Source: Candidatus Aquidulcis sp.
GTDB taxonomy: Bacteria; Chloroflexota; Anaerolineae; UBA4142
Assembly: GCA_020723345.1 (NCBI GenBank)
Contig: DYJA01000002.1
Coordinates: forward strand, 137,544 to 201,543
Length of the DNA: 64,000 nucleotides
Direction of reading: 5' to 3'
The position numbers and the translations under genes were made by a program. The notes beneath the pieces are model-generated. The model was not told the DNA's origin, searched no databases, and was given only the letters and a program-made list of their open reading frames with translations. Below are positions 1-64,000 of the stretch, piece after piece (the first letter of the stretch is position 1; each line of letters starts with the position of its first letter).

Positions 1-755
1 CGCGAGACGTCGTAATCCACGTACTCGCTGAAATTTTGTCCGATCAAAATGTTGCGCAGCAACACCGGTAACGGTTGCAGGTTTTGATCGTTCAAATAAA
101 GAATCGGCGTAAAGAATTCGTTCCAGTAGTGGACGGCGTAAAACAAACCGATGGTGAGGAGAATCGGCTTGGACAACGGCAGGACGATGCGCCACAACAC
201 TTGCAAATCGTTTGCGCCATCCATGCGCGCGGATTCTTTGATCTCTTCAGGAATGCCCTCAAAGAAACGCATCATCACGAGCACATTCGTCACGCCAACG
301 GCAGGCGGCACGATGATGGCGAGAATGTTGTTCGTCCAGCCCAGGGTTTTCGCGACGAGCAGATAGACCGGGATCAAGCCGACGTGAAACAAAAACGTAA
401 AGAGGATCAGCGCGATGATGAGACGCCGCCCCGGCAGAGTTCGCGCAGAAAGCGCGTATGCCAACGGCACTGTGAGAAACAGACTGAGCGCCGTGCCGCA
501 CAACGTGATGATGACGCTGTTCAAGGTCGCGCGCGGAAAAGTCGGATGCGTCAGCATTTGTTCATACGCGGCGAACGACCACTCCCAGGGCCACTGGAAC
601 ATCGGCGTGCCGCCGCGCATATACACGTCCAACGGCGTCAGCGAAGTCATAATGACGCGCCACAACGGAATCACAATGATCAACAGAACGATCAAGAGCA
701 ATCCGTTGACGAATAATTGAAATCCCCACTCGTCGCGATTTGTTGATCGGAACAT
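1..755 (-). CDS. Carbohydrate ABC transporter permease (MalG/LplC-like), C-terminal end cut by window edge
   Basis: Not in ORF track because no stop lies in the window. My translation of the minus strand from ATG 755-753 (GGAGG upstream) gives MFRSTNRDEWGFQLFVNGLLLIVLLIIVIPLW... with the permease EAA-type loop FFEGIPEEIKESARMDGANDLQVLWRIVLPLSKP. Lies immediately downstream of the partner permease. Confidence 0.85.
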   Translation of the reverse strand, partial: MFRSTNRDEWGFQLFVNGLLLIVLLIIVIPLWRVIMTSLTPLDVYMRGGTPMFQWPWEWSFAAYEQMLTHPTFPRATLNSVIITLCGTALSLFLTVPLAYALSARTLPGRRLIIALILFTFLFHVGLIPVYLLVAKTLGWTNNILAIIVPPAVGVTNVLVMMRFFEGIPEEIKESARMDGANDLQVLWRIVLPLSKPILLTIGLFYAVHYWNEFFTPILYLNDQNLQPLPVLLRNILIGQNFSEYVDYDVS

Positions 756-765
756 ATTTCCTCCG

Positions 766-1776
766 CTAGAACAAACTCTGTTGCGCCACGCGCTTGGCGA
801 CACTGTTCGCCACCAAAATCAGAATCAAGCCGATGACGCCTTTGAACAGACCGACTGCCGTCGCCAGACTGAATTGAAAATCGAGGACGCCGCTGCGATA
901 GACCCACGTGTCAATGATGTCGCCGACGCTGTAGACCGGCACCGAGTACAGCACCCAAATCTGCTGGAAACTCACGTCGAGAATATTGCCCAGCCGCAAG
1001 AGCGTGATCAGCACGATCACCGGAACGATGCCGGGCAGCGAGATGTGCCAAATTCGTCGCCAGCGCGACGCGCCATCTACCTCCGCGGCTTCGTACAGAT
1101 CTGGGCTAATCCCTAACAACGCGGCGAGGTAAAGGATCGTGCTCCAGCCGGTCTCTTTCCAGATATCGGATAGAACGACTACTTGGCGAAACCACGCCGT
1201 CGAAGTCAGAAACGCAATCGGTTGACCGCCCGCCGCTTTGATCATTTCGTTGATCATCCCACTGCTCGGCGAAAGCAAGCCCAGCAACAACCCAAGCATA
1301 ATTACCCATGACAAGAAATGCGGAAGGTACGTCACGGTTTGCACGAGTGAGCGGAAGAACAAAAAGCGCGATTCGTGGATCGCCAGCGCGAGAATGATCG
1401 CAATCGGCATTCCCAGGATCAGACGCGCCAAACTAAAGATCACGGTATTGACGATGAGTTCGCTAAAATAGAACGAATTGAAGAATGCTTCAAAATGTTG
1501 CAAGCCAACCCACGGACTGCCTTCTACGCCTTTGAGCGCGAAGAAATCCTTAAAGGCAATTTGCGCGTTCCAGATGGGGATGTACCGAAAGATCAGATAG
1601 TAGGTAAGCGGAGCGATCAGAAGGAGATAGTACCAACGGTGTTTCCACATTGCGCGCGCCAAGCGTTGGACGCGCATTGCGAGCGGGACGTCTGGTTTCG
1701 CCCGCGCGCGGCGCACGCGCGCGACAGCCGGAGTACCTGCATATTGACTCATAGATTCCTCACTCTCTGTTGACAA
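766..1776 (-). CDS. Carbohydrate ABC transporter permease (MalF/LplB-like)
   Basis: 336-aa ORF with multiple hydrophobic spans and EAA loop LYEAAEVDGASRWRRIWHISLPGI. True start may be the internal MSQY (1752). Confidence 0.9.
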   Translation of the reverse strand: MSTESEESMSQYAGTPAVARVRRARAKPDVPLAMRVQRLARAMWKHRWYYLLLIAPLTYYLIFRYIPIWNAQIAFKDFFALKGVEGSPWVGLQHFEAFFNSFYFSELIVNTVIFSLARLILGMPIAIILALAIHESRFLFFRSLVQTVTYLPHFLSWVIMLGLLLGLLSPSSGMINEMIKAAGGQPIAFLTSTAWFRQVVVLSDIWKETGWSTILYLAALLGISPDLYEAAEVDGASRWRRIWHISLPGIVPVIVLITLLRLGNILDVSFQQIWVLYSVPVYSVGDIIDTWVYRSGVLDFQFSLATAVGLFKGVIGLILILVANSVAKRVAQQSLF

Positions 1777-1798
1777 GCATTTGCGGCGATGCTAGAAT
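1770..1798 (+). promoter_or_regulatory. Sigma-70-type promoter candidate for the response-regulator gene
   Basis: TTGACA (1770-1775), 17-nt spacer, TAGAAT (1793-1798); about 50 nt upstream of ATG 1851. Confidence 0.5.
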
Positions 1799-1850
1799 CG
1801 GCACACTGATTATACGGATTTGGCATCGTTGCGCTTGCCAAAAATTTGCC

Positions 1851-3026
1851 ATGAATTTGCCAATGGAATTTGATACATTTCACAAACAAGTTAAAGACGC
1901 GCTGGAACACCTCCACGACGCCGCGTACCTCCAAGTCCATCCGTTGCTTTCACAGACTGCGAGCCAAGTCGCCGACAGCCAACAAACGCGCGCCCAACGA
2001 CTGCGCGCTTGGCTTAAGAATGCTATCGAGCAACTGCGTCCCGCGCAAGATTTACCGTCGAGTTCGCCGGAATGGCGCAGTTATCTCGCGTTGCGGTACC
2101 GCTATCTCCAGCGCATGAACCCGGCGAACATCGAAAGCGAATTGGGGATCAGCCAGCGCCAACTCTATCGCGAATTAAACAAGGGCTTGGACGCGCTCGC
2201 CACGTTGCTCTGGGAACAACGCGGACAAACCGAACCGCCACCAGTGCGCGCGCTCGATGCCCAAGACCTCGAAAGCGAATTGAGCCAGTGGAACTTGACG
2301 CGACAGAATTGCGACGCGCGCGCGCTCGTCGAAGAAACGCTCTTGACGCTTCGTCCGATGATGCAACCGCGCGGCGTTGCCATCGATCTTCAAATGCCCG
2401 CCGATTTGCCGCCGGTGTTTGTCGACGCGACGCTCACGCGTCAGGCGTTGTTAAACGTGTTGCGCTATGTGGCGAACCAGGCGCGCGAGGACGTCGTTGT
2501 GCGCGCGGGGGCGCAAGACAAACACACCGGCATCGTGATTGTGGCGGACGATGTGGAGGTTGACCGCGCTGCGGAAGATTGGCGCAACGCCGAATTGCTC
2601 TTCAGCGCGCAAGGGGGCATTCTCGATCAGAACGCGGCGGGACAAATCACGATCCTTTTGCCGCGCCCGACGCAGCCGCGCGTCCTCGTGATTGACGACA
2701 ATCCCGCGATCCAGCAACTCTTTGAGCGATACCTCGCGCCGCAGCAGTACCAAGTCCTGCACGCGCAATCCGGCGCGGACGCGCTGCGTCTCGCGGCAGA
2801 AGCGCGTCCCGACGTGATCACGCTTGACGTGATGATGCCAAATATGGACGGCTGGCAAGTCCTCCGCGCGCTCGCGCAAGACCCGGCGACCGCAAAAATT
2901 CCCGTCGTCGTGTGTTCGGTGCTGCGCGAGCCGGAGACCGCGCTGTCACTCGGCGCGCGCGCGTATCTCAAAAAGCCGGTGGATCGGCTGACGTTAGTCG
3001 AGACGCTGGCGCGGGTGTTGGGCTGA
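1851..3026 (+). CDS. Response regulator: N-terminal HTH-like region plus degenerate kinase-like middle region plus C-terminal receiver domain
   Basis: Receiver motifs RVLVIDDNPAIQQLF, DVITLDVMMPNMDGWQVL, PVVVCS, AYLKKP. N-terminal ISQRQLYRELNKGLDAL resembles a sigma-70 region-4-type HTH. Start placed at MNLPMEF (ORF track starts at 1770 inside the promoter). Confidence 0.8.
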   Translation: MNLPMEFDTFHKQVKDALEHLHDAAYLQVHPLLSQTASQVADSQQTRAQRLRAWLKNAIEQLRPAQDLPSSSPEWRSYLALRYRYLQRMNPANIESELGISQRQLYRELNKGLDALATLLWEQRGQTEPPPVRALDAQDLESELSQWNLTRQNCDARALVEETLLTLRPMMQPRGVAIDLQMPADLPPVFVDATLTRQALLNVLRYVANQAREDVVVRAGAQDKHTGIVIVADDVEVDRAAEDWRNAELLFSAQGGILDQNAAGQITILLPRPTQPRVLVIDDNPAIQQLFERYLAPQQYQVLHAQSGADALRLAAEARPDVITLDVMMPNMDGWQVLRALAQDPATAKIPVVVCSVLREPETALSLGARAYLKKPVDRLTLVETLARVLG

Positions 3027-5172
3027 GTTCCATTCGCACCGGCAGCGCGCCAATCATCGCTTGCGCAATGTTCAGCGTTTCCGAGAGCGAACCGCTTTCC
3101 GTGCGGACGAGTTGGATGAATAGCCCGCGCGCGGTTTGCGTCGATTCGGGATAAAGCGCGCTGATGACGATCACTGGAATTCGCGCCAACGCGGCATCTT
3201 CTTTCATCGCGCGCAAAACCGCCAGCCCATCCACTTGGGGCATCAGCAAATCGAGCAAGACCAAATCCACAGATTGAGTCCGCAATCGCTCCAGCGCGTC
3301 TTTTCCCCCGAACGCTTTGATCGGATGGTACGCGTCGTCTGCGGATTGCAACATCCGGCAGAACAAATCCACGAGTTGCGGATCATCGTCCACCACCAAC
3401 ACGTTGCGGATCGGTTGCTTGAGCGCGGCAATCGCGTTGAGCAGTTCCTCGCGCGGGACCGGCTTGAGCAGAAAATTTGCGATCCCCAATGTCTGCGCGC
3501 TGACAAAACTCCCCGGCAGCGACATCGCGATGATCGGCAAATCGCGCGGCGCGTCCGTCTGCCAATCCGCCGGATCGGACGAATCGACCAGCAGCGCGCT
3601 CGGTTGGTACTGCTTGACGAGCGCGGTGAGTTCCGCGCGTTGTTTCACTTCGATGACATCGTAGTCGCTCAAATGCCGACGCAATAGCCGCAGCAAAAGC
3701 GGATCGGGTTCGACGGCAAGGAGCGCTTTGCGGTACCGCGCGCCCGGCTCCGGATAACTGCCGACGCGTTCGATGTGCATAATTTGCGATGTGAGCGGCA
3801 GCGTGAAATAAAAAGTCGAGCCAACGCCGATGTGACTCTCCAGCCACATTTGTCCGCCATGTAATTCGACGAGGCGTTTGCTGAGCGGCACACCCAAACC
3901 GGTGCCATCGTGTTGGCGCGTCGTCGAACCATCGACTTGCGCGAAATCTTCAAACACTTTTGCCACATCTTCCGGCGCGATGCCGATTCCGGTATCGGTG
4001 ATGGCGATGCGGATCGCGTCGTTCATCCGACGCGCCGTGATCGTCACGCCGCCGATGTGCGTGAACCGACTTGCATTCGTCAGTAAATTGATCAGCACTT
4101 GGCGAATTCGCACCGCGTCGATGCGGACGCCGGGCAGGTTCGTTTCGACATCGACATGCAGATCCAAATTCTTGGCGCGATACAAATTGCCGACCAAGTT
4201 CACCGCGTCGTCAATCACAACGCGAATGTCGGTCTCCGCGACGGTCAAGCCGAGTTTGCGCGCGTCGAGCGCGGACAAATCGAGCACGTCGTCAATCAAC
4301 GCCGACAAATGGCGGCTGCTCTGGTGAATCTGTTCGATGTCGGCGACCAACTCCGGCGACCAAGTGACGCCCGCGTACGTCTCCGGCGCGTTCGCCATCG
4401 TTTCGCTAAAGCCGATGATGATGTTGATCGGCGTGCGAAGTTCGTGGCTGACGTTCGCGGCGAACTCGGCTTTGGCGCGCCGCGCGGCTTCGGCGACGCT
4501 TTGCGCTTCGATCAACGCGTAATTCATTTTTTCGATGCGGACGTACGCGTCTTCGAGCATCTTGAGCGTGCTGGCGAGCGACATGCGTTCCTCGCGGAGT
4601 TGGGTCAGCAGGTTATTCGCGCGTGTGTAACTATTCCGCATCCAATCGAGCGCGAGACGCATTTGCCGCGCGCCGATCCACGTTGCGCCCGCAGTCAACC
4701 AGATCAAAACGACCGGTGCGGTGGTGTGCGCTTCAACCCAATCTACGCCCTGCGCCAACGCGACGGCGAGCAGCGCCAGCGATGCCAGCGCGGCGACGAA
4801 AAAGACATAGACGCTCGAAACAAGCGCGCCGGACGCGACGACAATCACCGGAAAAAAATATTGCGCCGCGCTATCGGGGAACAAGATTTTCTCGTACGCC
4901 GCGGCGATCAACAATGATCCGATCAGCCAAATCAGCGCGAGACGTAGATTTTTTTCGCGCAGCCAAATGCTTGCGAGCGCGCCCCCCGCGAGGATAAACG
5001 GGACGATGATATTTTCCGGGTGACTGTACTCGGCGATCAACATTCCCCACGCGACGACAAAGACGATCATGCCGATTTCCCAAAGTGTATCGCGCTGGAG
5101 TTCGCCGAGGTCGCCCGATTCGCCCGGTTGGGTCATGCGTTGCCAAATATTTCTTGCCATCATAATGCTCAC
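2968..5172 (-). CDS. Hybrid sensor histidine kinase (membrane N-terminus, HisKA, HATPase_c, two receiver-like domains)
   Basis: 734 aa. About 5 hydrophobic helices at the N-terminus, H-box FAANVSHELRTPINIIIGFSE, N/G boxes LINLLTNASRF, DTGIGI, GTGLGVPLSKRLVELHGG, C-terminal receiver VLVVDDDPQLVDLF...VDLVLLDLLMPQVDG. The 3' end overlaps the convergent regulator gene by 59 nt. Confidence 0.9.
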   Translation of the reverse strand: MSIMMARNIWQRMTQPGESGDLGELQRDTLWEIGMIVFVVAWGMLIAEYSHPENIIVPFILAGGALASIWLREKNLRLALIWLIGSLLIAAAYEKILFPDSAAQYFFPVIVVASGALVSSVYVFFVAALASLALLAVALAQGVDWVEAHTTAPVVLIWLTAGATWIGARQMRLALDWMRNSYTRANNLLTQLREERMSLASTLKMLEDAYVRIEKMNYALIEAQSVAEAARRAKAEFAANVSHELRTPINIIIGFSETMANAPETYAGVTWSPELVADIEQIHQSSRHLSALIDDVLDLSALDARKLGLTVAETDIRVVIDDAVNLVGNLYRAKNLDLHVDVETNLPGVRIDAVRIRQVLINLLTNASRFTHIGGVTITARRMNDAIRIAITDTGIGIAPEDVAKVFEDFAQVDGSTTRQHDGTGLGVPLSKRLVELHGGQMWLESHIGVGSTFYFTLPLTSQIMHIERVGSYPEPGARYRKALLAVEPDPLLLRLLRRHLSDYDVIEVKQRAELTALVKQYQPSALLVDSSDPADWQTDAPRDLPIIAMSLPGSFVSAQTLGIANFLLKPVPREELLNAIAALKQPIRNVLVVDDDPQLVDLFCRMLQSADDAYHPIKAFGGKDALERLRTQSVDLVLLDLLMPQVDGLAVLRAMKEDAALARIPVIVISALYPESTQTARGLFIQLVRTESGSLSETLNIAQAMIGALPVRMELSPTPAPASRLTSADPPAF

Positions 5173-5210
5173 CTCATTTGCGCGCTTACACTTTATCCAA
5201 AATCACGCGA

Positions 5211-5309
5211 GATAGCAAATAGCAGATAGCGTATGGCGTACGGCAATTGACGACTTGTCATTTGCTACATGCCATTCGCTATACGCGATTTGCTATTTGC
5301 CATACGCCG
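5211..5309. repeat. Long imperfect palindrome built from short motifs (gcaaatagc / gcgtatggc units)
   Basis: Left arm gcaaatagcagatagcgtatggcgtacggcaa; right arm ttgctacatgccattcgctatacgcgatttgctatttgccatacgcc. Followed by an extended -10 TGGTAGAAT (5316-5324). Confidence 0.7.
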
Positions 5310-5340
5310 ATTTTGTGGTAGAATATTTTCAAAGACAATT

Positions 5341-6075
5341 ATGCGCATCCTCATCGTTTCCGATATTCACGCCAACCTCGTCGCTTTCGAAACTGTCTTA
5401 CGCAACGCCGGTGATTTCGACCGCATTTGGTGTTTGGGCGATATTGTCGGCTACGGTCCCGAACCGAACACGTGCGTCGAGAAACTGCGCGCGTTCGATC
5501 CGATCTGTGTGGCCGGCAACCACGATTGGGCAGTTCTCGACAAACTCGATCTGGAAGAATTCAACCCCGACGCGCGCCGCGCCGCGATCTGGACGCGCGA
5601 TCAACTCGACGTGCAAAATCTCGATTGGCTGCATTCGCTGCCCGAACAACTCCCCACTCAAGCCGAAAGATTCACGCTCACGCATGGCAGTCCGCGCTAT
5701 CCGATCTGGGAATACGTTCTGACGCCGGCGGTCGCGCGCATCAATTTCGATTTCTTCGATACACACGTTTGCTTGATTGGACACACGCACGTCCCCGTTC
5801 TCTATCGGTACCATCCCGACGATCATTCTGCGACGGCGGAAACACTGCCCGAAGATATTCCGGTCACGCTCGAATCTGACCGTATGATGATCAACCCCGG
5901 CAGTGTCGGACAGCCGCGCGACGGCGACGCGCGCGCCGCGTTCGCGATCCTCGATTTGGACGAAATGATGCTCACGCATCACCGCGTCGAGTACAATATC
6001 GTCGCGACGCAGTTGAAGATGGCGGAAGCCAAACTGCCGGCGCGTCTGATCACGCGCTTGAGTTACGGCTGGTAG
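5341..6075 (+). CDS. Metallophosphoesterase family protein (YfcE/MJ0936-like)
   Basis: MRILIVSDIHAN, GDIVGYGPEP, GNHD, GHTH motifs. Start moved to 5341 (the ORF-track start 5269 lies in the palindrome). Confidence 0.9.
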   Translation: MRILIVSDIHANLVAFETVLRNAGDFDRIWCLGDIVGYGPEPNTCVEKLRAFDPICVAGNHDWAVLDKLDLEEFNPDARRAAIWTRDQLDVQNLDWLHSLPEQLPTQAERFTLTHGSPRYPIWEYVLTPAVARINFDFFDTHVCLIGHTHVPVLYRYHPDDHSATAETLPEDIPVTLESDRMMINPGSVGQPRDGDARAAFAILDLDEMMLTHHRVEYNIVATQLKMAEAKLPARLITRLSYGW

Positions 6076-6078
6076 ATT

Positions 6079-6106
6079 TTGCTTTTGTCGCCAAGTATGT
6101 TATAAT
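6079..6106 (+). promoter_or_regulatory. Promoter candidate (extended -10)
   Basis: TTGCTT, 16-nt spacer, TGTTATAAT (6098-6106), upstream of the PhzF-like gene. Confidence 0.4.
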
Positions 6107-6284
6107 CCCGGTCAAGATGAACACTCGAAATGTTCTGGCTTGGCAAAAGTTGCACCATCACGCGCATCGTCATCACGCTGCGCCATTTTGCCGCGCCAGG
6201 GGCTAGTCGCGGTCTGTTCGATCTATGATTCTGGCGTGGCGTTGTCCACGCCGTTTTTATTTTTGTGGAGGTGTTTGTCGCGCG

Positions 6285-7082
6285 ATGAAAATCTATCAGG
6301 TAGACGCATTCACCGATCAACCATTCAAGGGCAATCCGGCGGCGGTTTGTGTGCTCGATCAAGATCGCCCGGACGCTTGGATGATGGCGCTGGCACAAGA
6401 AATGAATCTCTCCGAGACCGCGTTCGTGCGCCGACGCGAAACCGGATTCGATCTGCGCTGGTTCACGCCCAAGAAGGAAGTCAGTCTGTGCGGTCACGCG
6501 ACGCTGGCGACGGCGCACATTTTGTGGCAAGACCAATATCTCGCGCCGACGGAACAAGCCCGCTTCAACACGCAAAGCGGACTGCTGACCGCGAAAAAAG
6601 ATGGCACGTGGATCGAATTGGATTTTCCTGCGCGCTTTGTCGTCGCCGCAGAGGAAAACCTGGGTTTGAACCAAGCCCTGGGACTTGTCGCCAAAAGCAC
6701 CAACAAATCTGCCACGACGCAAGGAAATCTATATCTACTCGAAGTTGAATCCGAAGAAATTGTCAAAGCCGTGTCGCCCGATTTTGGCGCAGTGGCAGCC
6801 ACTGGCGCGCGCGGAGTTATCGTCACCAGCCGGGCGCATGCTCCAGAGTACGATTTCGTTTCCCGATATTTTGCCCCGGCGGTCGGGATAAACGAAGACC
6901 CGGTGACGGGTTCCGCGCATTGTTATCTTGCAACGTATTGGGGGAACAAATTGAACAAGCAAGCGCTGGTCGGTTTTCAGGCATCGGCGCGAATAGGCAT
7001 CATCAATTGTTGTTGGCAAGGCGAGCGCGTGCTCTTGCGCGGGCAAGCCATCACGATCTTCAAAGGCGAGTTGGTGGTTTAG
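6285..7082 (+). CDS. PhzF-family isomerase-like protein
   Basis: MKIYQVDAFTDQPFKGNPAAVCVL, NLSETAF, FTPKKEVSLCGHATLA, FAPAVGINEDPVTGSAH are typical of the PhzF/YddE family. Confidence 0.9.
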   Translation: MKIYQVDAFTDQPFKGNPAAVCVLDQDRPDAWMMALAQEMNLSETAFVRRRETGFDLRWFTPKKEVSLCGHATLATAHILWQDQYLAPTEQARFNTQSGLLTAKKDGTWIELDFPARFVVAAEENLGLNQALGLVAKSTNKSATTQGNLYLLEVESEEIVKAVSPDFGAVAATGARGVIVTSRAHAPEYDFVSRYFAPAVGINEDPVTGSAHCYLATYWGNKLNKQALVGFQASARIGIINCCWQGERVLLRGQAITIFKGELVV

Positions 7083-7098
7083 GCGAGGAGAAGATTCC

Positions 7099-8412
7099 AT
7101 GTCACCGAAAATTCAACCGCGCGTGCCGCGCGGAATGCGCGACATTCTGCCGCAAAAAATGCTCCAACGCCAGTACGTCATCGGACAAGTCGAAAAAGTG
7201 TTTCAGCGTTTCGGCTTTGAGCCGCTGCAAACGCCGGTGCTCGAACTGCGCGAGATGTTGATGGGCAAGTACGGCGAAGACGCCGAAAAATTGATCTACG
7301 ACGCGAAACATCGCGAAGGCAAAGAGGATTTGTCGCTGCGCTACGATTTGACAGTGCCGCTGACGCGCGTCGTCGCGATGTATCCCGAACTCGTCAAGCC
7401 GTTCAAGCGGTACCAGATCGCGCCGGTCTGGCGCGCCGAGCGTCCGCAAAAAGGGCGCTATCGCGAATTCTATCAATGCGACGCAGACATCGTCGGCAGC
7501 AAATCCATGCTCGCGGACGCGGAAATCGTGACGATGATCTACACGGTCTTGGAAGCGCTCGGTTTCAAATCGTTCGTCACCAAAATCAACAATCGCAAAA
7601 TCTTGACCGGCATCGGGCAGTACGCCGGAGCGCCGAACGAAATGCTCGGCGGTTTGTATCGCTCGATTGACAAGTTGGAAAAGATCGGCGTGGACGGCGT
7701 GCGCGAAGAAATGGCAAAGGCGCAGATTCCCACGAAGGTGATCGACCGAATCATGGAACTGGTCGCGTTGCCGCCGAACGCGTTCGGGGAACTCCGGGAA
7801 CTGATGGGAAATGTTCCCGCGGCGATGGATGGGCTGGACGAACTCGAACAACTCGCGACGTTCCTCGGCGATTCGGGTGTGCCGCGCGCGAACTATCAAT
7901 TCGATTTTTCGATGGTGCGCGGTCTCGCGTACTACACGGGTCCGATTTACGAGACCGTCGTCACCGAACCGAAAATCGGCTCGCTGACCGGCGGCGGGCG
8001 GTACGACGAACTGATCGGCTTGTTCATGAATCAATCCATTCCGACGACCGGCACGTCGTTCGGCATCGAGCGCATCATCGACGTGATGGACGAACTCGCG
8101 ATGTATCCGGCGAGCATCGGCAAGACGGTCACGCAGGTTTTCGTTACCGTCTTCAATCGCGATTTGATCGGCGTGTCGATGCGCGTCGCGAACGCGCTGC
8201 GCGCGGCAGGCATCAACGCCGAACTCGCGCTCGACGCGGATGGACTGGGCAAGCAGTTGAAATACGCGGCGGCAAAGGCGATTCCGTTCGCGCTCATCAT
8301 CGGTCCCGACGAAAACGCCGCGCAACAAGCGACGCTGCGCGATTTGGCGAGCGGCGAGCAGACGTTGATCGCGCAGAGTGAGTTGGCTAATGCGTGGAAA
8401 CGTGGTACGTGA
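7099..8412 (+). CDS. hisS: Histidine--tRNA ligase
   Basis: 437 aa. PRGMRDILP, RYDLTVPLTR, FKRYQIAPVWRAERPQKGRYREFYQCD, GGGRYDEL class-II HisRS motifs. Confidence 0.95.
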   Translation: MSPKIQPRVPRGMRDILPQKMLQRQYVIGQVEKVFQRFGFEPLQTPVLELREMLMGKYGEDAEKLIYDAKHREGKEDLSLRYDLTVPLTRVVAMYPELVKPFKRYQIAPVWRAERPQKGRYREFYQCDADIVGSKSMLADAEIVTMIYTVLEALGFKSFVTKINNRKILTGIGQYAGAPNEMLGGLYRSIDKLEKIGVDGVREEMAKAQIPTKVIDRIMELVALPPNAFGELRELMGNVPAAMDGLDELEQLATFLGDSGVPRANYQFDFSMVRGLAYYTGPIYETVVTEPKIGSLTGGGRYDELIGLFMNQSIPTTGTSFGIERIIDVMDELAMYPASIGKTVTQVFVTVFNRDLIGVSMRVANALRAAGINAELALDADGLGKQLKYAAAKAIPFALIIGPDENAAQQATLRDLASGEQTLIAQSELANAWKRGT

Positions 8413-8513
8413 TACGTGATGCGTGAGCGGAGTTTTTTGAATTACGAATTTCGAATTGCGAATTTTGAATTTGCGTAACCGCGCCATTCGTGCTAAAATA
8501 GCGTTTGTAAGAT

Positions 8514-8586
8514 GGTGGCCATAGCTCAATGGCAGAGCGTCTGACTGTGGATCAGAAGGCTGCGGGTTCGACACCCGTTGGCCACC
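8514..8586 (+). tRNA. tRNA-His (anticodon GTG)
   Basis: Cloverleaf folded by hand. Extra G-1 (8514) opposite discriminator C (8586), acceptor GTGGCCA/TGGCCAC, anticodon loop cTGTGga, T-arm GGGTTCGACACCC. No encoded CCA. Confidence 0.9.
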
Positions 8587-8593
8587 CTTTTCC

Positions 8594-8666
8594 AAAGGAT
8601 GAAGGCAGAAGGATGAAGGATGATCTTGATTATTTCATCCTTCCGCCTTCTGACTTCTGCCTTCGG
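8594..8666. repeat. Hairpin of tandem aaggatga/aggcaga motifs between the two tRNAs
   Basis: aaaggatgaaggcagaaggatgaaggatga ... ttcatccttccgccttctgacttctgccttcgg; the arms are reverse complements of each other. Confidence 0.75.
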
Positions 8667-8669
8667 TTT

Positions 8670-8742
8670 GCGCCTGTAGCTCAACGGATAGAGCATCAGT
8701 CTTCGGAACTGAGTGTTGGGGGTTCGAGTCCCTCCAGGCGCG
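8670..8742 (+). tRNA. tRNA-Arg (anticodon TCG)
   Basis: Acceptor GCGCCTG/CAGGCGC, D-arm tagctcaacggatagagc, anticodon stem tcagt/actga with loop cTTCGga, T-arm GGGGTTCGAGTCCC. Confidence 0.9.
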
Positions 8743-8744
8743 CT

Positions 8745-9008
8745 ATGGCACTCACGCTGAATCGCAAGCGCGCGTCCCGCGTTGCGAACATGACGACGAA
8801 AGAATTACAAACCCTGATCGAACGAACGGTGGATCGCCGTCTGGCTCACTGGGTGGGTAATTCTCGCATCGCGCGCCGCCGTCAAGAAATCGCGGCGAAC
8901 GCGGCAAAGACGCGGGCCGAGTATCGCGCAGGTAAAACCAAGCGCGGGACTAGCTTCGATTGGCTCGCCGAGGCGCGTCGCGTTCGCGCGCTCCCCTCAG
9001 ATGTCTGA
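8745..9008 (+). CDS. Small hypothetical protein (87 aa)
   Basis: Trimmed from ORF 8529-9008, whose 5' part runs across both tRNAs. Starts MALTLNRKRAS. No recognisable family. Confidence 0.4.
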   Translation: MALTLNRKRASRVANMTTKELQTLIERTVDRRLAHWVGNSRIARRRQEIAANAAKTRAEYRAGKTKRGTSFDWLAEARRVRALPSDV

Positions 9009-9116
9009 TTCCACACCGATTTTGCGCGCTCTGCGCGAAGGTTTACGGTCTTCATCAGACGACGAAGACACGCCCCTCTAAATCCGCACGTCTAATCCTG
9101 ATTTCCAGGAGGATTC

Positions 9117-9362
9117 ATGGAACTCTTGATTGTTGTGGTCGTTGCTGGCATGTTGATTGCGGTGTTATTCCTCGCGTGTGTTCTCCTGCTTTGGCTAGTG
9201 TTCACTTATCGTTCTCGCTCTCTTCAGGCGCGGAACGCATATGAAGAGCTATACCGCGCACGGTCACAAACTGCGTTTTTGTGTGACACCCGGATTCGAC
9301 GCTTTAGCGGTTTTTTTACTTGGGGGAAACCGCGTAAACGCTTGACTCCAAAAGCGCAATGA
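9117..9362 (+). CDS. Small membrane protein (81 aa, one TM helix)
   Basis: Strong RBS caggaggattcATG. MELLIVVVVAGMLIAVLFLACVLLLWLVF hydrophobic helix followed by a basic tail. Ends 7 nt before the next gene. Confidence 0.5.
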   Translation: MELLIVVVVAGMLIAVLFLACVLLLWLVFTYRSRSLQARNAYEELYRARSQTAFLCDTRIRRFSGFFTWGKPRKRLTPKAQ

Positions 9363-9368
9363 GTACCC

Positions 9369-10640
9369 GTGAGCAGTATATACGACTCGTTCAAGGACAT
9401 TATTGATCGAGACGCGGAGATTGCGAAGAGGAACCAAGAAGTCATTGAATTGCAGGCGAGACAGAGTAGTTTGCAATCCGCTTGCGATCAATCCAAGCAA
9501 ACGTTGGAAAGCCTCCAACGCGATGTTGCTCTCGCTGAAGAAAACCTTGAGCTACAATCCTTTGGTCTATACAAACCCCACTTTGATTTCGCGACTTCCG
9601 AATCTTTCAAAGTACGCCTGCAACGCGCTTGTGATGATCAGAAACGTATGGTCGCTGACGGGCGCGCCGTAATTTCTGAGAGACCATGGACGGTAAATGG
9701 TAGCGAACGCGAAGGCGAGCGGATGACGAAGCAATATGCGAAGCTCATGTTGCGCGCTTTTAATGGGGAATGCGACGCAACTGTTCTTAAAGTTCGTTGG
9801 AACAATGTCGTTGCAATGGAGGAGCGGATACGCAGAGCCTTTGAAGCCATCAACAAGTTAGGCACGACCTACTTTATCCGTATAACAAACGAATACCTCA
9901 ATTTGAAATTAGACGAACTACGACTGACGCACGAATATCAAGAGAAGTTATATCAAGAGAAGGAAGAGCAACGACGCATTCAAGAACAGATGCGGGAAGA
10001 AGAAAAGACACGGCAGGAAATTGAACGCGCTCAGCAGGAAGCAGAGGATGAAGAGCGACGTTACGCGAATGCATTGGAGCGAGCTCGCGCCGAACTGGAG
10101 AAAGCCAAAGGTGCGGAGGTCGGAAAGTTAAACGAAAAAATCACCCAATTGGAAGAACAGCTGAGATCTGCCCAGGAGATGAAGCAACGGGCAATCTCAA
10201 GAGCGCAATTGACCAAATCGGGACATGTCTACGTAATTTCTAACATCGGCTCCTTTGGCGAAAATGTCTTCAAGATTGGAATGACGCGCAGACTAGAGCC
10301 GATTGATCGGGTTCGAGAATTGGGCGACGCTTCAGTTCCATTTCCATTTGATGTTCATGCGATGATTTATTCCGAAGACGCTCCTGCACTCGAAAGTGAT
10401 TTGCAAAGTCACTTCAGGCAGTACCAAGTGAACTTGGTCAACGACCGTAAAGAGTTCTTCAATATCAATCTTGCGGAAATTGAAGAATATGCGCGCAAGC
10501 ATAGACTCAAGGTTACGATCACCCAGCTTGCCGAAGCTAAGGAGTACCGAGAATCAATGGCATTGAAGATACAAAATAAAACCAATGTTATGCCGCAACC
10601 GGCCTCGTCGTTTCAAAGTGCCATCCAATCGGTAAATTGA
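9369..10640 (+). CDS. DUF4041-type N-terminal region, coiled coil, and T5orf172/MUG113 (GIY-YIG-like) C-terminal domain protein
   Basis: LQSFGLYKPHFDF, KLMLRAFNGECD, EEQRRIQEQMREEEKTRQEIERAQQEAEDEE coiled coil, then GHVYVISNIGSFGENVFKIGMTRRLEPIDRVRELGDASVPFPFDVHAMIYSEDAPALE...NDRKEFF. GTG start. Region visibly AT-richer than its flanks. Confidence 0.8.
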   Translation: MSSIYDSFKDIIDRDAEIAKRNQEVIELQARQSSLQSACDQSKQTLESLQRDVALAEENLELQSFGLYKPHFDFATSESFKVRLQRACDDQKRMVADGRAVISERPWTVNGSEREGERMTKQYAKLMLRAFNGECDATVLKVRWNNVVAMEERIRRAFEAINKLGTTYFIRITNEYLNLKLDELRLTHEYQEKLYQEKEEQRRIQEQMREEEKTRQEIERAQQEAEDEERRYANALERARAELEKAKGAEVGKLNEKITQLEEQLRSAQEMKQRAISRAQLTKSGHVYVISNIGSFGENVFKIGMTRRLEPIDRVRELGDASVPFPFDVHAMIYSEDAPALESDLQSHFRQYQVNLVNDRKEFFNINLAEIEEYARKHRLKVTITQLAEAKEYRESMALKIQNKTNVMPQPASSFQSAIQSVN

Positions 10641-10837
10641 GAGGTGTTCCTTTGGACGCCAATTCACATGGATTTCAGATCGAAACCGAACAAGAGGATG
10701 ACAGTCGCTGGATCGCCGAAGTGATCGGAATGCCTGGAGTATTGGCGTATGGCAAGGCCGTTGAAGATGCCGTTGCGCGTGTTCAATCGCTTGCCTTACG
10801 CGTGATTGCCGATCGCAAAGAACGAGGTGAAAAGTAA
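10637..10837 (+). CDS. HicB-like (UPF0150) small protein
   Basis: FQIETEQEDDSRWIAEVIGMPGVLAYGKAVEDAVARVQSLALRVIADRKERGE resembles the HicB N-terminal fold. Overlaps the upstream stop by 4 nt. Start codon uncertain (TTG). Confidence 0.55.
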   Translation: MRGVPLDANSHGFQIETEQEDDSRWIAEVIGMPGVLAYGKAVEDAVARVQSLALRVIADRKERGEK

Positions 10838-10849
10838 CTTGCGATTTCT

Positions 10850-10882
10850 AATCCGCTCTCCTTTCGAGAGCGGATTTTTTAT
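10850..10882 (+). terminator. Rho-independent terminator
   Basis: aatccgctctc-ctttc-gagagcggatt followed by ttttttatt. Confidence 0.75.
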
Positions 10883-10963
10883 TGCGCGCGATACCACTAA
10901 ACTTGCCCCAGAATCAAAATCGCATAAACTAAACCCGGCATCACAACTTCAACCGAGGATACC

Positions 10964-12361
10964 ATGTCAACACCACGCGACTATTCCAAATTGACGAACG
11001 AACTTGCCGCCGAGTACGCGCGGCATTCCCCAAAGTCCGCCGCGCTGAACGAACGCGCGCTGCAAACGATGATCGACGGCGGCAGCCACTCACTCCGCTT
11101 GATCAAACCATTCCCGCCGCGCCTGGTCAGCGCGCGCGGCGCGTACGTGCAAGACGCCGACGGACACACGATTCTTGATTTCTGGCAGGGGCATTACGCG
11201 AACGTGCTGGGACACAATCCCGATGTGATCACCTCCGCACTTGCGCGCGCGTTTGAATCCGGCTTTGGCTTGCAGACCGGCTTTACCGACGAACTGCAAG
11301 TCCAAGTCGCCGAAATTCTCTGCAAGCAAACCGGCGCGGAACGTGTGCGCTTTACGACGAGCGGCGCGCTCGCGACGATGAACGCGATCATGCTCGCGCG
11401 CGCGTTCACCGGACGCGAACTCGTGATGAAAGTCGGCGGTGGGTGGCACGGCGCGCAACCCTGGGGCTTGATCGGCGTGAGTTTTATGAGCGGCGCGGAG
11501 CCGTGGCGCGCCGAAAGCGCGGGCTTGCCCGACGCGCTCGCGCGTGAGGTCGTCGTCACGCGCTACAACCATCCCGAAATGCTGCGCGAACATTTCAAGC
11601 AGCACGGCAATCGCCTCGCGTGCTTCATCGTCGAGCCGTTCATGGGCGCGGGCGGGTTTATGCCAGCGACCGGCGACTATCTGCAAACCGCGCGCGAGTT
11701 GTGCAATCAGTACGGCGTCGTCCTGATTCTCGACGAAGTGATCAGCGGCTTTCGTTTCCGCGCCGGTAATCTCGGCGCGCTGTACGGCGTCCAGCCGGAC
11801 TTGACGACACTCGCCAAAGTGATCGGCGGCGGAATGCCGGTCGCGGCGGTCGCGGGACGCGCGGACATTATGAAATTGTGCGGACGCGACGGCGGCAACA
11901 AGGTGCGTTTTCCCGGCGGCACGTATTCGGGACATCCGGCGTCTCTGCTCGCGGCAAAAACTCTGCTGACGTACTTGGTTGAGCACGAGAGCGAAGTGTA
12001 CCCGCGTCTCGCGCAACTCGGCGCGCAAACGCGCCAGGCGATTGAAGACGCGTTCGCGGCGGAAGGAATTTTCGCGCGCTGCACCGGGCATCCCAACGAT
12101 GCCGTGCGTGGCAGTTCGCTCGCGGTGCCGCAATTCCCGTACGACGAAAAACAAGCGCTGCTCGATCCTGACGACGTGAATGATCCCGCGAAATGCGACG
12201 TCGAACTGCGCGATCATCTTTTCCAACTCGCGCTCTTGCTCGAAGATGTCCACGTCGTTCACGGCGGCGGCGCGCTCAGCACCATGCACACGGAACAAGA
12301 CATCGCGCGATTAGGCGAGGCGTGTCGGCGCGTCGCGCGGCGCGTCAAGAAATCCATGTAG
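10964..12361 (+). CDS. Class-III aminotransferase (glutamate-1-semialdehyde aminomutase-like)
   Basis: 465 aa. FTTSGALATMNAIMLARAFTG, LILDEVISGFRF, DLTTLAKVIGGGMP (PLP lysine). Confidence 0.9.
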   Translation: MSTPRDYSKLTNELAAEYARHSPKSAALNERALQTMIDGGSHSLRLIKPFPPRLVSARGAYVQDADGHTILDFWQGHYANVLGHNPDVITSALARAFESGFGLQTGFTDELQVQVAEILCKQTGAERVRFTTSGALATMNAIMLARAFTGRELVMKVGGGWHGAQPWGLIGVSFMSGAEPWRAESAGLPDALAREVVVTRYNHPEMLREHFKQHGNRLACFIVEPFMGAGGFMPATGDYLQTARELCNQYGVVLILDEVISGFRFRAGNLGALYGVQPDLTTLAKVIGGGMPVAAVAGRADIMKLCGRDGGNKVRFPGGTYSGHPASLLAAKTLLTYLVEHESEVYPRLAQLGAQTRQAIEDAFAAEGIFARCTGHPNDAVRGSSLAVPQFPYDEKQALLDPDDVNDPAKCDVELRDHLFQLALLLEDVHVVHGGGALSTMHTEQDIARLGEACRRVARRVKKSM

Positions 12362-12384
12362 GACAATTTTCCAAATTGTCCTAC
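12358..12384. repeat. REP-like hairpin GTAGGACAATTTT-CC-AAATTGTCCTAC
   Basis: Perfect stem. The TAG of the 5' GTAG is the stop codon of the aminotransferase (12359-12361). Confidence 0.8.
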
Positions 12385-12415
12385 CCTGCGATAATTTTTC
12401 AAAGGAGAAAACAAA

Positions 12416-13408
12416 ATGGCAAAAGAAATCAGAGTGATTCAGTACGGTTTGGGTCCCATCGGTTGCATGATGGCGCGCCACGTTCTGGAACGACCGGGGC
12501 TGAAATTGGTCGGCGGCGTGGACGTTGACCCGAACAAAGTCGGCAAGGATTTGGGGCAAGTTGTCGGCGCGGAACGCGATCTGGGAATCAAGGTCGCCGC
12601 GAAGATCGCCGATCTCAAGAAAGTGAAATTCGACGTGGTTTTGCACACGACGAACTCGTACTTTGATCTGTTCAAACCGCAAATTGTTGAAATTCTCAAA
12701 GCCGGGTACGATGTCGTTTCCACGTCCGAAGAAATGTCGTTTCCCTGGCTCGCGCACGCCAAAGATGCGAAGGCGATTGATGCTGCCGCGAAACGCGCGG
12801 GTAAGACAGTGTTGGCGACCGGCGTCAACCCCGGTTTCTTGATGGACTCGCTGCCGCTCAACCTCACCGCGATTTGTCAGCGCGTTGATCGGATCGACGT
12901 GACGCGTTTGATGAACGCGTCGCAACGGCGCGGACCGTTCCAAAAGAAAATCGGCAGCGGGATGACGGTGGAAGCGTTCAACAAAGAAATGGCGAAAGGT
13001 CGCATGGGGCACGTCGGCTTGACCGAATCGGTTGGCATGGTGTTCGACACGCTCGGCAAGAAACTCGTCAAGTTCGAAACGACGGTCGAGCCGGTCGTCG
13101 CGGACAAACCCGTCAAGACCGACTATTTCGACGTGCAACCTGGATTTGTGCGCGGACTCAAGCAAGTCGCGCGCGCCAACTCGCCCGAAGGCGAATTTAT
13201 GACGCTGACCTTCATCGCCGCGCTCGACGAACCCGATCAGCACGACTTGGTCAAGATCACCGGCAAGCCGAACTTGGAAGTGCGGCTCACCGGCACCAAC
13301 GGCGACATCGCGACGATTGCGATTGCGGTCAACGCGGTCAAGCGCGTGTTCAAAGGCAAGCCGGGCTTGATGACGATGCGCGATCTGCCGATTGTGACGA
13401 TTTGGTAA
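12416..13408 (+). CDS. NAD(P)-dependent dehydrogenase, DapB-N-like / amine dehydrogenase family
   Basis: IRVIQYGLGPIGCMMARHVL Rossmann start and VLATGVNPGFLMD. Resembles 2,4-diaminopentanoate dehydrogenase-type proteins. Confidence 0.75.
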   Translation: MAKEIRVIQYGLGPIGCMMARHVLERPGLKLVGGVDVDPNKVGKDLGQVVGAERDLGIKVAAKIADLKKVKFDVVLHTTNSYFDLFKPQIVEILKAGYDVVSTSEEMSFPWLAHAKDAKAIDAAAKRAGKTVLATGVNPGFLMDSLPLNLTAICQRVDRIDVTRLMNASQRRGPFQKKIGSGMTVEAFNKEMAKGRMGHVGLTESVGMVFDTLGKKLVKFETTVEPVVADKPVKTDYFDVQPGFVRGLKQVARANSPEGEFMTLTFIAALDEPDQHDLVKITGKPNLEVRLTGTNGDIATIAIAVNAVKRVFKGKPGLMTMRDLPIVTIW

Positions 13409-13496
13409 GAAAAGACTTTTGAAGTGGCAATTGGAGCGGTGATTCACCCACCACATTGTGTACAGGGGGGAAGATGTCAAGAATGATTTTTCACGC

Positions 13497-13525
13497 TTGC
13501 ATATTCCCCCCGCGTCGTGTACAAT
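13497..13525 (+). promoter_or_regulatory. Promoter candidate
   Basis: TTGCAT, 17-nt spacer, TACAAT; 10-25 nt upstream of the candidate starts. Confidence 0.4.
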
Positions 13526-13534
13526 AGCGACGCG

Positions 13535-14215
13535 ATGACGGAGATCTTTTACGACGTCGAGACGAAAGAACTGATCGACACGAACGCGCCCGACCAAGAC
13601 GCGGCGATTCGCGCGCTGACGATGTCGGTCGGCGTGACGTTTTGCGATTGCCACGACGCGCGCACTTTTCGCGCGACCGCGCCGCTCATTCAACATTTGC
13701 TCATCCACGATCGCATCATCGGTTTCAACATCATTCATTTCGACAACACCGTGCTCGCGTGGTCGCCCGAGCGCCCGCTGCGCGATCCGCGCGATCCCGA
13801 TTCGCTGCGCGTCCCCGATTCGCCGCAAGACTTGAAAAAACTACTCGATCAGAAAAGTTTCGACTTGCTCGCGGATCTCGAAGCGCGCCTGGGACATCGC
13901 GTCGGACTTGCCGCGCTCGCGGAAGGATCGCTCGGCAGACAAAAACTCGCGACGGGTCCCCAAGCCGTCGTGTGGAATCGGCTCGCCGTCACTTTGCGCG
14001 ACAAGTGGCCCCTCGCGCTCACGAACGTTAGCGATCCCGAAGGCGCGGAGCGCGTCAACGAACTCGGCGAGTGGTTTCAAGAACGACTCGAAAAATATTG
14101 CCTGCAAGATGTTTTGCTCACCAAAAAGATTCTCGAGTACGGCATCGCGAACAAGCGCGTCGCGTACATTGATTTTGAAGGCGAGCGGCGCGTGGTGAAG
14201 GTCCAATGGAAGTGA
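13535..14215 (+). CDS. DEDDy-type 3'-5' exonuclease-like (RNase H-fold) protein
   Basis: FYDVET (Exo I), GFNIIHFDNTVL (Exo II), KYCLQDVLL (Y-x3-D, Exo III). Alternative start at 13517. Confidence 0.65.
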   Translation: MTEIFYDVETKELIDTNAPDQDAAIRALTMSVGVTFCDCHDARTFRATAPLIQHLLIHDRIIGFNIIHFDNTVLAWSPERPLRDPRDPDSLRVPDSPQDLKKLLDQKSFDLLADLEARLGHRVGLAALAEGSLGRQKLATGPQAVVWNRLAVTLRDKWPLALTNVSDPEGAERVNELGEWFQERLEKYCLQDVLLTKKILEYGIANKRVAYIDFEGERRVVKVQWK

Positions 14216-14286
14216 TTGGTCAATCGGTCAACCAGTCACCGATTGCCTGATCGCCCAATTGCCTGATCGCCTGATCGCCCGATTGA
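14214..14286. repeat. Tandem-motif element (caatcgg / gattgcctgatcgcc units)
   Basis: gattggtcaatcggtcaaccagtcaccgattgcctgatcgcccaattgcctgatcgcctgatcgcccgattg. Same motif family as 16705-16779 and 54452-54547. Confidence 0.7.
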
Positions 14287-14302
14287 ACATCTGGAGTCAA
14301 CA

Positions 14303-14902
14303 ATGACATTTGCCGAAAAACCACTCCAAACTCTCCTCGACGAACTCGCGTCCGCCGAGCCCGCGCCGGGCGGCGGGACCGTCGCGGCGTTGAGCGGCGC
14401 GCTCGGCGCGGCGCTCGTCGCGATGGTGTGCCGCTTGACGATTGGCAAGAAAGGGTACGAGGCGGTCAGCGCGGAAATGGAAACGATCCTGCCGCGCGCC
14501 GACGCGCTGCGCCGCGAACTCGCCGACTCGATGCAAGCCGACACCGATGCGTACACGCGCGTGATGGCGGCGTATGGGTTACCCAAGACGAGCGATGCCG
14601 AAAAAGCCGCGCGCGCCCGCGCGATTCAAGCCGCGCTCCAACATGCGTCTGACGTGCCGCTGCGTGTCGCGGACGCGTGCGCGCAAGTACTCGACCTCGC
14701 GCGCGTCGTCGCGGCAAAAGGGAACAAGAACGCGGCGAGCGATGGCGGCGTCGGCGCGCTGATGGCGGAGGCGGGCTTGCGCGGCGCGGCGTTCAACGTC
14801 ATGATCAATTTGAGCAGCATCAAGGACGAAGCATTTGTCCAAGATCGCCGCGCGCGCGTCGCGCGATTACTCGCTGACGTCGAAAGGGATAAGAAGGGAT
14901 AA
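14303..14902 (+). CDS. Cyclodeaminase/cyclohydrolase family protein (FTCD C-terminal-like, methenyl-THF cyclohydrolase-like)
   Basis: LLDELASAEPAPGGGTVAALSGALGAALVAMVCRLTIGKK. The last codons (DKKG-stop) lie inside the following repeat. Confidence 0.85.
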   Translation: MTFAEKPLQTLLDELASAEPAPGGGTVAALSGALGAALVAMVCRLTIGKKGYEAVSAEMETILPRADALRRELADSMQADTDAYTRVMAAYGLPKTSDAEKAARARAIQAALQHASDVPLRVADACAQVLDLARVVAAKGNKNAASDGGVGALMAEAGLRGAAFNVMINLSSIKDEAFVQDRRARVARLLADVERDKKG

Positions 14903-15007
14903 GAGGGGATAAGAAGGCAGAAGAAGGCGGGGAAGGCGGAAAAGGCGCGCGCCCTCCCAGCCCTCTTCGCCCTCTACGTCCTCTTATGCCCCCTCATCTC
15001 TTCTAAG
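14884..15007. repeat. Long imperfect palindrome of gataagaagg/gcagaaggc units
   Basis: gggataagaagggataagaggggataagaaggcagaagaaggcggggaaggcgg ... ccctcttcgccctctacgtcctcttatgccccctcatctcttc. Confidence 0.8.
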
Positions 15008-15012
15008 AAGTT

Positions 15013-16707
15013 ATGACCTCCGATCTTGAAATTGCGCAAGCAACCGAAATGAAACCGATCGCGGACATCGCGCAAGCGATGGGCTTGTCCGACGACGACG
15101 TTGATTTGTATCGCAAATACAAAGCCAAAATTTCGGCGAACGTGCTCAACAAATTCGCGGACAAACCGAACGGCAAGTACGTCGTCGTCACTTCGATCAC
15201 GCCCACGCCGCACGGCGAAGGCAAAACGACGACGACCGTTGGTTTGGCGATGGCGTTGAATCGCTTGGGTCAGCGCGCGGCAGTGTGTATGCGCCAGCCG
15301 TCGCTCGGACCCGTCTTCGGCATCAAAGGCGGCGCGACCGGCGGCGGACATTCCCAGGTTCTGCCGATGGAGGACATCAATCTCCATCTCACGGGCGATA
15401 CGCACGCGGTCACGCTCGCGCATAATTTGCTCTCCGCCTTCGTTGACAATTCACTCTTTCATGATAACTCGCTCAAGATCGATCCGTACACGATTGCGTT
15501 GCCGCGCGTCGTCGACATCAACGACCGCGCGCTGCGAAAAATTACGATTGGGCTCGGCGGGCGCGATTACGGCATCCCGCGTGAAAGTTCGTTCGACATC
15601 GCGACGACGAGCGAAGTGATGGCGATTCTCGCGCTCACGACTTCGCTGCGCGATCTGCGCGCGCGCCTCGGTCGCATCGTCATCGGCTTGACGCGCGAAC
15701 GCAAGCCCGTGACCGCCGACGATTTGCAGTGCGCGGGCGCGATGACGGTGCTGCTGAAAGAAACGCTCAAGCCGAATCTCTTGCAGACGATTGAACACAC
15801 GCCCGCGTTCATTCACACCGGCGCGTTCGCCAGCGTCTCGCTCGGCAATCATTCGATCCTCGCCGATCAAATCGCGCTCAAACTGAACGATTACGTCGTC
15901 GCGGAATCGGGTTTTGGTTCCGATCTGGGGATGGAAAAATTTTGCGACATTAAATGCCGTTACTCCGGTTTGCCGCCCGACGCGGTTGTGATCGTCGCGA
16001 CGGTGCGCGCGCTGAAAATTCATGGCGGCGTCGGGCGCGCCGTGGCAGGCAAATCCTTGCCCATCGAACTGACGCACGAGAATCTCGCGGCAGTCGAAAA
16101 GGGCTGCGCGAACTTGATCAAGCACATCGAGAACGCGCAATTGTTCGGCTTGCCCGTCGTCGTCGCGGTGAATCGGTTTGAGACAGATACCGACCGCGAG
16201 ATCGCGATCGTCGAACGCGTCGCGCGCGAGAACGGCGCGGAGGGCGCGTTCGTTTCCGACGCGTACGCGCGCGGCGGCGCGGGCGCGATTTCGCTCGCGA
16301 CGGCTGTGACGCGCGCGTGCGGCAAACCCTCGCGGTTCAAATTTCTGTATGCGACCGAATTGCCGATCAAAGATAAAATTGAACGCATCGCCGAAAAAAT
16401 TTATGGCGCGGACGGCGTGGAATATTTCCCCGAAGCGGAACAGAAAATCAAACTGTACACCGAACTCGGTTTCGACAAATTGCCGATTTGCATGGCGAAG
16501 ACACATTTGTCGCTCTCGCATGACGAAACGTTGAAGGGTCGACCGCGCAAATTCAAGATCCCGATTCGCGACTTGCGCGCGTTCGTCGGCGCAGGATTCC
16601 TCACCGCGCTCTGCGGTGATTTGCGGACGATGCCCGCGTTGCCGCGCGTGCCAGCAGGAACGCGGATTGATGTCGATGAGGGTGGGCGCATTGTTGGTCT
16701 TGTGTAG
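15013..16707 (+). CDS. fhs: Formate--tetrahydrofolate ligase
   Basis: 564 aa. VVVTSITPTPHGEGKTTTTVGL, PSLGPVFGIKGGATGGG, FDIATTSEVMAIL, CMAKTHLSLSHD. Confidence 0.95.
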   Translation: MTSDLEIAQATEMKPIADIAQAMGLSDDDVDLYRKYKAKISANVLNKFADKPNGKYVVVTSITPTPHGEGKTTTTVGLAMALNRLGQRAAVCMRQPSLGPVFGIKGGATGGGHSQVLPMEDINLHLTGDTHAVTLAHNLLSAFVDNSLFHDNSLKIDPYTIALPRVVDINDRALRKITIGLGGRDYGIPRESSFDIATTSEVMAILALTTSLRDLRARLGRIVIGLTRERKPVTADDLQCAGAMTVLLKETLKPNLLQTIEHTPAFIHTGAFASVSLGNHSILADQIALKLNDYVVAESGFGSDLGMEKFCDIKCRYSGLPPDAVVIVATVRALKIHGGVGRAVAGKSLPIELTHENLAAVEKGCANLIKHIENAQLFGLPVVVAVNRFETDTDREIAIVERVARENGAEGAFVSDAYARGGAGAISLATAVTRACGKPSRFKFLYATELPIKDKIERIAEKIYGADGVEYFPEAEQKIKLYTELGFDKLPICMAKTHLSLSHDETLKGRPRKFKIPIRDLRAFVGAGFLTALCGDLRTMPALPRVPAGTRIDVDEGGRIVGLV

Positions 16708-16779
16708 GCAATCAGTCAATCGGGCAATCGGTAACTCGTTGACCGATCCCGGATTGACCGATCGCCTGATCGCCTGATG
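16705..16779. repeat. Tandem-motif element (caatcgg / gaccgatcgcctgat units)
   Basis: Starts GTAGGCAATCAG, with its TAG serving as the fhs stop codon. Arms caatcagtcaatcgggcaatcgg / ccgattgaccgatcgcctgatcgcctgat. Confidence 0.7.
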
Positions 16780-16792
16780 GACGAGGTGACGA

Positions 16793-17770
16793 ATGAACAG
16801 CGAAAGCACACGCAAACTGATCGAGGACTTGGGCAGCGGTGACGCGCTCGCGCGCTATCGCGCGGTCGACGCGCTGAGCGCGCGGCGCGCAGAGAATTTT
16901 GACGATGTGCTTGACCTGCTCGCGCACGGCAATCCGCACCAGCGCGCGGGCGCGGCGGAAATTCTGGGGCGCTGGCGCGATCTGCGCGCGTTCGATCGTT
17001 TGGTGGCGGGAACCAAAGACGCGGATGTTTCGGTCCGCGCGCGCTGCGTCGAAGCGTTGGGGTCGCTCGACGCGCGGCGCGCGCAAAGTCCGCTGCTGCA
17101 TGCCGCGCAGGACGCGCATCCCGAAGTCCGCGCGTGGGCGGTGGATGTGCTCGCGCGCTTGAAGGGCGCGTCGGCGCGCAAGATTCTGCGCGCCGCGCTG
17201 GATGATCGCGATCCCAATGTGCGCTGGCACGCCGTCGAAGCGATTGCGCGCGGCGAAGGCAAACGCGCGGCGGCGCGGCTCGTTCCGCTGTTGAACGATT
17301 TTGACGCGGGCGTGCGCGCGCTTGTCGCCGAAATCTTGGGACGCTTGAAATTTCGCGCCGCGCAAGACGCGCTGATCGCTTTGCTGCGCGATCCCGATTA
17401 TCAAGTGCGTTGGCGCGCGGCAGATGCGCTCGTCGCGCTCGGCGATGGACGCGTCGCGGCGCACTTGATCCCGCAATTGCAAGACGCCGATGTCGGCGTG
17501 CGGTGGCGCGCGGCGTACACGCTGGGTCGGCTAAAGGCGAAGCAAGCCGCGCAGTCACTCGTCGCCGCGTTGGATGACAAAGACGCGCACGTGCGCGGAC
17601 GCGCGGCGGAGGCGCTTGGCTTGATCGGTAGTCGCGGCGCGTTGCGCGCATTGCGTGGACTTGCTGACGATAACACGCTGGCGGGCAGTCTCGGCGCGGT
17701 CGGCGAAATCGCGCAAGCGGCAATCGAAGAAATCGAAAAGAAAAATAAATCGCGTAGCAGGAAAAAGTAA
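16793..17770 (+). CDS. HEAT-repeat (PBS-lyase-type) protein
   Basis: About ten repeats of D.D..VR..A..ALG.L....A...L...L. Confidence 0.85.
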   Translation: MNSESTRKLIEDLGSGDALARYRAVDALSARRAENFDDVLDLLAHGNPHQRAGAAEILGRWRDLRAFDRLVAGTKDADVSVRARCVEALGSLDARRAQSPLLHAAQDAHPEVRAWAVDVLARLKGASARKILRAALDDRDPNVRWHAVEAIARGEGKRAAARLVPLLNDFDAGVRALVAEILGRLKFRAAQDALIALLRDPDYQVRWRAADALVALGDGRVAAHLIPQLQDADVGVRWRAAYTLGRLKAKQAAQSLVAALDDKDAHVRGRAAEALGLIGSRGALRALRGLADDNTLAGSLGAVGEIAQAAIEEIEKKNKSRSRKK

Positions 17771-17828
17771 TCAGTGACGCGTGCCGTCCCTTGTCACTTG
17801 TCCCCTGTCACATTCATGAGGCAGCCGA

Positions 17829-19169
17829 ATGAATTCACAAATCATCGTCACGCCCCCAGGACCCAAAGCGCGCGCGTTGCTCGAGCGCGACGCCAAAGTA
17901 CTTTCGCCGTCGTACGCGCGCGATTATCCGTTCGTGATGGATCACGGCAAAGGCGCGCAAGTCTGGGACGTCGACGGCAATCGGTACATTGATTTCGCGG
18001 CGGGCATCGCCGTCAATTCGACGGGACACGCGCACCCAGAAATCGTGCAAGCGATTCAATCGCAGGTCGAAAAATATATTCACATTTCGTCCGACTATTA
18101 TCACGAGTTGATGGTGCGCGTTGCGGAACGCATCGACGAAATCGCGCCGATGAAAGAAGACGTGACGGTCTTTCTCGCGAACTCGGGAACGGAATCGGTT
18201 GAAGCCGCGATCAAACTCGCGCGCTATGCGACGGGGCGGCGGCAGTTCATCGGTTTTCTCGGCGCGTTTCACGGACGTTCGATGGGATCGCTTTCGTTCA
18301 CCGCGAGTAAGGCGCGGCAGCAGGAACGTTTTTTCCCGACGATGCCCGGCGTGTGGCACGTACCGTATCCCGATCCGTATCGTCCCGTGTTTCCGATTCC
18401 GTCGAACGGCGATGAAGGCGACGCGGTCGTGAACTATATCGAAGATGTTTTGTTCCCTGAAGCGCTGCCTCCCGATGAAGTCGCCGCGATTCTGGTCGAG
18501 CCGATTCAAGGCGAAGGGGGTTACATCGTTCCGCCGCCCAACTTTTTTCCGCGCCTGCGCGAGTTGTGTACCAAGTACGGTATCTTGCTGATCGCCGACG
18601 AAGTGCAATCGGGTGTGGGACGTACCGGCAAATGGTGGGGAATTCAAAACTGGAACGTCGAGCCAGACATCGTTTGCATCGCGAAAGGAATCGCGAGCGG
18701 CGTGCCGATGGGCGCGATGGCGGCGCGCAAATCGGTCGGGGCGCAATGGAAACCGGGCGCGCACGGCAACACGTACGGCGGCAATCCGATTGCGTGCGTC
18801 TCCGCGCTCAAAACGCTCGAACTGATCGAGAAAGAGTACATGCGGAACGCCGCGGCGATGGGCGCGTTCATGCTCGACGCGGTTGCGGAAATGCAAGCGC
18901 GGCATCCGAGTATCGGACAGACGCGCGGCATCGGCTTGATGATCGGCGTCGAGTTCGTCAAAGATCGCCAGACGAAAGAACCCGCGCGCGAGATGCGCGA
19001 TCGGATCGTGCATCGCTGTTTCGAGCGCGGCTTGCTGACGCTCGGTTGCGGACGCAGCACGATTCGTTTTATGCCTGCGCTGATGATTCAAAAGGAATTG
19101 GTGGACGAGGGCTTGCAGATTTTTGAGAGCGCGGTGACGGAGACGGAGCGGCAGTTTTTGCATTCATGA
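17829..19169 (+). CDS. Class-III aminotransferase (GabT/ArgD-like)
   Basis: 446 aa. FAAGIAVNSTGHAHPEIV, LLIADEVQSGVGRTGKWW, DIVCIAKGIASGVPMGA. Confidence 0.9.
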   Translation: MNSQIIVTPPGPKARALLERDAKVLSPSYARDYPFVMDHGKGAQVWDVDGNRYIDFAAGIAVNSTGHAHPEIVQAIQSQVEKYIHISSDYYHELMVRVAERIDEIAPMKEDVTVFLANSGTESVEAAIKLARYATGRRQFIGFLGAFHGRSMGSLSFTASKARQQERFFPTMPGVWHVPYPDPYRPVFPIPSNGDEGDAVVNYIEDVLFPEALPPDEVAAILVEPIQGEGGYIVPPPNFFPRLRELCTKYGILLIADEVQSGVGRTGKWWGIQNWNVEPDIVCIAKGIASGVPMGAMAARKSVGAQWKPGAHGNTYGGNPIACVSALKTLELIEKEYMRNAAAMGAFMLDAVAEMQARHPSIGQTRGIGLMIGVEFVKDRQTKEPAREMRDRIVHRCFERGLLTLGCGRSTIRFMPALMIQKELVDEGLQIFESAVTETERQFLHS

Positions 19170-19918
19170 CGATGGCTTCGATCAATATTCTTGGCGTTCG
19201 TATCGACGATGTTACATACGCCGACGCGCTCGCGCACGTGGAGCAATTTCTCCACGAACCAGGGTTGCATCAGATCGCGACGGTCAATCCCGAATTCGTC
19301 GTGATGGCGCAAAAGGATGCGGAATTCCGGCGCGTGCTGAACGCGTGTGCGCTCAACGTGCCTGATGGAGTTGGCTTGCTGTGGGCGGCAAGGCACCTCA
19401 AGTCGCCGTTACGAGCGCGCGTGGCAGGACAAGAGTTGGTAGATCGCATCTGCGCGCTTGCGGCAGAACGCGGCGCGCGCGTTTTTTTGTTGGGCGCGCG
19501 CGAAGGCGTGGCAGCGCGCGCGGCGGAGGAATTGAAAAGGCGATATTCGAGATTAGAGATTGGAGATTGTTACGCGGGATCGCCTGCGCGCGAGGAGGAA
19601 GATGGAATTGTCGAGCGGGTCAACGCGTCGCGCGCGCGAATTTTGTTCGTCGCGTACGGACCGCCGAGGCAGGAATTGTGGATCGCGCGCAACGCGGCGC
19701 GGTTGAAAAATATCGCGGTGGCGCTGGGCGTGGGCGGCACGTTCGATACGCTCGCCGGCATCGTGCCGCGCGCGCCGCAGTGGATTCGCGACGCAGGGTT
19801 TGAGTGGACGTATCGATTGCTGCGGGAGCCATGGCGCATCAAACGCCAACTCGCGATTCCGTATTTTATGTGGTTGGTGATAAAAAAGAAACTAGCCAAG
19901 CGGACAACCAGGGATTAG
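19166..19918 (+). CDS. WecB/TagA/CpsF-family glycosyltransferase
   Basis: INILGVRIDDVT, ATVNPEFVVMAQKD, NVPDGVGLLWAAR, ILFVAYGPPRQELW. 4-nt overlap with the upstream gene. Confidence 0.9.
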   Translation: MTMASINILGVRIDDVTYADALAHVEQFLHEPGLHQIATVNPEFVVMAQKDAEFRRVLNACALNVPDGVGLLWAARHLKSPLRARVAGQELVDRICALAAERGARVFLLGAREGVAARAAEELKRRYSRLEIGDCYAGSPAREEEDGIVERVNASRARILFVAYGPPRQELWIARNAARLKNIAVALGVGGTFDTLAGIVPRAPQWIRDAGFEWTYRLLREPWRIKRQLAIPYFMWLVIKKKLAKRTTRD

Positions 19919-19969
19919 GAACTGGTTGCCCGAATGACTAGTTGTCCGATTGACTGAACACCCACGCGA

Positions 19970-20626
19970 CTATTTGTCCAGAATTTTGTACCCTTGGCCA
20001 CGCACAGTCACTAGCCGTTCTGGCTCACTCGGATCGTCTTCCACTTTTTGGCGCACCCAGCGGATGTGTACGTCGAGCGTGCGCGTGTCGCCCATGTAAT
20101 CCGTCTCCCACACTTCGCGCATCAATACTTTGCGCGTGACCAATTGTCCCGCGCGCTCCATCAAAGTCTTGAGTAAGATGAATTCCTTCGGCGTGAGTGG
20201 AAAAGTCTTGCTGCCGCGTGCCAGTTTTTGTCTTTCCAGATCGAGTGCCAGTTTGCCAATCGTCAGCAAGCGCGGCGGTTTATTTTCAATCGCGCTTTTG
20301 ACGCGCGCCGCGAGACGTTTGCCGACGGCGGGTTTCGGGACGATACCAGCCGCGTTGATCGCGCTGTCGATCTTGGCGTTTGGTTGAGCGATCAAAACCA
20401 GGGGCGCGAACGACGCGTTCTTTAATTTGCGGCAGAGGGTTTTGCAATTCAAACGCGGCGACGTCGCGTCGACGACAATCGCGTCCAGATTGTGCGATTT
20501 GGCTTCTTTGAACGCCTGGCGACCGCTGAGCGCGGTGAGGATCGCGTATTCTTTTTTGTTGAAGAGACTAGTATATGCGGCAGTCGCCGTCTTGTCGTTG
20601 GCAACGAGCAAGACCGTCATGGGCAT
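19970..20626 (-). CDS. OmpR-family winged-helix regulator with atypical receiver domain
   Basis: C-terminal LTPKEFILLKTLMERAGQLVTRKVLMREVW...RTLDVHIRWVRQKV...VRGQGYKI. The receiver has LLVANDK instead of the usual DD acidic pair. Confidence 0.85.
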   Translation of the reverse strand: MPMTVLLVANDKTATAAYTSLFNKKEYAILTALSGRQAFKEAKSHNLDAIVVDATSPRLNCKTLCRKLKNASFAPLVLIAQPNAKIDSAINAAGIVPKPAVGKRLAARVKSAIENKPPRLLTIGKLALDLERQKLARGSKTFPLTPKEFILLKTLMERAGQLVTRKVLMREVWETDYMGDTRTLDVHIRWVRQKVEDDPSEPERLVTVRGQGYKILDK

Positions 20627-20725
20627 GGCAATGACTCCAGAAAGAAATGCTGAGGGGACACGGCTATTATACTCGATCTAATGAAGATTGCAATTAGCCC
20701 TCAAGTCATGTTCCCGCTTTCTAAT

Positions 20726-20754
20726 TTGCGATTTAAGGTTGACGATGCTATAAT
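20726..20754 (+). promoter_or_regulatory. Promoter candidate for the glycosylation genes
   Basis: TTGCGA, 17-nt spacer, TATAAT; 10 nt before ATG 20765. Confidence 0.45.
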
Positions 20755-20764
20755 CGCCGCGCTG

Positions 20765-21517
20765 ATGAAAACATACATCATTCTTCCAACGTACAACGAA
20801 GCGCAAAATCTCGATCCGATGGTCAATCAATTGCGAGGACTCGCGCTCCCCGATCCGCATATCTTGATCATCGACGACAATTCCCAGGATGGCACGGGCG
20901 CAATCGCCGATAGATTGCGCGAGCAACATCCCAATTGTATTGCGGTGTTGCATCGTGCGGGCAAACTGGGTTTGGGCACCGCGTATGTGACGGGGTTTCG
21001 ATGGGCAATCGAGCAAGGCGCAGACTATATTATCCAGATGGACTGCGATTTTTCTCACTCACCCAGTTATCTCCCCCAATTCATTTCCAGAGTGAACGAG
21101 TACGATGTGGTCGTCGGCTCGCGCTACGTCCCCGGCGGCAAACTCGATCCGCGCTGGAGCGGCTGGCGCTATTTTCTCAGCAAATGGGCGAATAGCGTTT
21201 GGGTGCGATTTATTTTGGGAACCCAGGTTCAGGATGCGACCGCGGGTTTCAAATGTTGGCACCGCCGCGCGCTGGAACGCATTCCTCTCGAAAGCGTGCG
21301 TTCTAACGGTTATGTTTTCCAAGTCGAGATGGCGTACTTGTGCGAAAAACTGGGGATGCGGATTCTCGAATGGCCCATTTATTTTGAAGATCGCCGCATT
21401 GGTAAATCCAAGATGACCGTCCCTGTGAAACTCGAAGCCGCGTGGCGCGTGCTTGAGATTCGTCTGCATCACGGCGCGTTGAAACATTCGGCGCGCGTTG
21501 AGTCCCAACGTGTCTAG
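20765..21517 (+). CDS. GT2 polyprenol-phosphate sugar synthase (Dpm1/GtrB-like)
   Basis: [59 protein letters not shown]. Start moved from 20681. Confidence 0.9.
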
Positions 21518-24500
21518 ACGCGATCTTTGGATCGGGTTGTTTTTCGTCGCGCTGTCCGCGCTTTTTTTTGCGCCGGTTGTCTTTGGCGGCGCGACGCTCA
21601 TTCCATTCGATAACCTCTTTCGTTTTCCGCCGTGGCGCATGTTCGCATTCCAGTTCGGCGTGACGACGCCGTACAACGAACTCGCGAGCGATCTCCTCCT
21701 CGAAAATTACGCGTGGAAACAATTCATCGTCGAGTCGCTGCGCGCGCAAGAAATTCCGCTCTGGAATCCGTACCTCTTTGGCGGCGTGCCGTTCCTCGCG
21801 GCGGGGCAGTCTTCCGCGCTCTATCCTTTCAATATTCTATTCTACCTTCTGCCTCTTGATCGCGCGTTTGGCATTTTCGTCGCGCTGCAACTCGCGCTCG
21901 CGGCGATTGCGATGTTTGCATTTATGCGCGTGCTCGGCGTCAGCCGCTTTGCCGCGACGATCAGCGCGATCACGTACGCGTTCAGCGCGTTCTTCTTCGT
22001 CAGCACGACATTTCCGATGGTGATCGCCGCGGCGGCGTGGCTGCCCGCGATTCTCGCCTGCGCCGAGTTGGTGATTCGCTCGAAGGATTCCGCGCGGCAA
22101 ATTTTCTGCGCGCTGCTCGGCGCGATTTTTCTCGGTATTCAATTTCTCGCGGGACACGTCGAGATTTCGATGTACGTGCTGATCGTCACCGCGTTTTATT
22201 CCGCGTGGCGCGGCGTCTCACTTGTCATTGCGAGGAGCGGAGCGACGAAGCAATCCCCAACTCACGAATTGGAGATTGCTTCGCAAAGACCGCTCGCAAT
22301 GACAGCGCGCGTCGCGTGGCGCGGCTGGTTTCTCATCGCGGCGATGACCGTCGTCGGGATCGCGCTCGCCGCGGTTCAACTGGTGCCGCTGTACGAACTC
22401 GTGCAGAATAATTTTCGCAGCGGCTCGGCGTCGTATCAGGACGTGATCGGTTGGGCGTACCCTCTCAAACAAATCATCACGTTTTTCATTCCCGATTTCT
22501 TTGGCAATCCCACACATCATTCGTACTTTGATATTTTCGATTTAACGCCGCGCGCCGCGCCGACCGGCACGATTTTCTGGGGCGTCAAGAACTACGTCGA
22601 GGCAGGATCGTACGTCGGCATCTTGCCGTTGCTGCTCGCGCTGATCGCAATCATCTCACGCATCACGCATCACGCATCACGTAACACGCAGAACGCTGCG
22701 GCGAGCGTTCCCTACGCATCTCTCAACTTCCCCATTGCTCTTTTCGCAACCCTCGCGATCATTTCGCTCTTGTTCACTTTCGGCACACCGCTGTACGCGA
22801 TTCTTTTCTTCGGCGTTCCTGGGTTCGATCAACTGCACACGCCCTTTCGTTGGGTCTTTCCATACACGCTGAGCGTGGCGGCACTGGCGGGGATTGGCGC
22901 GCAAGTTCTCAGTCAACAGTCAACAGTCAACAGTCAACAGTCGAACCGCGTCATACGTTTCACGTTTCACGTCTTACCTCTGCTTGCGCTTACGATTGGT
23001 ATTGTAGTTCTCTTTGCTCTCACGGCGTCCTGGCTTTTGCGCGATCAAACGCTCGTGTTGGCGGAGCGAATCCTGCGCGCGTCCAACACCGCGCAACTCG
23101 CGTTCGATAGTGGGCGAATGTTCTACTCGTACGAGTTTCGCAACGTCGCGCTCTTTGCGATTTTTCTTATCGGCGCAGGCATTGTTCTTCACGCAACACG
23201 CATCACGCATCCTTCGACTGCGCTGCGCTCCGCTCAGGACGCGTCGCGCACCCCGTTTCCGCTTTGGCAACTCCTCGCGCTCTTCGTCCTCGTCGCCGAT
23301 TTGTTCGTTATCGGCACGCAATTCTATCCGCGCGCGGATTCGCGCCTCGCCGAGTTCGTGCCGCCTGCCGTGAAATTTTTGCAGCAAGACAAATCGCTCT
23401 ATCGCATCACGAGTTACGACGCGTCGGGCGAAAAAATGTTCAACCCGAATGTCGGAATGTTCTATCACCTTTCCGACATTCGCGGCTATGATTCGATCAT
23501 CCCGAAACAGTACGCCGAATTGATGGGCGCGCTCGCGCCGCAGGGCGAATTGCTTTACAATCGCATCGCGCCGTTCTACAATCCCGATCCGCTCGATTCG
23601 CCGATCATCAATTTGCTCAACGTCAAGTACGTTTTGACGACGCGTCCGCTGCCGAACGCGGGGTACACGCTCGTGTACGACGACGAGATCAAAATCTATC
23701 GCAACGCGCGCGTGTTGCCGCGCGCGTTCATGGCTCCGCAGGCGCGCGTCATTTCTAACCGCGCTGCGCTGCTCGCGCAAATGAAAGAATTCGATCCGAC
23801 GCGCGAGGTGTTGCTGGATCAAGACCCAGAAATCGCGAGTCCGTCGTCGTGCGCGCTCAAGCCCGTGTCCATCGAAAAGTACGGCGGCAACGAAGTGATC
23901 GTCAAGAGCAAACAGGATTGCGCGGGCTGGCTCGTCCTGACTGATTCGTACTTCCCGGGCTGGCTCGCGCAGATTGACGGCGAAGATGCCGCGCTCTATC
24001 GCGCCAATTACAATTTCCGCGCGGTCTACGTTCCCACGGGCGAGCACACGATTCGATTCAAGTACAGCCCCGTCTCGTTCCGCGCAGGCGCGATTGGATC
24101 GTTCCTCGGCGCGATGGTGTTGCTGCTGGGATTCGCGTACCTCGCGTGGCGAAGATTTTATCGCGCCGATCAAGAATCGCAAGCGATCACCGTCGCCAAG
24201 AATTCGATCTTGCCGATGGCAACGTCGCTGCTGATGAAGTTGATCGATCTCGCCATGGCGATGTTCATGTTGCGCGTTTTGGGTCCCGTTGGCACGGGTC
24301 GGTACGGTTGGGCGGTCACTGTTTGGTTGCTCGCCAACGCGATCACCGATTTCGGTTTGGGCATTCTCGTCACGCGCGAAGTTTCGCGCGACCGCGCGCA
24401 GGCGAATCGTTATTTGACGAACACCGCGATTTTGCGGTTTCTGTTGTGGGCGGCATCGTTGCTGCCCGTCGCCGCGCTTGCCGCGATTTATTTTGCGTTC

Positions 24501-25616
24501 TTCGATCTCACGCTTGACACGGCGGGCGCGCTCGCGCTCTTGATGATCGGGATGCTGCCCAGTTCGCTGTCCGCGTCGCTCGCGTTTCTGTTCAACGCGT
24601 ACGAAAAATTCGAGTACCGCATCGCGGTCGATTTCACGACGCGCTTGCTCGCGGTCGCGCTCGGCGTGGTTGTGCTGGTCGCAGGGTATGGCTACGTCGG
24701 ATTGGCGACCGTCTCCATCGTCACGAACATTTTTACGCTCGCGGCATTCTTCTATCTCGTTCGCACAACGCTCTTTACGCCGCGCTGGGAACCCGACCGC
24801 GCGCTTGTGCGTTGGATGTTCTTTGAATCGTATCCGTTGATGCTCAATAATTTATTGTCGTCACTTTTCTTCCGCATCGACATTTTGATTTTGAAACCGT
24901 TCAAAGGTGATGCCGTCGTTGGTTATTACCAGACCGCGTACAAATTCATCGATGCGCTCAATTTCATTCCCTCGAATTTTACGCTTGCGATTTTCCCCGT
25001 TCTATCACGGATGGCGGCGAACGCCAAAGACGCGATGCTGCGGGCGTACGTCCTGTCGCTGAAAATTTTGTTGTGGATCGCGCTGCCGATCACCGTCGGC
25101 ACGATGTTCATCGCGCGCGAACTGATTGTGTTTATCGGCGGCGACGCGTATTTGCCTGATTCTGCGATTGCGCTCCAAGTGCTGATTTGGTTCCTGCCGT
25201 TCAGTTTCATCAACAGTGTGACGCATTACGTTTTGATCGCGCTGGGGCAGCAGCGCTTTTTGACGAAAGCGTTTGTCATCGGCGTTACGTTCAACGTCAT
25301 CGCAAACCTGCTCGCGATTCCGCCGCTCAGTTATGTCGGCGCGTCGCTCGTCACGATTTGTTCCGAGATGGTGCTGCTGATTCCGTTCTACTACAGCGTG
25401 CGGAAAAATCTCGCGGCGGTGCCGTTCGTGTCAATCGCGTGGCGACCGGTCGTCGCGTCGGGTGTGATGGGCGTTGGTTTGTGGTGGCTCGTCGAACACG
25501 TCGGCGTGCTGTTTTCGATTCCACTCGCGGGGATTTTGTACGCAGTCATTTTGCTCGCGCTGGGCGCGCTGGGGGAAGATGAACGCGCGGTGTTGAAGAA
25601 AATTCTGCGACGGTAA
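21498..25616 (+). CDS. Fusion protein: YfhO-type GT-C membrane glycosyltransferase (about 880 aa) plus MOP/Wzx-type polysaccharide flippase (about 480 aa)
   Basis: N-terminal part: [28 protein letters not shown] and C-terminal YfhO signature [46 protein letters not shown]. It then continues without a stop into [39 protein letters not shown]... with about 12 further TM helices. Start may be GTG 21510. Confidence 0.85.
22224..22303. mobile_element. MITE-like palindromic element inserted in frame in the YfhO-flippase gene
   Basis: Termini GTCATTGCGAG ... CTCGCAATGAC, inner pair gaagcaatc/gattgcttc. Flanked by the 13-bp direct repeat cgcgtggcgcggc at 22202 and 22313 (111 nt apart). Confidence 0.8.
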
Positions 25617-25651
25617 ACAGAAACCCGTTTTCTGCAAGAAAACGGGTTTCT

Positions 25652-26137
25652 CTATAATCGCGCAAGTTCTTCTTCGATCCGCACGCGTGGCACTTGCAAA
25701 TTTACGTTTGGGACTTGGAGATTGAACGTATCGATCGCCTTGTTGAGCGCAGCCGCGCGCTCGCGATAGATGCGGCGCGTCCGTTCGCGCGCGTGCGCCA
25801 GGTGTTCGCGTTCGGCAATCTGCTTGTCGGGCGCGAGCGACGCGAGTTCCGTGGTGCGTTCGCGCTGCCAACGCGCGTGCTGTTCGAGAAATGTCGCGAG
25901 CGATTGCCGTTCGGCGCGAATTGCTTTGCCTTGTTCGATCCATTCCGGCGCGTACCCCGCGTCTTTCAGCATTTTGAACGCGAGTTGCCAATCGTCGGGG
26001 ACGTGTGAATAATCGCCGAGATTCAACGGCTTGCCTGCGCCGCGCAAATTGTCGAACTCGCCGCGTTCCATCGCCTCGCGAATTTGTTTGTCAATCGCGC
26101 TTTCCCAATCGCGCGGTGTTTTTTTCGAGTTGCTCAC
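25652..26137 (-). CDS. DUF1992 (DnaJC28-like) domain protein
   Basis: WESAIDKQIREAMERGEFDNLRGAGKPLNL ... WQLAFKMLKDAGYAPEWIE. Confidence 0.85.
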   Translation of the reverse strand: MSNSKKTPRDWESAIDKQIREAMERGEFDNLRGAGKPLNLGDYSHVPDDWQLAFKMLKDAGYAPEWIEQGKAIRAERQSLATFLEQHARWQRERTTELASLAPDKQIAEREHLAHARERTRRIYRERAAALNKAIDTFNLQVPNVNLQVPRVRIEEELARL

Positions 26138-26230
26138 GATTTTCCCCTGCGTTCTCTGTGTTCTCTGTGGCGGAAATAAGAACGAAGCATTTGCCGTATC
26201 GCAAACGCTTCGTTCCTACCGGTCCAACAT

Positions 26231-26434
26231 CTAACCTTCCTCTTGCATCTGGCGCATGCGCATCATGCGCGCGCGGCGCCGCCCCTTGCGCTCGTCCATG
26301 CGACGTTGTTCGCCTTTCGGAATGAACCAGCGGCGGCGGCGCAGATCCTTCATCACGCCGCCTTCCATCACTTCTTTGTTGAAGCGACGGAGCAGACTGT
26401 CGAAAGACTCGCCATCGCGAAGTCTGACGGTCAC
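26231..26434 (-). CDS. rpsU: 30S ribosomal protein S21
   Basis: MTVRLRDGESFDSLLRRFNKEVMEGGVMKDLRRRRWFIPKGEQRR. Confidence 0.9.
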   Translation of the reverse strand: MTVRLRDGESFDSLLRRFNKEVMEGGVMKDLRRRRWFIPKGEQRRMDERKGRRRARMMRMRQMQEEG

Positions 26435-26710
26435 GAAAAATCACCCCTATCTATTGTGGAATTTGCAAACGAATGAATCGCCCGGTCGATTGCCGAGCAA
26501 CCTTAAAGCGGAGCGCATATTACCATTTGAGCGCGGAATTGTCAAATGAGGCGCGCGCCGCGCAGTCGCTGTTCCTGGCGGGCGACCGATCGCTCTGTTC
26601 GGCGCGCTGCCGCGCAAGCCGCGCATTTGCGCCAGCGGGCGTTTGGTGTTATAATATCATTATCCGATAACGAATTACGATAATAGATTGCTCAAGCCAG
26701 CCAGAGGTGG

Positions 26711-27499
26711 TTGATGGAATACTTGGTCGTTTGTGTCGTCGCGTTGGGAGTATCCGCGCTCACACTCTTTTCAGGATTTGGACTCGGCACGGTGTTGATG
26801 CCTGCCTTTGCTCTCTTTTTCCCGGTACCCATTGCGGTTGCTGCCACCGCGATCGTGCATCTTGCGAACAACATCTTCAAAGTGGCGTTGGTCGGTCGCC
26901 AAGCCGATTGGAATGTGGTAGTTCGCTTTGCGGTGCCGGGCGCGATCGCTGCGATAATTGGCGCGGGATTGTTGGGTCTGTTCGCGACCGCCCCGCCACT
27001 TGCGACCTACGCGCTCGGCGCGCAGACACATGAAATCAGCGCGGTCAAACTGGCGGTTGGTATTCTGATCGTCGGATTTGCGCTCTTGGATTTGCTGCCG
27101 CAATTTCAGCGGCTGGCGTTCGATCGCAAGTACTTGCTGCTGGGCGGCGCGGTCTCTGGCTTTTTCGGTGGATTGTCCGGCAACCAAGGCGCGTTGCGCT
27201 CGGCGTTTCTGCTCAAGTCGGGATTGAGCAAGGAGGCATTCATCGGCACCGGCACAGTCGCGGCTGTCGTCGTGGATGTCGCGCGGCTGTTGATTTATGG
27301 ATTGAGTTTCTACGCCGCGCAATTCGCGGGGTTGCGTTCGGACATCGGTGGGCTGGTCATCGCGGCGACGCTGGCGGCTTTTGTGGGCTCGTACTTGGGC
27401 GCGCGGATGATCAAGAAGGTGACTTTGCGAACCATCCAAGTTCTCGTCGGAGTCATGCTGATCACAATCGGCATGAGCATGGCAATAGGTCTCATCTGA
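26711..27499 (+). CDS. TauE/SafE-family anion exporter
   Basis: 262 aa, 7-8 TM helices, two-fold internal repeat with G..GG..G motifs (GGAVSGFFGGLSGNQGALRSAFLL). Confidence 0.9.
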   Translation: MMEYLVVCVVALGVSALTLFSGFGLGTVLMPAFALFFPVPIAVAATAIVHLANNIFKVALVGRQADWNVVVRFAVPGAIAAIIGAGLLGLFATAPPLATYALGAQTHEISAVKLAVGILIVGFALLDLLPQFQRLAFDRKYLLLGGAVSGFFGGLSGNQGALRSAFLLKSGLSKEAFIGTGTVAAVVVDVARLLIYGLSFYAAQFAGLRSDIGGLVIAATLAAFVGSYLGARMIKKVTLRTIQVLVGVMLITIGMSMAIGLI

Positions 27500-27509
27500 G
27501 GAGCGACTG

Positions 27510-27917
27510 ATGGATTCACAAATCGGTCGGAAAACCGTCGTGTGTAATACCTGCACACTCAAACTGATTGCCGTCGCGTATCGCCGTGTCCCGCTCTTTC
27601 GGTTGATGCGCGAGCCGCTCAAATGGGGGATGCGCGCGCTGTCATGGATCTATCGGGTTAATCCAGATGTATACGCGGTTCGTACACCCAAGTGCTACGG
27701 TTGCATTCGTTTCTACAAGAGCGCACTCAAGGAAAAATCGGCGCTGTTTCGCGCGCTCAACAACATCGTCAATCCGTTCTTCGACGCTGTCTTGGAACGC
27801 ATCATCACGCCAGAAGAGTTGAAGCAAGCCAAGACCTACGCGTGGGCGGCAACGCTAGGAGAGGTGAAACCCGCCGTCGCATCCGAGTGGCTGGGCGGGC
27901 AGAAGGTTGGCTTCTAG
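27510..27917 (+). CDS. Hypothetical protein with two CxxC pairs
   Basis: VVCNTCTLK and PKCYGCIRF. 10 nt after the TauE gene. No family recognised. Confidence 0.5.
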   Translation: MDSQIGRKTVVCNTCTLKLIAVAYRRVPLFRLMREPLKWGMRALSWIYRVNPDVYAVRTPKCYGCIRFYKSALKEKSALFRALNNIVNPFFDAVLERIITPEELKQAKTYAWAATLGEVKPAVASEWLGGQKVGF

Positions 27918-27941
27918 GGCAGGTTGTCGCCGCGTGGTTTT

Positions 27942-27970
27942 TTGACAGTATGCGAATATCGGGATATAAT
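27942..27970 (+). promoter_or_regulatory. Consensus sigma-70 promoter upstream of the cytochrome gene
   Basis: TTGACA, 17-nt spacer, TATAAT. Predicts a leader of about 210 nt. Confidence 0.55.
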
Positions 27971-28186
27971 ATCGAAAGATGATAACGGCTGCGGATATTC
28001 ATGCCGGATCGCGCTCGGCGAAAGGAGGTGATGCAGACGCGCGCAGCGCTATCGCTTATGCTACCGTGATGGCTCAATAGTCTGATGAGGGGTCGGGTAC
28101 AAGCAGCGACCGGGGACTGCTCTGCGGGAGCAATTGCCGAGGACGGCTTTGTTCGATAACGCAAATTCGAAAGGAGAAAGTCCTGA

Positions 28187-29527
28187 ATGAACAGGATCGT
28201 TCTGTTGTTGGTTCTGATGTTAGGGATCGTGCTGATCGGTTGTGCTCCGACACCGACGCCAACGCCGGTCCCAACACCAGTTCCGCCTACCAAGCCGCCA
28301 GCGCCGCCAGCCATTCCGCCGCCGACCGCGCCGACCGCGGTTCCCCCCACGACCGCGCCCACGGCGGCTCCCGCCACCAAGCCGGTTGCGGCGCCCGCCG
28401 CGAACGCGCAATGCCTCGCGTGTCATGGCAGCCATAAGGACATGGTCATGGCGGTGGACAAAGAGAGTGTCCCACTTTACGTGGACGCTGCCGCGTTTGC
28501 GAAAGGCAAGCACGCCAACGTCGAATGTACGGCGTGCCACACGAATCTCAACCCAACTCCGCCGCACAACGCCAAGCGCACGTATGGCAGTTGGGCGCGC
28601 TTTAGCGTCAAGACCACCGATCCGACAAAGTCGCGGAACTTTTACACCGTGGACGGCAACGCGTGCGTCAAGTGTCACAGCGACCCCAAGTACGTCGCGT
28701 TCTTCAAGAGCGAGCATGCCACGATCAAGGACTTGAAGACGACTGCCGATGGCAAGCCGCGCGTCGAGATCAAAAAGACCGGCACCGATGGCAAGGAGTA
28801 CGTGCTCGACGAGAATTTTGCCGTAGACGATTGCCAACGCTGCCACATCGCCACCAATTGCGCGACTTGCCATTGGAAGACGGCGATCAAACAAAAGCAG
28901 ACCGGCAGCCCGCTCGATCTGTGGACCAAGTACGACGCCGCGAGCGATACCGCGAAAGGCGCGATGACCGAGTACGCGATGGACTGGACGGTGAACATCG
29001 CGTCCCATGAATTCCTGAACGCCAAAGCACTCACGTCGTCGAACGAAGTCTGCCAGGCGTGTCACATCGGTTATAACCAAGGTGACAAGTCGGTGCCCGC
29101 GCTCGGACTCACTGGCATCGGGGTTCGCCGCCATCCGCAAGTCGAAGAATTGCAACTCTCCGCGAAACGCGGCGTCCATGAGACCCAGCAGTTCTGCACC
29201 AACTGCCACAAAGACATTCACGAGATGGTCTTTAAGAATACCGAGCATGGCGCGCGCGAAGGCGGCAAGACGCAGTGCACGAACTGTCACGCCGACAAGG
29301 CGATGAAAGGTCCCGCGCACAAGACCGTCACCTGCATCGGCTGCCACGACGCGGAACTGACCGTGCATCTGGATGCAGGCAAAGTCTATCCGATGGCGCT
29401 CAAGCACAATCTGACCGAATCGTGGCCCTCGCACAACTTGGTGAAAGATGTCAAGTGCGAAAAGTGTCACGTCGCCGGCAACCCGGTCAAGGCATCGGAA
29501 AAAGTGACTCCTGCCAAGATTCACTAA
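28187..29527 (+). CDS. Decaheme c-type cytochrome lipoprotein
   Basis: Lipobox LIGC, a Pro/Thr-rich linker of about 55 aa, then ten CxxCH motifs (CLACH, CTACH, CVKCH, CQRCH, CATCH, CQACH, CTNCH, CTNCH, CIGCH, CEKCH). Confidence 0.9.
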   Translation: MNRIVLLLVLMLGIVLIGCAPTPTPTPVPTPVPPTKPPAPPAIPPPTAPTAVPPTTAPTAAPATKPVAAPAANAQCLACHGSHKDMVMAVDKESVPLYVDAAAFAKGKHANVECTACHTNLNPTPPHNAKRTYGSWARFSVKTTDPTKSRNFYTVDGNACVKCHSDPKYVAFFKSEHATIKDLKTTADGKPRVEIKKTGTDGKEYVLDENFAVDDCQRCHIATNCATCHWKTAIKQKQTGSPLDLWTKYDAASDTAKGAMTEYAMDWTVNIASHEFLNAKALTSSNEVCQACHIGYNQGDKSVPALGLTGIGVRRHPQVEELQLSAKRGVHETQQFCTNCHKDIHEMVFKNTEHGAREGGKTQCTNCHADKAMKGPAHKTVTCIGCHDAELTVHLDAGKVYPMALKHNLTESWPSHNLVKDVKCEKCHVAGNPVKASEKVTPAKIH

Positions 29528-29616
29528 AACCGTCGCCTTTTCCCGCCTTTGGCGCAAGATAGACGAGGGTCTTTCGTCAAAGGTACCTCATTGAGTGGAG
29601 CGGCAGCCCGGACAGG

Positions 29617-30282
29617 TTGCCGCTCCTGTTTCAAAAAGTGCCTCTCATGCCAACTTTCGCTTGGATCATTCTTGCTCTGATCGTCGTCTGGCTTGCCGCC
29701 GGAATTGTGTGGCGCTACGCCGCGCGTCGCCGCTCGATTCCCTGTCCACCCGGGCTCGATTTCTTTTTGGAGAATCGAATCGCGGGCGCGGAGGCGTTGA
29801 GGCAGATCGAGCGCGCGCGGCTCGCCGGAGGCATGTCCGTACTCGACGTGGGCTGCGGCACGGGACGCATTACGATTCCCGCCGCGCAGCGCGTCGGCGC
29901 AACGGGGTGTGTTGTCGCGCTGGACATTCAACCCGAAATGTTGAGCAAGGTCGCCCGCCGCGCGGCGCAAAACAACCTGACGAATGTGCAAACCGTGCGC
30001 GCCGCCATGGGGCTGAGCGAGTTTCAAGAGCGCGATCGCTTTGACCGCGCGTTCTTGACGACCGTGCTGGGCGAAATCCCGAATCGGGAAAGCGCCTTGA
30101 ACGAAATTTACGCCGCGCTCAAGCCAGGCGGAATTCTCTCCGTTACCGAGATCATGGTCGATCCGCACTATCAAAGCCGCGACACCGTTCGACGCCTTGC
30201 CACGCGGGTGGGCTTGCGCGTGGAGCAAACCTGGGGGAACGCGTTCAACTTTACGATGCATCTCGCGAAACCGGATGCTTAG
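29617..30282 (+). CDS. Class I SAM-dependent methyltransferase with N-terminal TM helix
   Basis: VLDVGCGTGRITIPAA, VVALDIQPEML, LKPGGIL. Start may be MPTFAW (29647). Confidence 0.85.
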   Translation: MPLLFQKVPLMPTFAWIILALIVVWLAAGIVWRYAARRRSIPCPPGLDFFLENRIAGAEALRQIERARLAGGMSVLDVGCGTGRITIPAAQRVGATGCVVALDIQPEMLSKVARRAAQNNLTNVQTVRAAMGLSEFQERDRFDRAFLTTVLGEIPNRESALNEIYAALKPGGILSVTEIMVDPHYQSRDTVRRLATRVGLRVEQTWGNAFNFTMHLAKPDA

Positions 30283-30343
30283 ACCCTTCGGGTTTCAGAA
30301 AACCCGAATTTTGACATTCTGCCCATATTGTAATATAAAATCC

Positions 30344-30682
30344 GTGCCGCGACACGGAGACAAAAAGGTGTTAAAGGAATTCTTCCTGGGATTTGTCAAA
30401 CTTCACATCGTGTACCACGCCTCGCACGCGCCCGTGTTCGGTTTGGAGTTGATGCAGGAACTCGCGCGGCACGGCTATCAACTTTCGCCGGGCACACTTT
30501 ATCCAACGCTAAGCAAGTTGGAACGCGACGGCTATTTGCGGTGCGAGAAAAAATTGATCAACGGCAAAATCCGCAAGTACTACACCGCGACTCCCCAAGG
30601 CAAAAAGGCGCTTAAAGAGGCGCGCGCCAAGATCGCCGAATTGGTGACTGAGGTGATCGAGGATGCGCCGCCAGACCTGTGA
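30344..30682 (+). CDS. PadR-family transcriptional regulator
   Basis: GLELMQELARHGYQLSPGTLYPTLSKLERDGYL...KYYTATPQGKKAL. GTG start chosen; the ORF-track start 30197 overlaps the previous gene. Confidence 0.85.
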   Translation: MPRHGDKKVLKEFFLGFVKLHIVYHASHAPVFGLELMQELARHGYQLSPGTLYPTLSKLERDGYLRCEKKLINGKIRKYYTATPQGKKALKEARAKIAELVTEVIEDAPPDL

Positions 30683-30718
30683 GTGCCTGCCCTGAGCTTG
30701 CGAAGGGTCTCCGAGACC

Positions 30719-32107
30719 TCACAGGTCTGCGTGCTTCGCCGCCATCTCGTCCAGCCACACCTTGTCCTCGACGCGCAAGAGGTACGGATTGAACATTTGC
30801 GCGAAGCAGAACGCGCCGAGCAGCGCGCCCAAGACTGCGATGACCGCGCCGGGATCGAACGCGCCGCCCAGCCACCCCGCGAGCGTGACGCCCAGCGGCA
30901 TCGTGAACTGCGCGATCAAACGCCGCACCGCGAACACGCGCCCTTGCAACTCGCGCGGGGTTTGCGTTTGCCAGATCGTTTGCGAATGCGCGTTCGCGAT
31001 CGGCAGCATCGCGTGAATGGCGAACGCCATCGCCGCGGTCAGGAAGAGCAGCGGCGATAATCCCAGCGCGAACATTGCGCCGCCCTCGACGAGCAACGCC
31101 ACGACGACGCCGTAGACGCGTCGTCTTTTCAATCCGCCCCACGCGCTGATGAATATTCCCCCGATTACTCCGCCGACACTTGCGATCGACGCGAGCAGCG
31201 CGAGCGCGGCTTCAAAACTATAGCCGCGCGCCGCCCAGTCGGCGGCGAGATTGAATTTGACGATGAGCGGTTGGAAAATGTCGAGCGGCCAGAGGAGAAA
31301 ATTCGCGACGGCGAAGGTGCCTAGCAGCCACAGCAGTGGGCGGCGATGCCAGATGTACAGCGCGCCTTCCTTGACGTCCGCCCAGATGCTTTTTTTCGAT
31401 CCATCCACCGCGCGCAAATCCGTGCGCGTGGGCGACGGGATGAACAAGAAGAACAGCGCGGCAGCCGCGAAGAAAAACGTGAGCGCGTCCAGCGCGATCG
31501 CCAGCGGCGCGCCATCGCGCAACTCTCCGAGCGCCGCGCCGAGAGCGCCCGCGATCAGACCCTGCCGCGCGAGCGCGGGCAGCGCGATGATCGCCGCAGC
31601 AAGCGCGGGCGAAAGGATCCCGGAGAGCGACCACAGCGTTTGCATCATCCCATTCGCGCGCGGGAGTTGTCGCTCCGGCACGAGCATCGCGTACGATGTA
31701 TCGAACGCGGAATGATGGAATGCGGCGAGAAATGAATGGACGATCGTGACGCCGATCAGCATCCACAACGTCAGCGCGCCGGTGAACATCAAGATTGCGC
31801 TGAGCGCGCTGAGCGCTCCATTGGCGAGATCCATCGCGATCATCGTGCGCTTGCGATCGTGGCGGTCCGCCCACGCCCCGGCAATCGGCGCGCCAAAGAT
31901 CGCGGGTACGCCGAACGCGAGACTGACCGCGGAGAGCGCGAACGCGAGATCGGGCTTGTCCTCCGGACGCGGATACAAGGTCTGCGTGAGCCAAATCGTC
32001 GTCGCAAAAAACGTGAGCGCGCTGCCGAACACTGAAACTGACTGCGTCGCCCATACGATCAAGAACGTGCGAAAACCATGCGTGGGTGGTTGAAAAGTCG
32101 CGGTCAT
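30719..32107 (-). CDS. MFS transporter (EntS/MFS_3-like)
   Basis: 12 TM helices, GAWADRHDRKRTM loop motif. Start set at MTATFQ (ATG 32107, GGAGGAGG upstream). Confidence 0.9.
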   Translation of the reverse strand: MTATFQPPTHGFRTFLIVWATQSVSVFGSALTFFATTIWLTQTLYPRPEDKPDLAFALSAVSLAFGVPAIFGAPIAGAWADRHDRKRTMIAMDLANGALSALSAILMFTGALTLWMLIGVTIVHSFLAAFHHSAFDTSYAMLVPERQLPRANGMMQTLWSLSGILSPALAAAIIALPALARQGLIAGALGAALGELRDGAPLAIALDALTFFFAAAALFFLFIPSPTRTDLRAVDGSKKSIWADVKEGALYIWHRRPLLWLLGTFAVANFLLWPLDIFQPLIVKFNLAADWAARGYSFEAALALLASIASVGGVIGGIFISAWGGLKRRRVYGVVVALLVEGGAMFALGLSPLLFLTAAMAFAIHAMLPIANAHSQTIWQTQTPRELQGRVFAVRRLIAQFTMPLGVTLAGWLGGAFDPGAVIAVLGALLGAFCFAQMFNPYLLRVEDKVWLDEMAAKHADL

Positions 32108-32124
32108 TCCTCCTCCAGGATAGC

Positions 32125-32151
32125 GTAGGGCAAATTGAAAATTTGCCCTAC
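32125..32151. repeat. REP-like hairpin GTAGGGCAAATT-GAAA-ATTTGCCCTAC
   Basis: Stem with one mispaired position. Same terminus family as 12358 and 46214. Confidence 0.8.
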
Positions 32152-32203
32152 CTCGCTCATTATACACCGGCATCGCGGGCTGACAAGATGACCATTTCGT
32201 CAA

Positions 32204-32232
32204 TTGACATTGCGCATGAGATACACTATAAT
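32204..32232 (+). promoter_or_regulatory. Consensus sigma-70 promoter for the glycine-riboswitch transcript
   Basis: TTGACA, 17-nt spacer, TATAAT. Confidence 0.6.
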
Positions 32233-32261
32233 GACAATAGAAGGAAATTGAATAACAAAAA

Positions 32262-32468
32262 CCGCGGGGGAGAATTCCAAGTTGGCTCAAAAAAAACTTG
32301 GATACCGAAGGGGCAAGCCAGATAGTTGCCAAACCGTTTGGCGAATCTCTCAGGTCACGGGACCCCGCAGAAATTTTCTCTGGAAAGTTGGACCCGCTGT
32401 AGCGTCCAACGCCGATGGGGCAAGCCGCGCGGATTTACGGCGAATCTCTCAGGCGATCCAACAGAGAA
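32262..32468 (+). promoter_or_regulatory. Tandem glycine riboswitch (two aptamers)
   Basis: Aptamer 1: GGGGGAGAA...ACCGAAGGGGCAA...AATCTCTCAGGtcacGGGACcccgc. Aptamer 2: CTCTGGAaAG...GCCGAtGGGGCAA...AATCTCTCAGGCgatccaACAGAG. Both match the class consensus cores and sit upstream of the glycine-cleavage genes. Confidence 0.9.
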
Positions 32469-32505
32469 TGCGCGACACGCGTTGCGCGTTCTCTGTTTAT
32501 TTTTT
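32460..32505 (+). terminator. Riboswitch expression-platform terminator
   Basis: aacagagaatgcgcg...cgcgttctctgtt followed by tatttttt. The 5' arm is shared with the P1 3' strand of aptamer 2, as expected for a glycine-ON switch. Confidence 0.75.
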
Positions 32506-32597
32506 GCGCGCACTCGGTTGAGTCGAAACGATTTTTGAGTTATACTGTGACCGGTGCGATTTTGCTGCATCAGTCAGATCAATTATGATGGGAGGCG

Positions 32598-32972
32598 GTG
32601 ATGCCGACGATGATTCCGACTTTTCTACTCAAGAAATTGTACGTCCAAGGCAGTTTCAAAAACACCGAACGCGGATTTCAACTCGCGCTGCGTAACACGC
32701 TTGCGCCCGGCACGCTCATCGGCGTCGGCGCGATTCAACTGGATGGACGCGATATTCCGCGCGACCAAATCGTGATCCAGGTTGACGAGGGCGCGCCGGT
32801 GCGCGCGAGCGATATTTCGTTCGACGCGCCGCGCCTGTTTCCGCTCAACGCGACGGTGACGTTTCGCGTCGACGATCAGCCGCTCGCGCCCGGCGCGCAT
32901 CGCGTCAACATTTCCGTGAACACGAAAGAAGCGGGTGAATTGAAAATCGACGCGGAGGATTCAATCGAATGA
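32598..32972 (+). CDS. Hypothetical 124-aa protein, first gene of the glycine-regulated operon
   Basis: GGGAGG RBS, GTG 32598 / ATG 32601. 4-nt overlap with the next gene. No family recognised. Confidence 0.6.
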   Translation: MMPTMIPTFLLKKLYVQGSFKNTERGFQLALRNTLAPGTLIGVGAIQLDGRDIPRDQIVIQVDEGAPVRASDISFDAPRLFPLNATVTFRVDDQPLAPGAHRVNISVNTKEAGELKIDAEDSIE

Positions 32973-35900
32973 ACGACGATTTTCTTTTTCGCGGCGATGT
33001 CGCGGAACTCGATCCATATCTCGCGCGCTTGATCGATTGCGAAGCAGAACGCCAAGCGCGCAAATTGATCATGATTCCGTCGGAAAGCAGCGCGCCGCTG
33101 GCGGTGCGCCAGGCGCTCGGCTCGGTCTTTCAAAATATCTACGCCGAAGGTTATCCGCCGACGCGCGCGACTTGCGAGTGCGAAGAATTACTTTCGGACG
33201 ACGCGCACCAATTGGCGTACTATCGCCGCTACTCGGATCGCCGATTTTACAAAGGCGTCGACTACGCGGATATTGTCGAATCGCTCGCGGGGCGTCGCGT
33301 CGCCGAATGTTTCGCGACGGACGTGGCCCCGGCGGACGCGATTCACGCGAACGTGCAGCCGCTCTCCGGTTCTCCGGCGAACTTGGGCATCTACGACGCG
33401 TTCATGCGCGAAGGCGATACGCTAATGGGGCTCGATCTGTTCCAGGGTGGTCATCTCACGCACGGCAGCGAGTTCAACATCTCCGGCAAACGCTATCGCG
33501 TCGTCTCGTACGGCGTTGATCCCGCGACCGAACGGCTGAACTATGATCAGATCAACGACCTCGCGTTGAAACACAAGCCGCGCGTCATCGTCGCCGGGTA
33601 CACCTCGTACTCGTGGGCACCGGACTGGAAAAAATTTCGCGCGACTGCCGATGCGGTCGGCGCGCTGCTCGTCGCCGACATCGCGCACACGGCTGGGCTG
33701 GCGATTGCCGGAATGTATCCCAACCCGGTCGGCATCGCCGACATCACCGTTTTCACGACGCACAAGACGCTCGACGGTCCGCGCGGCGCGGTCATTCTCA
33801 CAACCGACGCGGACAAAGCCGCCAAGATCGACGCGGCGATTTTTCCCGGCGCGCAAGGCGGTCCGCACGTCAACACCTTCGCGGCGATGGCAGTCGCGTT
33901 CAAACTCGCGCGGACGGAACAGTTCAAGCAATTGCAAATCCGCACGGTCGAAAACGCGCGCGCGCTGTCGGACGCGTTTCAGGCGCGCGGCTTGCGCGTC
34001 GCGTACGGCGGCACTGATACGCACATTGTCGTCTTGAATGTCAGCGCAATCGAGACCGGTAAAGCGCGCACCGGTTTTCCGCTGCGCGGCGAAGTCGCCG
34101 CGCGCATTCTCGACTTGGCGGGTATCGTCGTCAACAAAAATACAATCCCCGGCGATACCAAGACCGCGCTCGCGTCCGGCATTCGTTTCGGTACGCCGTG
34201 GATCAGTCAGCGCGGTTTGCGCCCGGCGGACATGGCGACGATTGCCGACATCGTTCACGACACCTTGGCGAATATTCATCCCTTCGCGTATTTTGGCTTG
34301 GCGGGCGAACTGCCGCGCGGCAAAATCGATCTCGACGTTCTGACTGCCGCGCAAACGCGCGTTGCCGCGCTCGCCGACAAAGCCGGCATTGATTTTGATC
34401 TGCCGCGCCAAGGCGCGCCCGCGCGCAGCGATTCGGTAGTGCTAGAGATCAAGGGATTTCGCGCGCGCGCGTTTCTGCAAGAGATCGCGACGAACAATCT
34501 TGCGACGCTGGCGCAAGGCAAAGCCGTTCGCACATTCTTGCTCGACGGCGCGGGCAAGTTAATTGCCGATGTTGCAATCACGCGGCGCGAATCCGATGAG
34601 CATGGGCGCGATTGTTTCTGGATGAGCGTCAACCGCGACGATGCCGCGCGCATTGTATCTTGGTTGCACGGTTTATCCGACGGCTATATTCTTTTCGACG
34701 ATGCCGATGTGTTCCGCAAAGTTCAAGGTCCCGTGACGATTTCCGAAGTTTGTGACGCGGATTTGTCGCGTTTCAAACCGACGGGAGCGGCAGTCGCGCA
34801 GTCCGGCGCGGCGGGCGCGACCTTGTTGCAGAAATATCCCGACCATTTCGATCTGACAAAGTCGTACTTTGTGGGTGAGTCTTCCGTCATTTCGAGCGGA
34901 GCGAGAAATGACGGAATGACAAGGTCATCGAACAAGGTCGAATGGAAATGGCGCGAGCCGACGGACGCGCCGCTAAAGCGGACCGTTTTGTACGAGACGC
35001 ACAAAGCGATGGGCGCGAAAATCGTTCCGTTCGCTGGCTGGGAAATGCCGGTGTGGTACACGAGCGTGAGCGACGAGCACGCGGCGGTGCGGCACGCGGC
35101 GGGCTTGTTCGACGTGAGCCACATGGGTTGTCTGCAAGTCGCCGGTGAAAACGCGATTGCTTTTCTCGATGCGGTGATTTCCAACTACGCGCACTGGCTC
35201 GACGATGGGCAATCGTGCTACGGCTATCTGCTCGATCCGGACGGCAAGGTGATTGACGATTTCATGATCTATCGCCGCCGCGCCGACAAGTTCCTCGTCG
35301 TCGTGAACGCGTCGAACGCGGATAAAGATTGGGACTGGCTCACCGCGGTCAACGCGCAGCGCGTCGTGATTGATCGCAAGCGACCGTGGTTGCAAGTTGC
35401 TGCGCCCGCGCTGCTTCGCAATCTCAAAGACGCGTCGGCAGGCGCGGATCAGTTGCGCGATATCGCGCTGCAAGGTCCCGCGTCCATCGCGATTTTGCAG
35501 GCGTGCGCGAACGACGCCGCGACGAAAGACCAAATCGCGCGCGTGCGCCGCACCGATCTAATCGAAATCAAATTGATGGACATTCCAGTCGTCGTCGCGC
35601 GTACCGGCTACACGGGCGAAGATGTCGGCTTTGAGATTTTCGTGCATCCCGATCGGCAGATCGCGCTCTGGAAGATGCTGCTGGAAAAAGGCAAACCGTT
35701 CGGGATCAAGCCGTGCGGCTTGGGCGCGCGCGACAGCACACGCACCGAAGCCGGGCTGCCGCTGTACGGGCACGAACTCGCCGGACATTTCGACATCAAT
35801 CCGATTGAGGCGGGGTTTCAAGGGTACGTCAAATATCACAAGCCGTTTTTCATCGGACGCGACGCGCTGATGGCGCGTGATCAAAATCGGACGCGCGCGC

Positions 35901-36229
35901 TGATTCGTTTTCGGATGAATCAAAAAGGCGTGCGCCGTCCCAACACCGGCAACCCGGTCGTGAACAAACAAGGCCAGGTGATCGGCTACGTCACCAGTTG
36001 CTCGCTCGATAGCGAGGGCTATTTACTCGGGCTGGCGATTGTCGAGATGGCGTACACGACGGAAGGCACGCCCATCGCGATCTTTGTGGTACCGGAAAGA
36101 CCCGTCGCAGAAAAACCGAAACCCGAATTGGCGGTAGGTGATAAAACCTTGTTGCCGGTTGATGCGACGGTGATACGACGATTCCCGTTGAAAAAGCCGG
36201 TGGCAATGCCGGTGGAGACACACGATTAG
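32969..36229 (+). CDS. Fusion: divergent serine hydroxymethyltransferase-like domain, partial GcvT-like domain, and full aminomethyltransferase (GcvT) domain
   Basis: N-terminal part: LIMIPSESSAP, NVQPLSGSPANL, HLTHGS, VFTTHKTLDGPRGAV (PLP Lys). C-terminal part: KRTVLYETHKAMGAKIVPFAGWEMPVWY, AAGLFDVSHMGCLQVAGENA, VARTGYTGEDGFEIF-like VARTGYTGEDVGFEIF. Confidence 0.85.
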   Translation: MNDDFLFRGDVAELDPYLARLIDCEAERQARKLIMIPSESSAPLAVRQALGSVFQNIYAEGYPPTRATCECEELLSDDAHQLAYYRRYSDRRFYKGVDYADIVESLAGRRVAECFATDVAPADAIHANVQPLSGSPANLGIYDAFMREGDTLMGLDLFQGGHLTHGSEFNISGKRYRVVSYGVDPATERLNYDQINDLALKHKPRVIVAGYTSYSWAPDWKKFRATADAVGALLVADIAHTAGLAIAGMYPNPVGIADITVFTTHKTLDGPRGAVILTTDADKAAKIDAAIFPGAQGGPHVNTFAAMAVAFKLARTEQFKQLQIRTVENARALSDAFQARGLRVAYGGTDTHIVVLNVSAIETGKARTGFPLRGEVAARILDLAGIVVNKNTIPGDTKTALASGIRFGTPWISQRGLRPADMATIADIVHDTLANIHPFAYFGLAGELPRGKIDLDVLTAAQTRVAALADKAGIDFDLPRQGAPARSDSVVLEIKGFRARAFLQEIATNNLATLAQGKAVRTFLLDGAGKLIADVAITRRESDEHGRDCFWMSVNRDDAARIVSWLHGLSDGYILFDDADVFRKVQGPVTISEVCDADLSRFKPTGAAVAQSGAAGATLLQKYPDHFDLTKSYFVGESSVISSGARNDGMTRSSNKVEWKWREPTDAPLKRTVLYETHKAMGAKIVPFAGWEMPVWYTSVSDEHAAVRHAAGLFDVSHMGCLQVAGENAIAFLDAVISNYAHWLDDGQSCYGYLLDPDGKVIDDFMIYRRRADKFLVVVNASNADKDWDWLTAVNAQRVVIDRKRPWLQVAAPALLRNLKDASAGADQLRDIALQGPASIAILQACANDAATKDQIARVRRTDLIEIKLMDIPVVVARTGYTGEDVGFEIFVHPDRQIALWKMLLEKGKPFGIKPCGLGARDSTRTEAGLPLYGHELAGHFDINPIEAGFQGYVKYHKPFFIGRDALMARDQNRTRALIRFRMNQKGVRRPNTGNPVVNKQGQVIGYVTSCSLDSEGYLLGLAIVEMAYTTEGTPIAIFVVPERPVAEKPKPELAVGDKTLLPVDATVIRRFPLKKPVAMPVETHD
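34883..34915. repeat. Short palindromic element in frame inside the SHMT-GcvT gene
   Basis: tccgtcatttc-gagcggagcga-gaaatgacgga (perfect 11-bp stem), encoding SVISSGARNDG. Confidence 0.7.
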
Positions 36230-36289
36230 AAATTGGGCGCCAACGCATGTCGCCGAGAAGGCGTGAGCACGCGCAGAGGGGAGGCGCGT

Positions 36290-36499
36290 ATGACTTGGCA
36301 ACAACAGCAACAACAACGTTTACTTGACGAGGTGAAGGATTTGCCGGAGGAGGTGTTCCCAAACCTCCTGCAAATCGTCCACCTATTCAAAGCAAGCATT
36401 CTTCAAACCCAACAAGACATGATCCAGTTGCGCGATGAATTGGCGGACTGGGATCGCTTGAGCGACCAAGCATTGCTCGACTTTGAGAGGGGGCTTTGA
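36290..36499 (+). CDS. Putative antitoxin (69 aa) of the MazF pair
   Basis: GGGAGG RBS, MTWQQQQQQRLLDEV... 4-nt overlap (ATGA-type) with the toxin gene. Confidence 0.55.
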   Translation: MTWQQQQQQRLLDEVKDLPEEVFPNLLQIVHLFKASILQTQQDMIQLRDELADWDRLSDQALLDFERGL

Positions 36500-36828
36500 T
36501 GGATGCTGGCGAAGTTTATGCCGTTGAGATTCCGCCGAGCGATGGACATGAGCAAGCCGGTACGCGTCCGGCGATCATTGTTCAGGATTCGCAATTTGAA
36601 GCGCGGCTTCCTACGGTGTTGCTTGTGCCATTGACCTCGCGGTTGAAAGCGCGGACATTTCCCGGCGTATATGTCATTCACCCTGACGATGCGAATGGGC
36701 TTTCAAGCGAATCGGTTGCGCTCGTTTTTCGATTGCGCGCGATTGACAAACGCCGCCTCAAAAACAAAATCGGCATATTGAGTGATGCCGATCTTGCGCA
36801 AGTGCGGCGACAGATCGAAATACTTTAG
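36496..36828 (+). CDS. PemK/MazF-family endoribonuclease toxin
   Basis: GEVYAVEIPPSDGHEQAGTRPAIIVQ, VLLVPLTS, SVALVFRLRAIDKRRL. Confidence 0.85.
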   Translation: MMDAGEVYAVEIPPSDGHEQAGTRPAIIVQDSQFEARLPTVLLVPLTSRLKARTFPGVYVIHPDDANGLSSESVALVFRLRAIDKRRLKNKIGILSDADLAQVRRQIEIL

Positions 36829-36849
36829 CGTTTCGCAAAGGAGAACAAA

Positions 36850-37257
36850 ATGTCTGACCAACCCATCACGTACAAAACCGACCGCAAATATCTCGAGTCG
36901 CACGAATGGGCGAAACAGGAAGGCGACTTGATTGTGATCGGCGTGTCCGATTACGCGCAGAACCAACTCGGCGATGTCGTCTTCGTCGAATTGCCAGTGG
37001 TCGGCAAAGAGGCGCAAGCCGGGAAAGCGTTCGGCGTCGTCGAGTCGGTGAAAGCCGCGAGCGATTTGAATTCGCCGGTGAGCGGTAAGATCGTCGCGAT
37101 CAACGAAAATCTTGCCAGCGATCCCGCGCTCGTCAACCAAGACGCGTTCGGCGGCGGCTGGATGATCAAAGTCAAACCGAGCAACTCGGCGGAATTGGGC
37201 AAACTGCTCGACGCCGCGACGTATCAGAAAAAGATCGAATCAGGAGAACTGCACTGA
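36850..37257 (+). CDS. gcvH: Glycine cleavage system protein H
   Basis: HEWAKQEGD, ISDYAQ-like VSDYAQNQLGDVVFVELP, lipoyl site ESVKAASDLNSPVSG. Confidence 0.95.
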   Translation: MSDQPITYKTDRKYLESHEWAKQEGDLIVIGVSDYAQNQLGDVVFVELPVVGKEAQAGKAFGVVESVKAASDLNSPVSGKIVAINENLASDPALVNQDAFGGGWMIKVKPSNSAELGKLLDAATYQKKIESGELH

Positions 37258-37261
37258 GTAT

Positions 37262-37328
37262 GGGCGAAGCATTTTTCGCGCGGTGAGCGGATCGAAGCGA
37301 AATCGAACCGCGAAAAATGCTTCGCCCC
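37262..37328. repeat. GGGCGAAGCATT...AATGCTTCGCCC inverted-repeat element
   Basis: gggcgaagcatttttcgcg ... cgcgaaaaatgcttcgccc. Same terminus family as 48945 and 53978. Confidence 0.8.
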
Positions 37329-37390
37329 TAGGAACCAAGAGGTGTTGACAACGGCGTCCACTTCTATCGATCACATAGGGAGAAAGAAAA

Positions 37391-38662
37391 GTGTACGCCA
37401 CGTCTCAAGAATTAGAACTATCGGCGATCTACGCGAGCGATCCGGAAATCGCGGCGGTGATCGAGCGCGAACGCACGCGACAAAAAGAAGGATTGGAACT
37501 GATCGCTTCCGAAAACTACGCGAGCCGCGCGGTGTTGGAAGCAGTCGGTTCGGTGCTGACGAACAAGTACGCCGAAGGTTATCCGGCGAAACGCTATTAC
37601 AACGGCTGCGGCTTCGTTGATCAAGCCGAAACGCTCGCGATTGAACGCGCCAAGCAACTGTTCGGCGCGCCGCACGCGAACGTACAGCCGCATTCCGGAT
37701 CGCAAGCGAATATGGGCGCGTACTTTGCGCTGATTCAGCCCGGCGACACCGTGCTCGCGATGAGTCTCGCGCAGGGCGGACATCTCACGCACGGCGCGCC
37801 GGTGAACTTGTCGGGACAACTTTACAACTTTGTCGGCTACGGTGTGAACAGGGAAACCGAGATGCTCGACTATGCCGAGATCGCGCGGCTCGCCGAACAA
37901 CATCGTCCGAAACTGATCGTCGCGGGCGCGACCGCGTATCCGCGCGTAATTGATTTTGCAAAACTGCGCGAGATTGCAAATCACGTCGGCGCGAAATTGA
38001 TGGCGGACATCGCGCACATCGCTGGACTGGTTGCCGCCGGAGTTCATTCCAGCCCGGTGCCGGTCGCCGATGTTGTGACAACGACCACGCACAAAACGTT
38101 GCGCGGTCCGCGCGGCGGCATGATTCTCTGCACTGTGGAATACGCCAAGGCAATCGACAAAGCAATCTTCCCAGGAATGCAAGGCGGTCCGCTCGAACAT
38201 GTGATCGCCGGGAAAGCGGTCGCGTTACGAGAAGCGCAGCAACCGTCGTTCGTCGCGTATCAAAAGCAAGTACGCGCGAACGCGCGCGCGTTGGGCGCGC
38301 AACTGCAAGCGCGCGGCTTGCGGATCGTCTCCGGCGGGACGGACAACCATTTGATCCTGGTAGACTTGACATCCAAGGGCGTGACTGGCAAAGACGCGGC
38401 GAACGCGCTGGAGAGCGTCGGGATCACGTGCAACAAGAATCTGGTGCCGTTCGATCCACTTCCGCCGAAAGTGACGAGCGGCATTCGACTGGGCACGCCG
38501 GCGTTAACGACGCGCGGCATGAACGAAAACGATTTGTGCCAGGTCGCCGATTGGATCGCCGATGTGGTTTCCGATTTGAGTGACACGGCGCGGCACGAAC
38601 GCGTGCGAAAAGCAGTTGTTCAATTCGCCACGCGCTTTCCGATGCCGGGAGTAGATTCATAG
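37391..38662 (+). CDS. glyA: Serine hydroxymethyltransferase (canonical)
   Basis: [44 protein letters not shown] start. Confidence 0.95.
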
Positions 38663-38668
38663 AATTCG

Positions 38669-38706
38669 GTATCCAGTGTTCAGTATTCAGTCTGAACACT
38701 GGATAC
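38669..38706. repeat. Hairpin gtatccagtgttcag-tattcagt-ctgaacactggatac
   Basis: Perfect 15-bp stem directly after glyA. Probably also acts as a terminator or attenuator. Confidence 0.7.
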
Positions 38707-38743
38707 TGAATATTGAAAACTGTTTTCCGAACACGAGGATTTT

Positions 38744-40105
38744 ATGACCCATCGTTTCATTCCCAACACCGATGCCGATCGCGCTGCAATGCTACAGACG
38801 ATCGGCGTTGCGTCGGCGAAAGACTTGTTCGCGGACGTGCCGCAGGACGCGCTCTATCCAAAAATCAAACTGCCGAGCGCGTTATCCGAACTTGACTTGA
38901 TGCGCGAACTGCAAACGATGTCGGCGCGCAACGCGAACGTCAACGAACGCGCGTGTTTTCTCGGCGCGGGCGCGTACAACCATTTCATTCCCGCGACGAT
39001 TCCGCATCTCGTTTTCCGCAGCGAGTTTTACACCGCGTACACGCCGTACCAAGCCGAAATCAGCCAGGGCACGCTGCAAACGATTTTCGAGTACCAGTCG
39101 ATGATCTGCGCGCTGACCGGCATGGACGCGGCGAATGCGTCGCACTATGATGGCGCGACGGCGGCGGCGGAAGCCGCGATCCTCGCGATCAATCAATTGC
39201 CCGGACGAAACAAGATTCTCGTGTGTCCGACTTTGCACCCGGAATATCGCGCGACGATTCGCACGTACCTCGCCGGGCACGATATTGAAATTGTCGGCGA
39301 CGAAGACACAAGCGCGACGTTCGAGCAAATGGTGGACAAACATCTCGACGATCGGACCGCGTGCGTGATCGTCGCAAATCCCGACTTTTTGGGACGCGTG
39401 CGCGACTTGAAGCCGTACGCGGATCGCGTGCACGCGGCAGGCGCGCTTTTCGTCGTCAGCGCGTACCCGATTTCGCTTGGCTTGTACCAAGCGCCGGGAA
39501 ATTATGGCGCGGATGTCGTCGTCGGCGAAGGACAATCGCTTGGCAATCCAATCGCGTTCGGTGGACCGTACCTGGGAATTTTCGCGACGAAAGAAAAATT
39601 CTTGCGGCGCATGGCGGGACGCTTGGTCGGACAAGCGACGGACACGAAGGGGCGGCGCGGTTTCACGCTGACGTTGCAGGCGCGCGAGCAGCACATCCGC
39701 CGCGAAAAAGCGACGTCGAATATTTGCACGAATCAGGCGCTATGCGCGCTCGCTGCGTGCGTGTATCTTTCGACGCTCGGCAAGTCGGGCTTGCGCCAAG
39801 TCGCCGAGTTGTGCTATCACAAAGCGCACTACGCCGCGAACAAGATCAATCGGCTCGTTGGCTATCGCGTGAATATGAAGCAAGAATTCTTCAACGAGTT
39901 TGTCGTCGAGTGCCCGCGCCCGGTCGCGGAGATCAACGCGGCGTTGCGCGAGCGAGGAATTATTGGCGGATACGATCTATCGAAAGATTATCCGCATCTT
40001 GGGAATGCGATGTTGGTTGCGGTAACAGAGATGAACACGCGAGAACAAATTGACGCGTTTGCAAAAGCGTTGGGAGAAGAGATAAGAAGGCGGAAGAAGG
40101 GATAA
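38744..40105 (+). CDS. gcvPA: Glycine dehydrogenase (decarboxylating) subunit 1
   Basis: 453 aa. FLGAGAYNH, YTPYQAEISQGTLQ, SHYDGATA. The final codons RRRKKG-stop lie inside the following repeat. Confidence 0.95.
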   Translation: MTHRFIPNTDADRAAMLQTIGVASAKDLFADVPQDALYPKIKLPSALSELDLMRELQTMSARNANVNERACFLGAGAYNHFIPATIPHLVFRSEFYTAYTPYQAEISQGTLQTIFEYQSMICALTGMDAANASHYDGATAAAEAAILAINQLPGRNKILVCPTLHPEYRATIRTYLAGHDIEIVGDEDTSATFEQMVDKHLDDRTACVIVANPDFLGRVRDLKPYADRVHAAGALFVVSAYPISLGLYQAPGNYGADVVVGEGQSLGNPIAFGGPYLGIFATKEKFLRRMAGRLVGQATDTKGRRGFTLTLQAREQHIRREKATSNICTNQALCALAACVYLSTLGKSGLRQVAELCYHKAHYAANKINRLVGYRVNMKQEFFNEFVVECPRPVAEINAALRERGIIGGYDLSKDYPHLGNAMLVAVTEMNTREQIDAFAKALGEEIRRRKKG

Positions 40106-40200
40106 GAAGACATAGAAGGGATAGAAGGCAGAAGAAGGCGTAGAAGGCGAAAGAAGGCGCGCTGACCTCTTGCCCTCTTCGCCCTCTTAGCCCTTCTGAG
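40081..40200. repeat. Long imperfect palindrome of gataagaagg/gcagaaggc units
   Basis: gataagaaggcggaagaagggataagaagacatagaagggatagaaggcagaagaaggcgtagaaggcgaaagaaggcg ... cctcttgccctcttcgccctcttagcccttctg. Same family as 14884 and 58596. Confidence 0.8.
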
Positions 40201-40209
40201 GAGCAGGCC

Positions 40210-41664
40210 ATGACAATCGTTGCAAATAAACCAGAACCGATCATTTACGAATTAAGTTCGCCGGGACGACAAGGCGCGGCGTTGCCGAGTTGCGACGTCC
40301 CGATTGCCCGATTGCCCGATCACCTGATGCGCGACGAACTCAAACTGCCCGAAGTTTCCGAAGTGGATGTTGTGCGACACTTCACGCGTCTCTCGCAGAA
40401 AAATTATTGCGTCGATCTCGGCATCTATCCGCTTGGTTCGTGTACGATGAAGTACAATCCCAAGATCAATGAAGAAGCGGTGAAACTGTCGGGCTTTACT
40501 GCTGTGCATCCGTACCAAAGCGCGGACGAAATTCAAGGCGCGCTGCAACTGATGTACGAGTTGCAGGAAATGCTCGGTGAGATCTGCGGCTTGCCCGGCG
40601 TCACGCTGCAACCGGCGGCGGGCGCGCAAGGCGAACTTGCGGGTATCCTCATTATTCACGCGTACCACAAAGCGCGCAAAGACACGAAACGCAAAAAAGT
40701 GATCGTGCCCGATTCCGCGCACGGCACCAATCCGGCGACTTCTTCGATGAGCGGCTACCAAGTTGTGCAGGTCAAGTCCGACGCGCGCGGCAATGTCGAT
40801 CTGGATGAGCTGCGTAAACTCGCGGACGACGAAACGGTCGGTTTGATGCTGACAAATCCGAACACGCTCGGCTTGTTCGAGGAGAATATTCGCGCGGTGT
40901 GCCAGATCATCCACGACGCGGGCGGCTTGGTGTACGGCGACGGCGCGAACTTGAACGCGATTGTCGGCGTCGCGCGACCGGGTGATTTGGGGATCGATAT
41001 TTTGCACAGCAACTTGCACAAGACGTTCAGCGTGCCACACGGTGGCGGCGGTCCCGGCGCGGGCGCGGTGATGGTACGCCAAGACCTCGCGCGATTCTTG
41101 CCGGGTCCAATTGTCGCGAAACGCGGGAAACGGTACGAATTCGCGATGCCGCGCAAATCAATCGGGCGCGTGAAATCGTTCTACGGCAATTTCCTCGCGC
41201 TCGTGCGCGCGTACGTCTACATTCGCTCGTTCGGCAAAGAGCATCTGCACGAAATCGCCGAGGACGCGGTGATCAACGCGAATTACTTGCTCGCGCGTTT
41301 GAAGGGCGTGTACGCCGCGCCGTTTGGCAACCGCGTTTGCAAGCACGAGTTCGTGTTGACCGGGACGCCGTTCGCGGAAAAGTACGGCGTGCACACGCTC
41401 GACATCGCGAAACGGATTCAGGATTACGGTTTCTATCCGCCGACGATTTACTTTCCGCTCACCGTGCCCGAGTGCATTATGATCGAGCCGACGGAAACGG
41501 AATCAAAGAAAAGTCTTGATGAATTTGCAGACGCGCTTCTAAAAATCGCAGAGGAAGCGCGCACGAATCCGCAATTGCTGCACGACGCGCCGACGACTGC
41601 GCCCGTGACGCGGCTGGACGACGTGAAAGCTGCGCGCGCGCCGGTGTTGTGTTATAAGGGCTAG
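40210..41664 (+). CDS. gcvPB: Glycine dehydrogenase (decarboxylating) subunit 2
   Basis: 484 aa. LGSCTMKYNP, PDSAHGTNPA, HSNLHKTFSVPHGGGGPG (PLP Lys). Confidence 0.95.
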   Translation: MTIVANKPEPIIYELSSPGRQGAALPSCDVPIARLPDHLMRDELKLPEVSEVDVVRHFTRLSQKNYCVDLGIYPLGSCTMKYNPKINEEAVKLSGFTAVHPYQSADEIQGALQLMYELQEMLGEICGLPGVTLQPAAGAQGELAGILIIHAYHKARKDTKRKKVIVPDSAHGTNPATSSMSGYQVVQVKSDARGNVDLDELRKLADDETVGLMLTNPNTLGLFEENIRAVCQIIHDAGGLVYGDGANLNAIVGVARPGDLGIDILHSNLHKTFSVPHGGGGPGAGAVMVRQDLARFLPGPIVAKRGKRYEFAMPRKSIGRVKSFYGNFLALVRAYVYIRSFGKEHLHEIAEDAVINANYLLARLKGVYAAPFGNRVCKHEFVLTGTPFAEKYGVHTLDIAKRIQDYGFYPPTIYFPLTVPECIMIEPTETESKKSLDEFADALLKIAEEARTNPQLLHDAPTTAPVTRLDDVKAARAPVLCYKG

Positions 41665-41685
41665 AAGTTGGAAGTTTGAAATTGG

Positions 41686-41722
41686 AGCGCCGCGATGATT
41701 TCTCATCGCGGCGCTGGTTTTC
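41686..41722. terminator. Rho-independent terminator between convergent genes
   Basis: agcgccgcgatga-tttc-tcatcgcggcgct followed by ggttttc. Confidence 0.7.
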
Positions 41723-41786
41723 TCTTCATCCAAAATCGCGAGTCTGAAAGGCAGTAGATACTCTCTGGGAGAAAGAGCTATGGGAA

Positions 41787-44000
41787 CTATCTCGTGGCGC
41801 AACGGAATCCCACGGTGGAGAGCTTGAGTTCTGGTGTACCCCAAGCGCGGTATGCACTGCGCGTGAGCAGCTTGCTAGCCTGCCACGATCCACCACGTAG
41901 AACACGACTGTCACCCGACGAAGGCCCTGTTGGGTTACTCTTTGGAGAAACAGGATAATAGTCGATGCTATACCTATCTGCGACCCATTCAAACACATTC
42001 CCAGCCATATCCATTACGCCATACGGGCTTACTCCGGTTGAGAAACTTCCCACAGCCGTAGTGTCTCCTGGTCCATTTTCGATAAAGTTCAGTTTGCTTG
42101 GATCAAAAGCATCCCCCCATGGATAGATTCTGCCATCAGATCCACGAGCAGCCTTCTCCCACTCAGCTTCGGTCGGCAAGCGTTTACCGGCCCACTCGCA
42201 AAATGACCTCGCATCGTTCCACGATACCCAGATTACCGGATAATCATCAAACTGAGTATTCCCATAATAAGAATTCCGTGTGTTCGATCTACTTAGCCAA
42301 GGGATGGAACACTTGCCACTGTCCACGCATTTCCTGTACTGCACATTTGTCACCAAGAACTTTTCTATCCAATATGCGTCTAGGTACGGTGTGTGTGGAG
42401 GCTTCTCGTTATCCCAACCGTCATTGCTTCCCATCGTAAATTCTCCGGCAGGGACGAACATCATTGGCGCATTGCCAATCACACGCTCTTCGCCAGATCT
42501 TGGCGTAGGTGGAGGCAATTCTCGAGCTGCTATAGTTCCAATTGCTTGAGCCGTTGCAAGCAAATTCAGCGTAGGAGTACCGGGTAATGGTGGACTAAAT
42601 GTTAGTCGATTTTCGGGAGAGGGCTGTGGTTTGGGAGTCGGATTTTGAGCCACCGATGTCTGATAGGCAGCACTCCATTCCACGGCATCCTGTGCCAGTC
42701 TCGTTGATTTTGCACTCACATCAAGTGCATAAATCACAAGCGCCATCACGATGAAAAAAAGTACCAAACCAGCGACAAGCCCAATTCTGGCTAACCTTCT
42801 CGAACGTGCAAAGCGCCATTCCTCATTGGATATCTGAATTGAATGGATAAATCGATCGTGTGTAAGCTCATACCAACGCGCACCCGCGCGCAATTCCGCT
42901 CGGATGAGGTGTTGGTTTTCCAATACATCCACGGCAGCATTGGGAATTCCTTCGGTTCGTTCTTTGCCACGGAACACTGTTCCACGGGTATCCGCCGGTG
43001 TAACAAGATGCCGTTCGAACCAATTGCGCAAGTCTCTCTCACCAACTCGCGTTTCTTTTGCCGTCGTTTTAACTGCACGTTCGTAAAAACCCTTCAGTGC
43101 TTCACCTACATTGCCGAAAGCTTTGAGGTGATCAATTGTAATAATCTTTGTATCCGGCGGCAGATCAATCCAGAGGTTCTGACAGATGACTTGCAATTGT
43201 ACTGGTTCGACAAACTCACCCGTCGCTTCTATTATCTCACCCCGCGCACTCTCTACTTTGATCTTTAGCAATTCCTGTACCAATTCATGGGCAACCCCTG
43301 ATGCAAACGAGCGTCCTACGCTTATTACTGGCCGTTCGACAGCTAACGTTGCTGGCTCGGCACGCAACAACTCTAGACGAAAACGGTTACGCAATTGGTC
43401 AGGCATAGCGCGGGCATATGGATCCAAGCTAGCCAGACAATCCTCACGCATTACGAACAGTACGCGCAACAATGGATCCGCCTCGAGTGCCCCAGCTACC
43501 TGATGAAAGAACCCTTCTCTTTCCCTCCAGCGCTCTGGATAGAAAGCAAATAGTTCCTCAAACTGATCAAAGATGATGACGCGCGGCAAAGGTAGCCCTT
43601 GCCGATCCGTTGGATGAGCGCGCTCTCTTAGAAAAGCTGAAATGGATAAGGAACCTAGCAAGATTGACTCCGGTCTATCCTCCAGCCAACTCATCAAAGT
43701 ATTGACGACATAGATATTCATTGTCTCGCGGACATCTGATCCTTCGCGAACGAGTCCGCGCATACGCGCCACTGGCAAGACCTCGAACCCTTCAGCTCGG
43801 AGTGCAGGAATAAGGCCGGCATTCAACAACGACGTTTTACCTGCGCCTGATTGAGCGTAGATAAGCACAACCCGATGGGCCGTGACGAGAGAGGCCAGCT
43901 CTAATATCTCGCGATCACGCCCGAAGAACAAATTCTGCTCGTTTGATTCGAATGGACGCGGACCAGGGTAGGGGATGCGGAAATTGGGTTCAGCGCTCAT
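41787..44000 (-). CDS. STAND-like P-loop NTPase, single TM helix, Pro-rich linker and FGE-sulfatase (SUMF1-fold) domain lacking the catalytic cysteines
   Basis: YPGPRPFESNEQNLFFGRDRE, Walker A YAQSGAGKTSLLNAGLIPAL, Walker B RVIIFDQFEELF, FVMREDCLASLD. TM IGLVAGLVLFFIVMALVIYAL preceded by RFARSRRLAR. C-terminal WVSWNDARSFCEWAGKRLPTEAEWEKAARG, GNVFEWVADRY, RVLRGGSWQASKLLTRSAYRAW, GFRCA. Confidence 0.85.
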   Translation of the reverse strand: MSAEPNFRIPYPGPRPFESNEQNLFFGRDREILELASLVTAHRVVLIYAQSGAGKTSLLNAGLIPALRAEGFEVLPVARMRGLVREGSDVRETMNIYVVNTLMSWLEDRPESILLGSLSISAFLRERAHPTDRQGLPLPRVIIFDQFEELFAFYPERWREREGFFHQVAGALEADPLLRVLFVMREDCLASLDPYARAMPDQLRNRFRLELLRAEPATLAVERPVISVGRSFASGVAHELVQELLKIKVESARGEIIEATGEFVEPVQLQVICQNLWIDLPPDTKIITIDHLKAFGNVGEALKGFYERAVKTTAKETRVGERDLRNWFERHLVTPADTRGTVFRGKERTEGIPNAAVDVLENQHLIRAELRAGARWYELTHDRFIHSIQISNEEWRFARSRRLARIGLVAGLVLFFIVMALVIYALDVSAKSTRLAQDAVEWSAAYQTSVAQNPTPKPQPSPENRLTFSPPLPGTPTLNLLATAQAIGTIAARELPPPTPRSGEERVIGNAPMMFVPAGEFTMGSNDGWDNEKPPHTPYLDAYWIEKFLVTNVQYRKCVDSGKCSIPWLSRSNTRNSYYGNTQFDDYPVIWVSWNDARSFCEWAGKRLPTEAEWEKAARGSDGRIYPWGDAFDPSKLNFIENGPGDTTAVGSFSTGVSPYGVMDMAGNVFEWVADRYSIDYYPVSPKSNPTGPSSGDSRVLRGGSWQASKLLTRSAYRAWGTPELKLSTVGFRCATR

Positions 44001-44878
44001 TTCCCAAGCCCTTCCCAGCGGTCAAACAACTCGGCGGTGAATTCCTTCGCAGTACCCCAATACACGCGGACATTAATCCCCCCAAAGTAATCCGTCAAGT
44101 ATTTCTGTGCGCTTTTCCCTTCTGCCACACTACTGGGCGGTAACTGAACGGCAACACTGATTCGGCGCAAGCTCGATTCCATTGATGTAACCAGACCACG
44201 GAACAGGACTCGAAAATCCCAATCAGCCAAACGATATCCGATGAAAAGCAATGAAGCTCCAGTAAGTGCCTCCTGGATGCGTGGGGGAAGTAAGTTGTGA
44301 TCCTTGGAAATACTTACTAGAAAATCGAGATAGTCATCCTCGGTGAGAACGAGAGATTCAGGAACCTCGTTGTGTCCATGCAGGTGGTAGACAACAGGAT
44401 TGGCGGGAGTAGGACGAAAACCAACGACGGAGTCGAAAACAGATGGACGACCTCTAAGGAAACTATTCCAACAACATAGCTCACGGCGAGGGTCTCTGTG
44501 CTGACTAACAAGTGCCCGAACCATAAAGTCATCGTAATTGGTTGTCATGTAGATCGGAAGCGGGAGCTTGGCAAGTATTGTATGTGGCTCGTCAGACGCA
44601 GCGAAATCAGGTAACCCGATATTCTTAAATGACCCAAGGAGTTGTTCCTTCGGGAACATTGAATCGTGGGTAGAGACAGCAAGAAACTGAGCGACACGTG
44701 CGAGATCGGAAGAATCTTCAAGGGGGTACTTGTATTGCCTGGCCCATTTTTGAGCAATCTCTGAACCAAGAGGAAGAACACCATAGGCAACACCAGCTCC
44801 CAGGAAGGGAGTGCATTTACCTTGTTGAATTCTTGCCAGCAGAATTTGCCAATCCTGTTCGCTCAAGGTTTCGGCCAT
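43997..44878 (-). CDS. SIR2-like (SIR2_2-type) protein, candidate NAD-consuming effector
   Basis: CTPFLGAGVAYG, IYMTTNYDDFMVRAL, VVYHLHGH, LVLTEDDYLDFL, SLLFIGYRLADWDFRVLFRGL. GGAGG RBS. ATGA overlap with the downstream NTPase gene. Confidence 0.85.
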   Translation of the reverse strand: MAETLSEQDWQILLARIQQGKCTPFLGAGVAYGVLPLGSEIAQKWARQYKYPLEDSSDLARVAQFLAVSTHDSMFPKEQLLGSFKNIGLPDFAASDEPHTILAKLPLPIYMTTNYDDFMVRALVSQHRDPRRELCCWNSFLRGRPSVFDSVVGFRPTPANPVVYHLHGHNEVPESLVLTEDDYLDFLVSISKDHNLLPPRIQEALTGASLLFIGYRLADWDFRVLFRGLVTSMESSLRRISVAVQLPPSSVAEGKSAQKYLTDYFGGINVRVYWGTAKEFTAELFDRWEGLGK

Positions 44879-45130
44879 CCGAATCCTCCCCGGGTTCTAG
44901 CCCTACAGAACGAGCACCTACCGCCAACGCGCGCTAGCGCGTCAAACGACAGGTGCTTTGACCTTCCGTAAAGGACTTTCGGTTTCAGGTAACAACGTCC
45001 CACGAGCAATCATCTCTTCGCCCCTCCTCCAGAGCGAATTGAGATTATTCCAATGCAGGGACAAATACGAAATCTACCGAACCAATTATACCATGAATGT
45101 CAAGAAAAATCGCGCGTTTGATGATTGCGA

Positions 45131-45424
45131 TCAGACGGCAAGCGGGGAAGCCACAATTTCGGGTCGCCACTCGACTTGTTGAATCGTGCGAACGCGTTTT
45201 TGCATTTTGACGTACACCACGGGGCTATCGGCGGGGCGGGGCGCGGCGTTAGCCATTGCGATGTTGGCGCGATTGAATTCAGGGTCGTCAGCATCCAGAA
45301 AAATCAGCATCGCCTTGTCGGGGATATGATCCAGAATCTCTGGCGCGGCGAACACATATTGATTGAATTGTTCGGTTAACTCAAAAGTCTTATCGGCGAT
45401 TTGTTGCGGCGTCAATTTTTCCAT
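45131..45424 (-). CDS. Small conserved hypothetical protein (97 aa; possibly DUF5647-like)
   Basis: MEKLTPQQIADKTFELTEQFNQYVFAAPEILDHIPDKAMLIFLDADDPEFN. Family assignment is from memory only. Confidence 0.55.
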   Translation of the reverse strand: MEKLTPQQIADKTFELTEQFNQYVFAAPEILDHIPDKAMLIFLDADDPEFNRANIAMANAAPRPADSPVVYVKMQKRVRTIQQVEWRPEIVASPLAV

Positions 45425-45481
45425 CGTAAATACCTCTCAATGTACAATTGGTGATTCAGGCGCAAGTAATTGGTGTCAGCC

Positions 45482-46222
45482 CTAATGCTCTTGAGCCCGG
45501 CGTAGATTGCTCTGCGCCGGATCGGAAAAGCGGAGGAACGTTTCAGTCGCATGCCCCAGGTCGGAATAATAGCCGCGATAGGCGGGCGGTAGCAGCGTCG
45601 CCATCTGATACATGATCTCGTCGACGATCTGTCGCCGGACTTGACGCGTCACTGTGGTTCCATTCACATTCAGATTAAACGGATTGCCCACCACGATGTG
45701 AAAATCGGTGCGGCGCAGACGCTTGAAGTTGTGCTTGAAAATTTCATATCCATAGCATGCCATCGGCAGCACCGGCGCGCCGCTGTGGAGCGCGAGCGTC
45801 ACGACGCCGGGATGCGCGCGTTGGAGTTGCCCATTTCCGCTGCGCGTGCCTTCGGGCGCGACCCCCAGGATGCAACCGGCTTGCAGCGCGTCCAAACCTT
45901 TCCGCAATGCCGCGACGTCGGCTTCGCCGCGCCGCAACGGAATCGCGTTGTAGAGCGTGAACAAAGGACCCAGGAACGGATGATCCCAGGTTTCGACTTT
46001 GCTGAACCCGGCAATCGGACGCGGCTGCAAGTGCGTAAAGACCACCGGCACATCGAGAAAGTTGACGTGATTCGCCACCAAGATTAGGGGACCGCGCTCC
46101 GGCACGCGCGCCAATTGCGCCGCGTCGACGCGGCAAAGTACGTGCGTCAGTCCCTTGACGATTTGACTGACGATCCAACCGGTTAAAGTCACGGCGTTCC
46201 CTCTCCCGAAAATGTAGGACAA
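45482..46222 (-). CDS. plsC: 1-acyl-sn-glycerol-3-phosphate acyltransferase
   Basis: LVANHVNFLDVPV (H-x4-D), GVAPEGTRSGNG. The ORF-track TTG start lies inside a REP-like hairpin, so the real start is probably a downstream GTG. Confidence 0.85.
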   Translation of the reverse strand: MSYIFGRGNAVTLTGWIVSQIVKGLTHVLCRVDAAQLARVPERGPLILVANHVNFLDVPVVFTHLQPRPIAGFSKVETWDHPFLGPLFTLYNAIPLRRGEADVAALRKGLDALQAGCILGVAPEGTRSGNGQLQRAHPGVVTLALHSGAPVLPMACYGYEIFKHNFKRLRRTDFHIVVGNPFNLNVNGTTVTRQVRRQIVDEIMYQMATLLPPAYRGYYSDLGHATETFLRFSDPAQSNLRRAQEH

Positions 46223-46241
46223 ATTTGCAAATCTGTCCTAC
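46214..46241. repeat. REP-like hairpin GTAGGACAAATTTGCAAATCTGTCCTAC
   Basis: GTAGGACA/TGTCCTAC stem. Same family as 12358 and 32125. Confidence 0.8.
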
Positions 46242-46263
46242 GTTCGCCCACGGATAAATTTCG

Positions 46264-46326
46264 TCCACGAAGGACACGAAGGGACACGAAGAATTTTTCC
46301 TTCGTGATCTTCGTGCCCTTCGTGGA
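46264..46326. repeat. Hairpin of cacgaagg units
   Basis: tccacgaaggacacgaagggacacgaag-aattttt-ccttcgtgatcttcgtgcccttcgtgga. Same unit family as 49003-49066. Confidence 0.8.
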
Positions 46327-46352
46327 TTATTTTTTGTGGGTTACGGTTCAAG

Positions 46353-47279
46353 TTACGGAGATAGAGTTACAATCTCGATCTGGCGCGGCACGAGTTCCAG
46401 CGTCAACTGTTTTGCTTCGACGCAGAGTGTCTCGCCGTCAATGTGCGCGGGCAAAACGCCGTCGAGCGCGGTGACGACGACGCGCCGCGCTTGCGCGATT
46501 TTGACGGCTGGGTCAGTCGCTTGCGTCCCTTGCAAAAATTTTGGAATGAGCGCGAGAATTTTCGCGCGGCTCACTTGCCGCGCGATCGTCAGATCGAACA
46601 AGCCGTCGTCGCTTTTGCCGCGCGGCGCCATCTTGAATCCGCCGCCCAAGCGTCTGCCGTTCATCGTCGAGACCATCAGCGCGCGCTGCGTGATCGTTTC
46701 GCCGTTGTATTCAATCTTCACGAGTGGCGCGCGATAGTACAGAAAAATCGTTTTCAACGCGGCGACGATGTATGACGGAAAGCCGCTCAGTCGTTTCATC
46801 TTGACCGCGACGAAACCAACCACCGCGTCAAAGCCGATGCCGACGCCGTTGCCAAAGTATCGTCCCGCCGGATACAAGCCGCCGGTCGCCAGACCAACGT
46901 CAATCACGCGCCGCCGATCTTGCGCGAGCACACGGCAGCCCTCCGCGAGATCGCGCGGCACATCCACGCCGAACGCGAAATCGTTGCCGCGACCGACGGA
47001 CAGCGCGCCCATCGCGACATTGGCGATGCCCGCGCGTTTCGCCAGCATCAAGCCATTCAAAACTTCGTTCGCAGTACCGTCGCCGCCGACGGCGACCACC
47101 ACATCGAAACCGCGCGCGGCGGCTTGCTGCGTCAATTCCGCCGCGTGCCAGGGACGCTCGGTGAGGACAATATCGAAATCCAAACGATGCTCGCGCAACA
47201 ATTGCTCAATCGTCGTGACGGCGCGTCCGCCTGCGCCGCGACCTGAGGTGGGATTGACGATGATCTTGTATCGGCTCAT
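46353..47279 (-). CDS. Diacylglycerol kinase-family lipid kinase (YegS/BmrU-like)
   Basis: YKIIVNPTSGRG, VVAVGGDGTANEVLNG, LSVGRGNDFA. Confidence 0.9.
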   Translation of the reverse strand: MSRYKIIVNPTSGRGAGGRAVTTIEQLLREHRLDFDIVLTERPWHAAELTQQAAARGFDVVVAVGGDGTANEVLNGLMLAKRAGIANVAMGALSVGRGNDFAFGVDVPRDLAEGCRVLAQDRRRVIDVGLATGGLYPAGRYFGNGVGIGFDAVVGFVAVKMKRLSGFPSYIVAALKTIFLYYRAPLVKIEYNGETITQRALMVSTMNGRRLGGGFKMAPRGKSDDGLFDLTIARQVSRAKILALIPKFLQGTQATDPAVKIAQARRVVVTALDGVLPAHIDGETLCVEAKQLTLELVPRQIEIVTLSP

Positions 47280-47322
47280 TCCTTTGTTGCCTCGCGAGAG
47301 TTGTGCTACAATGCCGCCGTCG

Positions 47323-47829
47323 CTATTTGACTTCTATTTGCGACGGCGTTCTTACTTCCATTTCGAGTGTGCCGCGATAACTTGCGATCTTTCCCGTGAC
47401 GCAGATCGTTTTGCCGCGGTACAAAGTTTCGGGCGCGGAGGGAAAATTCGCGCGCTGATTGCCCCAAATCAAAACGCTGAACCGCGCGGGATCGGGGTAC
47501 GCGCGTCCGAGGTCGAGATAGGTTGGTTGCCCGTTCGTGGTTTGCGCGAAGGTTGTGCGGAGGACGGGTCCGCAAACAATCTTGGTTTGATTCAAGTAGT
47601 TGCCGGCGTCACTCCAGGAAATCGTTTCAGTTCCGGGGGAAATACTCGTCGGCGCGAGGGTTGGCGCGGAGGCGATAGGTGTCGCGATGGCAGCGCGTGG
47701 GGTTTGCGCGGGCGCAACGGGCGTTGCCGTAATTACCCACGGCGTCTGCGTGGGCGGAACTGGGGTCGGGTTGGTAACACATCCGATCAGAACGATTGCC
47801 AAAATCGCTAGCGCGGTCGCGGGTTTCAT
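47323..47829 (-). CDS. Lipoprotein with Pro/Thr-rich linker and OB-fold-like C-terminal domain
   Basis: AAAGGAGGG RBS before MKPATALAILAIVLIGC (lipobox). C-terminal LYRGKTICVTGKIASYRGTLEMEV. Confidence 0.75.
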   Translation of the reverse strand: MKPATALAILAIVLIGCVTNPTPVPPTQTPWVITATPVAPAQTPRAAIATPIASAPTLAPTSISPGTETISWSDAGNYLNQTKIVCGPVLRTTFAQTTNGQPTYLDLGRAYPDPARFSVLIWGNQRANFPSAPETLYRGKTICVTGKIASYRGTLEMEVRTPSQIEVK

Positions 47830-47997
47830 CGGACTCCCTCCTTTGGGAAGATGTGTGTTCGTTTGTGTACCCGATTGGATTATACCGCAAGTTGGAGGTC
47901 GAATCAAATGACGAAACAAAGGATGAAGGACGAAGGCAGAAGGATGAAGACTGAGACGATCAATTCGTCTCGCATCTTTTCGAAGGAGAAGAAATAG

Positions 47998-48378
47998 ATG
48001 TCGCGTGAAACTTGGAGTGTAAACTTGTATTTGCTGAATTGCGCGCTTTTATTCACGCACGAAATCGATTCCGCGTTTTGGAAAGAGTGGGATTTGTTCG
48101 GTATTCCCGGCGGCATTCAGGTTTTTCTCGTTCTCAATTTCTTGCTGCTGCTCGTCGCGCTGTACGGGTTTCAGCAAGTTGTCCTGGGAACGAAAACCGC
48201 GCGTGTGTTTTCGCTGCTACTCGCCGCGGCGGGCGTGTTCGCGTTTGACGTCCACTTGTTTTTTATCGCGACAGGACATCCCGAATTTACATTGCCCGCC
48301 TCGATTGCCGTGTTGGTTGCGACGCTGATCGTGTCGCTCGCGCAAGGATTTCTCGCGTTGCGCGAAATGCGAAGGTAG
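47998..48378 (+). CDS. Small membrane protein (4 TM; DUF6713-like)
   Basis: LYLLNCALLFTHEIDSAFWKEWDLF followed by three further hydrophobic helices. Confidence 0.7.
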   Translation: MSRETWSVNLYLLNCALLFTHEIDSAFWKEWDLFGIPGGIQVFLVLNFLLLLVALYGFQQVVLGTKTARVFSLLLAAAGVFAFDVHLFFIATGHPEFTLPASIAVLVATLIVSLAQGFLALREMRR

Positions 48379-48488
48379 CGCAAGAAACGCAAGGGACACA
48401 GATGAACGCAGATGAACACAGATCAAACTAGAAATCATTGTTCTTGTTTTCTTCGTGTTCATCGCGCCTTTCGTGGACAGAGTTCTTA

Positions 48489-48947
48489 ATGGGAAATATG
48501 AAAACGCAGTACGATATCCGCCGCATCACCGCCGCCGAAACGCGCCAACTGCGCCAGCAAGTTTTGCGCCCGAAGCGGCGTCCCGAAGAGCAAGTTTACC
48601 CGAACGACGACGTGCCGGACGCGCTGCACACCGGCGCGTTTCACGACGGTAAATTGGTCGGCATCGCGACTGTGTTCCGCGACGCGCCGCCGGGCGAAAC
48701 GCAGCCGCGCGCGTGGCGTCTGCGCGGCATGGCAGTTCTGCCCGAAATGCAAGGGCAGGGCGTCGGGCGCGCGCTCGTCGAGTTTTGCGTCGCGCACATT
48801 CGCGCGCACGACGGCGATGTGCTGTGGTGCAACGGGCGCACCTCCGCGCGCGCGTTCTACGAGTCGGTTGGGTTCCGCGCGACCGGCGCGGAATTCGATG
48901 TGCCGGTAAGCGGCGCGCATTTTGTGTTCCGGCGCGATTTGTTGTAG
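48489..48947 (+). CDS. GNAT-family N-acetyltransferase
   Basis: RLRGMAVLPEMQGQGVGRALVEF (acetyl-CoA loop), NGRTSARAFYESVGF. Start set at MGNMKT. The stop TAG is part of the following element. Confidence 0.85.
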   Translation: MGNMKTQYDIRRITAAETRQLRQQVLRPKRRPEEQVYPNDDVPDALHTGAFHDGKLVGIATVFRDAPPGETQPRAWRLRGMAVLPEMQGQGVGRALVEFCVAHIRAHDGDVLWCNGRTSARAFYESVGFRATGAEFDVPVSGAHFVFRRDLL

Positions 48948-49084
48948 GGGCGAAACATTCGCCAAATCCTGTTGGTGGGCAATAGACTTGCGGGAATAAT
49001 TTGTCCACGAAGGACACGAAGGAGCACCAAGTTTTTTCTTCGTGTTTCTTCGTGCTCTTGGTGGACGAATGTTTTGCCCTTACA
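48945..49084. repeat. Composite element: GTAGGGGCGAAACATTCGCC...CGAATGTTTTGCCCTTAC with a nested cacgaagg hairpin
   Basis: Outer inverted repeat plus inner hairpin gtccacgaaggacacgaaggagcaccaag-ttttttc-ttcgtgtttcttcgtgctcttggtggac (49003-49066). Confidence 0.8.
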
Positions 49085-49085
49085 T

Positions 49086-49115
49086 TTGACAACCGCCCGC
49101 CTTCTGCAATACAAT
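49086..49115 (+). promoter_or_regulatory. Promoter candidate for the NTPase-WD40/SIR2 operon
   Basis: TTGACA, 18-nt spacer, TACAAT; about 40 nt before GTG 49158. Confidence 0.45.
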
Positions 49116-49157
49116 ACGGTCGTGCGATGACAGCCGAAACCTGGCAAGGATGGCAGC

Positions 49158-51917
49158 GTGAATGATTCCCCAAATCCGCACGTCCCAGATTGTCCCTACG
49201 TCGGCTTGCAACCATACTCCGAAGCCGAACGCGAATACTTTTTCGGTCGCGAGCAAGACACCGAAACGATTGCCGCGAACTTGCTCACCGCGCCGCTGAC
49301 GTTGCTTTACGGCGCGAGCGGCGTCGGCAAAACGTCCGTGCTTGCGGCAGGCGTTGTGCCGTACTTGCGCGCGATGCCTGATGTACTTGTTGTTTTGTTT
49401 CGGCAGTGGCAGGACAGCACGTTTCAAGATGTGCTGATGAACGACGTTGATACAACGGTCTACTACTCAAGAGCCAAACTGCTGAGTAATAGGACACCGC
49501 TTCCGTTCGACGAATTCCTCGCGCGCGCGGCGCAAGAAACCAACCGCACGCTCCTCATCATCCTTGATCAGTTTGAAGAGTATTTTCTCTATCACCCTAA
49601 CGGAAATCCGTTCGAGGAGCAACTCGCGCGTGCGATCAATAGGGGCGACGTGAACGCAAATTTCATTCTCTCCATGCGCGAGGACGCGCTCTCACAACTC
49701 GACCGCTTTGAAACACGGATTCCCAACTTGATGAGCAACTATTTGCGCTTGGAGCATTTGGACCGCGCTGGTGCAGGGCGCGCGATTCGCAAGCCGCTGG
49801 ATGTGTACAACGCGCGCCGAACTGACGCGTCCCCGATAACGATCGAAGACGCGCTGGTGGATGCGTTGATTGAGCAAGTTCGCACGGGACGCGTGACGCT
49901 GGGGCGCGCAGGGCAAGGCGAAATTGCCGTAATGCAATCCGCCGACACGCGCGATACGCGCATTGAGGCGCCCTTTCTGCAAATGGTCTTGACTCGTCTC
50001 TGGGAGGAAGAAACTCGTGCCGGCGCGCGCAACCTTAGACTTGCAACCTTGAACCTCCTTGGTGGCGCTGAAAAAATCGTGCGAACGCATCTGGACGAAG
50101 TAATGAACAGATTGCGCGCGCCGGAGCAAGAAGTTTGCTCCACCTTCTTCGACCGATTGGTCACGCCGTCGGGCACCAAGATCGCGCAGAACGCCGACGA
50201 CCTGGTGACGTATGCTGCGCGTTCCGCTGCTCAAGTCACTCCCATTCTCAAGAAACTTGCCGACGCGCGCGTCCTGCGTCCGATTGCGCCGCCGCTGAAT
50301 CAGCCCCAGGTCGCGCGCTATGAGATTTTTCACGATGTGATTGCGCCTGCGATTCTGGATTGGCGCAGACGTTTCGTTGATCGCAAGCGCGTTCGTCGCT
50401 TGGGATTGATTACGCTGGGGGCTGTTTTGCTCGTGGTGGTGTTCAGTTTGTTGTCGCTCTTTGCGTTCCAGCAAATGTTGAATGCGCAGGATGCCGAGGG
50501 GCGCGCGATTGTTCAACGCAACGCAGCGGCTACTTCGGAAGCGCGTGCGGTAACGCAGGAAGCGAGCGCATACCAGCAACGCGCCGAAGCGCAGAATCAG
50601 GCAAACGCGCGGGCTACGGCGGAAGCGCAGGCATTGGTTCAACGTGATGCGGCAGAGAAATCCAAGGGTGAAGCGCTCACTCAACAAAAGATCGCCTTTT
50701 CGCGTGAATTGGCGGGGATAGCGCTCGCGCGATTGCCTGTTGACCCAGAACAAAGTCTGCTCTTGGCTCTCCATGCCGCCGAGATTTCTCCGACTGAACA
50801 GGCAGAGGACGCCTTGCGCCAATCATTGCGCGGGTATGCTTTGCGTGCTGCATTGCGCGGGCACACTGCTAGTGTGTATGCTGGATTCAGCCCGGACGGC
50901 AAATTCATCGTCACGGCAAGTCTAGACAATACGGCGCGTGTGTGGGAGACGAGCACAGGCAAGAGTATCGTTGAACTGCGTGGGCACACCGGTCAGGTGC
51001 GAAGCGCCCAATTTAGTCCCGACGGCAAATTCATTGTCACGGCGAGTCAAGATGGAACCGCGCGGGTTTGGGAGGCGAGTACCGGTAAAAGTATCGCCGA
51101 ACTGCGTGGACATACTGCGACCGTGCGCCATGCCGTGTTCAGCCCGGATGGCAAGTTCGTCGTCACAGGAAGCAATGACTACACAGCGCGCATTTGGGAA
51201 GCCAGCACAGGCAAGAACATCCGGGAACTGCGTTGGCACGGGAGTTCTTTGAGCGGCGTGGCATACAGTCCCGACGGCAAATCTATTGTTACGGTGAGCT
51301 CAGGCGCGGGCGCGCGGATTTGGGAAGCGAGTACAGGCAGAGGTATCTCGGAACTACGCGGGCACACGAAATCCATAAATAGCGTCGCGTTTAGTCCCGA
51401 CGGCAAATTTATTGTCACCGCGAGTTCGGACAATACGGCGCGCGTGTGGGAAACAAGCACAGGCAGGAATATTGCGGAATTGCAGGGGCACACGGATGTC
51501 GTACGAAGCGCGACATTCAGTCCTGATGGCATGTTCGTCGTCACTGGCAGTTCGGATAACACAGCGCACGTGTGGGAGGCAAGCACAGGCAAGAGTATTA
51601 TGGAATTGCGCGGACATACGGGGTACGTGACTATTGCCGCATTTAGTCCGGATGGCAAGTTCATCGTGACAGTCAGTAGAGATGGAACCGCGCGGGTGTG
51701 GGAGGCAAGCACAGGGAGAGGCATCGCGGAACTACGCGGACACACCACTGAAATCAATAGTGTTGAATTCAGTCCCGATAGTAAATTCATTCTCACCGGG
51801 AGCGCTGATTTTACCGCGCGGCTATGGGAGGCGAATAGCCGCGACAGTATTATAGTATTCCTTCGCAGAAACTATCACGACCGCGAAGATTCTTGGGACA
51901 CAGATGAACACAGATAA
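49158..51917 (+). CDS. STAND-like P-loop NTPase, single TM helix, Ala/Gln-rich coiled coil and 8 WD40 repeats
   Basis: CPYVGLQPYSEAEREYFFGREQD, Walker A YGASGVGKTSVLAAGVVPYL, Walker B LLIILDQFEEYF, ILSMREDALSQLD. RRRFVDRKRVRR then TM LGLITLGAVLLVVVFSLLSLFAF. Eight LRGHT...FSPDGK...TARVWE units. The ORF terminates inside a hairpin repeat. Confidence 0.85.
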   Translation: MNDSPNPHVPDCPYVGLQPYSEAEREYFFGREQDTETIAANLLTAPLTLLYGASGVGKTSVLAAGVVPYLRAMPDVLVVLFRQWQDSTFQDVLMNDVDTTVYYSRAKLLSNRTPLPFDEFLARAAQETNRTLLIILDQFEEYFLYHPNGNPFEEQLARAINRGDVNANFILSMREDALSQLDRFETRIPNLMSNYLRLEHLDRAGAGRAIRKPLDVYNARRTDASPITIEDALVDALIEQVRTGRVTLGRAGQGEIAVMQSADTRDTRIEAPFLQMVLTRLWEEETRAGARNLRLATLNLLGGAEKIVRTHLDEVMNRLRAPEQEVCSTFFDRLVTPSGTKIAQNADDLVTYAARSAAQVTPILKKLADARVLRPIAPPLNQPQVARYEIFHDVIAPAILDWRRRFVDRKRVRRLGLITLGAVLLVVVFSLLSLFAFQQMLNAQDAEGRAIVQRNAAATSEARAVTQEASAYQQRAEAQNQANARATAEAQALVQRDAAEKSKGEALTQQKIAFSRELAGIALARLPVDPEQSLLLALHAAEISPTEQAEDALRQSLRGYALRAALRGHTASVYAGFSPDGKFIVTASLDNTARVWETSTGKSIVELRGHTGQVRSAQFSPDGKFIVTASQDGTARVWEASTGKSIAELRGHTATVRHAVFSPDGKFVVTGSNDYTARIWEASTGKNIRELRWHGSSLSGVAYSPDGKSIVTVSSGAGARIWEASTGRGISELRGHTKSINSVAFSPDGKFIVTASSDNTARVWETSTGRNIAELQGHTDVVRSATFSPDGMFVVTGSSDNTAHVWEASTGKSIMELRGHTGYVTIAAFSPDGKFIVTVSRDGTARVWEASTGRGIAELRGHTTEINSVEFSPDSKFILTGSADFTARLWEANSRDSIIVFLRRNYHDREDSWDTDEHR

Positions 51918-52850
51918 ACACAGATAGAAAAATCAGTGTTCATCAGTGTTTATCAGTGTCCAAAAGATTTGGTTGCGGCTATGCTGCGCTATGGATCTGC
52001 GCGGACATACAAGTAAGATCCGGAGCATCGTGTTCAGCCCAGATGGAAAATCTCTCGTGACCGCAAGCGAGGACAACACCGCCCGAGTATGGGAAGCAAG
52101 CACAGGCGCGAGTATCCTTGTATTGAGTGGGCATAAGGGTTTCTTGCGGAGTGTTGCCTACAGTCCCGAGGGCAAGTTCATCGTCACCGCGAGTGGAGAT
52201 TCGATAGCGCGGGTGTGGGAGGCGAGTACAGGTAAGAGTATCCTGGAACTGCGCGGACACACAAAAGATGTTCGCAGCGCCGCGTATAGCCCCGATGGCA
52301 AGTTCATCGTCACCGCAAGCATAGATGGGAGTGCGCGCGTGTGGGAGGCAGGCACAGGTAAGGGAATCATGGAATTGCGGGGGCACGGTATCCATAGCGT
52401 CCTCAACGCCGCGTTCAGTCCGGATGGCAAGCGCATCGTCACGGCGGGCTGGGATGGCATCGCGAAGGTGTGGGAGACAAGTACAGGCAAGAGCACAATC
52501 GAATTGCGCGGACATACACTAGGTTTATACAGCGCCACATTCAGTCCGGATGGCAAGTTGATTGTTACTACCAGTGTGGACGGAACTGTACGGATATGGG
52601 AAGCCAGCACAGGCAAGAGCGTCATCGAATTGCACGCGCACGCAGGTGATTCGCACAGCGCCGCATTCAGTCCTGATGGGAAATATGTCGTCACTGTAGG
52701 TTTGGACGGAAACGCGAGGGTATGGGAGACTAGCACCGGCAAACACATCGTCGAAATATCTGAGGCGACTGCCATATTCAGCGCCGTCTTCCATCCCGAA
52801 GGCAAGTTAATCGCGACTGCAAGTAGCGATGGCGTTGCGCGCATTTACGT
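50853..52850 (+). repeat. Tandem 126-bp (42-codon) WD40 coding repeats, 15-16 units across two ORFs
   Basis: Units LRGHTxxVxSxxFSPDGKFIVTASxDxTARVWEASTGKSIxE are highly similar at the DNA level. Differences cluster just after GHT and around S-x-D-x-T. Confidence 0.85.
51896..51961. repeat. Hairpin of cacagat units interrupting the WD40 array
   Basis: ggacacagatgaacacagataaacacagatag-aaaaa-tcagtgttcatcagtgtttatcagtgtcc. Near-identical core to 57152-57218. Confidence 0.85.
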
Positions 52851-53028
52851 CTGTGAGGTGTGTGCTCCATTCCAAGACCTTATCGCGCTTGCACGCACGC
52901 GCATCACGCGCGAGTTCATGTGCGAAGAGCGGCAAAGGTATTTGCACGAAAATATTGTCTGCTCAACGCCAACGCCAATCCTAACTCAAACTCCAGAGCC
53001 CCCGCAGACAATAACGCCTGGTAGGTGA
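51946..53028 (+). CDS. WD40-repeat protein (7 repeats), probably the detached C-terminal part of the preceding gene
   Basis: The first ATG lies inside the hairpin. The recognisable sequence starts DLRGHTSKIRSIVFSPDGK. No signal peptide or TM. An alternative start is ATG 51991. Confidence 0.7.
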   Translation: MFISVQKIWLRLCCAMDLRGHTSKIRSIVFSPDGKSLVTASEDNTARVWEASTGASILVLSGHKGFLRSVAYSPEGKFIVTASGDSIARVWEASTGKSILELRGHTKDVRSAAYSPDGKFIVTASIDGSARVWEAGTGKGIMELRGHGIHSVLNAAFSPDGKRIVTAGWDGIAKVWETSTGKSTIELRGHTLGLYSATFSPDGKLIVTTSVDGTVRIWEASTGKSVIELHAHAGDSHSAAFSPDGKYVVTVGLDGNARVWETSTGKHIVEISEATAIFSAVFHPEGKLIATASSDGVARIYVCEVCAPFQDLIALARTRITREFMCEERQRYLHENIVCSTPTPILTQTPEPPQTITPGR

Positions 53029-53032
53029 TCTT

Positions 53033-53980
53033 ATGCCCGAACCACCTTATGGTATCATTGTCAACCAATTGAAACAAGGGAACGTCATTCCCTTCCTCGG
53101 CGCGGGCGCGTCGTTGAGCGGACGTCCGGTGGACGCGAAATGGAACGACAAGACCGCCGCGTTTCTTCCAACCGGCAGAGAACTCGCGCACCAACTCGCC
53201 GAGGATTCCAGTTTGCCGTCCACAGAATCGTACGACCGCGATGATCTCTCCAAAGTTTCGTCGTACTACGCCGAAGTCGCCGCAAACCGCGCCGACTTGA
53301 TCGGCTGTCTGCATCAAACGCTTGACCGCGATTATCAGATCGGCGCGATCCACCGTTTTCTCGCAGACGCCGACGTGCCGCTTCTCATCGTCACGACGAA
53401 TTACGATGATCTGATCGAGCGCGCGTTTCAGGCAAAGGGTAAACCGTACCATCTCGTCGCGTATCCCACCGATCACAAAGAACTCGCGGCAGCGGTATTG
53501 TGGTGGAAGCCCGGCGCAGCCGACCCCGAAGCGCACGCGCCCAAATCGCTTCCGCTCTCGCTCAGCGATACGACCATCATCTACAAGATGCACGGCACGG
53601 TGGATCGGCAAGCGAACAAGTGGGATTCGTACGTCATCACCGAAGAAGACTATGTGGACTTTCTCGCGCGGATGACGGGGCAGACCGCGATCCCCGCGCG
53701 CTTGATGCTCGAATTTCGCAAGCGGCGTTTTCTCTTTCTCGGCTACGGTCTGCGCGATTGGAACCTGCGCGTGATGCTGCGTCACCTCAAAAGCGCACTC
53801 GCCACAACCGAAACGACCGCGCCGCTAACCGATGCGGGCGAGGATTTGCGCTCGTGGGCGATCCAGCGCAATCCATCGGAGTTGGAACGCGCGCTGTGGC
53901 TTGCGCGCAAGGTGAACATTTACGATCTGGAGATTGACGCGTTCGTCGGCAAGTTGCGCGAGAAGATGGGCATTGCGTAG
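53033..53980 (+). CDS. SIR2-like (SIR2_2-type) protein, paralogue of 43997-44878
   Basis: VIPFLGAGASLSG, LLIVTTNYDDLIERAF, IIYKMHGT, YVITEEDYVDFL, RFLFLGYGLRDWNLRVMLRHL. Starts 4 nt after the WD40 stop. Confidence 0.85.
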   Translation: MPEPPYGIIVNQLKQGNVIPFLGAGASLSGRPVDAKWNDKTAAFLPTGRELAHQLAEDSSLPSTESYDRDDLSKVSSYYAEVAANRADLIGCLHQTLDRDYQIGAIHRFLADADVPLLIVTTNYDDLIERAFQAKGKPYHLVAYPTDHKELAAAVLWWKPGAADPEAHAPKSLPLSLSDTTIIYKMHGTVDRQANKWDSYVITEEDYVDFLARMTGQTAIPARLMLEFRKRRFLFLGYGLRDWNLRVMLRHLKSALATTETTAPLTDAGEDLRSWAIQRNPSELERALWLARKVNIYDLEIDAFVGKLREKMGIA

Positions 53981-54079
53981 GGGCGAAGCATTTGCCAAAT
54001 CGTGATCGCATGCCAAGACGATTGGCATAATGCAAACAACTTGCCGACAAACCGTCTTGCGCAAATGCTTCGCCCTTAC
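53978..54079. repeat. GTAGGGGCGAAGCATTTGCC...GCAAATGCTTCGCCCTTAC element
   Basis: Same termini and same orientation as 48945-49084. Its TAG is the stop codon of the SIR2-like gene. Confidence 0.8.
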
Positions 54080-54096
54080 GCGGCACGGGGCAGCGT

Positions 54097-54125
54097 TTGA
54101 CCAATCCCCCAACCTGTGCTATAAA
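54097..54125 (+). promoter_or_regulatory. Promoter candidate for the aspS leader
   Basis: TTGACC, 17-nt spacer, TATAAA. Confidence 0.5.
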
Positions 54126-54131
54126 CCACGC

Positions 54132-54452
54132 AACGCAGTGACGGAGAAACGTAGCGCTTGACGAGATTCCAGAGAGCCGTACAATTCTGAAAAGCCGGCA
54201 TCCACGCAAGCGTGATGAACATCTCCCGAGCGTTTCGGTCCGCTCCCGTTATCGAGCGTCGAGGCGACAACCCGCCGAATGTAATTCGGCGTCTCAAAAT
54301 CTGAAAATCGGCTAGAAGCCGATTGCGCGCCAACCCGATTGATCGGGGTTCCACCTTTTGAGACGGACGATTGCATCGTCCGTTGTCGCGCAGAAAGGTG
54401 GCACACGAGTCCCCCCTCGTCCTTTCATCGGACGCGGGGGAATTTTATTTCA
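54132..54452 (+). promoter_or_regulatory. Probable T-box leader (tRNA-sensing riboswitch) of aspS
   Basis: AGAGAG bulge-like motif near the 5' end and several stem-loops. T-box-like gaaaGGTGGCACacgag (54394-54410), where gaaa/tttc and acgag/ctcgt can form an antiterminator with a UGGC-containing bulge. Competing terminator tcccccctcgtcc-tttcatc-ggacgcggggga followed by attttattt. Specifier codon not identified. Confidence 0.5.
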
Positions 54453-54547
54453 GGCGATCAGGCGACCACGTAATCCGGCGATCAGGCAATCGGGCGATCG
54501 GCAACCGATTGACCGATTGCCTGATTGACCGATCCCTGATTGCCTGC
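54452..54547. repeat. Tandem-motif palindrome (caggcgatc / gattgcctg units) between the leader terminator and the aspS start
   Basis: caggcgatcaggcgaccacgtaatccggcgatcaggcaatcgggcgatcggcaa / ccgattgaccgattgcctgattgaccgatccctgattgcctg. Confidence 0.75.
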
Positions 54548-54560
54548 CGAAGGAGCCACT

Positions 54561-55862
54561 ATGGAACGAATTCGCACAACGCAATTGCGCGAACACATCG
54601 GTCAGCGCGTCATTTTGCGCGGCTGGATGCACAACCTGCGCGCGCTCGGCAAGATCAGTTTCATTCTCGTGCGCGACGGCTACGGCATCGCGCAAGCGGT
54701 TACCCAAGACGAAAACGTGCTTGCCGCGCTCCACGGCGCGCACGACGAAAGCGTCATCGAACTCGAAGGCGCGGTCGTCGCGGAAGCGCAAGCGCCGGGC
54801 GGCGTCGAATTGCGCGACATCGCGGTGCGCGTCATCGCGCCGGTCACCGACACGCCCCCGTTTCCGCTCAACAAGCCGACCGTCAACGCGACGCTCGACG
54901 TTTTTCTCGATCATTCGACGGTCGCGCTGCGTCATCCGCGCAAGCGCGCGCTGCTGCGACTTTCCGCCGGGATCATGTCGGCGTTTCGCGAATTTCTCAA
55001 CGGCGACGGATTCACCGAAATCCAATCGCCCAAACTTGTCGCGTCGGCGACCGAAAGCGGCGCGAATGTGTTCGCGGTCGATTACTTTGGCAAAAAGGCG
55101 TTTCTCGCGCAGTCGCCGCAGTTCTACAAGCAAATTATGGTCGGCGTGTTCGAGCGCGTGTACGAAGTCGGTCCCGTCTTCCGCGCCGAGCCGCACGACA
55201 CGACGCGCCACGTCAACGAGTACGTCAGTCTCGACGTCGAATTTGGTTTCATCGAGAATCACTTTACGGTGATGGCGTTGCTCACGCGCTTGATTCGACA
55301 CATTCTCGCGCGGCTCGCGGAACAAAACGCGGCAGCGTTGCAATTGCTCGATGTGAAAATGCCGAACGCGCCTGAAACTTTCCCACACATTCACTTTCGC
55401 GACGCGCAGCAACTCATCTTTGAGAAATTCGGCGAGGATTGCCGCGGCGAACCCGATCTCGCGCCGCAGCACGAACGCTGGCTCGGACAGTGGGCGCGTG
55501 AAACGCACAACTCCGATTTTCTATTCGTGCCCGGCTATCCGATGAGCAAGCGACCGTTTTACACGCACCCCGATCCCGCGGATCCAAAATATTCGTACTC
55601 GTTCGACTTGCTGTTTCGCGGCACCGAACTTGTGACCGGCGGACAGCGGCTGCATCGGTACGAAGATTATCTTGCCGCGCTCGCGCGCGCGAAATATCCG
55701 GTCGAGCCGTTCGCGTACTATCTCGACGCGATGAAGTACGGGATGCCGCCGCACGGCGGCTTCGCCGTCGGCTTGGAACGTTTTGTGATGCAGTTGTGCG
55801 GCTTGTCGAATTTGCGCGAAGCGACCTTGTTCCCGCGCGATACGCACCGCCTCACCCCATAA
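54561..55862 (+). CDS. aspS: Aspartate--tRNA ligase, short (archaeal/type-2) form
   Basis: About 433 aa. GWMHNLRALGKISFILVRDGYG, FLAQSPQFYKQ, VGPVFRAEPHDTTRHVNEY, GGQRLHRYE, GMPPHGGFAVGLERF. AAGGAG RBS before MERIRT. Confidence 0.95.
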   Translation: MERIRTTQLREHIGQRVILRGWMHNLRALGKISFILVRDGYGIAQAVTQDENVLAALHGAHDESVIELEGAVVAEAQAPGGVELRDIAVRVIAPVTDTPPFPLNKPTVNATLDVFLDHSTVALRHPRKRALLRLSAGIMSAFREFLNGDGFTEIQSPKLVASATESGANVFAVDYFGKKAFLAQSPQFYKQIMVGVFERVYEVGPVFRAEPHDTTRHVNEYVSLDVEFGFIENHFTVMALLTRLIRHILARLAEQNAAALQLLDVKMPNAPETFPHIHFRDAQQLIFEKFGEDCRGEPDLAPQHERWLGQWARETHNSDFLFVPGYPMSKRPFYTHPDPADPKYSYSFDLLFRGTELVTGGQRLHRYEDYLAALARAKYPVEPFAYYLDAMKYGMPPHGGFAVGLERFVMQLCGLSNLREATLFPRDTHRLTP

Positions 55863-55895
55863 AAAATTAGGAGCGAGCAACTGCTCGCTCCTTTC

Positions 55896-57110
55896 TCATT
55901 CCCACTTGCGCTCGTCCACGATTGGCTTGGCGTCCGCCGCAATCGTCCCTGCTGGCGCGAATTCGATCTGGTCCACGCTCACGCGAATCAACCCGCGCAC
56001 CGCTTCGGAAAATTCCTGGCTTAATTTCGCGCGATCGGGCACGTCCTGCGCGAGTTCGACTTTGAGCGTCAAATGGTCGCGCACATTGTCCGGACGCGTG
56101 ACGATGCCCTGCACGCGCGCGATCGCCGGAAACTGCGCGAGCGCGAACTTGATCTGATTCGGATGAACGAACATCCCGCGCACTTTGACCGCGTCGCCGA
56201 CGCGCCCGACGAGCATGATGCGCTCGCGCGTCTCGTCGGTACACACTGCCATATCGCCGGTGCCGAGGCGAATGAGGGGGTACGTTTCGTTGAACGTCGT
56301 GACGACGACTTCGCCTGGCTCGCGCGCGCCGACGCGTTTGCCGGTCGCGGGGTCGACAATTTCGACGACGATGCCCTCCGCGATTTGCAGCGCGCGCTTG
56401 GTTTCATCGTCGTACGCGAGAAAGCCGAGTTCCGCCGTTGCGTATACGTTCGTCGTCTTTAATCCGTACACACCTTCGAATTGCGCGCGTAGCGAGGGCG
56501 GATATGGCTCGGCGGTGAAAAGCGTGTGGCGCAGCGCGAATTGCTTTTTGAAATCGAGGCGCATCTCCTCCGCTTTTTTGATGATCGTCATCAAAAAACT
56601 TGGCGTGCCCGCATAGCCGGTCACTTTGAGATCGAGCATCATCTTGATTTGCAATTCGGTGTTGCCGACGCCGCTGGGGATGACGGTCGCGCCGACTGCT
56701 TGCAATCCGGCGTCGAGCAGCAAGCCCGCCGGGACGAGGTGGTACGACAGCGTGTTGAGCGCGATGTCGCCGCGCGTGAAACCCGCGATGCGAAAAATGC
56801 GCGCCGCCGTTCTGACGAGCGATTTCTCCGCGCCGTGTGGTTCGTACAGCGGACCCGGCGAAAGAAAAATATGCTTGAGCCGTTTCGCCTTTTCGCTGCG
56901 AAACCCGCCGAACGGCGGCGCGGCTTTTTGCAGTTCGACGAGGCGATCCTTGCTCGTCACCGGCACGCGTTCCAAATCCGCGACGCGTCGAATGTCGCGC
57001 GGTTTCACGCCCGCGTCGTCGAAAATCCTTTTGACGGCGGGCGCGCTCGCGTACGCGTGTTTGACGAATTTGGCAAGTTCCCGATCGAGCGAGTTAGGTT
57101 GGGTGGGCAT
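55896..57110 (-). CDS. Phenylacetate-CoA ligase family (PaaK / F390-synthetase-like) adenylating enzyme
   Basis: 404 aa. VPVTSKDRLVE, YAGTPSFLM, TAELGFLAY, RLGTGD. Confidence 0.85.
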   Translation of the reverse strand: MPTQPNSLDRELAKFVKHAYASAPAVKRIFDDAGVKPRDIRRVADLERVPVTSKDRLVELQKAAPPFGGFRSEKAKRLKHIFLSPGPLYEPHGAEKSLVRTAARIFRIAGFTRGDIALNTLSYHLVPAGLLLDAGLQAVGATVIPSGVGNTELQIKMMLDLKVTGYAGTPSFLMTIIKKAEEMRLDFKKQFALRHTLFTAEPYPPSLRAQFEGVYGLKTTNVYATAELGFLAYDDETKRALQIAEGIVVEIVDPATGKRVGAREPGEVVVTTFNETYPLIRLGTGDMAVCTDETRERIMLVGRVGDAVKVRGMFVHPNQIKFALAQFPAIARVQGIVTRPDNVRDHLTLKVELAQDVPDRAKLSQEFSEAVRGLIRVSVDQIEFAPAGTIAADAKPIVDERKWE

Positions 57111-57151
57111 AGATCACTCCTTGAAGACAAGTCAAATAGAAATCGGATAAT

Positions 57152-57218
57152 GGGACACCGATGTACACAGATAAACACAGATAGAAAAATCAGTGTGCAT
57201 CAGTGTTTATCCGTGTCC
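57152..57218. repeat. Hairpin of cacagat units (second copy)
   Basis: gggacaccgatgtacacagataaacacagatag-aaaaa-tcagtgtgcatcagtgtttatccgtgtcc. Contains the stop and last 3 codons of gene 57207-57770. Confidence 0.85.
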
Positions 57219-57770
57219 TCGATTGGATTCCAACGTGATCACATAAACGCACGCTTGCCCCTGCGTCTTGAGACACTTGCCCAACGCCGGGTTGATCTCG
57301 TACTGCGCGCTGAACGCGTCGAACCAACCGGTCACGCGCGCGAAAATGCCGCACTCGTACCGCCCCGCGATGCCCCCGCGCGCCGCGTTGTCGAAGGCAA
57401 AGCAGCGGCGCACGCGCACCTGATACGCGCGATCGCTGATCTTGAATACGTCATAGTCGAGCAGATCGGGACCGAGCAAGGCGATGAATAATTCTTGCGC
57501 CAGAAGAAAATCGTCGAGCGTGCGCGGCGACAGTTTCAACGCGCGTGCGACGCGTTGCGCTTCCACCTTGCCGACCTCATGCGCGGCAATCTGATTGAGC
57601 CGATTCGCTTCCGCGATGCCGTGCGCGCTCGCGACCGCCATAAACCACCGCGCGTCGTGCGACATCCAGCATTTGATCAAAAGGGTCGCGCGCTCCGCCG
57701 CGCCGAAACGCGCGAGCAGTTCACCCGCCTTTTCCCTCAGTCGAGGTTGCAAATTCTCCGGCGCGTTCAT
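57207..57770 (-). CDS. Hypothetical protein (187 aa)
   Basis: LIKCWMSHDARWFMAVASAHG. Conserved-looking, but the family is not confidently recalled. Confidence 0.6.
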   Translation of the reverse strand: MNAPENLQPRLREKAGELLARFGAAERATLLIKCWMSHDARWFMAVASAHGIAEANRLNQIAAHEVGKVEAQRVARALKLSPRTLDDFLLAQELFIALLGPDLLDYDVFKISDRAYQVRVRRCFAFDNAARGGIAGRYECGIFARVTGWFDAFSAQYEINPALGKCLKTQGQACVYVITLESNRGHG

Positions 57771-57797
57771 CGCTCTTCATCCTTCCGCCTTCATCCT

Positions 57798-58586
57798 TTA
57801 TCCGAGCCAGCGTTTGCGGCGTTTGTAATGCTTGACCTCGCGATAACTCTTGCGTTCGCCGAGTTGGGTCAAGCCAAGATAGAATTCTTTGATGTCTTCA
57901 TTGTCGCGCAATTTCTGGGCGGGACCTTCCAGGACGATCCGCCCGGTTTCCATCACGTAGCCGTGATCGGCGATGGCGAGCGCGGCTTGCGCGATCTGTT
58001 CGACCAGGAGGATCGCGGTTTTTTCGCGCTGATTGATTTGTCGAATGACGTGGAAAATCTCGGCGACGAGGAGCGGCGCGAGACCCAGCGACGGCTCGTC
58101 GAGCAGCATCAATTTGGGATGCGCCATCAGCGCGCGCCCGATCACGACCATCTGCTGTTCGCCGCCGGAGAGATAACCGCTGACGCGTCCGCGCAAATCG
58201 CGCAGACGCGGAAAATATTGGTACACCATATCCAGATCGGCGCGGAGGTTGCCATTGCGCGCGAGCGCGCCGACGACGAGGTTCTCTTCGACGGTGAGAT
58301 GCGCGAAGAGGCGGCGCCCTTCGAGCACTTGGACGATCCCGCGCCGGACGACGGCTTCGGGACCCAAGCGATCGAGCCGCGCGCCGTCGAATTCAATCGA
58401 GCCGCGCGTGACCTGACCCAGTTCGGTGCGCAGCAGACCGGAGATCGCTTTGAGCGCGGTCGTTTTGCCCGCGCCGTTCGCGCCGAGCAGCGCGACGATT
58501 TGCCCATCGCCGACCTCGAGTGAGACGCCGCGCAGCACCAGGATCACATCGCTATAAACGACTTCGATGTTGTTGAGTTTGAGCAT
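57798..58586 (-). CDS. livF: Branched-chain amino acid-type ABC transporter ATP-binding protein (LivF-like)
   Basis: LLGANGAGKTTALKAISG, LSGGEQQMVVIGRAL, LMLLDEPSLGLAP. Confidence 0.9.
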   Translation of the reverse strand: MLKLNNIEVVYSDVILVLRGVSLEVGDGQIVALLGANGAGKTTALKAISGLLRTELGQVTRGSIEFDGARLDRLGPEAVVRRGIVQVLEGRRLFAHLTVEENLVVGALARNGNLRADLDMVYQYFPRLRDLRGRVSGYLSGGEQQMVVIGRALMAHPKLMLLDEPSLGLAPLLVAEIFHVIRQINQREKTAILLVEQIAQAALAIADHGYVMETGRIVLEGPAQKLRDNEDIKEFYLGLTQLGERKSYREVKHYKRRKRWLG

Positions 58587-58595
58587 GATAAAACC

Positions 58596-58740
58596 CAGAG
58601 GGATTAGAGGGCATAAAAAGGCAAGAGAGGGCGCAGAGGGTAATAAGGCATAGAAGGTAAGGAGGGCTGAGCCCCTCGGTTGCCTTCGGATGCCTTCTAC
58701 GCCTTCTACTCCTTCTGACGCCCTCTATCCCTTCTGCGTC
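58596..58740. repeat. Long imperfect palindrome of agagggn / agaaggn units
   Basis: cagagggattagagggcataaaaaggcaagagagggcgcagagggtaataaggcatagaaggtaaggaggg ... gccttcggatgccttctacgccttctactccttctgacgccctctatcccttctg. Confidence 0.8.
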
Positions 58741-60111
58741 TTACTTGGGTTTCAGATCCGGCGCGGTCATCCAGTCCGTCAGATAGATGAACTTGCCTTT
58801 TTGCACTTGGACGATCCGCGCTTTGCTGGGCGCGCGCTTGTCTTTGCCAAAGTCAAACGACTGGATGCCTTCCATCGGTTTGAGTTCGGGCGTTGCCTGG
58901 ATCGTTTCGTACACGGCAGCGCCGGTCAAGCCCTCAAAGCCGACGCGGTCAATCGTCTTTTCGATGTACTGCTTCATCGCATCCACGAACGTGAACGAGA
59001 GCAGATAACCGACGCTGCGTTCGGCGGGCTTGCGCTGATTCGTGGTGAATTCGCCCTGAATGATCTTGACGCCGGGATGCGTGGTATCGTCCCACCACAG
59101 GTTCGGGAAGACGCCGTAGTATCCTTCGGACGCCGCGCCTGCGAGCGCGAGCATCGAAAGATCGAGACTCCAGTTGCTGCCGGCGATCATGAATTCGTCG
59201 CGTACGCCGAGCGAGACCGCGTCTTTGAGAATTTGCGCGGGCCCGTGCGCGAGCGAGTTGGTGTAGATGACATTCGCGCCGGCTTTTTTCGCCGCGAGAA
59301 TTTGCGTGGTCACGTCCGGCGCGCCGGGCGTAAAGAGTTCTTGCCCGACGATCTTGACACCCTTCTTTTCGGCGTAGGCGCGGGTTTCGGCGGTCAACGC
59401 ATCGCGACCGTACGCGCTGTCCCAGGTGACGACCGCAATCTTGGGGGAATCAAGCGCCTGTCCCTTGGCGGGCTTGACCTTGTCCCAGTTCGGCACGAGC
59501 CAGTCGAGGAACAAACCGAATTGATCGGTGTAGATCGGCACGACCGCGAAGACATAGCCGGGCGGATACGAGCCCTTGGAACTGACGCCCGCGGTGAGGA
59601 CCGGAATCTTGTCCTCGGCGAGGCGGTCTTTCAACGCTTCGGTTTCGCCCGAGCCGTACATTTGCATGATCAGCGGTTTCTTTTCGCGGAAACGATTGTA
59701 CGCCGCGATGGCGAGTTCGACTTTGCTCGCCGTATCCGCCCATTCGACGACGATTTCCGCGCCGCGAATGCCGCCTTTGCCGTTCCAGTATTTCGCGCCG
59801 TCGTTAAAGCCGGACACCAGCGGCGTCGTGATCGCGGCGAGTGGTCCCGTCACATCCCCAAAGTGGTAGAGTGTGATTTTTTCGCCGGGATTCGCTTTGG
59901 TGCGAAGCGCCGGTTTAGGTACGTCCGTCGGTTTGGGCGCGGCGGTGGGTTGCGGCGCGGTGGTGGCGGGCGCGGTGGTGGGTTTGGGCGCGTCGGTCGG
60001 TTTGGGGGCGGGCGTGGGCGGAACCGGCGTGGGCGTCGGTGCGGGCGCGCACGCGGTCAGCGCGATGATAGCCATCATGACCAAGACGATCAGAACGACG
60101 ATCTTTTTCAT
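58741..60111 (-). CDS. ABC transporter substrate-binding lipoprotein (LivK/PBP1 family) with Pro/Thr-rich linker
   Basis: Lipobox LTAC, a PT linker of about 45 aa, and a periplasmic-binding-protein type 1 body. Confidence 0.9.
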   Translation of the reverse strand: MKKIVVLIVLVMMAIIALTACAPAPTPTPVPPTPAPKPTDAPKPTTAPATTAPQPTAAPKPTDVPKPALRTKANPGEKITLYHFGDVTGPLAAITTPLVSGFNDGAKYWNGKGGIRGAEIVVEWADTASKVELAIAAYNRFREKKPLIMQMYGSGETEALKDRLAEDKIPVLTAGVSSKGSYPPGYVFAVVPIYTDQFGLFLDWLVPNWDKVKPAKGQALDSPKIAVVTWDSAYGRDALTAETRAYAEKKGVKIVGQELFTPGAPDVTTQILAAKKAGANVIYTNSLAHGPAQILKDAVSLGVRDEFMIAGSNWSLDLSMLALAGAASEGYYGVFPNLWWDDTTHPGVKIIQGEFTTNQRKPAERSVGYLLSFTFVDAMKQYIEKTIDRVGFEGLTGAAVYETIQATPELKPMEGIQSFDFGKDKRAPSKARIVQVQKGKFIYLTDWMTAPDLKPK

Positions 60112-60204
60112 CTTCTCCTCCTTCTTCGGATTGCAGATTTCAGATTTCGGATTTCAGATTTTATTTTCTCCCCAACATCACCTCCAATCTCTATGCTCCA
60201 ACTA

Positions 60205-61260
60205 CTAATGCGCGAACGGTCTTAGCCGCCACGCGGCTTTGATCAACTCCCAGCGATGCGCGAGTCCGCGCGGTTCGAACACCAGGAATAGCATCAGTGC
60301 GATCCCGAACGTGATCGGTCCCAGCGCGGCAAGGAGTCCCGCTTCCAATTGCGGAAAGAGTTTGCTCAACACCGGCGCGAGTTGCACGGTCACCTCTTCC
60401 AACACGCGCACGAACGCCGCGCCGAGAATCGGACCGAGCGCGCTGCCCATTCCGCCGACGATCACCATGCCCAAATACCACACGGAATTCAGGAGCGAGA
60501 ATTGGTCAGGATTGATCGTGCGCGCGTACATCGCCCAGAGCGCGCCCGCCAGTCCGGCGTACAACGCGGAGAGGAAAAAGGCGCGCAGTTTGTGCGAAAA
60601 CTGCGCGATGCCGAGCACTTCGGCGGCGAGATCGTTATCGCGGATCGCGATCAGCGCGCGCCCCAGGCGCGTGCGCGCGATGTTCTTGGCGGCGATGACG
60701 CAGACGACGACGGTCAGCATGATCGGAAAGTACATCGTCGCTTGCGAGTTGAAGACAATCTCGCCGAGGCGCGGCGGCTGCATCGTCAACCCCGGCATCC
60801 CGCCAAAGATGTCGGTGCGGACGTTGCGAAAAAACCAGGGAATGATCATTTGCGCGGAGAGCGTCGCCATCGCGAGATAGAAACCTTTGATGCGGAGCGA
60901 CGGCAAGCCGAACAACAATCCGACGAGTCCCGCGACCAATCCCGAAATCGGCAGCGCGAGCCAGAAGGAAACTCCGGCTTTGACCAGCACCGCCGCGCTG
61001 TACGCGCCGACTGCCATAAACGCCGCCTGCCCCAGCGAAATCTGTCCGGTGTAGCCGAGCAAGATATTCAATCCGATCACCGCGATAATGCTGATGCCGA
61101 TCAGATTCAAAGTACCGATGACGTGTCCGTCGGCAAAGAATGGCAAAGCAAACAGCCCGATCAGAAACGCAATCGTCATGCCCCATTGTCCGCGATTGCG
61201 AATGATCGCCATGTCGTGCGCGTATGAAGTGTCAAAATCGCCGGCGAGTCGTAGTGCCAT
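60205..61260 (-). CDS. livM: Branched-chain amino acid-type ABC permease (LivM-like)
   Basis: LNILLGYTGQISLGQAAFMAVGAY. Start set at MALRLAGDF (ATG 61260). Confidence 0.9.
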   Translation of the reverse strand: MALRLAGDFDTSYAHDMAIIRNRGQWGMTIAFLIGLFALPFFADGHVIGTLNLIGISIIAVIGLNILLGYTGQISLGQAAFMAVGAYSAAVLVKAGVSFWLALPISGLVAGLVGLLFGLPSLRIKGFYLAMATLSAQMIIPWFFRNVRTDIFGGMPGLTMQPPRLGEIVFNSQATMYFPIMLTVVVCVIAAKNIARTRLGRALIAIRDNDLAAEVLGIAQFSHKLRAFFLSALYAGLAGALWAMYARTINPDQFSLLNSVWYLGMVIVGGMGSALGPILGAAFVRVLEEVTVQLAPVLSKLFPQLEAGLLAALGPITFGIALMLFLVFEPRGLAHRWELIKAAWRLRPFAH

Positions 61261-61261
61261 G

Positions 61262-61330
61262 CAACCCTCGATGCGTGTTGCGTGATGCGTGAAACGTGAA
61301 TATTCACGCATCACGTTTCACGTTTCAGAT
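61262..61330. repeat. Tandem-motif element (gcgtgat / cgtttca units)
   Basis: gcgtgttgcgtgatgcgtgaaacgtgaatattcacgcatcacgtttcacgtttcag. The same units recur at 8410-8430 and inside CDS 22657-22978. Confidence 0.7.
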
Positions 61331-62221
61331 TCTTTCAATCCTTTTCAATCCAAACAATCCATCGGGGCGGAACCACAAGACAATCAGCATAAAGATGTAC
61401 GGCGCGATGTCGCCGAGGTGCAGCGCGCGCAGCGCGGGGTCTTGCGGCAAGCCGCCGACGAGCGACTCGATGACGCCGACGGTCAAGCCGCCGACAATCG
61501 CGCCGGGCACCGATTCCAATCCGCCGAAAAGTACGGCGGGAAATGCTTTGAGCGCGATGATGGACAAGTTGAGTTCGACGCCGCTGATGTTCGCGAGCAG
61601 GACGCCGCACATCGTCGCGACCACACTCGCAATCGCCCACGCCATGCCAAAGATGCGCGGCACGCTCAGTCCAACGCTCTGCGCGAGTTGATGGTCTTCC
61701 GCCGCAGCGCGCATCGCCAGCCCGGCGCGCGTGAATCGGAAAAAGAAAACGAACACGACGAACCCGAGCATCGCCAGCGCGAACGCGAGCGCGAGATTCA
61801 ACTTGAGCCGCACGTCACCCAGGACGAGCGGCTGAATCGGAAAGAGCGCGGGCAGCGAGCGCTGATACGCGCCGAACACGATGATCGCCGCGCCTTGCAG
61901 CGTCTGCGCGAGCGCGAGCGTCATCATCACCGTCGCGAGAATCGGCTGACCGATCAGCGGGCGCAGCGCGACGCGCTCGACCAGCAAGCCGATGAGCGCA
62001 GACACTCCAATCGCGACGGCGAACGCGAGCCACACGTTCCAACCCAGGTTTTCGCTGAACCACCAAGTGGTGAACGCGCCGACCATGAGCAAATGTCCTT
62101 GCGCGAAATTAAAGACGCGCGAGGATTTGTAGATCAGCACCAAGCCAAGCGCGATCAGCGAATAGATGCCGCCGGTCAAGAGACCGGTCGCGAGAAATTG
62201 CGGGAAGAGGTCCCAGTTCAT
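61325..62221 (-). CDS. livH: Branched-chain amino acid-type ABC permease (LivH-like)
   Basis: 298 aa. GLLTGGIYSLIALGLVLIY, FNFAQGHLLMVGAF. Confidence 0.9.
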   Translation of the reverse strand: MNWDLFPQFLATGLLTGGIYSLIALGLVLIYKSSRVFNFAQGHLLMVGAFTTWWFSENLGWNVWLAFAVAIGVSALIGLLVERVALRPLIGQPILATVMMTLALAQTLQGAAIIVFGAYQRSLPALFPIQPLVLGDVRLKLNLALAFALAMLGFVVFVFFFRFTRAGLAMRAAAEDHQLAQSVGLSVPRIFGMAWAIASVVATMCGVLLANISGVELNLSIIALKAFPAVLFGGLESVPGAIVGGLTVGVIESLVGGLPQDPALRALHLGDIAPYIFMLIVLWFRPDGLFGLKRIERI

Positions 62222-62310
62222 TGCTTGTCCCTTGTGTCATTGCGAGCATCCTGAGCGGAGCGGCGTCTGCGCCGCGCAGTCGAAGGATGCGAAGCAATCC
62301 CCGAGTGACG
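62222..62310. repeat. GTCATTGCGAG...GAAGCAATCC element (intergenic copy)
   Basis: gtcattgcgagcatcctgagcggagcggcgtctgcgccgcgcagtcgaaggatgcgaagcaatcccc. Shares termini with the in-CDS copy at 22224. An inverted partial copy lies at about 23212-23250. Confidence 0.75.
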
Positions 62311-62311
62311 A

Positions 62312-64000
62312 TTACAGATTACACACCCGCACCGCCGTCTCGATAACGCCCGCGCGTCCGTCGCGATACTTGACCTGCGCGCTGACGCGCACTTCGGATT
62401 TGCCGCCGTACATCGCCTCGATCAAATCGCGATAGCGCTCTTCCATCACGTTGCGGCGCAGTTTGCGTGTGCGCGTCAGATCGCCTTCGTCGGGATCGAA
62501 TTCCTTGTGGAGCAGGACGAAACTTTTGACGCGCGCAGGCGGCGGCAGCGCTTCGTTCACGCGCGCGACATCCTGCTTGATCAGATCGTACACTTCGGTT
62601 TTCTGCGAAAGGTCGACGAAGGTGGTGTACGTCAAACGATTCTTTTCCGCCCAGCGACCCACGTTCGCAAAATCGATGTTGACGATTGCCGTGACGAACG
62701 CGCGCTCGCGCCCGCCGACGACCATCACGTCCTTGACGTACTGGCTGAACTTGAGTCGCCCTTCGATAAATTGCGGGGAGAATTTGTCGCCGGTCGCGAG
62801 GTCCAGCAAGTCCTTCACGCGATCGAGGTAAATCAAATGTCCGTCGTCGCGCAAATATCCGGCGTCGCCGGTGTGAAACCATCCGTCTTCCAATGCCTTG
62901 GCGGTCGCTTCGGGATTTTTGTAATAGCCCTGGAACACGGATTTGCTCTTGACGACGATTTCGCCTTCGGGTGTGATGCGGAGTTGCACAGCAGGCGGCG
63001 GCACGCCGACTGATTCAAATTTCACGTCGTTGCCGACATGCAAGGTGTGAATAATCGCTTCGGTGGAGCCGAAGAGGTTGCGAATGTTGACGCCGAGCGC
63101 GCGGAAAAAGCGGACGACATCCGGGCTGAGCGCCGCGCCGGAACTGTACGCCGATTTTACGCGGCTCAAGCCCAGTTTGTCGCGCAGCGCGGCAAAGATC
63201 GCGATCTCGCCGAGCCAGCCCAGGAATTGCCAGACGATTGGCACGCTGCCCTTGCCAAAGCGCAGATCGGCGACGCGATAGCCGATGGGCATGAACGTGT
63301 GGTACAGCGCGCGATTGATCCACGACGTATCCGCGATGCGCGCTTGCACCATTGAGACGAGCGATTCCCACAAGCGCGCGCTGAACAAGAGCGCGTGCGG
63401 CGAAATCTCGCGCAGATTTTCTTGCACCGTTTCGGGTTCTTCGGGAAAATTGATGACCATGCCGTCTATCACGTGGATCGCCAGTCCCAAAACATTTTCG
63501 GTGATCCACGCGGGCGGGAGAAACGAAAGATACTCGTCGGTGTCGAGGCGGCGATCTACGCTCGAGGAAATTTCCGCGCCGCCGATTAAATTCTTGTGCG
63601 CGATCATTGCGCCTTTGGGCACTCCCGTCGTGCCGGAGGTGTAACAGAAGATCGCGAGGTCGGCGCCTGTGCCTTGCGCGAGGCGTTCGTCAAAGCAAGT
63701 CGGCGCGCGCTGATCGAGTTTGTGTCCCGATGCAATCAGCGCATCAAAACTCATCAGCCATTCGCCGCCATAGTTCCACAATCCCCGGTCTTGCCAGTAG
63801 ATCGCGCGCCGAATTGCGGGAACGTTCGCGCGAATTTCGAGCATCTTGTCGCACTGTTCTTGATCTTTGGCGAAGACGAGGACGGAATCGGAGTGCTGCA
63901 CGATGTACTGAATTTCGGCAGGCGTGCTGTCGGTGAAGATACCGACCGCGATCCCGCCGCACGCCTGCACCGCGAGTTGCGCCCAGAAATATTCGGGATC
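62312..64000 (-). CDS. AMP-binding acyl-CoA ligase (long-chain-fatty-acid-CoA-ligase-like), N-terminus beyond window edge
   Basis: IFCYTSGTTGVPKGAM, GWFHTGDAGY, LDRVKDLL. The frame stays open to position 64000. Confidence 0.9.
   Translation of the reverse strand, partial: DPEYFWAQLAVQACGGIAVGIFTDSTPAEIQYIVQHSDSVLVFAKDQEQCDKMLEIRANVPAIRRAIYWQDRGLWNYGGEWLMSFDALIASGHKLDQRAPTCFDERLAQGTGADLAIFCYTSGTTGVPKGAMIAHKNLIGGAEISSSVDRRLDTDEYLSFLPPAWITENVLGLAIHVIDGMVINFPEEPETVQENLREISPHALLFSARLWESLVSMVQARIADTSWINRALYHTFMPIGYRVADLRFGKGSVPIVWQFLGWLGEIAIFAALRDKLGLSRVKSAYSSGAALSPDVVRFFRALGVNIRNLFGSTEAIIHTLHVGNDVKFESVGVPPPAVQLRITPEGEIVVKSKSVFQGYYKNPEATAKALEDGWFHTGDAGYLRDDGHLIYLDRVKDLLDLATGDKFSPQFIEGRLKFSQYVKDVMVVGGRERAFVTAIVNIDFANVGRWAEKNRLTYTTFVDLSQKTEVYDLIKQDVARVNEALPPPARVKSFVLLHKEFDPDEGDLTRTRKLRRNVMEERYRDLIEAMYGGKSEVRVSAQVKYRDGRAGVIETAVRVCNL

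Follow-up and report, generated by a model that had tools for sequence, protein, structure and literature searches.

Hairpin repeats built from tandem 7-10-bp units in an Anaerolineales genome and a candidate link of one family to GxxExxY nuclease genes

What kind of element are the long imperfect palindromes between the genes of this genome, and what brought them there? In a preliminary description of the 64-kb window (the whole stretch of DNA analysed here), they were depicted as elements in which one arm is a run of short near-repeats and the other arm the run of their complements, and were sorted into families (a) to (f). This observation is confirmed, since all 21 sites named there contain the described repeats. 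Arrays with a period of 7-10 were found at every one of these sites by Tandem Repeats Finder, and the inverted arms were recovered by a separate repeat search of the window. The interpretation given at that time is, as a whole, partly supported. The element is best explained as two opposed arrays of 7-10-bp units, which form a dispersed, non-coding repeat at the DNA level.

Inventory and families of the elements

In the window we counted 24 elements, 15 with two arms and nine with one arm, without strand assignment. Two of them lie inside one gene, while the remaining 22 are intergenic and make up 1,419 of 7,296 intergenic nt (19%). Of the intergenic regions that are 50 nt or longer (n=40), 19 contain an element, and 16 of these 19 are flanked by genes on the same strand. 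The next start codon follows 3-20 nt beyond the element end and the ribosome-binding site is left free; genes were called with a codon-usage heuristic and four were added by hand, so distances to their ends are good only to a few codons.

Elements of this kind are abundant in one Anaerolineales (Chloroflexi) clade and missing from unrelated genomes. Ungapped hairpins with a score of at least 13 were compared with dinucleotide shuffles (n=100): ten are present in 7.1 kb of intergenic DNA versus 0.04 in the shuffles (maximum 1), and one in 56 kb of coding DNA. A detector for hairpins in which both arms are themselves repeats with period 6-11 found ten in the window and two to five per 16-22 kb in five relatives (L083-L087), but none in 80 unrelated genomes, of which 1.37 Mb was scanned. 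At the level of RNA, 11 of the 15 two-armed elements fold well beyond shuffled sequences, with z-scores of about -4 to -10.6, and four fold weakly.

Family (a), with the core GAAGG, includes the hairpin at 8592-8666 (z -6.0), which occupies the spacer between tRNA-His and tRNA-Arg, as described before. The large hairpin at 14884-15002, with GGGATAAGAA/GGCAGAAGAA 10-mers (z -4.2), lies between the FTCD_C and FTHFS genes and provides the stop codon of FTCD_C. The asymmetric element at 40075-40200 has a long purine-rich arm of about eight units versus a short complementary arm (z only -0.7); located in the spacer of the two gcvP subunit genes, it overlaps the stop codon of the upstream one. The largest hairpin of the family (58589-58743, about 155 nt, z -6.7) is the entire spacer of two ABC-transport genes. 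One-armed members are found at 47919-47950 (AAGGATG/AAGGACG/AAGGCAG, between divergent genes) and at 57775-57803, immediately upstream of a minus-strand start codon.

Family (b) is represented by the hairpins at 46258-46332 (z -10.6), with three units per arm, (G)TCCACGAAGG-ACACGAAGG-GACACGAAG ... CTTCGTGGA, and at 48999-49070 (z -8.4). To family (c) belong the hairpin at 51893-51964 (ACACAGATNA, three units per arm, z -7.7) and its near-copy at 57150-57220 (z -5.7). Their nearly identical core, noted earlier, amounts to 32 identical nt, or about 47 nt with one mismatch; in both, every unit has an A:A or C:C mismatch at its centre, and the unit variants follow in the same order.

Family (d) comprises a short CAATCGG hairpin with a GATCGCCT 8-mer array at 14216-14285 (z only -2.1), which begins where the upstream gene ends, at its stop codon, a hairpin at 16706-16778 (z -3.0), which lies between the FTHFS stop codon and the ribosome-binding site of a HEAT-repeat gene, and a hairpin of GCGATCAG/GCAATCGG 8-mers at 54450-54548 (z -10.4). 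The position given earlier for the last one, between leader terminator and gene, is correct: it lies between the terminator of a T-box leader (54129-54427; 46.9 bits, E 3.8e-9, under the Rfam gathering score) and the start codon of a class II aminoacyl-tRNA synthetase gene.

Family (e) has a hairpin of GCGTGAT/ACGTGAA heptamers at 61262-61330 (z -4.3) and a one-armed ACGTGAT/GCGTGA array at 8390-8427, which overlaps the histidyl-tRNA synthetase stop codon. The copies reported from inside a coding sequence are in frame and correspond to two loops of a YfhO/Polysacc_synt membrane protein: the one-armed TCACGCA array of family (e) at 22656-22696 to loop 1, the CAGTCAA (4.7 copies) and ACGTTTC arrays at 22910-22978 to loop 2.

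Among the other elements, the two-armed one at 5212-5307 (ATAGCAA/ATAGCGT/ATGGCGT heptamers, z -6.1, arms and arrays both detected) lies between divergent genes and is related to an ATTGCAA/ATAGC hairpin at 1560 in L084. A two-armed element of ATCCAGT/GTTCAGT/ATTCAGT heptamers at 38652-38727 (z -8.5) is located in the SHMT/gcvP subunit 1 spacer, and its CAGTGTTCAGT family recurs at position 3695 of the Anaerolineae contig L225. The one-armed GAATTNN heptamer array at 8435-8475, with tRNA-His downstream, is related to GATTTNN arrays in L084-L087. A one-armed GATTTNN array (TTGCAGATTTCAGATTTCGGATTTCAGATTT) was detected by Tandem Repeats Finder at 60125-60161, and two-armed versions exist in L084, L085, L086, L087 and L099. 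The one-armed CTTGTCAC array at 17780-17812 is complementary to GTGACAAG; two-armed GTGACAAGG hairpins are present in L087 (twice) and in L236. Membership is doubtful for a weak repeat with a 16-nt period (ACTAGTTGCCCGAATG, 2.2 copies) at 19921-19955, between convergent genes.

While the assignments to families (a) to (f) were correct, their separateness was overstated: (a), (b), (c) and (e) share the cores GAAGG and CAC(G/A), the chimeric hairpin at 48386-48470 (z -2.8) pairs a left (c)-type arm, CACAGATGAA, with a right (b)-type arm, CTTCGTG...TTTCGTGGAC, and in metagenomes (b) arrays and (c)-like arrays are nested in composites (L111, L113, L186 and L208). We agree that the elements are not CRISPRs, as spacers are absent, and cas genes are absent among the Pfam matches. 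Neither are they plain microsatellites, because their arms are complementary. The surviving copies occupy harmless places, namely between a stop codon and the next ribosome-binding site, between tRNAs, past a leader terminator and in in-frame protein loops.

Unit architecture and turnover at orthologous junctions

Each unit consists of a conserved core of 4-6 bp and two or three free positions. The variable positions share the unit phase across both arms (none of 5000 phase rotations matched the observed value), and the free positions neither pair nor covary between the arms. The complementarity of the arms is 0.84 in the native register versus 0.79 when slid by one unit. It is due to the shared cores and not to maintained base pairs.

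For comparison we used six relatives (L082-L087) with 81-95% FTHFS identity. The same unit families are present in all six, but at non-orthologous sites, and at a given junction one species of the clade may have the element, a second another family and a third none. At the FTCD_C/FTHFS junction the window has 110 nt with the GAAGG element, L083 has 5 nt, the genes overlap in L086, and L082, L084 and L085 harbour an unrelated hairpin; L087 is not comparable because folD intervenes. The junction between FTHFS and the next gene shows a clean difference of 76 nt from the stop codon to AGGTG: it is 9 nt long in L083 (TAG^AGGTGTACGATG), versus TAG, 76 nt and AGGTGACGAATG in the window. The junction of 14216-14285 contains different unit families in L083-L087 and no element in L082, where the genes overlap, and the L083 junction matching 17780-17812 is 3 nt. 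In the YfhO/Polysacc_synt gene, loop 1 is hypervariable in four orthologues, with a GTTCAAG hairpin in L083, and loop 2 contains a hairpin of AAATTCC units in L083 and one of GTGACAAGG units in L087. The GATTTNN, GTGACAAGG and CAGTGTT families are common to several genomes, and their loci differ.

According to these data the elements are not static, vertically inherited spacers, a possibility raised in the preliminary description: orthologous junctions are empty or carry another family. Since junctions are empty or genes overlap in several relatives, the differences point to gain and not to drift in place. Between the 226/232-aa gene and FTCD_C, an element is present in six of the seven genomes; this could reflect one old element with drifting units and not repeated insertion, and at this junction L086 and L087 have a common loop motif with unit differences. 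Neither insertion intermediates nor within-species polymorphism were seen, and L001 does not differ from the window (100% identity).

Family (b) and the GxxExxY nuclease genes

A new lead came from family (b) (CACGAAGG), which is widespread in metagenomes and brackets genes for GxxExxY (PDDEXK_3) nucleases there. Identical termini are found in the two window copies, in L085, in the viral contig L089, in L225 and at about 45 metagenome loci. The termini GTCCACGAAGG...CCTTCGTGGAC, the three-unit design and the AT-rich flanks recur at unrelated loci in many organisms. In a search with the (b)-arm pattern, arrays bracket an ORF of 125 aa at six of 120 loci, and this ORF matches TIGR04256 GxxExxY (5e-40) and PF13366 (1.4e-39). 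Compared with none of 80 controls, the six loci are weak evidence by themselves (P=0.08). When GxxExxY genes were instead fetched by protein similarity with five query proteins, CACGAAG arrays were present on both sides in four of four distinct neighbourhoods (L225 from Anaerolineae, one shared by L228 and L246, L236 and L248), a sample which is not independent of the array-linked subfamily because the proteins are at least 57% identical to that query.

More distant GxxExxY genes, from named organisms, are accompanied by repeats of related CAC-type units. Bacteroides finegoldii (CACAGAGGA) and Bernardetia (CACAGAGA) have inverted arrays, Treponema has a single inverted unit (CACGGAT), Gemmatirosa a tandem-arm hairpin (CGCGGAT) immediately downstream of the gene, and Sphingomonas an array upstream of it (CGCGAAGG). 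In every case the housekeeping genes flanking the cassettes are unrelated. In two plasmid cases and in L228 the flanking repeats are direct and not inverted. The residues D70 and K82 of the catalytic D...E-x-K motif are invariant in 28 sequences; E80 is invariant in an alignment of four sequences and is not among the conserved columns listed for the alignment of 28. The predicted structure (pLDDT 92) is similar to Cas4 and lambda-exonuclease nucleases.

The link covers family (b) and CAC-type units, not families (a), (d) and (f). In 660 kb of contigs with (b) arrays, 22 of 40 hairpins belong to other tandem-arm families. The GxxExxY gene is absent from the window and from about 105 kb of the six relatives, and no transposase or RAYT was found among the Pfam matches of the window. 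Moreover, the link is an association: the GxxExxY gene might insert preferentially into existing arrays, or the arrays could be expression signals of the gene itself. At least one GxxExxY gene occupies the same position of a BREX-like locus in 10 samples, unlike a mobile gene.

The best reading, to which we would give about an even chance, is that the elements are selfish hairpin repeats similar to REPINs or MITEs, some families of which are tied to the GxxExxY nuclease. Replication slippage would alter the number and order of units within an arm, and new copies would arise by a copy-and-insert process without target-site duplication. The (b) copies in the window would be repeats of the kind that bracket GxxExxY genes in many phyla, in a form without the gene, and the same probably applies to the CAC-core families (c) and (e). 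On this view the GxxExxY protein would recognise the unit cores, and the hairpins would relate to its gene as REPINs do to a RAYT gene and MITEs to a transposon. The small, uncharacterised nuclease gene that one family brackets in other genomes offers a lead on the spread of such repeats that can be tested.

Slippage, RNA structure, protein binding and transposition as other explanations

Possible, though clearly less probable, is an origin in situ. Slippage of a short seed, for example GAAGG of a ribosome-binding site, would generate the arrays and intrastrand template switching would render them palindromic; recurrent families would go back to common seeds and to a polymerase that favours units of about 7 nt, and neither mobility nor a dedicated enzyme would be needed. 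Such an origin matches that proposed for the cyanobacterial STRR and the Xanthomonas GGGAATC repeats. Heptamers are reported to be the commonest long SSRs, and in Xanthomonas 70-75 convergent pairs vary in length and sequence at conserved loci (PMC4692102; PMC4679880). In line with slippage are the periods of 7-10, the different unit numbers of orthologous copies (L086 vs L087), the one-armed arrays as possible precursors, arms that pair in no specific register, as independent slippage of each would predict, the Shine-Dalgarno-like cores of family (a) adjoining start codons, the 226/232-aa gene/FTCD_C junction filled in most genomes and the lack of target-site duplications. However, slippage does not account well for the termini, three-unit design and AT-rich flanks of family (b) recurring at unrelated loci, for the idiosyncratic mismatches and unit order common to two (c) copies, or for the bracketing of one specific gene family. 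Further, variation is limited to the same two or three unit positions at all loci and in all genomes compared, while neutral decay of slipped copies would spread it evenly.

It is rather unlikely that the hairpins are selected RNA stem-loops of operon transcripts. Such stem-loops could terminate or attenuate transcription, could block 3'-5' exonucleases and stabilise the upstream message, like the E. coli REP/BIME elements, or could be processed by RNase III/E, which would uncouple the expression of adjacent genes. The prevalence of same-strand flanking genes, the copy between two tRNAs, the very stable predicted folds, the free ribosome-binding sites and the tendency of orthologous junctions to keep some hairpin despite sequence change would suit such a role. 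Nevertheless, among the sense-strand mismatches G:U (27) is not in excess over A:C (25; P=0.89), although few mismatches were counted and the arms, aligned without gaps, may be mis-registered, and half of the mismatches are transversions at fixed unit positions without covariation. The four elements at 14216, 16706, 48386 and 40075 fold scarcely better than shuffles, nine elements are one-armed, copies exist in frame within a coding sequence, a search of the elements against Rfam matched no family, and overlapping genes suffice at the same junctions in close relatives. The suggested role as terminators is poorly supported, as most elements lack a T run and are mostly found in same-strand gene runs, while ordinary terminators with a GC stem and a T run exist elsewhere in the window (e.g. 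25619-25651, 41686-41715, 55869-55892 and 30287-30310). The elements behave as DNA-level repeats, not as conserved RNAs. In the best reading, the strong stem-loops arising from operon transcription are a by-product, which may still influence mRNA decay or translation.

Even less likely are arrays of host binding sites, in which each core is one site, each family has its own protein, and nucleoid organisation or a global regulon is served; GxxExxY would then be a regulator that also binds beside its own gene and not a mobilising enzyme. Cores and free positions in phase in both arms without covariation are what protein recognition predicts, and arrays do immediately precede start codons, that of GxxExxY among them. 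Yet presence at a junction varies among close relatives with the same genes, the numerous cores would demand numerous proteins, heptamer spacing would place successive sites on different helix faces, and copies in coding loops make no regulatory sense. In addition, the conserved catalytic residues suggest that GxxExxY is a nuclease rather than a mere binder.

Ordinary MITEs, that is internally deleted insertion sequences with the arms as terminal inverted repeats and a DDE transposase acting in trans, would explain small, dispersed, non-coding elements with inverted ends, but are highly improbable: 19 complete family (b) copies show no target-site duplication (mean longest direct match of the flanks 3.3 nt vs 3.36 in controls), a transposase is absent from the window and beside the arrays at six detailed loci, where the 125-aa nuclease is the sole associated ORF, and the arms are tandem units of variable number with no fixed terminal sequence. 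In favour of insertion by such an element, Pfam and frame analysis indicated that the copy at 51893-51964 separates and truncates two WD40 reading frames, which look like one split gene. Its flanks AAGATTCTTGG and AAGATTTGG, a possible direct repeat of 6-9 bp, are only suggestive of a target-site duplication.

Structure and placement of the tandem-unit hairpins

The window has a G+C content of 57% and covers 64 kb only of the source genome. Its Pfam-annotated content includes housekeeping genes (histidyl-tRNA synthetase, a folate and glycine-cleavage cluster, ABC transporters and others), two tRNAs and one glycine riboswitch are present, and positions 14648-22396 are 100% identical to a 7.7-kb Logan contig (L001, SRR13164373). 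This contig alone encoded an identical FTHFS protein; its nearest named homologues come from MAGs labelled Anaerolineales or Chloroflexi bacterium, and the window is therefore assigned to an uncultured member of the Anaerolineales. According to our gene calls, which are heuristic with four manual additions, 7.3 kb (11%) are intergenic. A preliminary description had reported several families of palindromes assembled from short near-repeats in these regions. All sites cited there indeed hold runs of 7-10-nt near-repeats, usually followed by a run of their complements, and the elements were recovered independently by Tandem Repeats Finder and by an inverted-repeat finder. Our census comprises 24 elements, 15 of them two-armed (a run of units faces a run of its complements) and nine one-armed (a single run). 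Two lie within a gene, while the 22 intergenic elements make up 19% of the intergenic DNA; of the 40 spacers with a length of 50 nt or more, 19 contain an element.

Ten strong ungapped hairpins were found in intergenic DNA, where 0.04 are expected from dinucleotide shuffles, and one in the 56 kb of coding DNA. RNA folding, proposed earlier as a check, gave z-scores of -4 to about -10.5 for 11 of the 15 two-armed elements. A detector requiring both a hairpin and internal repetition of its arms with a period of 6-11 found ten elements in the window, whereas 1.37 Mb of sequence from 80 unrelated genomes yielded no element. This negative-control set consists of 80 loci from the FTHFS scan, which, among the matches listed, belong to other phyla and carry genes of only 50-60% identity.

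At every cited site, Tandem Repeats Finder detected head-to-tail units with periods of 7, 8, 9 or 10 nt in two to eight copies, which are imperfect (64-90% matches in most arrays), whereas recent slippage would be expected to leave nearly identical units. Each unit consists of a conserved core (GAAGG, CACGAAGG, CACAGAT, CAATCGG, CGTGAT, GATTT and others) and two to three variable positions, as in GAAGG+NN(N), CACGAAGG+N, CACAGAT+NAA, GATTT+NN and CGTGA+NN. The variable positions share the unit phase across both arms (none of 5000 phase rotations equalled the observed value) and lack complementarity between the arms; the two most variable phases hold 64% of the arm-to-arm mismatches. In these ungapped comparisons, sliding one arm by one unit changed the complementarity from 0.84 to 0.79. 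At the level of the sense strand, the small numbers of G:U (27) and A:C (25) mismatches reveal no G:U excess. Because of the phase, sliding and G:U results, we regard the arms as two opposed arrays of like units and not as a maintained RNA helix. That the elements are not CRISPRs, as stated in the preliminary description, holds, since the units abut without spacers, the arms are inverted and no cas domains were detected by Pfam among the 50 window genes scanned.

The position of the elements relative to genes is also characteristic. Twelve of them begin between -31 and +9 nt from the upstream stop codon, which several provide, and the element ends 3-20 nt ahead of the next start codon; therefore, the spacer roughly equals the element plus a ribosome-binding site. 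Same-strand genes are separated by 16 of the 19 occupied spacers. The placements proposed previously were borne out: elements at gene ends usually start a few bases from the stop codon, the spacer between tRNA-His and tRNA-Arg is filled by one element, and another lies between the terminator of a T-box leader and a synthetase gene. This leader (54129-54427, plus strand; E 3.8e-9 and 46.9 bits in a local search, compared with an Rfam gathering threshold of 93 bits) is separated by a 99-nt tandem-arm hairpin from the downstream gene for a class II Asp/Asn-type tRNA synthetase.

Turnover of the elements among relatives

Six contigs of relatives (L082-L087) with 81-95% identity of FTHFS to that of the window were fetched. 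Those of useful length (16-22 kb) contain two to five tandem-arm hairpins each. At the FTCD_C-to-FTHFS junction, the window has 110 nt with a GAAGG element, L083 has 5 nt, the genes overlap in L086, and L082, L084 and L085 harbour a hairpin of another type (L087 was left out of this comparison, since a folD gene is inserted there). Between FTHFS and the next gene, the window and L083 differ by a clean 76-nt block, with TAG on one side and the ribosome-binding site AGGTG on the other, and the following junction measures 58 nt in the window, compared with 3 nt in L083. Six of the seven genomes have an element at the junction before FTCD_C, and at least four unit types are represented among them; the copies in L086 and L087 are recognisably homologous, but differ in their units.

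An element inside a CDS had been described as well, and it corresponds to in-frame arrays in loops of a YfhO-like membrane protein. Two loops of this protein are hypervariable in all four orthologues, and in three of the four they contain in-frame arrays or full hairpins of differing families. Moreover, the CACGAAGG, GATTTNN, GTGACAAGG and CAGTGTT families recur at unrelated sites in different genomes, and many orthologous loci in relatives have a different family or no element. Static, vertically inherited spacer DNA, the possibility for which comparative genomics had been proposed, does not fit these data: the pattern is one of dispersal plus rapid turnover among relatives. Overlapping genes in one species and spacers of 60-150 nt in its sister species differ by the repeats alone. 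Therefore, the repeats influence how operons are laid out, generate or truncate reading frames and cause breaks in metagenome assemblies.

Two additional hairpin families were noticed. The first is dispersed and GC-rich with non-tandem stems built on (A/G)GGGCGAAGCATTTGC...GCAAATGCTTCGCCCCTA, and is found in three unrelated intergenic regions of the window (26177-26218, 37259-37330 and 53975-54081). The other shares the motifs GTCATTGCGAG / CGAAGCAATC(C/T)C and is present in the window at 62222-62311 and, within the YfhO-like gene, at 22246-22283, as well as in L082 (1476-1531), L084 (9900-9990 and 20398-20466) and L085 (4255-4330). In relatives it sits at the FTCD_C-to-FTHFS junction, the site of the GAAGG element in the window.

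Family b arrays and the GxxExxY nuclease gene

A JGI metagenome scan with one arm of family b, the units of which have the core CACGAAGG, yielded at least 120 loci (query GTCCACGAAGGNCACGRAG). Among the matches listed, which are from soils, lakes and sediments and have a G+C content of 0.47-0.74, some are chance matches within genes, and in about 45 loci an inverted partner arm is found at a distance of 7-150 nt (median 40 nt). The loops are variable and include nested hairpins of CACAGAT/GCGCAGAT units similar to family c. At six loci among the at least 120 matches listed, the arrays bracket an ORF of 125 aa, which matches TIGR04256 ("GxxExxY protein", 5e-40) and PF13366 (PDDEXK_3, 1.4e-39), in the layout array-ORF-inverted array or array-ORF-complete hairpin. 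Longer elements with the same ends as the hairpins encode a 125-aa PD-(D/E)XK nuclease and not a known transposase.

In the catalytic D...E-x-K motif of this protein, D70 and K82 are invariant in 28 sequences and E80 is invariant in an alignment of four sequences. Cas4 and nucleases of the lambda-exonuclease type are the closest matches to its predicted structure (pLDDT 92), and a PDB sequence search returned no solved structure. When clustered at 50% identity, the family has at least 17,700 clusters (17,702 with E <=0.001); it is described as having an unknown function and "multiple transfers" (PMC3424549). On the function of GxxExxY or on repeats flanking its gene, we found nothing in the literature searched.

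Sampling was also performed in the reverse direction, with GxxExxY genes fetched by protein similarity to five query proteins from one subfamily. They represent four distinct neighbourhoods, all four with CACGAAG arrays on both sides: in an Anaerolineae MAG (L225), between nuoE-like and nuoF-like genes (L236), between genes for an aminotransferase and an amidohydrolase (L248), and within a BREX-like locus common to L228 and L246. One GxxExxY subfamily is fixed in such BREX-like loci between a DNA methyltransferase gene and a SNF2 helicase/PglZ/SIR2 set (L228-L235, L246 and L247, at least ten samples). Because of this fixed position, some members may belong to defence systems and not be mobile genes.

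Short-unit repeats also accompany distant homologues (30-48% identity), which are located on plasmids or megaplasmids of named bacteria. The ORF is flanked by TTCACCACAGAGGACGCAGAGGACACGGAGG and CTCTGTGACCTCTGTGTCCTCTGTGGTGAA in Bacteroides finegoldii (in this order), by CACAGAGA arrays on both sides in Bernardetia and by a single CACGGAT unit per side in Treponema. A CGCGGAT tandem-arm hairpin is located immediately downstream in Gemmatirosa, and a CGCGAAGG array only upstream in Sphingomonas. In Fusobacteria and Prevotella the flanks are direct, not inverted, repeats of approximately 50 nt, and in Persicobacter AATCC-rich runs are present on both sides and a clear array is absent.

A phmmer search did not detect the GxxExxY ORF in the window and L082-L087 (roughly 170 kb). 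Families b and c of the window resemble the GxxExxY-bracketing arrays solely as gene-less relatives. Contigs with family b arrays carry other tandem-arm families as well (22 of the 40 hairpins in 660 kb), and between inverted arrays 250-1500 nt apart in the fetched loci only ordinary neighbours were found besides GxxExxY. In viral contigs, a protein search confirmed no GxxExxY relatives; a DNA pattern search found true elements in two of them (L089 and L099), the other matches being mostly one-armed TTTCAGA arrays in unrelated DNA. A family b element had no blastn match in plasmids. Small genes such as the GNAT gene at 48489-48947 were considered as hairpin cargo; this idea was rejected, since the array-enclosed GNAT gene in L099 is unrelated (BLASTP E = 2.3).

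Three minor observations concern the fetched contigs. In L213 (1003 nt) a CACGAAG-flanked GxxExxY gene is interrupted near its 5' end (approximately 160-240, minus strand) by another palindromic element, CCCTCTCTTACCCCCTCTCCCTGTACTCAGGGGGAGGGCTGGGGTGGGGG. Blocks of approximately 57 nt, consisting of CACGGAGG-type units and a spacer, are tandemly repeated many times in L183, L206, L217 and L221. Finally, protein homology searches found many GxxExxY genes solely on contigs of 0.5-2 kb, which fits the idea that the flanking repeats break metagenome assemblies.

Origin of the repeats and comparison with known systems

The best-supported reading is that the elements are selfish or near-neutral DNA repeats. 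Copies would persist at sites where insertion is harmless, slippage would make the arms grow, shrink and reshuffle, and the unit cores would be constrained, most simply through recognition by a protein. The repeats would form families because of this constraint on the cores. Protein recognition is suggested by the composition of the units from a core and free positions, by the lack of covariation and by the lack of a G:U bias.

The GxxExxY nuclease is a likely partner of family b and plausibly of families c (CACAGAT) and e (gcgtgat/cgtttca), which have related CAC cores; no partner is known for families a (GAAGG), d (CAATCGG/gcctgatcgcc) and f (singletons). An analogy is provided by REPINs, which like our elements are extragenic, hairpin-forming inverted doublets without target-site duplication (Bertels and Rainey 2011, PMC3116915), and by the RAYT genes with their flanking REP sequences, the presumed targets of mobilisation by RAYTs (PMC3116915). 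In both cases a putative enzyme gene is flanked by inverted repeats, and many gene-less copies exist per gene copy. However, a REP is a single sequence of 20-40 nt with a conserved head, while the arms described here are tandem unit arrays, and RAYTs are HUH/Y1 transposases, while the gene associated with family b encodes the 125-aa nuclease and is missing from the window. No Y1 transposase or RAYT was among the Pfam hits for 50 of the 53 window genes (the other three, at 61325-64000, lie outside the scan). It is tempting to speculate, although we consider it less probable than not, that tandem-unit hairpins and GxxExxY are partners in the manner of REPINs and RAYTs, a relationship that has not been recognised before. 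A minimal Cas4/lambda-exonuclease-like nuclease would then recognise the 7-10-bp cores on hairpin or cruciform DNA and bring about the copying both of its cassette and of numerous hairpins without a gene, and the protein subfamilies would be matched to distinct cores (CACGAAGG, CACAGAG, CACGGAT, CGCGGAT and others). It is equally conceivable that the GxxExxY gene homes into the arrays rather than moving them.

Observations of heptamer-type intergenic repeats in cyanobacteria go back 35 years, and Xanthomonas and Beggiatoaceae were added later. To our knowledge, there is no agreed origin or function for them. Heptamer-type intergenic repeats including inverted pairs were already known, while a multi-family, hairpin-dominated population in Chloroflexi and the association with GxxExxY are new with respect to the literature searched, in which we found nothing on such repeats in Chloroflexi or on the CACGAAGG sequence. 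The GGGAATC repeats of Xanthomonas often occur as convergent pairs, with 70-75 pairs of opposite-strand arrays capable of stem-loop formation (Rehm et al. 2015, PMC4692102), and the 15 two-armed elements of the window have this same arrangement of two opposite-strand arrays of one unit. The STRR of Calothrix and Nostoc are, as far as they are treated in that article and in Mrazek et al. 2007 cited there, long simple-sequence repeats of heptamer units. Common to these repeats and to ours are intergenic tandem units of about 7 nt, the slippage invoked for them, and differences in length and sequence between close species at one junction. In contrast to the one dominant G-rich unit there, the window harbours many unit families (7, 8, 9 and 10 nt), and unlike in Xanthomonas and Nostoc its cores contain no GGG runs and form no G-quadruplexes. 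Compared to the STRR, the units are imperfect with fixed variable positions and the two-armed form predominates; a nuclease gene bracketed by one family, as seen in other genomes, is without a counterpart for STRR or Xanthomonas in the literature searched. The TAACTGA repeats of marine Beggiatoaceae are abundant intergenic direct heptamers (MacGregor 2015, PMC4679880), which like our arrays are interrupted by related 7-mers, adjoin gene starts or overlap the ends of upstream genes, and are common to distant phyla. However, nearly all of them are direct repeats oriented with respect to the downstream gene (a single case is inverted), whereas inverted pairs are the rule here.

The main rival explanation is the purely local birth of the repeats by slippage and palindrome formation, which has been proposed for other heptamer repeats (PMC4692102, PMC4679880). 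It accounts for changes in unit number and for the one-armed arrays, but not for the fact that elements at unrelated loci in many organisms have the same termini and design, nor for the fixed location of the variable positions or the link to a single gene family.

A selected role at the level of RNA is the weakest of the serious options. Transcription through the elements must yield strong stem-loops, which may have secondary effects. The G:U versus A:C, register and covariation tests gave no signal of RNA-level selection. A function as terminators, left open in the preliminary description, is not supported, since the 10 nt after 13 hairpins contain 0-5 T (median 3) and no clear run. Most hairpins are located within same-strand gene runs; GC-stem terminators, several with a T run, exist elsewhere in the window, for example between convergent pairs at 25619-25651 and 55869-55892. 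At the Rfam 15 gathering thresholds, only the two tRNAs and the glycine riboswitch passed and no repeat element did, and in a permissive Rfam search of 53950-54620 the element was overlapped by chance-level miRNA matches only.

Bacterial MITEs (Correia elements, RUP, ERIC, Nezha and similar elements) are small, non-coding, dispersed, intergenic elements with inverted ends, which are co-transcribed with their neighbours. The elements of the window share these properties, but lack target-site duplication and a transposase partner and have variable-number tandem units as ends. DDE-type MITEs are argued against by the absence of target-site duplication in 19 complete family b copies, in which the longest flank match had a mean of 3.3 nt, compared to 3.36 (sd 0.2) in controls; one suggestive case is at 51893-51964. 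An nSTAND1-WD40 gene (49158-51917 and 51946-53028) is seemingly split by a family c hairpin and an odd linker of approximately 100 nt, past which the regular 42-aa WD40 repeats restart at once. An AKIL/KIW duplication considered at this split was discarded, since it rested on a wrong reading frame and what remained was a weak 9/11-nt direct repeat. In the intervening sequences of 23S rRNA, flanking inverted repeats pair into a long stem, the loop of which carries a small ORF. This architecture resembles that of the array-GxxExxY-array cassettes; however, the latter do not involve rRNA, and the window copies lack the gene.

The window, in which a fifth of the intergenic DNA consists of repeats, is an extreme multi-family case from an uncultured Chloroflexi lineage, and the link of family b to a small nuclease gene makes repeat spread experimentally testable. 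A causal link would establish a new type of non-autonomous mobile DNA and provide an annotation for a very large family of "function unknown". The partnership, if true, would account for the heptamer-type repeats of Chloroflexi and perhaps for those of Bacteroidota, cyanobacteria and others. If the link is not causal, the present results nevertheless show the hairpins to be passengers at the DNA level and not conserved regulatory RNAs, which matters for the prediction of terminators and small RNAs in these genomes.

Several other genes of the window deserve mention. The gene at 9369-10640 (plus strand), which adjoins tRNA-Arg, matches PD-Lambda-1 of PADLOC (E 5e-168) and the Pfam domains DUF4041 and T5orf172/MUG113; the lower GC content of this stretch makes insertion of an island at the tRNA probable. 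Two pairs of genes for an nSTAND1 STAND NTPase and a SIR2_2 protein are located at 41787-44878 (minus strand), in an island with 50% GC, and at 49158-53980 (plus strand). The NTPase carries a fused FGE-sulfatase domain in one pair and fused WD40 repeats in the other. In both pairs the SIR2 protein matches ThsA-like PADLOC models (E 1e-18 to 1e-20), and the pairs are candidate anti-phage systems. The glycine riboswitch (32257-32375, 59 bits) is located upstream of an operon, the largest gene of which (32969-36229) encodes a 1086-aa fusion of an SHMT-like protein and GcvT (aminomethyltransferase); a second, stand-alone SHMT gene is present at 37391-38662.

Follow-up and report, generated by a model that had tools for sequence, protein, structure and literature searches.

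The closest described relatives of the element studied here are the CGTC-tagged REPs (Di Nocera, De Gregorio & Rocco 2013, BMC Genomics 14:522; PMC3733652). In that survey, they carry a CGTC, TGTC or CCTC head, a stem of 8-9 bp that starts with AT, a loop of 4-5 nt and a tail close to CCA. They mostly form inverted dimers, often heterodimers, with spacers of 20-100 bp or shorter, and lie between genes downstream of ORFs. Occasionally a dimer is found in frame within a gene, where it codes for 20-30 amino acids. The class spans five phyla and includes Neisseria dRS3 as well as Rickettsia RPE-4 and RPE-6; Bradyrhizobium CGTC-1 shows atypical loops. The Rickettsia RPEs (Ogata et al. 2000, as cited in PMC3733652) are palindromes that are translated within functional-looking proteins and retained across species.

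A second described system is NTS/SRM (Chenal et al. 2025, Nat Commun 16:2388), i.e., oriented hairpins in which the GTC head is conserved and a C follows the stem. In inverted pairs they bracket a gene for a ~95-aa single-domain GIY-YIG protein (cd10448/Ssn), a site-specific single-strand DNase. SsnA binds NTS solely as single-stranded DNA and cuts upstream of it. In Neisseria, the NTS repeats are clustered near particular genes and modulate transformation (PMC11893778). In the REPIN/RAYT system (Bertels & Rainey 2011), two inverted hairpins and a spacer form the mobile unit; the single-copy gene of an HUH/Y1 transposase is bracketed by its repeats, which have a GTAG head and leave no target duplication. 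Finally, classical MITEs (Correia/NEMIS, RUP, Nezha) are short, non-coding, multi-copy elements with terminal inverted repeats that are sometimes found in genes.

Here, we analyse a palindrome in the window, i.e., the whole 64,000-nt stretch of DNA under study, and compare it to these systems.

Structure of the palindrome and its host gene

A preliminary description had reported an 80-bp palindrome within the coding frame of a YfhO-flippase gene, with one 13-mer on both sides at a distance of 111 nt, AWRG occurring twice and the frame kept. Inverted repeats, translation and domain matches agree with all of this (Table 1). The outer arms of the palindrome, TGTCATTGCGAG (22223-22234) and CTCGCAATGACA (22293-22304), are complementary at 12/12 positions and form the very ends of the element. 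The inner arms, CGAAGCAATC (22246-22255) and GATTGCTTCG (22274-22283), pair at 10/10 positions and can be extended to 18 nt at 89%. Depending on the ends chosen, the element measures 80-82 nt, 81 of which (22224-22304) make up 27 codons. Folded as single-stranded DNA, the region 22215-22312 reaches -27.8 kcal/mol (z = -5.2), and 0/200 shuffles are equally stable; a lone unit, given nearest-neighbour parameters, folds no more stably than shuffled sequence.

Table 1. Features of the locus, with positions in the window.
Feature	Position	Strand	Evidence
Host ORF, 1372 aa	21498-25616	+	ORF list; syntenic Chloroflexi/Anaerolineae orthologues
Left 13-mer CGCGTGGCGCGGC, codons ..C AWRG	22202-22214	+	Exact match; contains R238
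Inserted palindrome, 80-82 nt, tail-to-tail heterodimer of two CGTC-REP/SRM-like units	22223-22304		Inverted repeats, fold, absence from uninserted orthologues, 39 similar dimers
Unit 1: head tGTC, box A ATTGCGAG, variable GAGCGGAGCGAC, box B GAAGCAATC, tail CCCAA	22223-22260	+	
Spacer CTCACGAA between unit tails; codes for loop tip	22261-22268		
Unit 2: tGTCATTGCGAG-CGGTCTTTGC-GAAGCAATC-TCCAA	22269-22304	- (read on minus strand)	
Right 13-mer CGCGTGGCGCGGC, codons ..C AWRG; homologous to second WR/WK motif of uninserted orthologues	22313-22325	+	
Intergenic singleton unit: GTCATTGCGAG, 43-nt hairpin, CGAAGCAATC, then CCCC	62236-62303	+	

Both units are ~35 nt long and follow the pattern tGTC-ATTGCGAG...GAAGCAAT-CYCC. 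The family consensus for the variable part is GAGCGAAGCGAC, from which unit 1 departs, while the orthologous loci L123/L124 (assemblies from two samples, identical over the 251 nt compared) have the consensus GCGAAGC there. When the window was searched with a relaxed pattern of paired box A and box B, three family units were found in total, compared to 0-1 matches in 20 shuffles. The third one is intergenic; its neighbours, both on the minus strand, are an acyl-CoA-ligase-like gene (stop 62312) and a LivH-like gene (start 62221). It corresponds to the second copy placed by the preliminary description at 62222-62310, which is real and of the same family but is a single unit, its variable part holding the 43-nt hairpin, rather than the same palindrome. 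Rfam returned only chance microRNA-like hairpins for the whole window at gathering threshold and for 22150-22380 in E-value mode.

The host ORF matches YfhO at its N-terminus and Wzx/Polysacc_synt flippases at its C-terminus (Pfam PF09586, PF01943, PF13440, PF01554), and Wzx-type models of NCBIfam match it as well. Judged by these domains, it is a fusion of a YfhO-like GT-C membrane glycosyltransferase (~aa 1-870) with a Wzx/Polysacc_synt flippase (~aa 900-1370). The AlphaFold model of the protein (pLDDT 88, pTM 0.92) shows for the insert region a helix (221-251), a coil (252-266) and a second helix (267-290), with pLDDT below 50 at the loop tip (residues 260-265). In the model, the insert joins two transmembrane helices and has a tip of low confidence, in line with the extra loop of the preliminary description. 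Based on the model and hydropathy, the insert is predicted to lengthen TM6 and TM7 and to end in a disordered tip: the repeat arms would add extra turns to the two helices and the spacer would supply the tip. K and R abound in the insert-bearing loop, and the positive-inside rule, hydropathy and AlphaFold together suggest that it is probably cytoplasmic. It would thereby face away from the side of the conserved D38 and H220/E222. R238, within the left 13-mer, is invariant in alignment A1 and nearly invariant in A3.

Comparison with orthologues

The loop that holds the palindrome counts 39 aa in the window and in L123/L124 vs 14-15 aa in close uninserted orthologues; most distant orthologues have 16-19 aa and a few carry other inserts. 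With MAFFT, this corresponds to 24-25 residues in excess of the close uninserted orthologues, and not to the gap of 37 residues that had been expected. Among more than 40 orthologous loci (~55 aligned proteins), the segment is confined to the window and L123/L124. Each related lineage has other DNA at the site, and orthologues without the family at this position lack the segment, the opposite of what the preliminary description named as its refutation. On these alignments, the palindrome has truly been inserted, and in frame. As is typical of RPE-like insertions, the ORF is intact, the palindrome is absent from orthologues and its frame is kept in relatives; the proposed in-frame insertion of a dispersed palindromic family into a tolerant loop is supported. 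A second in-frame single unit, independent of this one, is found in L135/L136/L140.

L123/L124 show 88% amino-acid identity to the window and 80-83% nucleotide identity over 3.6 kb. Their insert differs from that of the window at 7/81 nt, with the frame intact. Boxes A, A' and B are identical; in L123/L124, arm 2 carries two changes in its box B', neither of them compensated. The insert is common to the window and L123/L124 and is therefore older than their split, with its frame retained since. An exact empty site was not found, i.e., the loops of L001, L002 and L003 are too diverged, and there was no near-identical relative with such a site. Among uninserted contigs, L154 comes nearest, at the same distance as L124, and ends six codons past the site. 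The exact insert peptide is rare: doubled to a 54-aa query, it had no matches in the protein database.

The repeat family and its association with GIY-YIG nucleases

A genome scan revealed more than 119 stretches with family units in many phyla, covering Alpha-, Gamma- and Deltaproteobacteria, Chloroflexi, Patescibacteria, Bacteroidota, Cyanobacteria, Planctomycetota and others. Units consist of a (C/T)GTC head, a stem that starts from ATTGC, a G/A-rich centre (usually GCGNAGC), a return arm GCAAT and a C-C-A/C tail. GTC is preceded by C in 66% and by T in 29% of 180 units, and 51% of the family units have a CCA tail. Within the window, both arms have the head TGTC, which fits the CGTC-tagged REPs, and the tails are CCC(CAA) and CTC(CAA). 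We observed 39 head-outward dimers vs 7 pairs in other orientations, next to 91 singletons. Forty dimers were aligned, and the architecture of the window recurs in the 39 others. The stem of the window family starts with AT and has just 5 Watson-Crick pairs (ATTGC/GCAAT) around the centre GA-GCGNAGC-GAA, which could, we presume, stack via G.A pairs and a GNA mini-hairpin.

By sequence, the window element belongs to the CGTC-tagged REP superfamily and to the relatives of NTS and of the Ssn-related motif. Head, stem start, near-CCA tail, the prevalence of inverted dimers with short spacers, frequent heterodimers, the intergenic location and the occasional translated dimers all agree with the REP survey (PMC3733652), as do shared hosts (Bradyrhizobium, Micavibrio, sphingomonads). 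The 5 pairs and the G/A-rich centre differ from the stem and loop lengths given there, and our scan adds Chloroflexi, Patescibacteria, Zixibacteria and others to the phyla listed. The translated palindrome also resembles the RPEs, as far as these are described in PMC3733652, but is found in another host phylum and in the loop of a membrane protein; the link between the two runs solely through the placement of RPE-4 and RPE-6 in the CGTC class. Orientation, GTC head and the C after the stem are shared with NTS/SRM. Still, the published SRM string HGTCWYN(0-2)YYVSBRHN(0-5)WNVSBRGN(0-2)RNCYNB, which matches NTS and the Azospirillum repeat, matches neither the window arms nor the family consensus. 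Taken separately, its head HGTCWY and its tail RNCYNB do match units of the window family. Furthermore, Chenal et al. (2025) mention neither intragenic copies nor Chloroflexi. Literature searches with the 11-mer or its complement, with longer words or with peptides that the repeat typically encodes gave nothing relevant.

The association with a nuclease is visible only between widely spaced inverted units. It is seen in related loci; the window has no Ssn homologue in its 64 kb. In L063, inverted family units bracket a GIY-YIG ORF (Pfam E = 6e-18), as known from NTS/SRM. Seven further independent GIY-YIG contexts have family units or close variants within ~170 nt of the gene, such that units adjoin the gene in 8/8 contexts (L063, L166, L167, L173, L183, L193, L194, L195). 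In 11/12 cases, plasmid homologues of the gene have local CGTC variants of their own on their flanks, and the protein matches that of an NTS-flanked Neisseria locus with E = 9e-17. The association of GIY-YIG genes with repeats is already published (Chenal et al. 2025). On the other hand, clustering of ORFs within 150 nt of the 180 units gave no recurrent neighbour protein but only translations of the repeat itself.

With REPIN/RAYT, the family shares the dimer of inverted hairpins, the bracketed single-copy nuclease gene and the lack of a target duplication; it differs in its GIY-YIG ssDNase, its CGTC head and a mobility that is putative. Like classical MITEs, the window element is short, non-coding by origin, multi-copy, located in a gene and equipped with terminal inverted repeats. 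Nevertheless, its earlier designation as a MITE is not supported, since no target duplication abuts the palindrome, no DDE-transposase IS with matching ends was found and the terminal sequence is shared across phyla. Nor is a lineage-specific MITE supported, given that the element is a CGTC-type REP/Ssn-related motif pair found across many phyla.

Alternative explanations

The preliminary description read the two 13-mers as a target duplication. Accordingly, a ~98-nt MITE would have transposed into a single CGCGTGGCGCGGC, which was duplicated to 13 bp on either side, adding 37 codons in total. With a 98-nt insertion and a 13-bp duplication, the allele before the event would read ...TATTCCGCGTGGCGCGGCTGGTTTCTC..., with one 13-mer and no loop. 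It is true that the exact 13-mer occurs at just these two places in 64 kb and that both copies share one codon phase (C + GCG TGG CGC GGC = AWRG). The match exceeds chance (the longest shared word was 9 nt in 2000 mismatched flank pairs of other family members), and L123/L124 carry the same C-to-T change at the third codon position in both copies. But removing 37 codons leaves a loop of 2 residues, while every orthologue examined has at least 14. Moreover, the second AWRG, thought to stem from the insertion, aligns with motifs of insert-free orthologues, namely AWRER in L134/L002 (within LWR(I/T)FSL(T/I)AWRER), TWKV in L127/L131, IWKV in L133 and WRP/AWRER in distant ones including L137/L140. 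Each 13-mer is separated from the terminal inverted repeat by 8 nt of sequence that is neither family-like nor complementary. A length of 13 bp is also unusual, typical target duplications being 2-9 bp. Across the 39 other dimers, the longest flank match averages 4.6 nt vs 4.4 nt in controls, which is chance level. The one case in favour is L043 at 151, where a 7-nt direct repeat GGAATTC abuts the dimer; 38/39 show nothing comparable. Finally, the usual coding partner between units in related loci is a GIY-YIG nuclease and not a DDE transposase, with the exception of L049, where an IS256-type transposase gene between two units would fit an IS that landed in a dimer. Hence, the 13-mer pair is most likely not a target-site duplication, and we hold the transposition scenario as a whole to be quite improbable. 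The exact 13/13 nucleotide identity exceeds what a quasi-repeat at the protein level needs; together with the matching C-to-T change, it hints at a real duplication or at a homogenising process. We also considered the 13-mers as part of a larger hairpin and rejected this by eye, the arms being GC-rich yet not properly complementary.

Instead of being mere cargo, the intragenic pair might be kept at nucleotide level as a working DNA element, e.g., as two Ssn recognition hairpins, one per strand, with an influence on recombination or transformation at a cell-surface polysaccharide locus, or as an mRNA/DNA hairpin that affects expression. Compared to L124, the 27 codons of the insert show the lowest pS (0.127) of any 27-codon window among 381 alignable codons (elsewhere mean 0.404, minimum 0.142) and the highest pN/pS (0.58, median 0.13). 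Such a pattern, the constancy of boxes A, A' and B between the two lineages, and the clustering of Neisseria NTS with its effect on transformation (PMC11893778) would speak for a DNA-level role. The difference carries modest weight, though, since it comes from just 7 differences in overlapping windows (binomial p ~0.01-0.03 by our own estimate). In addition, the two changes in box B' remain uncompensated, the window has no Ssn homologue, and the low-pS stretch runs on upstream of the insert, which a recombination tract or gene conversion explains equally well. We thus rate such a role as rather unlikely. Its specific form, in which the translated pair is still active and its boxes are held constant by a cognate Ssn-type nuclease or another hairpin-binding factor, seems unlikely to us. 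If it were true, Ssn sites embedded in coding sequence would tune recombination or transformation, or excise and re-insert, at a surface-polysaccharide gene, and the GTCATTGCGAG...GAAGCAATC family (Proteobacteria to Chloroflexi and Patescibacteria) would be a good test system for Ssn-driven repeat mobilisation. As regards low synonymous divergence, identity near the insert is 88-95% and not near 100%, by which a recent introgression is neither supported nor excluded. An origin of the segment before the protein family diversified, or an assembly artefact, is hardly credible: loop length does vary in all lineages, making ancestral states hard to reconstruct, but the segment is restricted to the window and L123/L124, equals two units of a dispersed repeat family and appears in assemblies made independently of each other from different samples.

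Discussion

Considering all observations, we regard as likely an old in-frame insertion of a CGTC-REP/SRM dimer of putative Ssn origin, which is carried as passive cargo next to an ancestral WR...AWR quasi-repeat. According to this model, ~81 nt (27 codons) would have entered a pre-existing arginine-rich YfhO loop that already bore two WR motifs, with the landing point between ...AWRGVSL and ARVAWRGWF.... The event would date to the ancestor that the window organism shares with the organism of L123/L124, and the frame would have been preserved such that both repeat arms are now translated. The 13-mer would mostly reflect the ancestral quasi-repeat of the loop, and not a duplication made by the insertion. 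The dimer, which has no ORF, probably derives from a unit-ssn-unit element as a non-autonomous form. It would have spread by a process that acts on single strands, depends on hairpins and makes no target duplication, and would be neutral or nearly so for the enzyme.

The in-frame insertion of a repeat is a good example of an already known phenomenon. It adds a well-documented case outside Rickettsia and Proteobacteria, i.e., a hairpin repeat that is translated within a conserved membrane enzyme and has outlasted a species split. The case also locates where such a protein tolerates extra sequence, namely in short loops between transmembrane helices, and illustrates that a direct repeat beside a palindrome need not be the footprint of a transposition. 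Beyond the single locus, it connects the repeat with the Ssn single-strand nucleases, which were described only recently. The published search pattern misses a very widespread variant of their target motif, which matters for repeat surveys as well as for our picture of how such repeats spread.

Insertion in the YfhO gene

The palindrome is an insertion in the YfhO gene, in frame as claimed in the preliminary description. Counted from R238 up to the following transmembrane helix, the loop has 39 residues both in the window and in the related locus L123, compared with 14-15 in close uninserted relatives and 16-19 in most of the distant ones. Homologues of the host protein are Chloroflexi/Anaerolineae YfhO proteins, whose alignment places a variable-length loop directly after the conserved AWR (R238). 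In the syntenic loci L001-L003 the insert site holds other DNA, with heptamer tandem repeats in two of the three. A metagenome scan gave relatives of two kinds, i.e., with the insert (L123/L124) and without it (L125, L127, L131, L133, L134 and others). L123 and L124, identical over the 251 nt compared though from two different samples, show 88% amino-acid identity to the window and carry its insert at the same position, reading AWRGVSFVIARSEATKQSPTRELEIALQKPLAMTVRVAWRGWLL. The window, L124, L125 and a further related locus, L154, are roughly equidistant (80-88% nucleotide identity). We read the common insert as gained once, in an ancestor shared by the window and L123/L124. A 37-residue gap against orthologues had been expected; MAFFT alignment of the loop segment gave 24-25 extra residues in the inserted sequences.

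Anatomy of the palindrome

The palindrome and its flanking 13-mers at 22202-22325 read as first described. As single-stranded DNA, the 98-nt stretch enclosed by the 13-mers folds with -27.8 kcal/mol (z = -5.2). Rather than a simple hairpin, the palindrome is a pair of ~35-nt units placed tail to tail with an 8-nt spacer; both boxes are conserved between the arms, while the middle part is unlike. A relaxed scan finds three units in total within the 64-kb window, i.e., this pair and one in a 90-nt gap with minus-strand genes on both sides. That is, the intergenic copy reported near 62222-62310 does belong to the family, but as a single unit and not as the same palindrome. An Rfam search returned no family at the palindrome region of the window.

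Repeat units and further features of the window and of related loci
Feature	Position	Details
Outer arms	22223-22234, 22293-22304	TGTCATTGCGAG/CTCGCAATGACA; perfect complementarity
Inner arms	22246-22255, 22274-22283	CGAAGCAATC/GATTGCTTCG; perfect complementarity; 18 nt at 89% when extended
Unit 1		plus strand; tGTCATTGCGAG-GAGCGGAGCGAC-GAAGCAATC-CCCAA
Unit 2		minus strand; tGTCATTGCGAG-CGGTCTTTGC-GAAGCAATC-TCCAA
Intergenic copy	62236-62303	single unit with 43-nt hairpin in the middle
Host ORF	21498-25616	1372 aa; YfhO-like domain fused to Wzx-type flippase
Heptamer TCACGCA x5	22656-22690	inside host ORF
Heptamer CAGTCAA x4.7	22910-22942	inside host ORF
Heptamer ACGTTTC x2.6	22955-22972	inside host ORF
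Heptamer TCACGCA x3.3	23189-23211	inside host ORF
26-nt single unit	L135 2922-2947, L136 3462-3487, L140 3528-3553	GTCATTGC(G/C)AG-CGCAGC-GAAGCAATC; in frame
Composite-palindrome arrays	14884-14985, 40075-40194, 46266-46324, 49006-49054, 51898-51959, 54450-54546, 58676-58736	
Two tRNA genes and glycine riboswitch	8515-8586, 8670-8742, 32257-32375	Rfam gathering score reached
Two arrays, 126-nt period	50885-51715	

Origin of the flanking 13-mers

The preliminary description took the insert for a MITE-like element that had duplicated a 13-bp target and added 37 codons, which we consider very improbable. Within the window, the 13-mer CGCGTGGCGCGGC has exactly two copies (at 22202 and 22313), which are identical (13/13), share the codon phase and both encode AWRG. 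Both end in GGC in the window (at 22214 and 22325) and in GGT in L123/L124. Given the 27% third-position divergence of the flanks between window and L124, we estimate the chance of such a parallel change at about 0.1, which is suggestive but not significant. Against a duplication, removal of 37 codons leaves a 2-residue loop, whereas the shortest orthologue loop has 14; removal of the 27 palindrome codons results in a loop near orthologue length. The second AWR is, furthermore, ancestral: the uninserted L134/L002 read LWR(T/I)FSL(I/T)AWRERIRAG, the same site is TWKV in the uninserted L127 and L131 and IWKV in L133, and the distant L137/L140 show WRLVTI(A/S)WR(E/Q)R.WRP at the loop. At the DNA level, TGGCGC is already present twice in L002.

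The position of the 13-mers also speaks against a target duplication: between each of them and the inverted repeat lie 8 nt (GTCTCACT and GCGCGCGT, neither mutually complementary nor conserved in the family). For the 39 other dimers among the matches listed, the longest word that the two flanks have in common has a mean length of 4.6 nt versus 4.4 nt for mismatched flank pairs as control (longest shared word 9 nt in 2000 pairs), and only one of the 39 has an abutting 7-mer direct repeat. Given loop length, ancestral second AWR, 8-nt offset and the flanks of other dimers, the 13-bp duplication is not borne out; the MITE and 37-codon details are likewise not supported.

Assignment to a repeat family

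We scanned species-representative genomes with GTCATTGCGAG-N(5-35)-CGAAGCAATC, which matched at least 119 stretches from many phyla. Despite a calculated expectation of ~30 chance matches for the whole genome collection, these are clearly true family members, since they have common middles (CGAAGC, GAGCGAAGCGAC) and 40 of those listed are head-outward dimers as in the window, one arm being short and the other long. Among the matches listed are many from Bradyrhizobium, others from Sphingomonas, Micavibrio and Helicobacter rodentium, and members from Chloroflexi, Patescibacteria, Bacteroidota, Cyanobacteria and Planctomycetota. In their units, GTC is preceded by C in 66% and by T in 29%, and a CCA tail follows GCAAT in 51%. 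Single units fold no more stably than shuffled sequence. Their common centre GCGNAGC we take to be the known GNA-triloop DNA mini-hairpin, which would favour a single-stranded DNA structure of the units. The units of L166, an Anaerolineales locus (678-785 and 1098-1205), have GTCGTTGCGAG/GAAGCAACC in place of GTCATTGCGAG/GAAGCAATC, i.e., a compensatory A-T to G-C change of the first stem pair.

The family fits, imperfectly on stem length, the CGTC-tagged REPs, for which Di Nocera et al. 2013 (PMC3733652) give a CGTC/TGTC head, a stem starting with AT, a CCA tail and mainly dimeric occurrence. In contrast to these, only ATTGC/GCAAT pair canonically in the window family. Members named there are from Bradyrhizobium, Micavibrio and sphingomonads, besides Neisseria dRS3 and Rickettsia RPE-4/-6, and intragenic dimers encoding 20-30 residues are on record.

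Partner nuclease

In L063, two inverted units with 310 nt between them enclose a 96-aa GIY-YIG ORF. Homologues of its protein form a very large family (~70% identity across phyla), and all seven further genomic contexts retrieved show family units or close variants at most ~170 nt from the gene, frequently with one unit 12-55 nt upstream of the ATG and a second, inverted one beginning at the stop codon. An Ssn-like gene flanked by units is found in L166. Plasmid-borne homologues (Rhizobium, Sinorhizobium, Shinella, Sphingobium, Novosphingobium, Azospirillum, Neisseria, Aeromonas, Spirosoma, Planktothrix) are flanked by the CGTC variant of their own lineage in 11 of 12 inspected cases.

This nuclease-repeat association is already published: the names Ssn for the proteins and NTS/SRM for the repeats come from Chenal et al. 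2025 (PMC11893778). There, SsnA was shown to bind its repeat exclusively in ssDNA form, with cleavage a few nt upstream; an IS-like repeat-gene-repeat architecture was pointed out, and mobilisation is put forward as a hypothesis only. The degenerate SRM string of that study matches neither the window units nor the family consensus, and its text mentions neither intragenic copies nor Chloroflexi. No Ssn homologue is encoded in the 64-kb window. In a Patescibacteria locus (L049, 556-1838), an IS256/Mutator-type transposase gene (Pfam PF00872, E = 1e-7) stands between inverted units 1.2 kb apart, probably an IS inserted into a dimer.

Insert in the protein and its divergence

By hydropathy, the host protein has an alternating topology in which one side bears short loops rich in K and R. 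One of these loops joins hydrophobic segments six and seven and contains the insert, which would be cytoplasmic by the positive-inside rule. AlphaFold modelled residues 1-620 with confidence (pLDDT 88, pTM 0.92), giving helix 221-251, coil 252-266 (pLDDT <50 at 260-265) and helix 267-290, such that the repeat arms would prolong the flanking helices with the spacer as floppy tip. Both place the repeat in an inter-helix loop; its tolerance there, as claimed in the preliminary description, is supported.

Between window and L124, the flanks show pS 0.37 and pN 0.04-0.07, and the 27 insert codons (22224-22304 vs 1786-1866) pS 0.127 and pN 0.073. Among 27-codon windows over 381 alignable codons (mean pS 0.404), the insert ranks last in pS and first in pN/pS; its pN is ordinary, and the low-pS stretch runs on ~50 nt upstream. 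Window and L123/L124 agree fully in boxes A, A' and B, while B' has two uncompensated changes. Although numbers are small, the pattern argues against simple neutral decay and points to constraint at the nucleotide level, to conversion by other copies or to a tract of local recombination.

Other repeats at YfhO loci and in the window

The 26-nt unit of L135, L136 and L140 belongs to the insert's own repeat family but occupies another site of distant YfhO orthologues, in a frame unlike that of the window copy, and adds ~8-9 residues, MSL(R/P)AQRSNL, between YTLVYDD(E/K) and (L)IYRN. In other close relatives the TM6-TM7 loop is coded by other palindromes or heptamer tracts. Palindromes code the 14-15-residue loops of the uninserted L125, L127, L131 and L133, with AAACCTTCGAGGTCT-cca-AGACCTCGAAGGTTT (15-nt arms) in L125 and CAGACCTTCCAG...CTGGAAGGTCTG in the other three; DNA fold z-scores of these uninserted loops range from -4 to -6.6. 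The TM6-TM7 loop seems to gather hairpin-forming DNA time and again.

The heptamer tracts of the host ORF code short inter-helix loops (e.g., RITHPS...) and, given their 7-nt period, a one-copy change shifts the frame. They are unlike between window and L123/L124, while the palindrome insert is common to both. The closest database orthologue (P0033; L001, 3700-3950) has YfhO annotated as a pair of overlapping ORFs, and the break falls precisely at the TM6-TM7 loop, inside a GTCAGGG-like heptamer tract. L126, with no difference from L001 across the 264 nt compared, reads through in frame. The split could be a frameshift, phase variation or an assembly error.

The window also contains many composite palindromes, in which a short tandem array of an 8-10-mer precedes one of the complementary unit (e.g., CACGAAGGGA x2.7 then CCTTCGTGA x2.9; ACACAGATAA then ATCAGTGTTC), a repeat system distinct from the YfhO insert family. 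From their consensus, the 126-nt-period arrays look like WD40-type coding repeats.

Minor loose ends are the 13-mer identity, the scarcity of synonymous differences in the insert, and a family variant that the published search string misses. The YfhO insert is a new example of an in-frame CGTC-REP/SRM dimer, a phenomenon already known.

What the first reader, a model, noticed from the sequence alone, without database searches (positions are those of the whole stretch)
41787..44878. Candidate novel two-gene conflict/defence module, copy 1: SIR2-like protein plus membrane-anchored STAND-like NTPase with an outward-facing, cysteine-less FGE-sulfatase domain
Seen in sequence. Two minus-strand genes are translationally coupled by an ATGA overlap at 43997-44000. 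The first (293 aa) carries the SIR2_2-type motif set: PFLGAG glycine loop, TTNYDD with the catalytic-type Asn, HLHGH with the catalytic-type His, TEDDYLDFL and FIGYRLADWDFR. The second (737 aa) starts directly with a STAND-like P-loop NTPase (FFGRDRE, Walker A GAGKTS, Walker B IIFDQFEELF, MREDCLASLD) and has no fused effector domain. It then has one TM helix with five basic residues on its N-terminal flank, which by the positive-inside rule predicts N-in/C-out. A Pro-rich linker and an FGE-sulfatase fold follow. In that fold, the segment after RGGSW reads QASKLLTRSAYRAW, where bona fide formylglycine-generating enzymes carry their two catalytic cysteines, so it looks like a binding module rather than an enzyme. 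Established knowledge. SIR2-family NADases are effectors in Thoeris, DSR1/DSR2, SIR2-HerA and short-pAgo systems, and STAND NTPases act as sensor switches in Avs/NLR-like systems. Inference. The NTPase would be the sensor or switch and the SIR2-like protein an NAD-depleting effector supplied in trans. What is unusual is that the sensing domain is predicted to be extracytoplasmic. I do not recognise this architecture as a named defence system. The locus is visibly AT-richer than its neighbours (glycine-cleavage operon on one side, plsC on the other), which suggests horizontal acquisition.
Basis: partly seen in the sequence, partly recalled or inferred. Interest (0 to 1): 0.9.

Follow-up and report, generated by a model that had tools for sequence, protein, structure and literature searches.

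The report
SIR2 enzyme paired with membrane-spanning STAND sensor
A real and widely conserved two-gene bacterial module pairs a defence-type NAD-cleaving SIR2 enzyme with a membrane-spanning NLR-like ATPase whose variable sensor domain most likely faces outside the cell, which suggests, so far without experiments, immune-type signalling from outside to inside.

Summary
Genes 43997-44878(-) and 41787-44000(-) overlap by ATGA. They encode a SIR2_2 protein and an nSTAND1 NTPase with one TM helix and a cysteine-less FGE-sulfatase domain. GC is 0.49-0.51, against 0.57-0.61 in the flanks.

The pair is not a chance adjacency. In 32 of 32 species-level genome loci from more than 10 phyla, an nSTAND1 gene starts right after the SIR2 gene; nine of these loci carry two SIR2 genes in tandem. 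A second subfamily, 25-29% identical and also present in this window at 49158-53980, keeps the same linkage. Single-chain nSTAND1-repeat-SIR2 fusions exist, and they lack the TM.

The TM is conserved. Its K/R bias is N-in in 69 of 74 homologues. The domains after it are swapped freely: WD40, TPR, FGE, lectin, CHASE2, PKD, collagen.

The SIR2 protein is closest to ThsA, KomC and DSR2 NADases.

Best model: an outward-facing sensor drives NTPase oligomerisation, which activates the SIR2 NADase in trans.

nSTAND1+TM+FGS/beta-propeller architectures and STAND-FGS conflict systems are already catalogued (Kaur 2021). I found no description of the SIR2 partnership. No defence-island enrichment, DGR or phage carriage was found, and function is untested.

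Verdict: new variant of a known kind.

The parts
43997..44878 (-). SIR2-like gene (293 aa), the predicted NADase effector. GxG loop at PFLGAG. Asn114, Asp116, His165 and His167 are invariant across 44 homologues.
   Evidence: Pfam SIR2_2 2e-24. PADLOC ThsA SIR2 models 4e-18. PDB phmmer hits to ThsA and KomC with aligned Asn and His. AF2 model plus Foldseek: ThsA, KomC and DSR2 are the top hits. Invariant columns.
43997..44000 (-). ATGA start/stop overlap, implying translational coupling of the SIR2 and NTPase genes.
   Evidence: Read directly from the sequence. Overlapping or abutting junctions recur in the homologous loci.
41787..44000 (-). nSTAND1-TM-FGE gene (737 aa), the predicted membrane-spanning sensor/switch.
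42840..43973 (-). nSTAND1 STAND NTPase module (residues 10-387). Walker A GAGKTS (residues 52-57, nt 43830-43847), Walker B DQFEE (residues 145-149) and RED (residues 185-187) are all invariant or nearly so.
   Evidence: Pfam PF20703 4e-37. Invariant columns in 21- and 47-sequence alignments. No relative with a solved structure by profile search.
42723..42779 (-). Single transmembrane helix LVAGLVLFFIVMALVIYAL (residues 408-426), with an Arg-rich N-flank (RFARSRRLAR).
   Evidence: Kyte-Doolittle 2.95. In homologues, K+R averages 4.96 on the N-flank and 1.85 on the C-flank, with N>C in 69 of 74. AF2 predicts a continuous helix at 363-450 with pLDDT 83-94 over the TM.
42468..42722 (-). Pro/Thr/Ser-rich, predicted disordered linker after the TM (residues 427-511).
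   Evidence: Sequence. AF2 pLDDT below 50 for residues 453-484.
41796..42467 (-). Cysteine-less FGE-sulfatase (C-type-lectin-like) domain (residues 512-735), the predicted extracytoplasmic ligand-binding module.
   Evidence: Pfam 1e-58. Alignment to human FGE: C336 replaced by Ala, C341 deleted. AF2 pLDDT above 90. Its closest homologues are Cys-less and lie behind a signal peptide or TM.
45085..45103 (-). Candidate promoter upstream of the SIR2 gene: TTGACA followed by an extended -10 TGGTATAAT. The hexamer spacing is non-canonical. A GGAGG ribosome-binding site lies at 44885-44889.
   Evidence: Read from the sequence. The consensus scanner did not report it. Weak evidence.
41686..41715 (.). 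Palindromic 13-bp-stem terminator-like hairpin between the convergent gcvPB and nSTAND1 genes.
49158..53980 (+). Distant paralogous module ('copy 2'): nSTAND1-TM-coiled coil-WD40 (49158-51917), a WD40-only ORF (51946-53028) and a SIR2-like gene (53033-53980). It lies outside the finding's coordinates but belongs to the same theme.
   Evidence: SIR2 is 25% and the NTPase 29% identical to copy 1. Its own family keeps the SIR2-nSTAND1 linkage.

Best explanation
This is a self-contained two-gene conflict-type module.

Gene 2 encodes a type-II (N-in/C-out) single-pass membrane protein. A cytoplasmic nSTAND1 STAND NTPase is joined, through one TM helix and a flexible Pro-rich linker, to an extracytoplasmic, catalytically dead FGE/C-type-lectin-like domain that serves as a ligand-binding sensor. 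Gene 1 is translationally coupled to it and encodes a free-standing defence-type SIR2 enzyme.

Proposed mechanism:
1. A ligand outside the cytoplasmic membrane binds the sensor. Candidates are a phage adsorption structure, a glycan, or another foreign or damage-derived surface molecule.
2. Binding releases or clusters the receptor.
3. The nSTAND1 modules oligomerise in an NTP-dependent way on the inner face of the membrane.
4. The oligomer recruits or re-arranges the SIR2 partner into its active multimeric form.
5. SIR2 hydrolyses NAD+, causing growth arrest or death of the threatened cell.

Shown: the domain identities, intact catalytic motifs, the conserved TM with its charge bias, obligate and co-evolving gene linkage, the existence of fused forms, and sensor swapping.

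Inferred: the topology, NADase activity, activation by oligomerisation, the nature of the trigger, and the immune role.
For: Linkage:
- An nSTAND1 gene starts 0-50 nt after the (last) SIR2 gene in 32/32 species-representative genome loci across Chloroflexota, Acidobacteriota, Planctomycetota, Verrucomicrobiota, KSB1, Desulfobacterota, Actinobacteriota, Bacteroidota, Caldiserica and Pseudomonadota.
- The same arrangement appears in 6 metagenome contexts found from the SIR2 side and in 3 of 3 found from the NTPase side.
- A second subfamily, 25-29% identical, keeps the pairing in about 45 loci. SIR2 type 2 always sits next to NTPase type 2, which indicates co-evolution.
- Eight of ten long representatives are single polypeptides of the form nSTAND1-helical repeats-SIR2. 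Their SIR2 is 45-57% identical to this one.

Topology:
- These fusions have no TM, whereas forms with a C-terminal sensor do. That is what one expects if the helix really spans the membrane and SIR2 must stay in the cytoplasm.
- K/R bias is N>C in 69 of 74 homologues.
- The domains after the TM include typical surface or extracytoplasmic modules: CHASE2, PKD, collagen, InlB B-repeat and Laminin_G_3.
- The nearest FGE homologues carry a signal peptide or TM in 67 of 74 cases and lack the catalytic Cys in 103 of 105.

Immune-receptor-like pattern:
- The SIR2 and NTPase modules are conserved at 50-80% identity, but the sensors are swapped. This FGE domain is 63% identical to stand-alone FGE proteins and only 39% identical to the FGE of a homologue whose NTPase is 59% identical.

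Effector type:
- Sequence and fold are closest to the ThsA, KomC, DSR2, SPARSA and SIR2-HerA NADases. Canonical SIRT2 scores only E=0.15.
- The catalytic Asn and His are invariant.

Precedent:
- Avs5 is a fused SIR2-NOD-sensor whose NADase is switched on by filament assembly (PMC11897194).
Against: - There is no experiment on any member.
- No defence-island signal was found. The 110 flanking genes from 27 species are mostly housekeeping, with only 2 TIR_2, 3 Pkinase and one PIN/Phd toxin-antitoxin pair nearby.
- No relatives were found in 2.9 M viral contigs.
- SIR2 and the NTPase are unusually well conserved for immune genes.
- Topology rests on hydropathy, charge bias and an AF2 helix, not on a dedicated predictor or on reporter fusions.
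- 15 of 74 homologues have 2-4 hydrophobic segments, so some sensors may be cytoplasmic.
- Export of large WD40 propellers behind an internal signal-anchor is unproven.
- The SIR2 model has low confidence (pLDDT below 50) around residues 146-196, which includes the catalytic His.
- No complex prediction could be run.
Confidence: 0.55

Rival explanations
1. Non-immune transmembrane signalling. The receptor senses a self or environmental extracytoplasmic cue, such as cell-wall state, a neighbour in a filament, or a nutrient or glycan. Through the NTPase it controls a SIR2 enzyme that regulates metabolism by protein deacylation or ADP-ribosylation, or by tuning NAD+. This would be analogous to PASTA or FGE-domain Ser/Thr kinase receptors.
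For: The module sits among housekeeping genes with no defence-island enrichment. SIR2 is 55-80% and the NTPase 50-69% identical across phyla, which is stronger conservation than is typical for defence genes. No phage-borne copies were found. The sensor repertoire overlaps that of bacterial receptor kinases; JGI even labels many of the FGE homologues as 'serine/threonine kinase'.
Against: The SIR2 is closest to abortive-infection NADases and not to deacetylase sirtuins. Sensors are exchanged among close relatives, and paralogous modules cluster within 5 kb in this window. Distribution is patchy and cross-phylum, and GC is lower here. nSTAND1 is otherwise found with caspase, TIR, trypsin and EAD effectors (PMC8195603).
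Confidence: 0.2
2. The outward domain is an anchor, not the sensor. The C-terminal domain only tethers the complex to the envelope or cell wall, and the trigger is cytoplasmic or membrane-proximal, for example phage DNA entry or a phage protein sensed by the NTPase/helical region or by SIR2 itself. Alternatively, the hydrophobic helix does not span the membrane.
For: Known bacterial STANDs (Avs, bNACHT) sense cytoplasmic phage proteins (background; PMC12803255). The TM-less fused forms use cytoplasmic helical repeats. Some homologues have little or nothing after the TM: lengths of 430-500 aa with only nSTAND1 annotated. Many database entries may be truncated, however.
Against: The post-TM domain is replaced by many unrelated ligand-binding folds, which is the pattern expected of a sensor rather than an anchor. 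The loop after RGGSW, equivalent to the variable ligand-binding region of DGR lectin-fold proteins, is hypervariable among close FGE homologues. The helix has Kyte-Doolittle 2.95 with no charged residue, and there is a strong positive-inside bias.
Confidence: 0.13
3. An ordinary member of the already described DGR-linked STAND-FGS conflict systems (Kaur 2021; Dore 2024), with nothing new.
For: nSTAND1+FGS, and even nSTAND1+TM+FGS, are catalogued. The FGS domain was already proposed as a non-enzymatic invader sensor.
Against: There is no N-terminal effector or EAD on the NTPase. No repeat matching the FGE coding region (a DGR template/variable repeat pair) is found in the 64 kb, and no ORF with a YxDD reverse-transcriptase motif. 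A phrase search for a 'SIR2 nSTAND1' operon found none among 1181 nSTAND1 mentions in that paper's source data, and the accountable SIR2 mentions there do not include one. The published text treats the FGS sensors as intracellular.
Confidence: 0.1
4. Chance adjacency of two unrelated genes.
For: None beyond the absence of experiments.
Against: 32/32 syntenic loci, a second co-evolving subfamily and natural gene fusions.
Confidence: 0.01

Closest known systems
STAND NTPase-FGS conflict systems, nSTAND1 clade (Kaur, Iyer, Burroughs, Aravind 2021, eLife, PMC8195603)
   Same: The same NTPase clade (PF20703) with a C-terminal FGE/C-type-lectin-fold domain proposed as a non-catalytic invader sensor. 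Their source data list nSTAND1+TM+FGS (4 mentions) and nSTAND1+TM+BetaPropeller (278 mentions).
   Different: Those systems carry the effector or an EAD adaptor fused to the NTPase N-terminus and are often DGR-linked. Their sensors are discussed as intracellular. Here the N-terminus is bare, the effector is a separate EAD-less SIR2, no DGR is seen in the window, and the sensor is predicted to be extracytoplasmic.
Avs5 / AVAST type 5 (SIR2-NOD-sensor; PMC11897194, PMC12931631)
   Same: A SIR2 NADase controlled by a STAND NTPase, with activation by higher-order assembly.
   Different: Avs5 is a single cytoplasmic polypeptide with SIR2 at the N-terminus. It belongs to a different NTPase clade: no PADLOC model, Avs models included, matched the NTPase. 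It has no TM and its sensor is cytoplasmic.
Thoeris ThsA, KomC (Kongming), DSR2
   Same: These are the closest sequence and fold relatives of the SIR2 protein, with the same catalytic Asn/His arrangement.
   Different: ThsA has a SLOG domain and is switched on by the ThsB-made signal gcADPR. KomC works with KomB and dITP. DSR2 carries its own sensor. None is paired with a STAND NTPase, and identity is only 15-20%.
SIR2-HerA (Nezha) and short pAgo SPARSA
   Same: A SIR2 NADase supplied in trans and activated within a complex with a P-loop ATPase (HerA) or a sensor (pAgo).
   Different: The partner here is a membrane-anchored STAND, not HerA or Argonaute. Fold matches are weaker (E 2e-3 to 0.3).
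DGR-diversified STAND/CLec putative antigen sensors (Dore et al. 2024, PMC10907252)
   Same: nSTAND1 or NACHT combined with a C-type-lectin (FGE) domain. One NACHT target was predicted to place its lectin domain in the periplasm.
   Different: No DGR is present here, and no SIR2 partner is reported there.
Eukaryotic transmembrane pattern-recognition receptors (e.g. TLRs) and bacterial PASTA/FGE receptor kinases: analogy only
   Same: The same logic: extracellular ligand-binding domain, single TM, cytoplasmic signalling module.
   Different: No homology of the signalling module. The output here is a STAND NTPase plus a SIR2 enzyme.

Membership tests
Defence-type SIR2 (Pfam SIR2_2) | Profile match above the curated cut-off | tested here: met
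   86.6 bits against 24.5.
Defence-type SIR2 (Pfam SIR2_2) | GxG NAD-binding loop plus catalytic Asn and His aligned with the ThsA TTNYD and MHGD motifs | tested here: met
   HMMER alignments to ThsA 6lhx and 7uxt. N114, H167, G27 and G29 are invariant in 44 homologues.
Defence-type SIR2 (Pfam SIR2_2) | Fold closer to antiphage NADases than to deacetylase sirtuins | tested here: met
   Foldseek: ThsA 2e-6, KomC 7e-6, DSR2 1e-4, SIRT2 0.15. The model is only of moderate quality (pLDDT 69).
Defence-type SIR2 (Pfam SIR2_2) | NAD+ hydrolase activity | not testable with these tools
   Needs biochemistry.
STAND NTPase, nSTAND1 clade | PF20703 match, with Walker A, Walker B and the downstream helical/winged-helix region | tested here: met
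   129 bits against 27.1 over residues 10-387. GKT, DQFEE and RED are invariant.
STAND NTPase, nSTAND1 clade | Variable C-terminal sensor domain or repeats | tested here: met
   FGE here. Homologues carry WD40, TPR, lectin, CHASE2 and other domains.
STAND-FGS conflict system (Kaur 2021) | STAND NTPase and FGS domain in one polypeptide | tested here: met
STAND-FGS conflict system (Kaur 2021) | Effector or EAD adaptor fused N-terminally to the NTPase, with matching EAD-effector genes | tested here: not met
   nSTAND1 starts at residue 10. The SIR2 protein is all SIR2 domain, with ThsA-model coverage over residues 14-234.
STAND-FGS conflict system (Kaur 2021) | Association with a diversity-generating retroelement (frequent, but not obligatory) | tested here: not met
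   No repeat of the FGE coding region in the 64 kb. No YxDD ORF of 200 aa or more. The rest of the genome was not available.
Avs5 (AVAST type 5) | Single polypeptide SIR2-NOD-sensor matching Avs models | tested here: not met
   Two separate genes. PADLOC gives 0 hits for the NTPase, and the SIR2 protein hits the ThsA, PDC-S25 and LmuA models only.
Thoeris | ThsA SIR2 fused to SLOG/Macro, plus an adjacent TIR protein ThsB | tested here: not met
   The 293-aa protein is the SIR2 domain only. The neighbours are the nSTAND1 gene and DUF5647.
SIR2-HerA | Adjacent HerA-type ATPase | tested here: not met
   The partner is nSTAND1, and there is no PADLOC HerA hit.
Formylglycine-generating enzyme (bona fide FGE) | Catalytic cysteine pair (human C336/C341) | tested here: not met
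   C336 is replaced by Ala and C341 lies in a 3-residue deletion. The same loss is seen in 103 of 105 close homologues.
Single-pass N-in/C-out membrane protein | One hydrophobic helix of 19 residues or more, positive-inside bias, no N-terminal signal peptide | tested here: met
   Kyte-Doolittle 2.95 at residues 408-426. Five Arg on the N-flank against one Lys and one Arg on the C-flank. N>C in 69 of 74 homologues. No dedicated predictor or experiment was available.

The most novel reading that the evidence does not exclude
A very large family of membrane-spanning NLR-like receptors that survey the outside of the cell: about 1,230 clusters at 50% identity, in more than 10 phyla, previously uncharacterised. 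Interchangeable surface-exposed sensors (lectin-fold, WD40, TPR, CHASE2 and others) would transmit ligand binding across the membrane to a STAND NTPase, which then switches on a separately encoded SIR2 NADase. This would be a bacterial counterpart of transmembrane pattern-recognition receptors. It could act before or at phage genome entry, or against extracellular competitors. The gene split would be explained by topology: TM-less relatives keep SIR2 fused at the C-terminus.
Probability: 0.35. Interest if true: 0.85.

Novelty: new variant of a known kind. Interest (0 to 1): 0.68.

Why it matters
All experimentally characterised bacterial STAND/NLR-type immune sensors detect ligands inside the cytoplasm. 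A conserved, abundant family that places the sensor outside the membrane and the NTPase and NADase inside would show that prokaryotes also use outside-in, receptor-type immune or danger signalling. It would also offer a natural set of swappable extracellular sensors on a constant signalling chassis.

The module gives a clean experimental handle: two genes, clear catalytic residues and natural fused and unfused forms. It could address how a STAND NTPase activates an effector in trans, and how a signal crosses the membrane through a single helix. The nSTAND1 NTPase has no solved relative.

If the function turns out to be non-immune signalling, it would instead be a new type of bacterial transmembrane signalling pathway with a sirtuin output.

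Tried and rejected
- PADLOC scan of the NTPase: no hit, so no named system.
- NCBIfam: only sub-threshold EgtB, GldK and SenA matches to the FGE domain, all far below their cut-offs. I rejected these as functional assignments.
- DGR hypothesis: a whole-window repeat search found no template/variable repeat pair for the FGE region, and no RT-like YxDD ORF.
- Search of the Kaur 2021 supplements for a SIR2-nSTAND1 operon: none found. The SIR2 mentions that can be accounted for in file 1 are a distant neighbour, TM+SIR2+TPR+PIN proteins, or annotation text.
- Viral contig scan with the SIR2 family alignment: 44 pattern matches, none confirmed.
- Defence-island test on 110 flanking genes: the PADLOC hits are three generic Ser/Thr kinases (PD-T4-6 models). 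There is no conserved third gene.
- DUF5647, the upstream gene at 45131-45424: seen next to the module only in this organism and in none of the nine other annotated contexts, so it is not part of the module.
- Profile search of the PDB with the NTPase alignment: only designed TPR proteins matched, through homologues' C-termini. It is uninformative for the NTPase.
- Using locus L054 to test whether the copy-2 WD40 array is split: that ORF continues into a polysaccharide-synthesis-like sequence, so the comparison was uninformative.
- Organism identification: the exact-sequence look-up returned no name. A Chloroflexota origin is only inferred from the nearest homologues.
- Complex prediction (AlphaFold-Multimer) and DeepTMHMM were not available.

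Full report
**Observation**

The junction reads ...GGGAAATGAGCGCT..., so the start codon of the second gene overlaps the stop codon of the first.

- Pfam assigns the first protein to SIR2_2 (2e-24, 86.6 bits against a cut-off of 24.5).
- Pfam assigns the second to nSTAND1 (PF20703, 4e-37, residues 10-387) plus FGE-sulfatase (1e-58, residues 512-735).
- GC is 0.49 for the SIR2 gene and 0.505 for the NTPase gene. The adjacent glycine-cleavage, acyltransferase and lipid-kinase genes have 0.575-0.608.
- A palindromic terminator-like hairpin (41686-41715) separates the operon from the convergent gcvPB.
- A GGAGG ribosome-binding site, and about 200 nt further upstream an extended -10-like TGGTATAAT, precede the SIR2 gene.

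**The SIR2 protein**

The whole 293-aa protein is a SIR2 domain.

- PADLOC's ThsA SIR2 models cover residues 14-234 (4e-18).
- phmmer against the PDB finds ThsA proteins (including one deposited as 'USG protein') and KomC. The TTNYD Asn and the H-G His line up with the ThsA motifs TTNYD and MHGD.
- In an alignment of 44 homologues, G27, G29, T112, T113, N114, Y115, D116, H165, H167 and G168 are invariant.
- An AlphaFold2 model (pLDDT 69, pTM 0.72) has low confidence for residues 146-196.
- Foldseek against the PDB returns only antiphage NADases at the top: ThsA 2e-6, KomC 7e-6, DSR2 1e-4, then SPARSA and SIR2-HerA. Human FAM118B also matches. Canonical SIRT2 scores E=0.15.

It is therefore a defence-type SIR2 with an intact catalytic set. 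NADase activity remains an inference.

**The NTPase-TM-FGE protein**

- *NTPase.* Walker A (GAGKTS), Walker B (DQFEE) and the RED motif are invariant in 21- and 47-sequence alignments. The NTPase starts at residue 10, so no effector or adaptor is fused to its N-terminus. No solved structure is related to the NTPase by profile search.
- *TM helix.* One hydrophobic helix, LVAGLVLFFIVMALVIYAL (residues 408-426, Kyte-Doolittle 2.95), follows the NTPase. Five Arg precede it. One Lys, one Arg and two Asp follow it.
- *Structure model.* AlphaFold2 predicts a continuous helix at 363-450 with pLDDT 83-94 over the hydrophobic stretch, a disordered Pro-rich linker (453-484), and a confident FGE fold (pLDDT above 90).
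- *FGE domain.* Against human FGE, Cys336 aligns with Ala and Cys341 falls in a three-residue deletion. The domain cannot be a formylglycine-generating enzyme.

**Is the pairing real?**

Yes, by four independent lines of evidence.

- *Synteny from the SIR2 side.* The SIR2 protein has more than 3,200 relatives, at 55-80% identity among the best 120. It forms about 1,230 clusters at 50% identity with E of 1e-30 or better. In 32 species-representative genomes from at least ten phyla, tblastn finds an nSTAND1 NTPase starting 0-50 nt after the last SIR2 gene in 32 of 32 loci. A few of these look frameshifted. Nine loci (Planctomycetota, Verrucomicrobiota, Acidobacteriota) carry two paralogous SIR2 genes in tandem before the NTPase. 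The annotated metagenome contexts show the same arrangement.
- *Synteny from the NTPase side.* Starting from NTPase homologues with TPR, with no recognised domain, or with Peptidase_S24 C-termini, a SIR2_2 gene lies immediately upstream in 3 of 3 cases.
- *A second subfamily.* The window contains a distant version at 49158-53980: nSTAND1-TM-coiled coil-WD40, a WD40 ORF, then a SIR2 gene. Its SIR2 is 25% and its NTPase 29% identical to copy 1. The relatives of that SIR2 in metagenomes sit next to the matching NTPase subtype in essentially every contig long enough to judge. The two components therefore co-evolve.
- *Natural fusions.* Eight of ten long representatives of the SIR2 family are single polypeptides of 900-1145 aa. 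They have nSTAND1 at the N-terminus, helical repeats in the middle and this SIR2 (45-57% identical) at the C-terminus.

**Topology**

The fusions act as a natural control. When the C-terminal domain is SIR2, which needs cytoplasmic NAD+, there is no TM between it and the NTPase. When the C-terminus is a binding domain, a TM helix follows the NTPase at about residue 405-440.

- Among 102 close NTPase homologues of 430 aa or more, 74 have such a helix. Of these, 59 have exactly one.
- The 15 residues before the helix carry 4.96 K+R on average, against 1.85 after it. The N-flank exceeds the C-flank in 69 of 74.
- The domains found after the TM include modules typical of surface or extracytoplasmic proteins: CHASE2, PKD, collagen repeats, InlB B-repeat and Laminin_G_3. 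WD40, TPR, PDZ, Peptidase_S24, DUF4870 and FGE also occur.
- The nearest relatives of this FGE domain are small Chloroflexi proteins. In 67 of 74 with complete N-termini the domain sits behind a signal peptide or TM. In 103 of 105 the catalytic Cys is absent. The loop after RGGSW differs in almost every sequence.

An N-in/C-out orientation with an outward-facing, non-catalytic lectin-fold sensor is therefore well supported computationally. It is not proven. Fifteen of the 74 homologues have 2-4 hydrophobic segments and may differ.

**Modularity**

This FGE domain is 63% identical to stand-alone FGE proteins. It is only 39% identical to the FGE domain of another SIR2-linked nSTAND1 protein whose NTPase is 59% identical. 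NTPases 59-69% identical to this one carry WD40+PDZ, TPR or FGE domains. A constant signalling chassis with exchangeable sensors is the pattern seen in immune receptors.

**What argues for caution**

- The flanks of 27 species loci (110 genes) show no conserved third gene and no defence-island enrichment. The PADLOC hits are three generic Ser/Thr kinases. Pfam adds two TIR_2 and two S8 peptidases among otherwise housekeeping genes. One metagenome locus has a Phd/PIN pair next to the module, and another has a methyltransferase and a MazG-like gene nearby.
- No relative was found in 2.9 million viral contigs.
- No repeat matching the FGE coding region (a DGR template/variable repeat pair) and no RT-like ORF is present in the window.
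- The SIR2 and NTPase modules are more conserved than most defence genes.
- Nothing in this family has been tested experimentally, as far as the searchable literature shows.

**Mechanism proposed**

1. The extracytoplasmic sensor binds a ligand.
2. The cytoplasmic nSTAND1 modules oligomerise with NTP.
3. The translationally coupled SIR2 partner is assembled into an active multimer.
4. NAD+ is depleted.

Precedents exist for assembly-driven SIR2 activation. They include Avs5, whose SIR2 is fused to a NOD and switched on by filamentation (PMC11897194). ThsA and KomBC also have helical or filament structures in the PDB. In SIR2-HerA, an ATPase partner acts in trans. The gene split is plausibly a consequence of topology. 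Relatives keep SIR2 at the C-terminus, but once the C-terminus is exported the effector must be a separate chain. This last point is my inference.

**Comparison with what is known**

- Kaur et al. 2021 (PMC8195603) defined nSTAND1 and described STAND-FGS conflict systems. In those systems, effectors (TIR, DRHyd, caspase, trypsin, kinase) or EAD adaptors are fused to the N-terminus, DGRs are frequent, and the FGS domain is interpreted as an intracellular invader sensor.
- Their source data list nSTAND1+TM+BetaPropeller (278 mentions) and nSTAND1+TM+FGS (4 mentions). A phrase search found no SIR2-nSTAND1 operon. The seven SIR2 mentions in that file can be accounted for by one distant neighbour, TM+SIR2+TPR+PIN proteins and annotation text.
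- Dore et al. 2024 (PMC10907252) predicted a periplasmic lectin domain for one NACHT DGR target.
- A 2025 preprint mentions 'transmembrane STAND ATPases' among the sensors of protease-Pepco modules.
- A 2026 preprint lists FGE and WD40 domains as STAND sensor classes.

The building blocks and even the TM architecture are thus on record. Three things are not, as far as I could find:

- the obligate, co-evolving SIR2 partner in trans, with its tandem-SIR2 and fused TM-less variants;
- the size and phyletic breadth of this family;
- the explicit outside-in reading.

**Verdict**

This is a real, conserved two-gene module, and I rate it a new variant of a known kind.

Its claim of an unrecognised architecture is overstated.
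- The defence role is inferred from homology and modularity, not from genomic context.
- Interest is moderately high. If the topology and the NADase output hold, this would be a large family of transmembrane NLR-like receptors, a concept not yet demonstrated in bacteria.

Noticed in passing
window 49158-53980 (+): A second, distantly related SIR2/nSTAND1 module lies only 4.3 kb from the first. It consists of nSTAND1-TM-coiled coil-WD40 (919 aa), a separate WD40-only ORF (360 aa) and a SIR2-like gene (315 aa), with the gene order reversed relative to copy 1. Its GC is close to the window mean (0.57-0.59). Its family keeps the SIR2-nSTAND1 linkage in about 45 metagenome loci.
   Followed up: partly
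window 51894-51971, also 57151-57228 and 48392-48459: A palindromic intergenic repeat (GGGACACAGATGAACACAGATAAACACAGATAG...CAGTGTTTATCAGTGTCC, 94% identical between two copies) sits exactly between the 919-aa nSTAND1-WD40 ORF and the following WD40-only ORF. It supplies the stop codon of the first ORF. The WD40 array may have been split by insertion of this REP/MITE-like element.
   Followed up: partly
window 8515-8742 and 9000-11000: Two tRNA genes (8515-8586, 8670-8742) are followed by a low-GC stretch (0.48). It contains a 423-aa ORF (9369-10640) with a long coiled coil and a C-terminal T5orf172/GIY-YIG-like motif. This is a possible integrated island.
   Followed up: no
window 32257-32375 and 32969-36229 (+): A glycine riboswitch aptamer (Rfam, 59 bits) lies upstream of a 1086-aa ORF. 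The ORF looks like a fusion of serine hydroxymethyltransferase with a GcvT-like aminomethyltransferase. A separate SHMT (37391-38662) and gcvPA/gcvPB follow.
   Followed up: no
window 14215-14283, 16711-16778, 54450-54537; and 14874-14982, 40067-40194, 58682-58742: Two further families of short intergenic repeats occur in direct and inverted orientation: the ATTGGTCAATCGGTCAACC type and the AAGGGATAAGAAGG type. They are REP-like elements of unknown role.
   Followed up: no
window 45131-45424 (-): A DUF5647 gene lies 250 nt upstream of the SIR2 gene on the same strand. It accompanies the module only in this organism, so it is probably unrelated to it.
   Followed up: yes
proteins P0365, P0390, P0394, P0411, P0423, P0458, P0479, P0486: These are single-chain nSTAND1-helical repeat-SIR2 proteins (900-1145 aa) without a TM. 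The effector sits at the C-terminus rather than the usual N-terminus of STAND immune proteins.
   Followed up: partly
loci L031-L033, L035-L037, L039-L041: A tandem SIR2-SIR2-nSTAND1 variant occurs in Planctomycetota, Verrucomicrobiota and Acidobacteriota. The second SIR2 is a divergent paralogue (37-49% identical to the window SIR2), which suggests a heteromeric effector.
   Followed up: partly
locus L054:3534-6914: In the closest relative of the copy-2 module, the ORF holding the nSTAND1 NTPase continues into a sequence resembling a polysaccharide-biosynthesis epimerase/dehydratase instead of WD40 repeats. This is either another sensor/output swap or an artefact of my ORF calling.
   Followed up: no
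locus L012:1991-2374: A 23S_rRNA_IVP family gene lies 4.6 kb upstream of a SIR2-nSTAND1-WD40 module. From memory, this is the family that includes the DGR accessory protein Avd. No DGR was looked for there.
   Followed up: no
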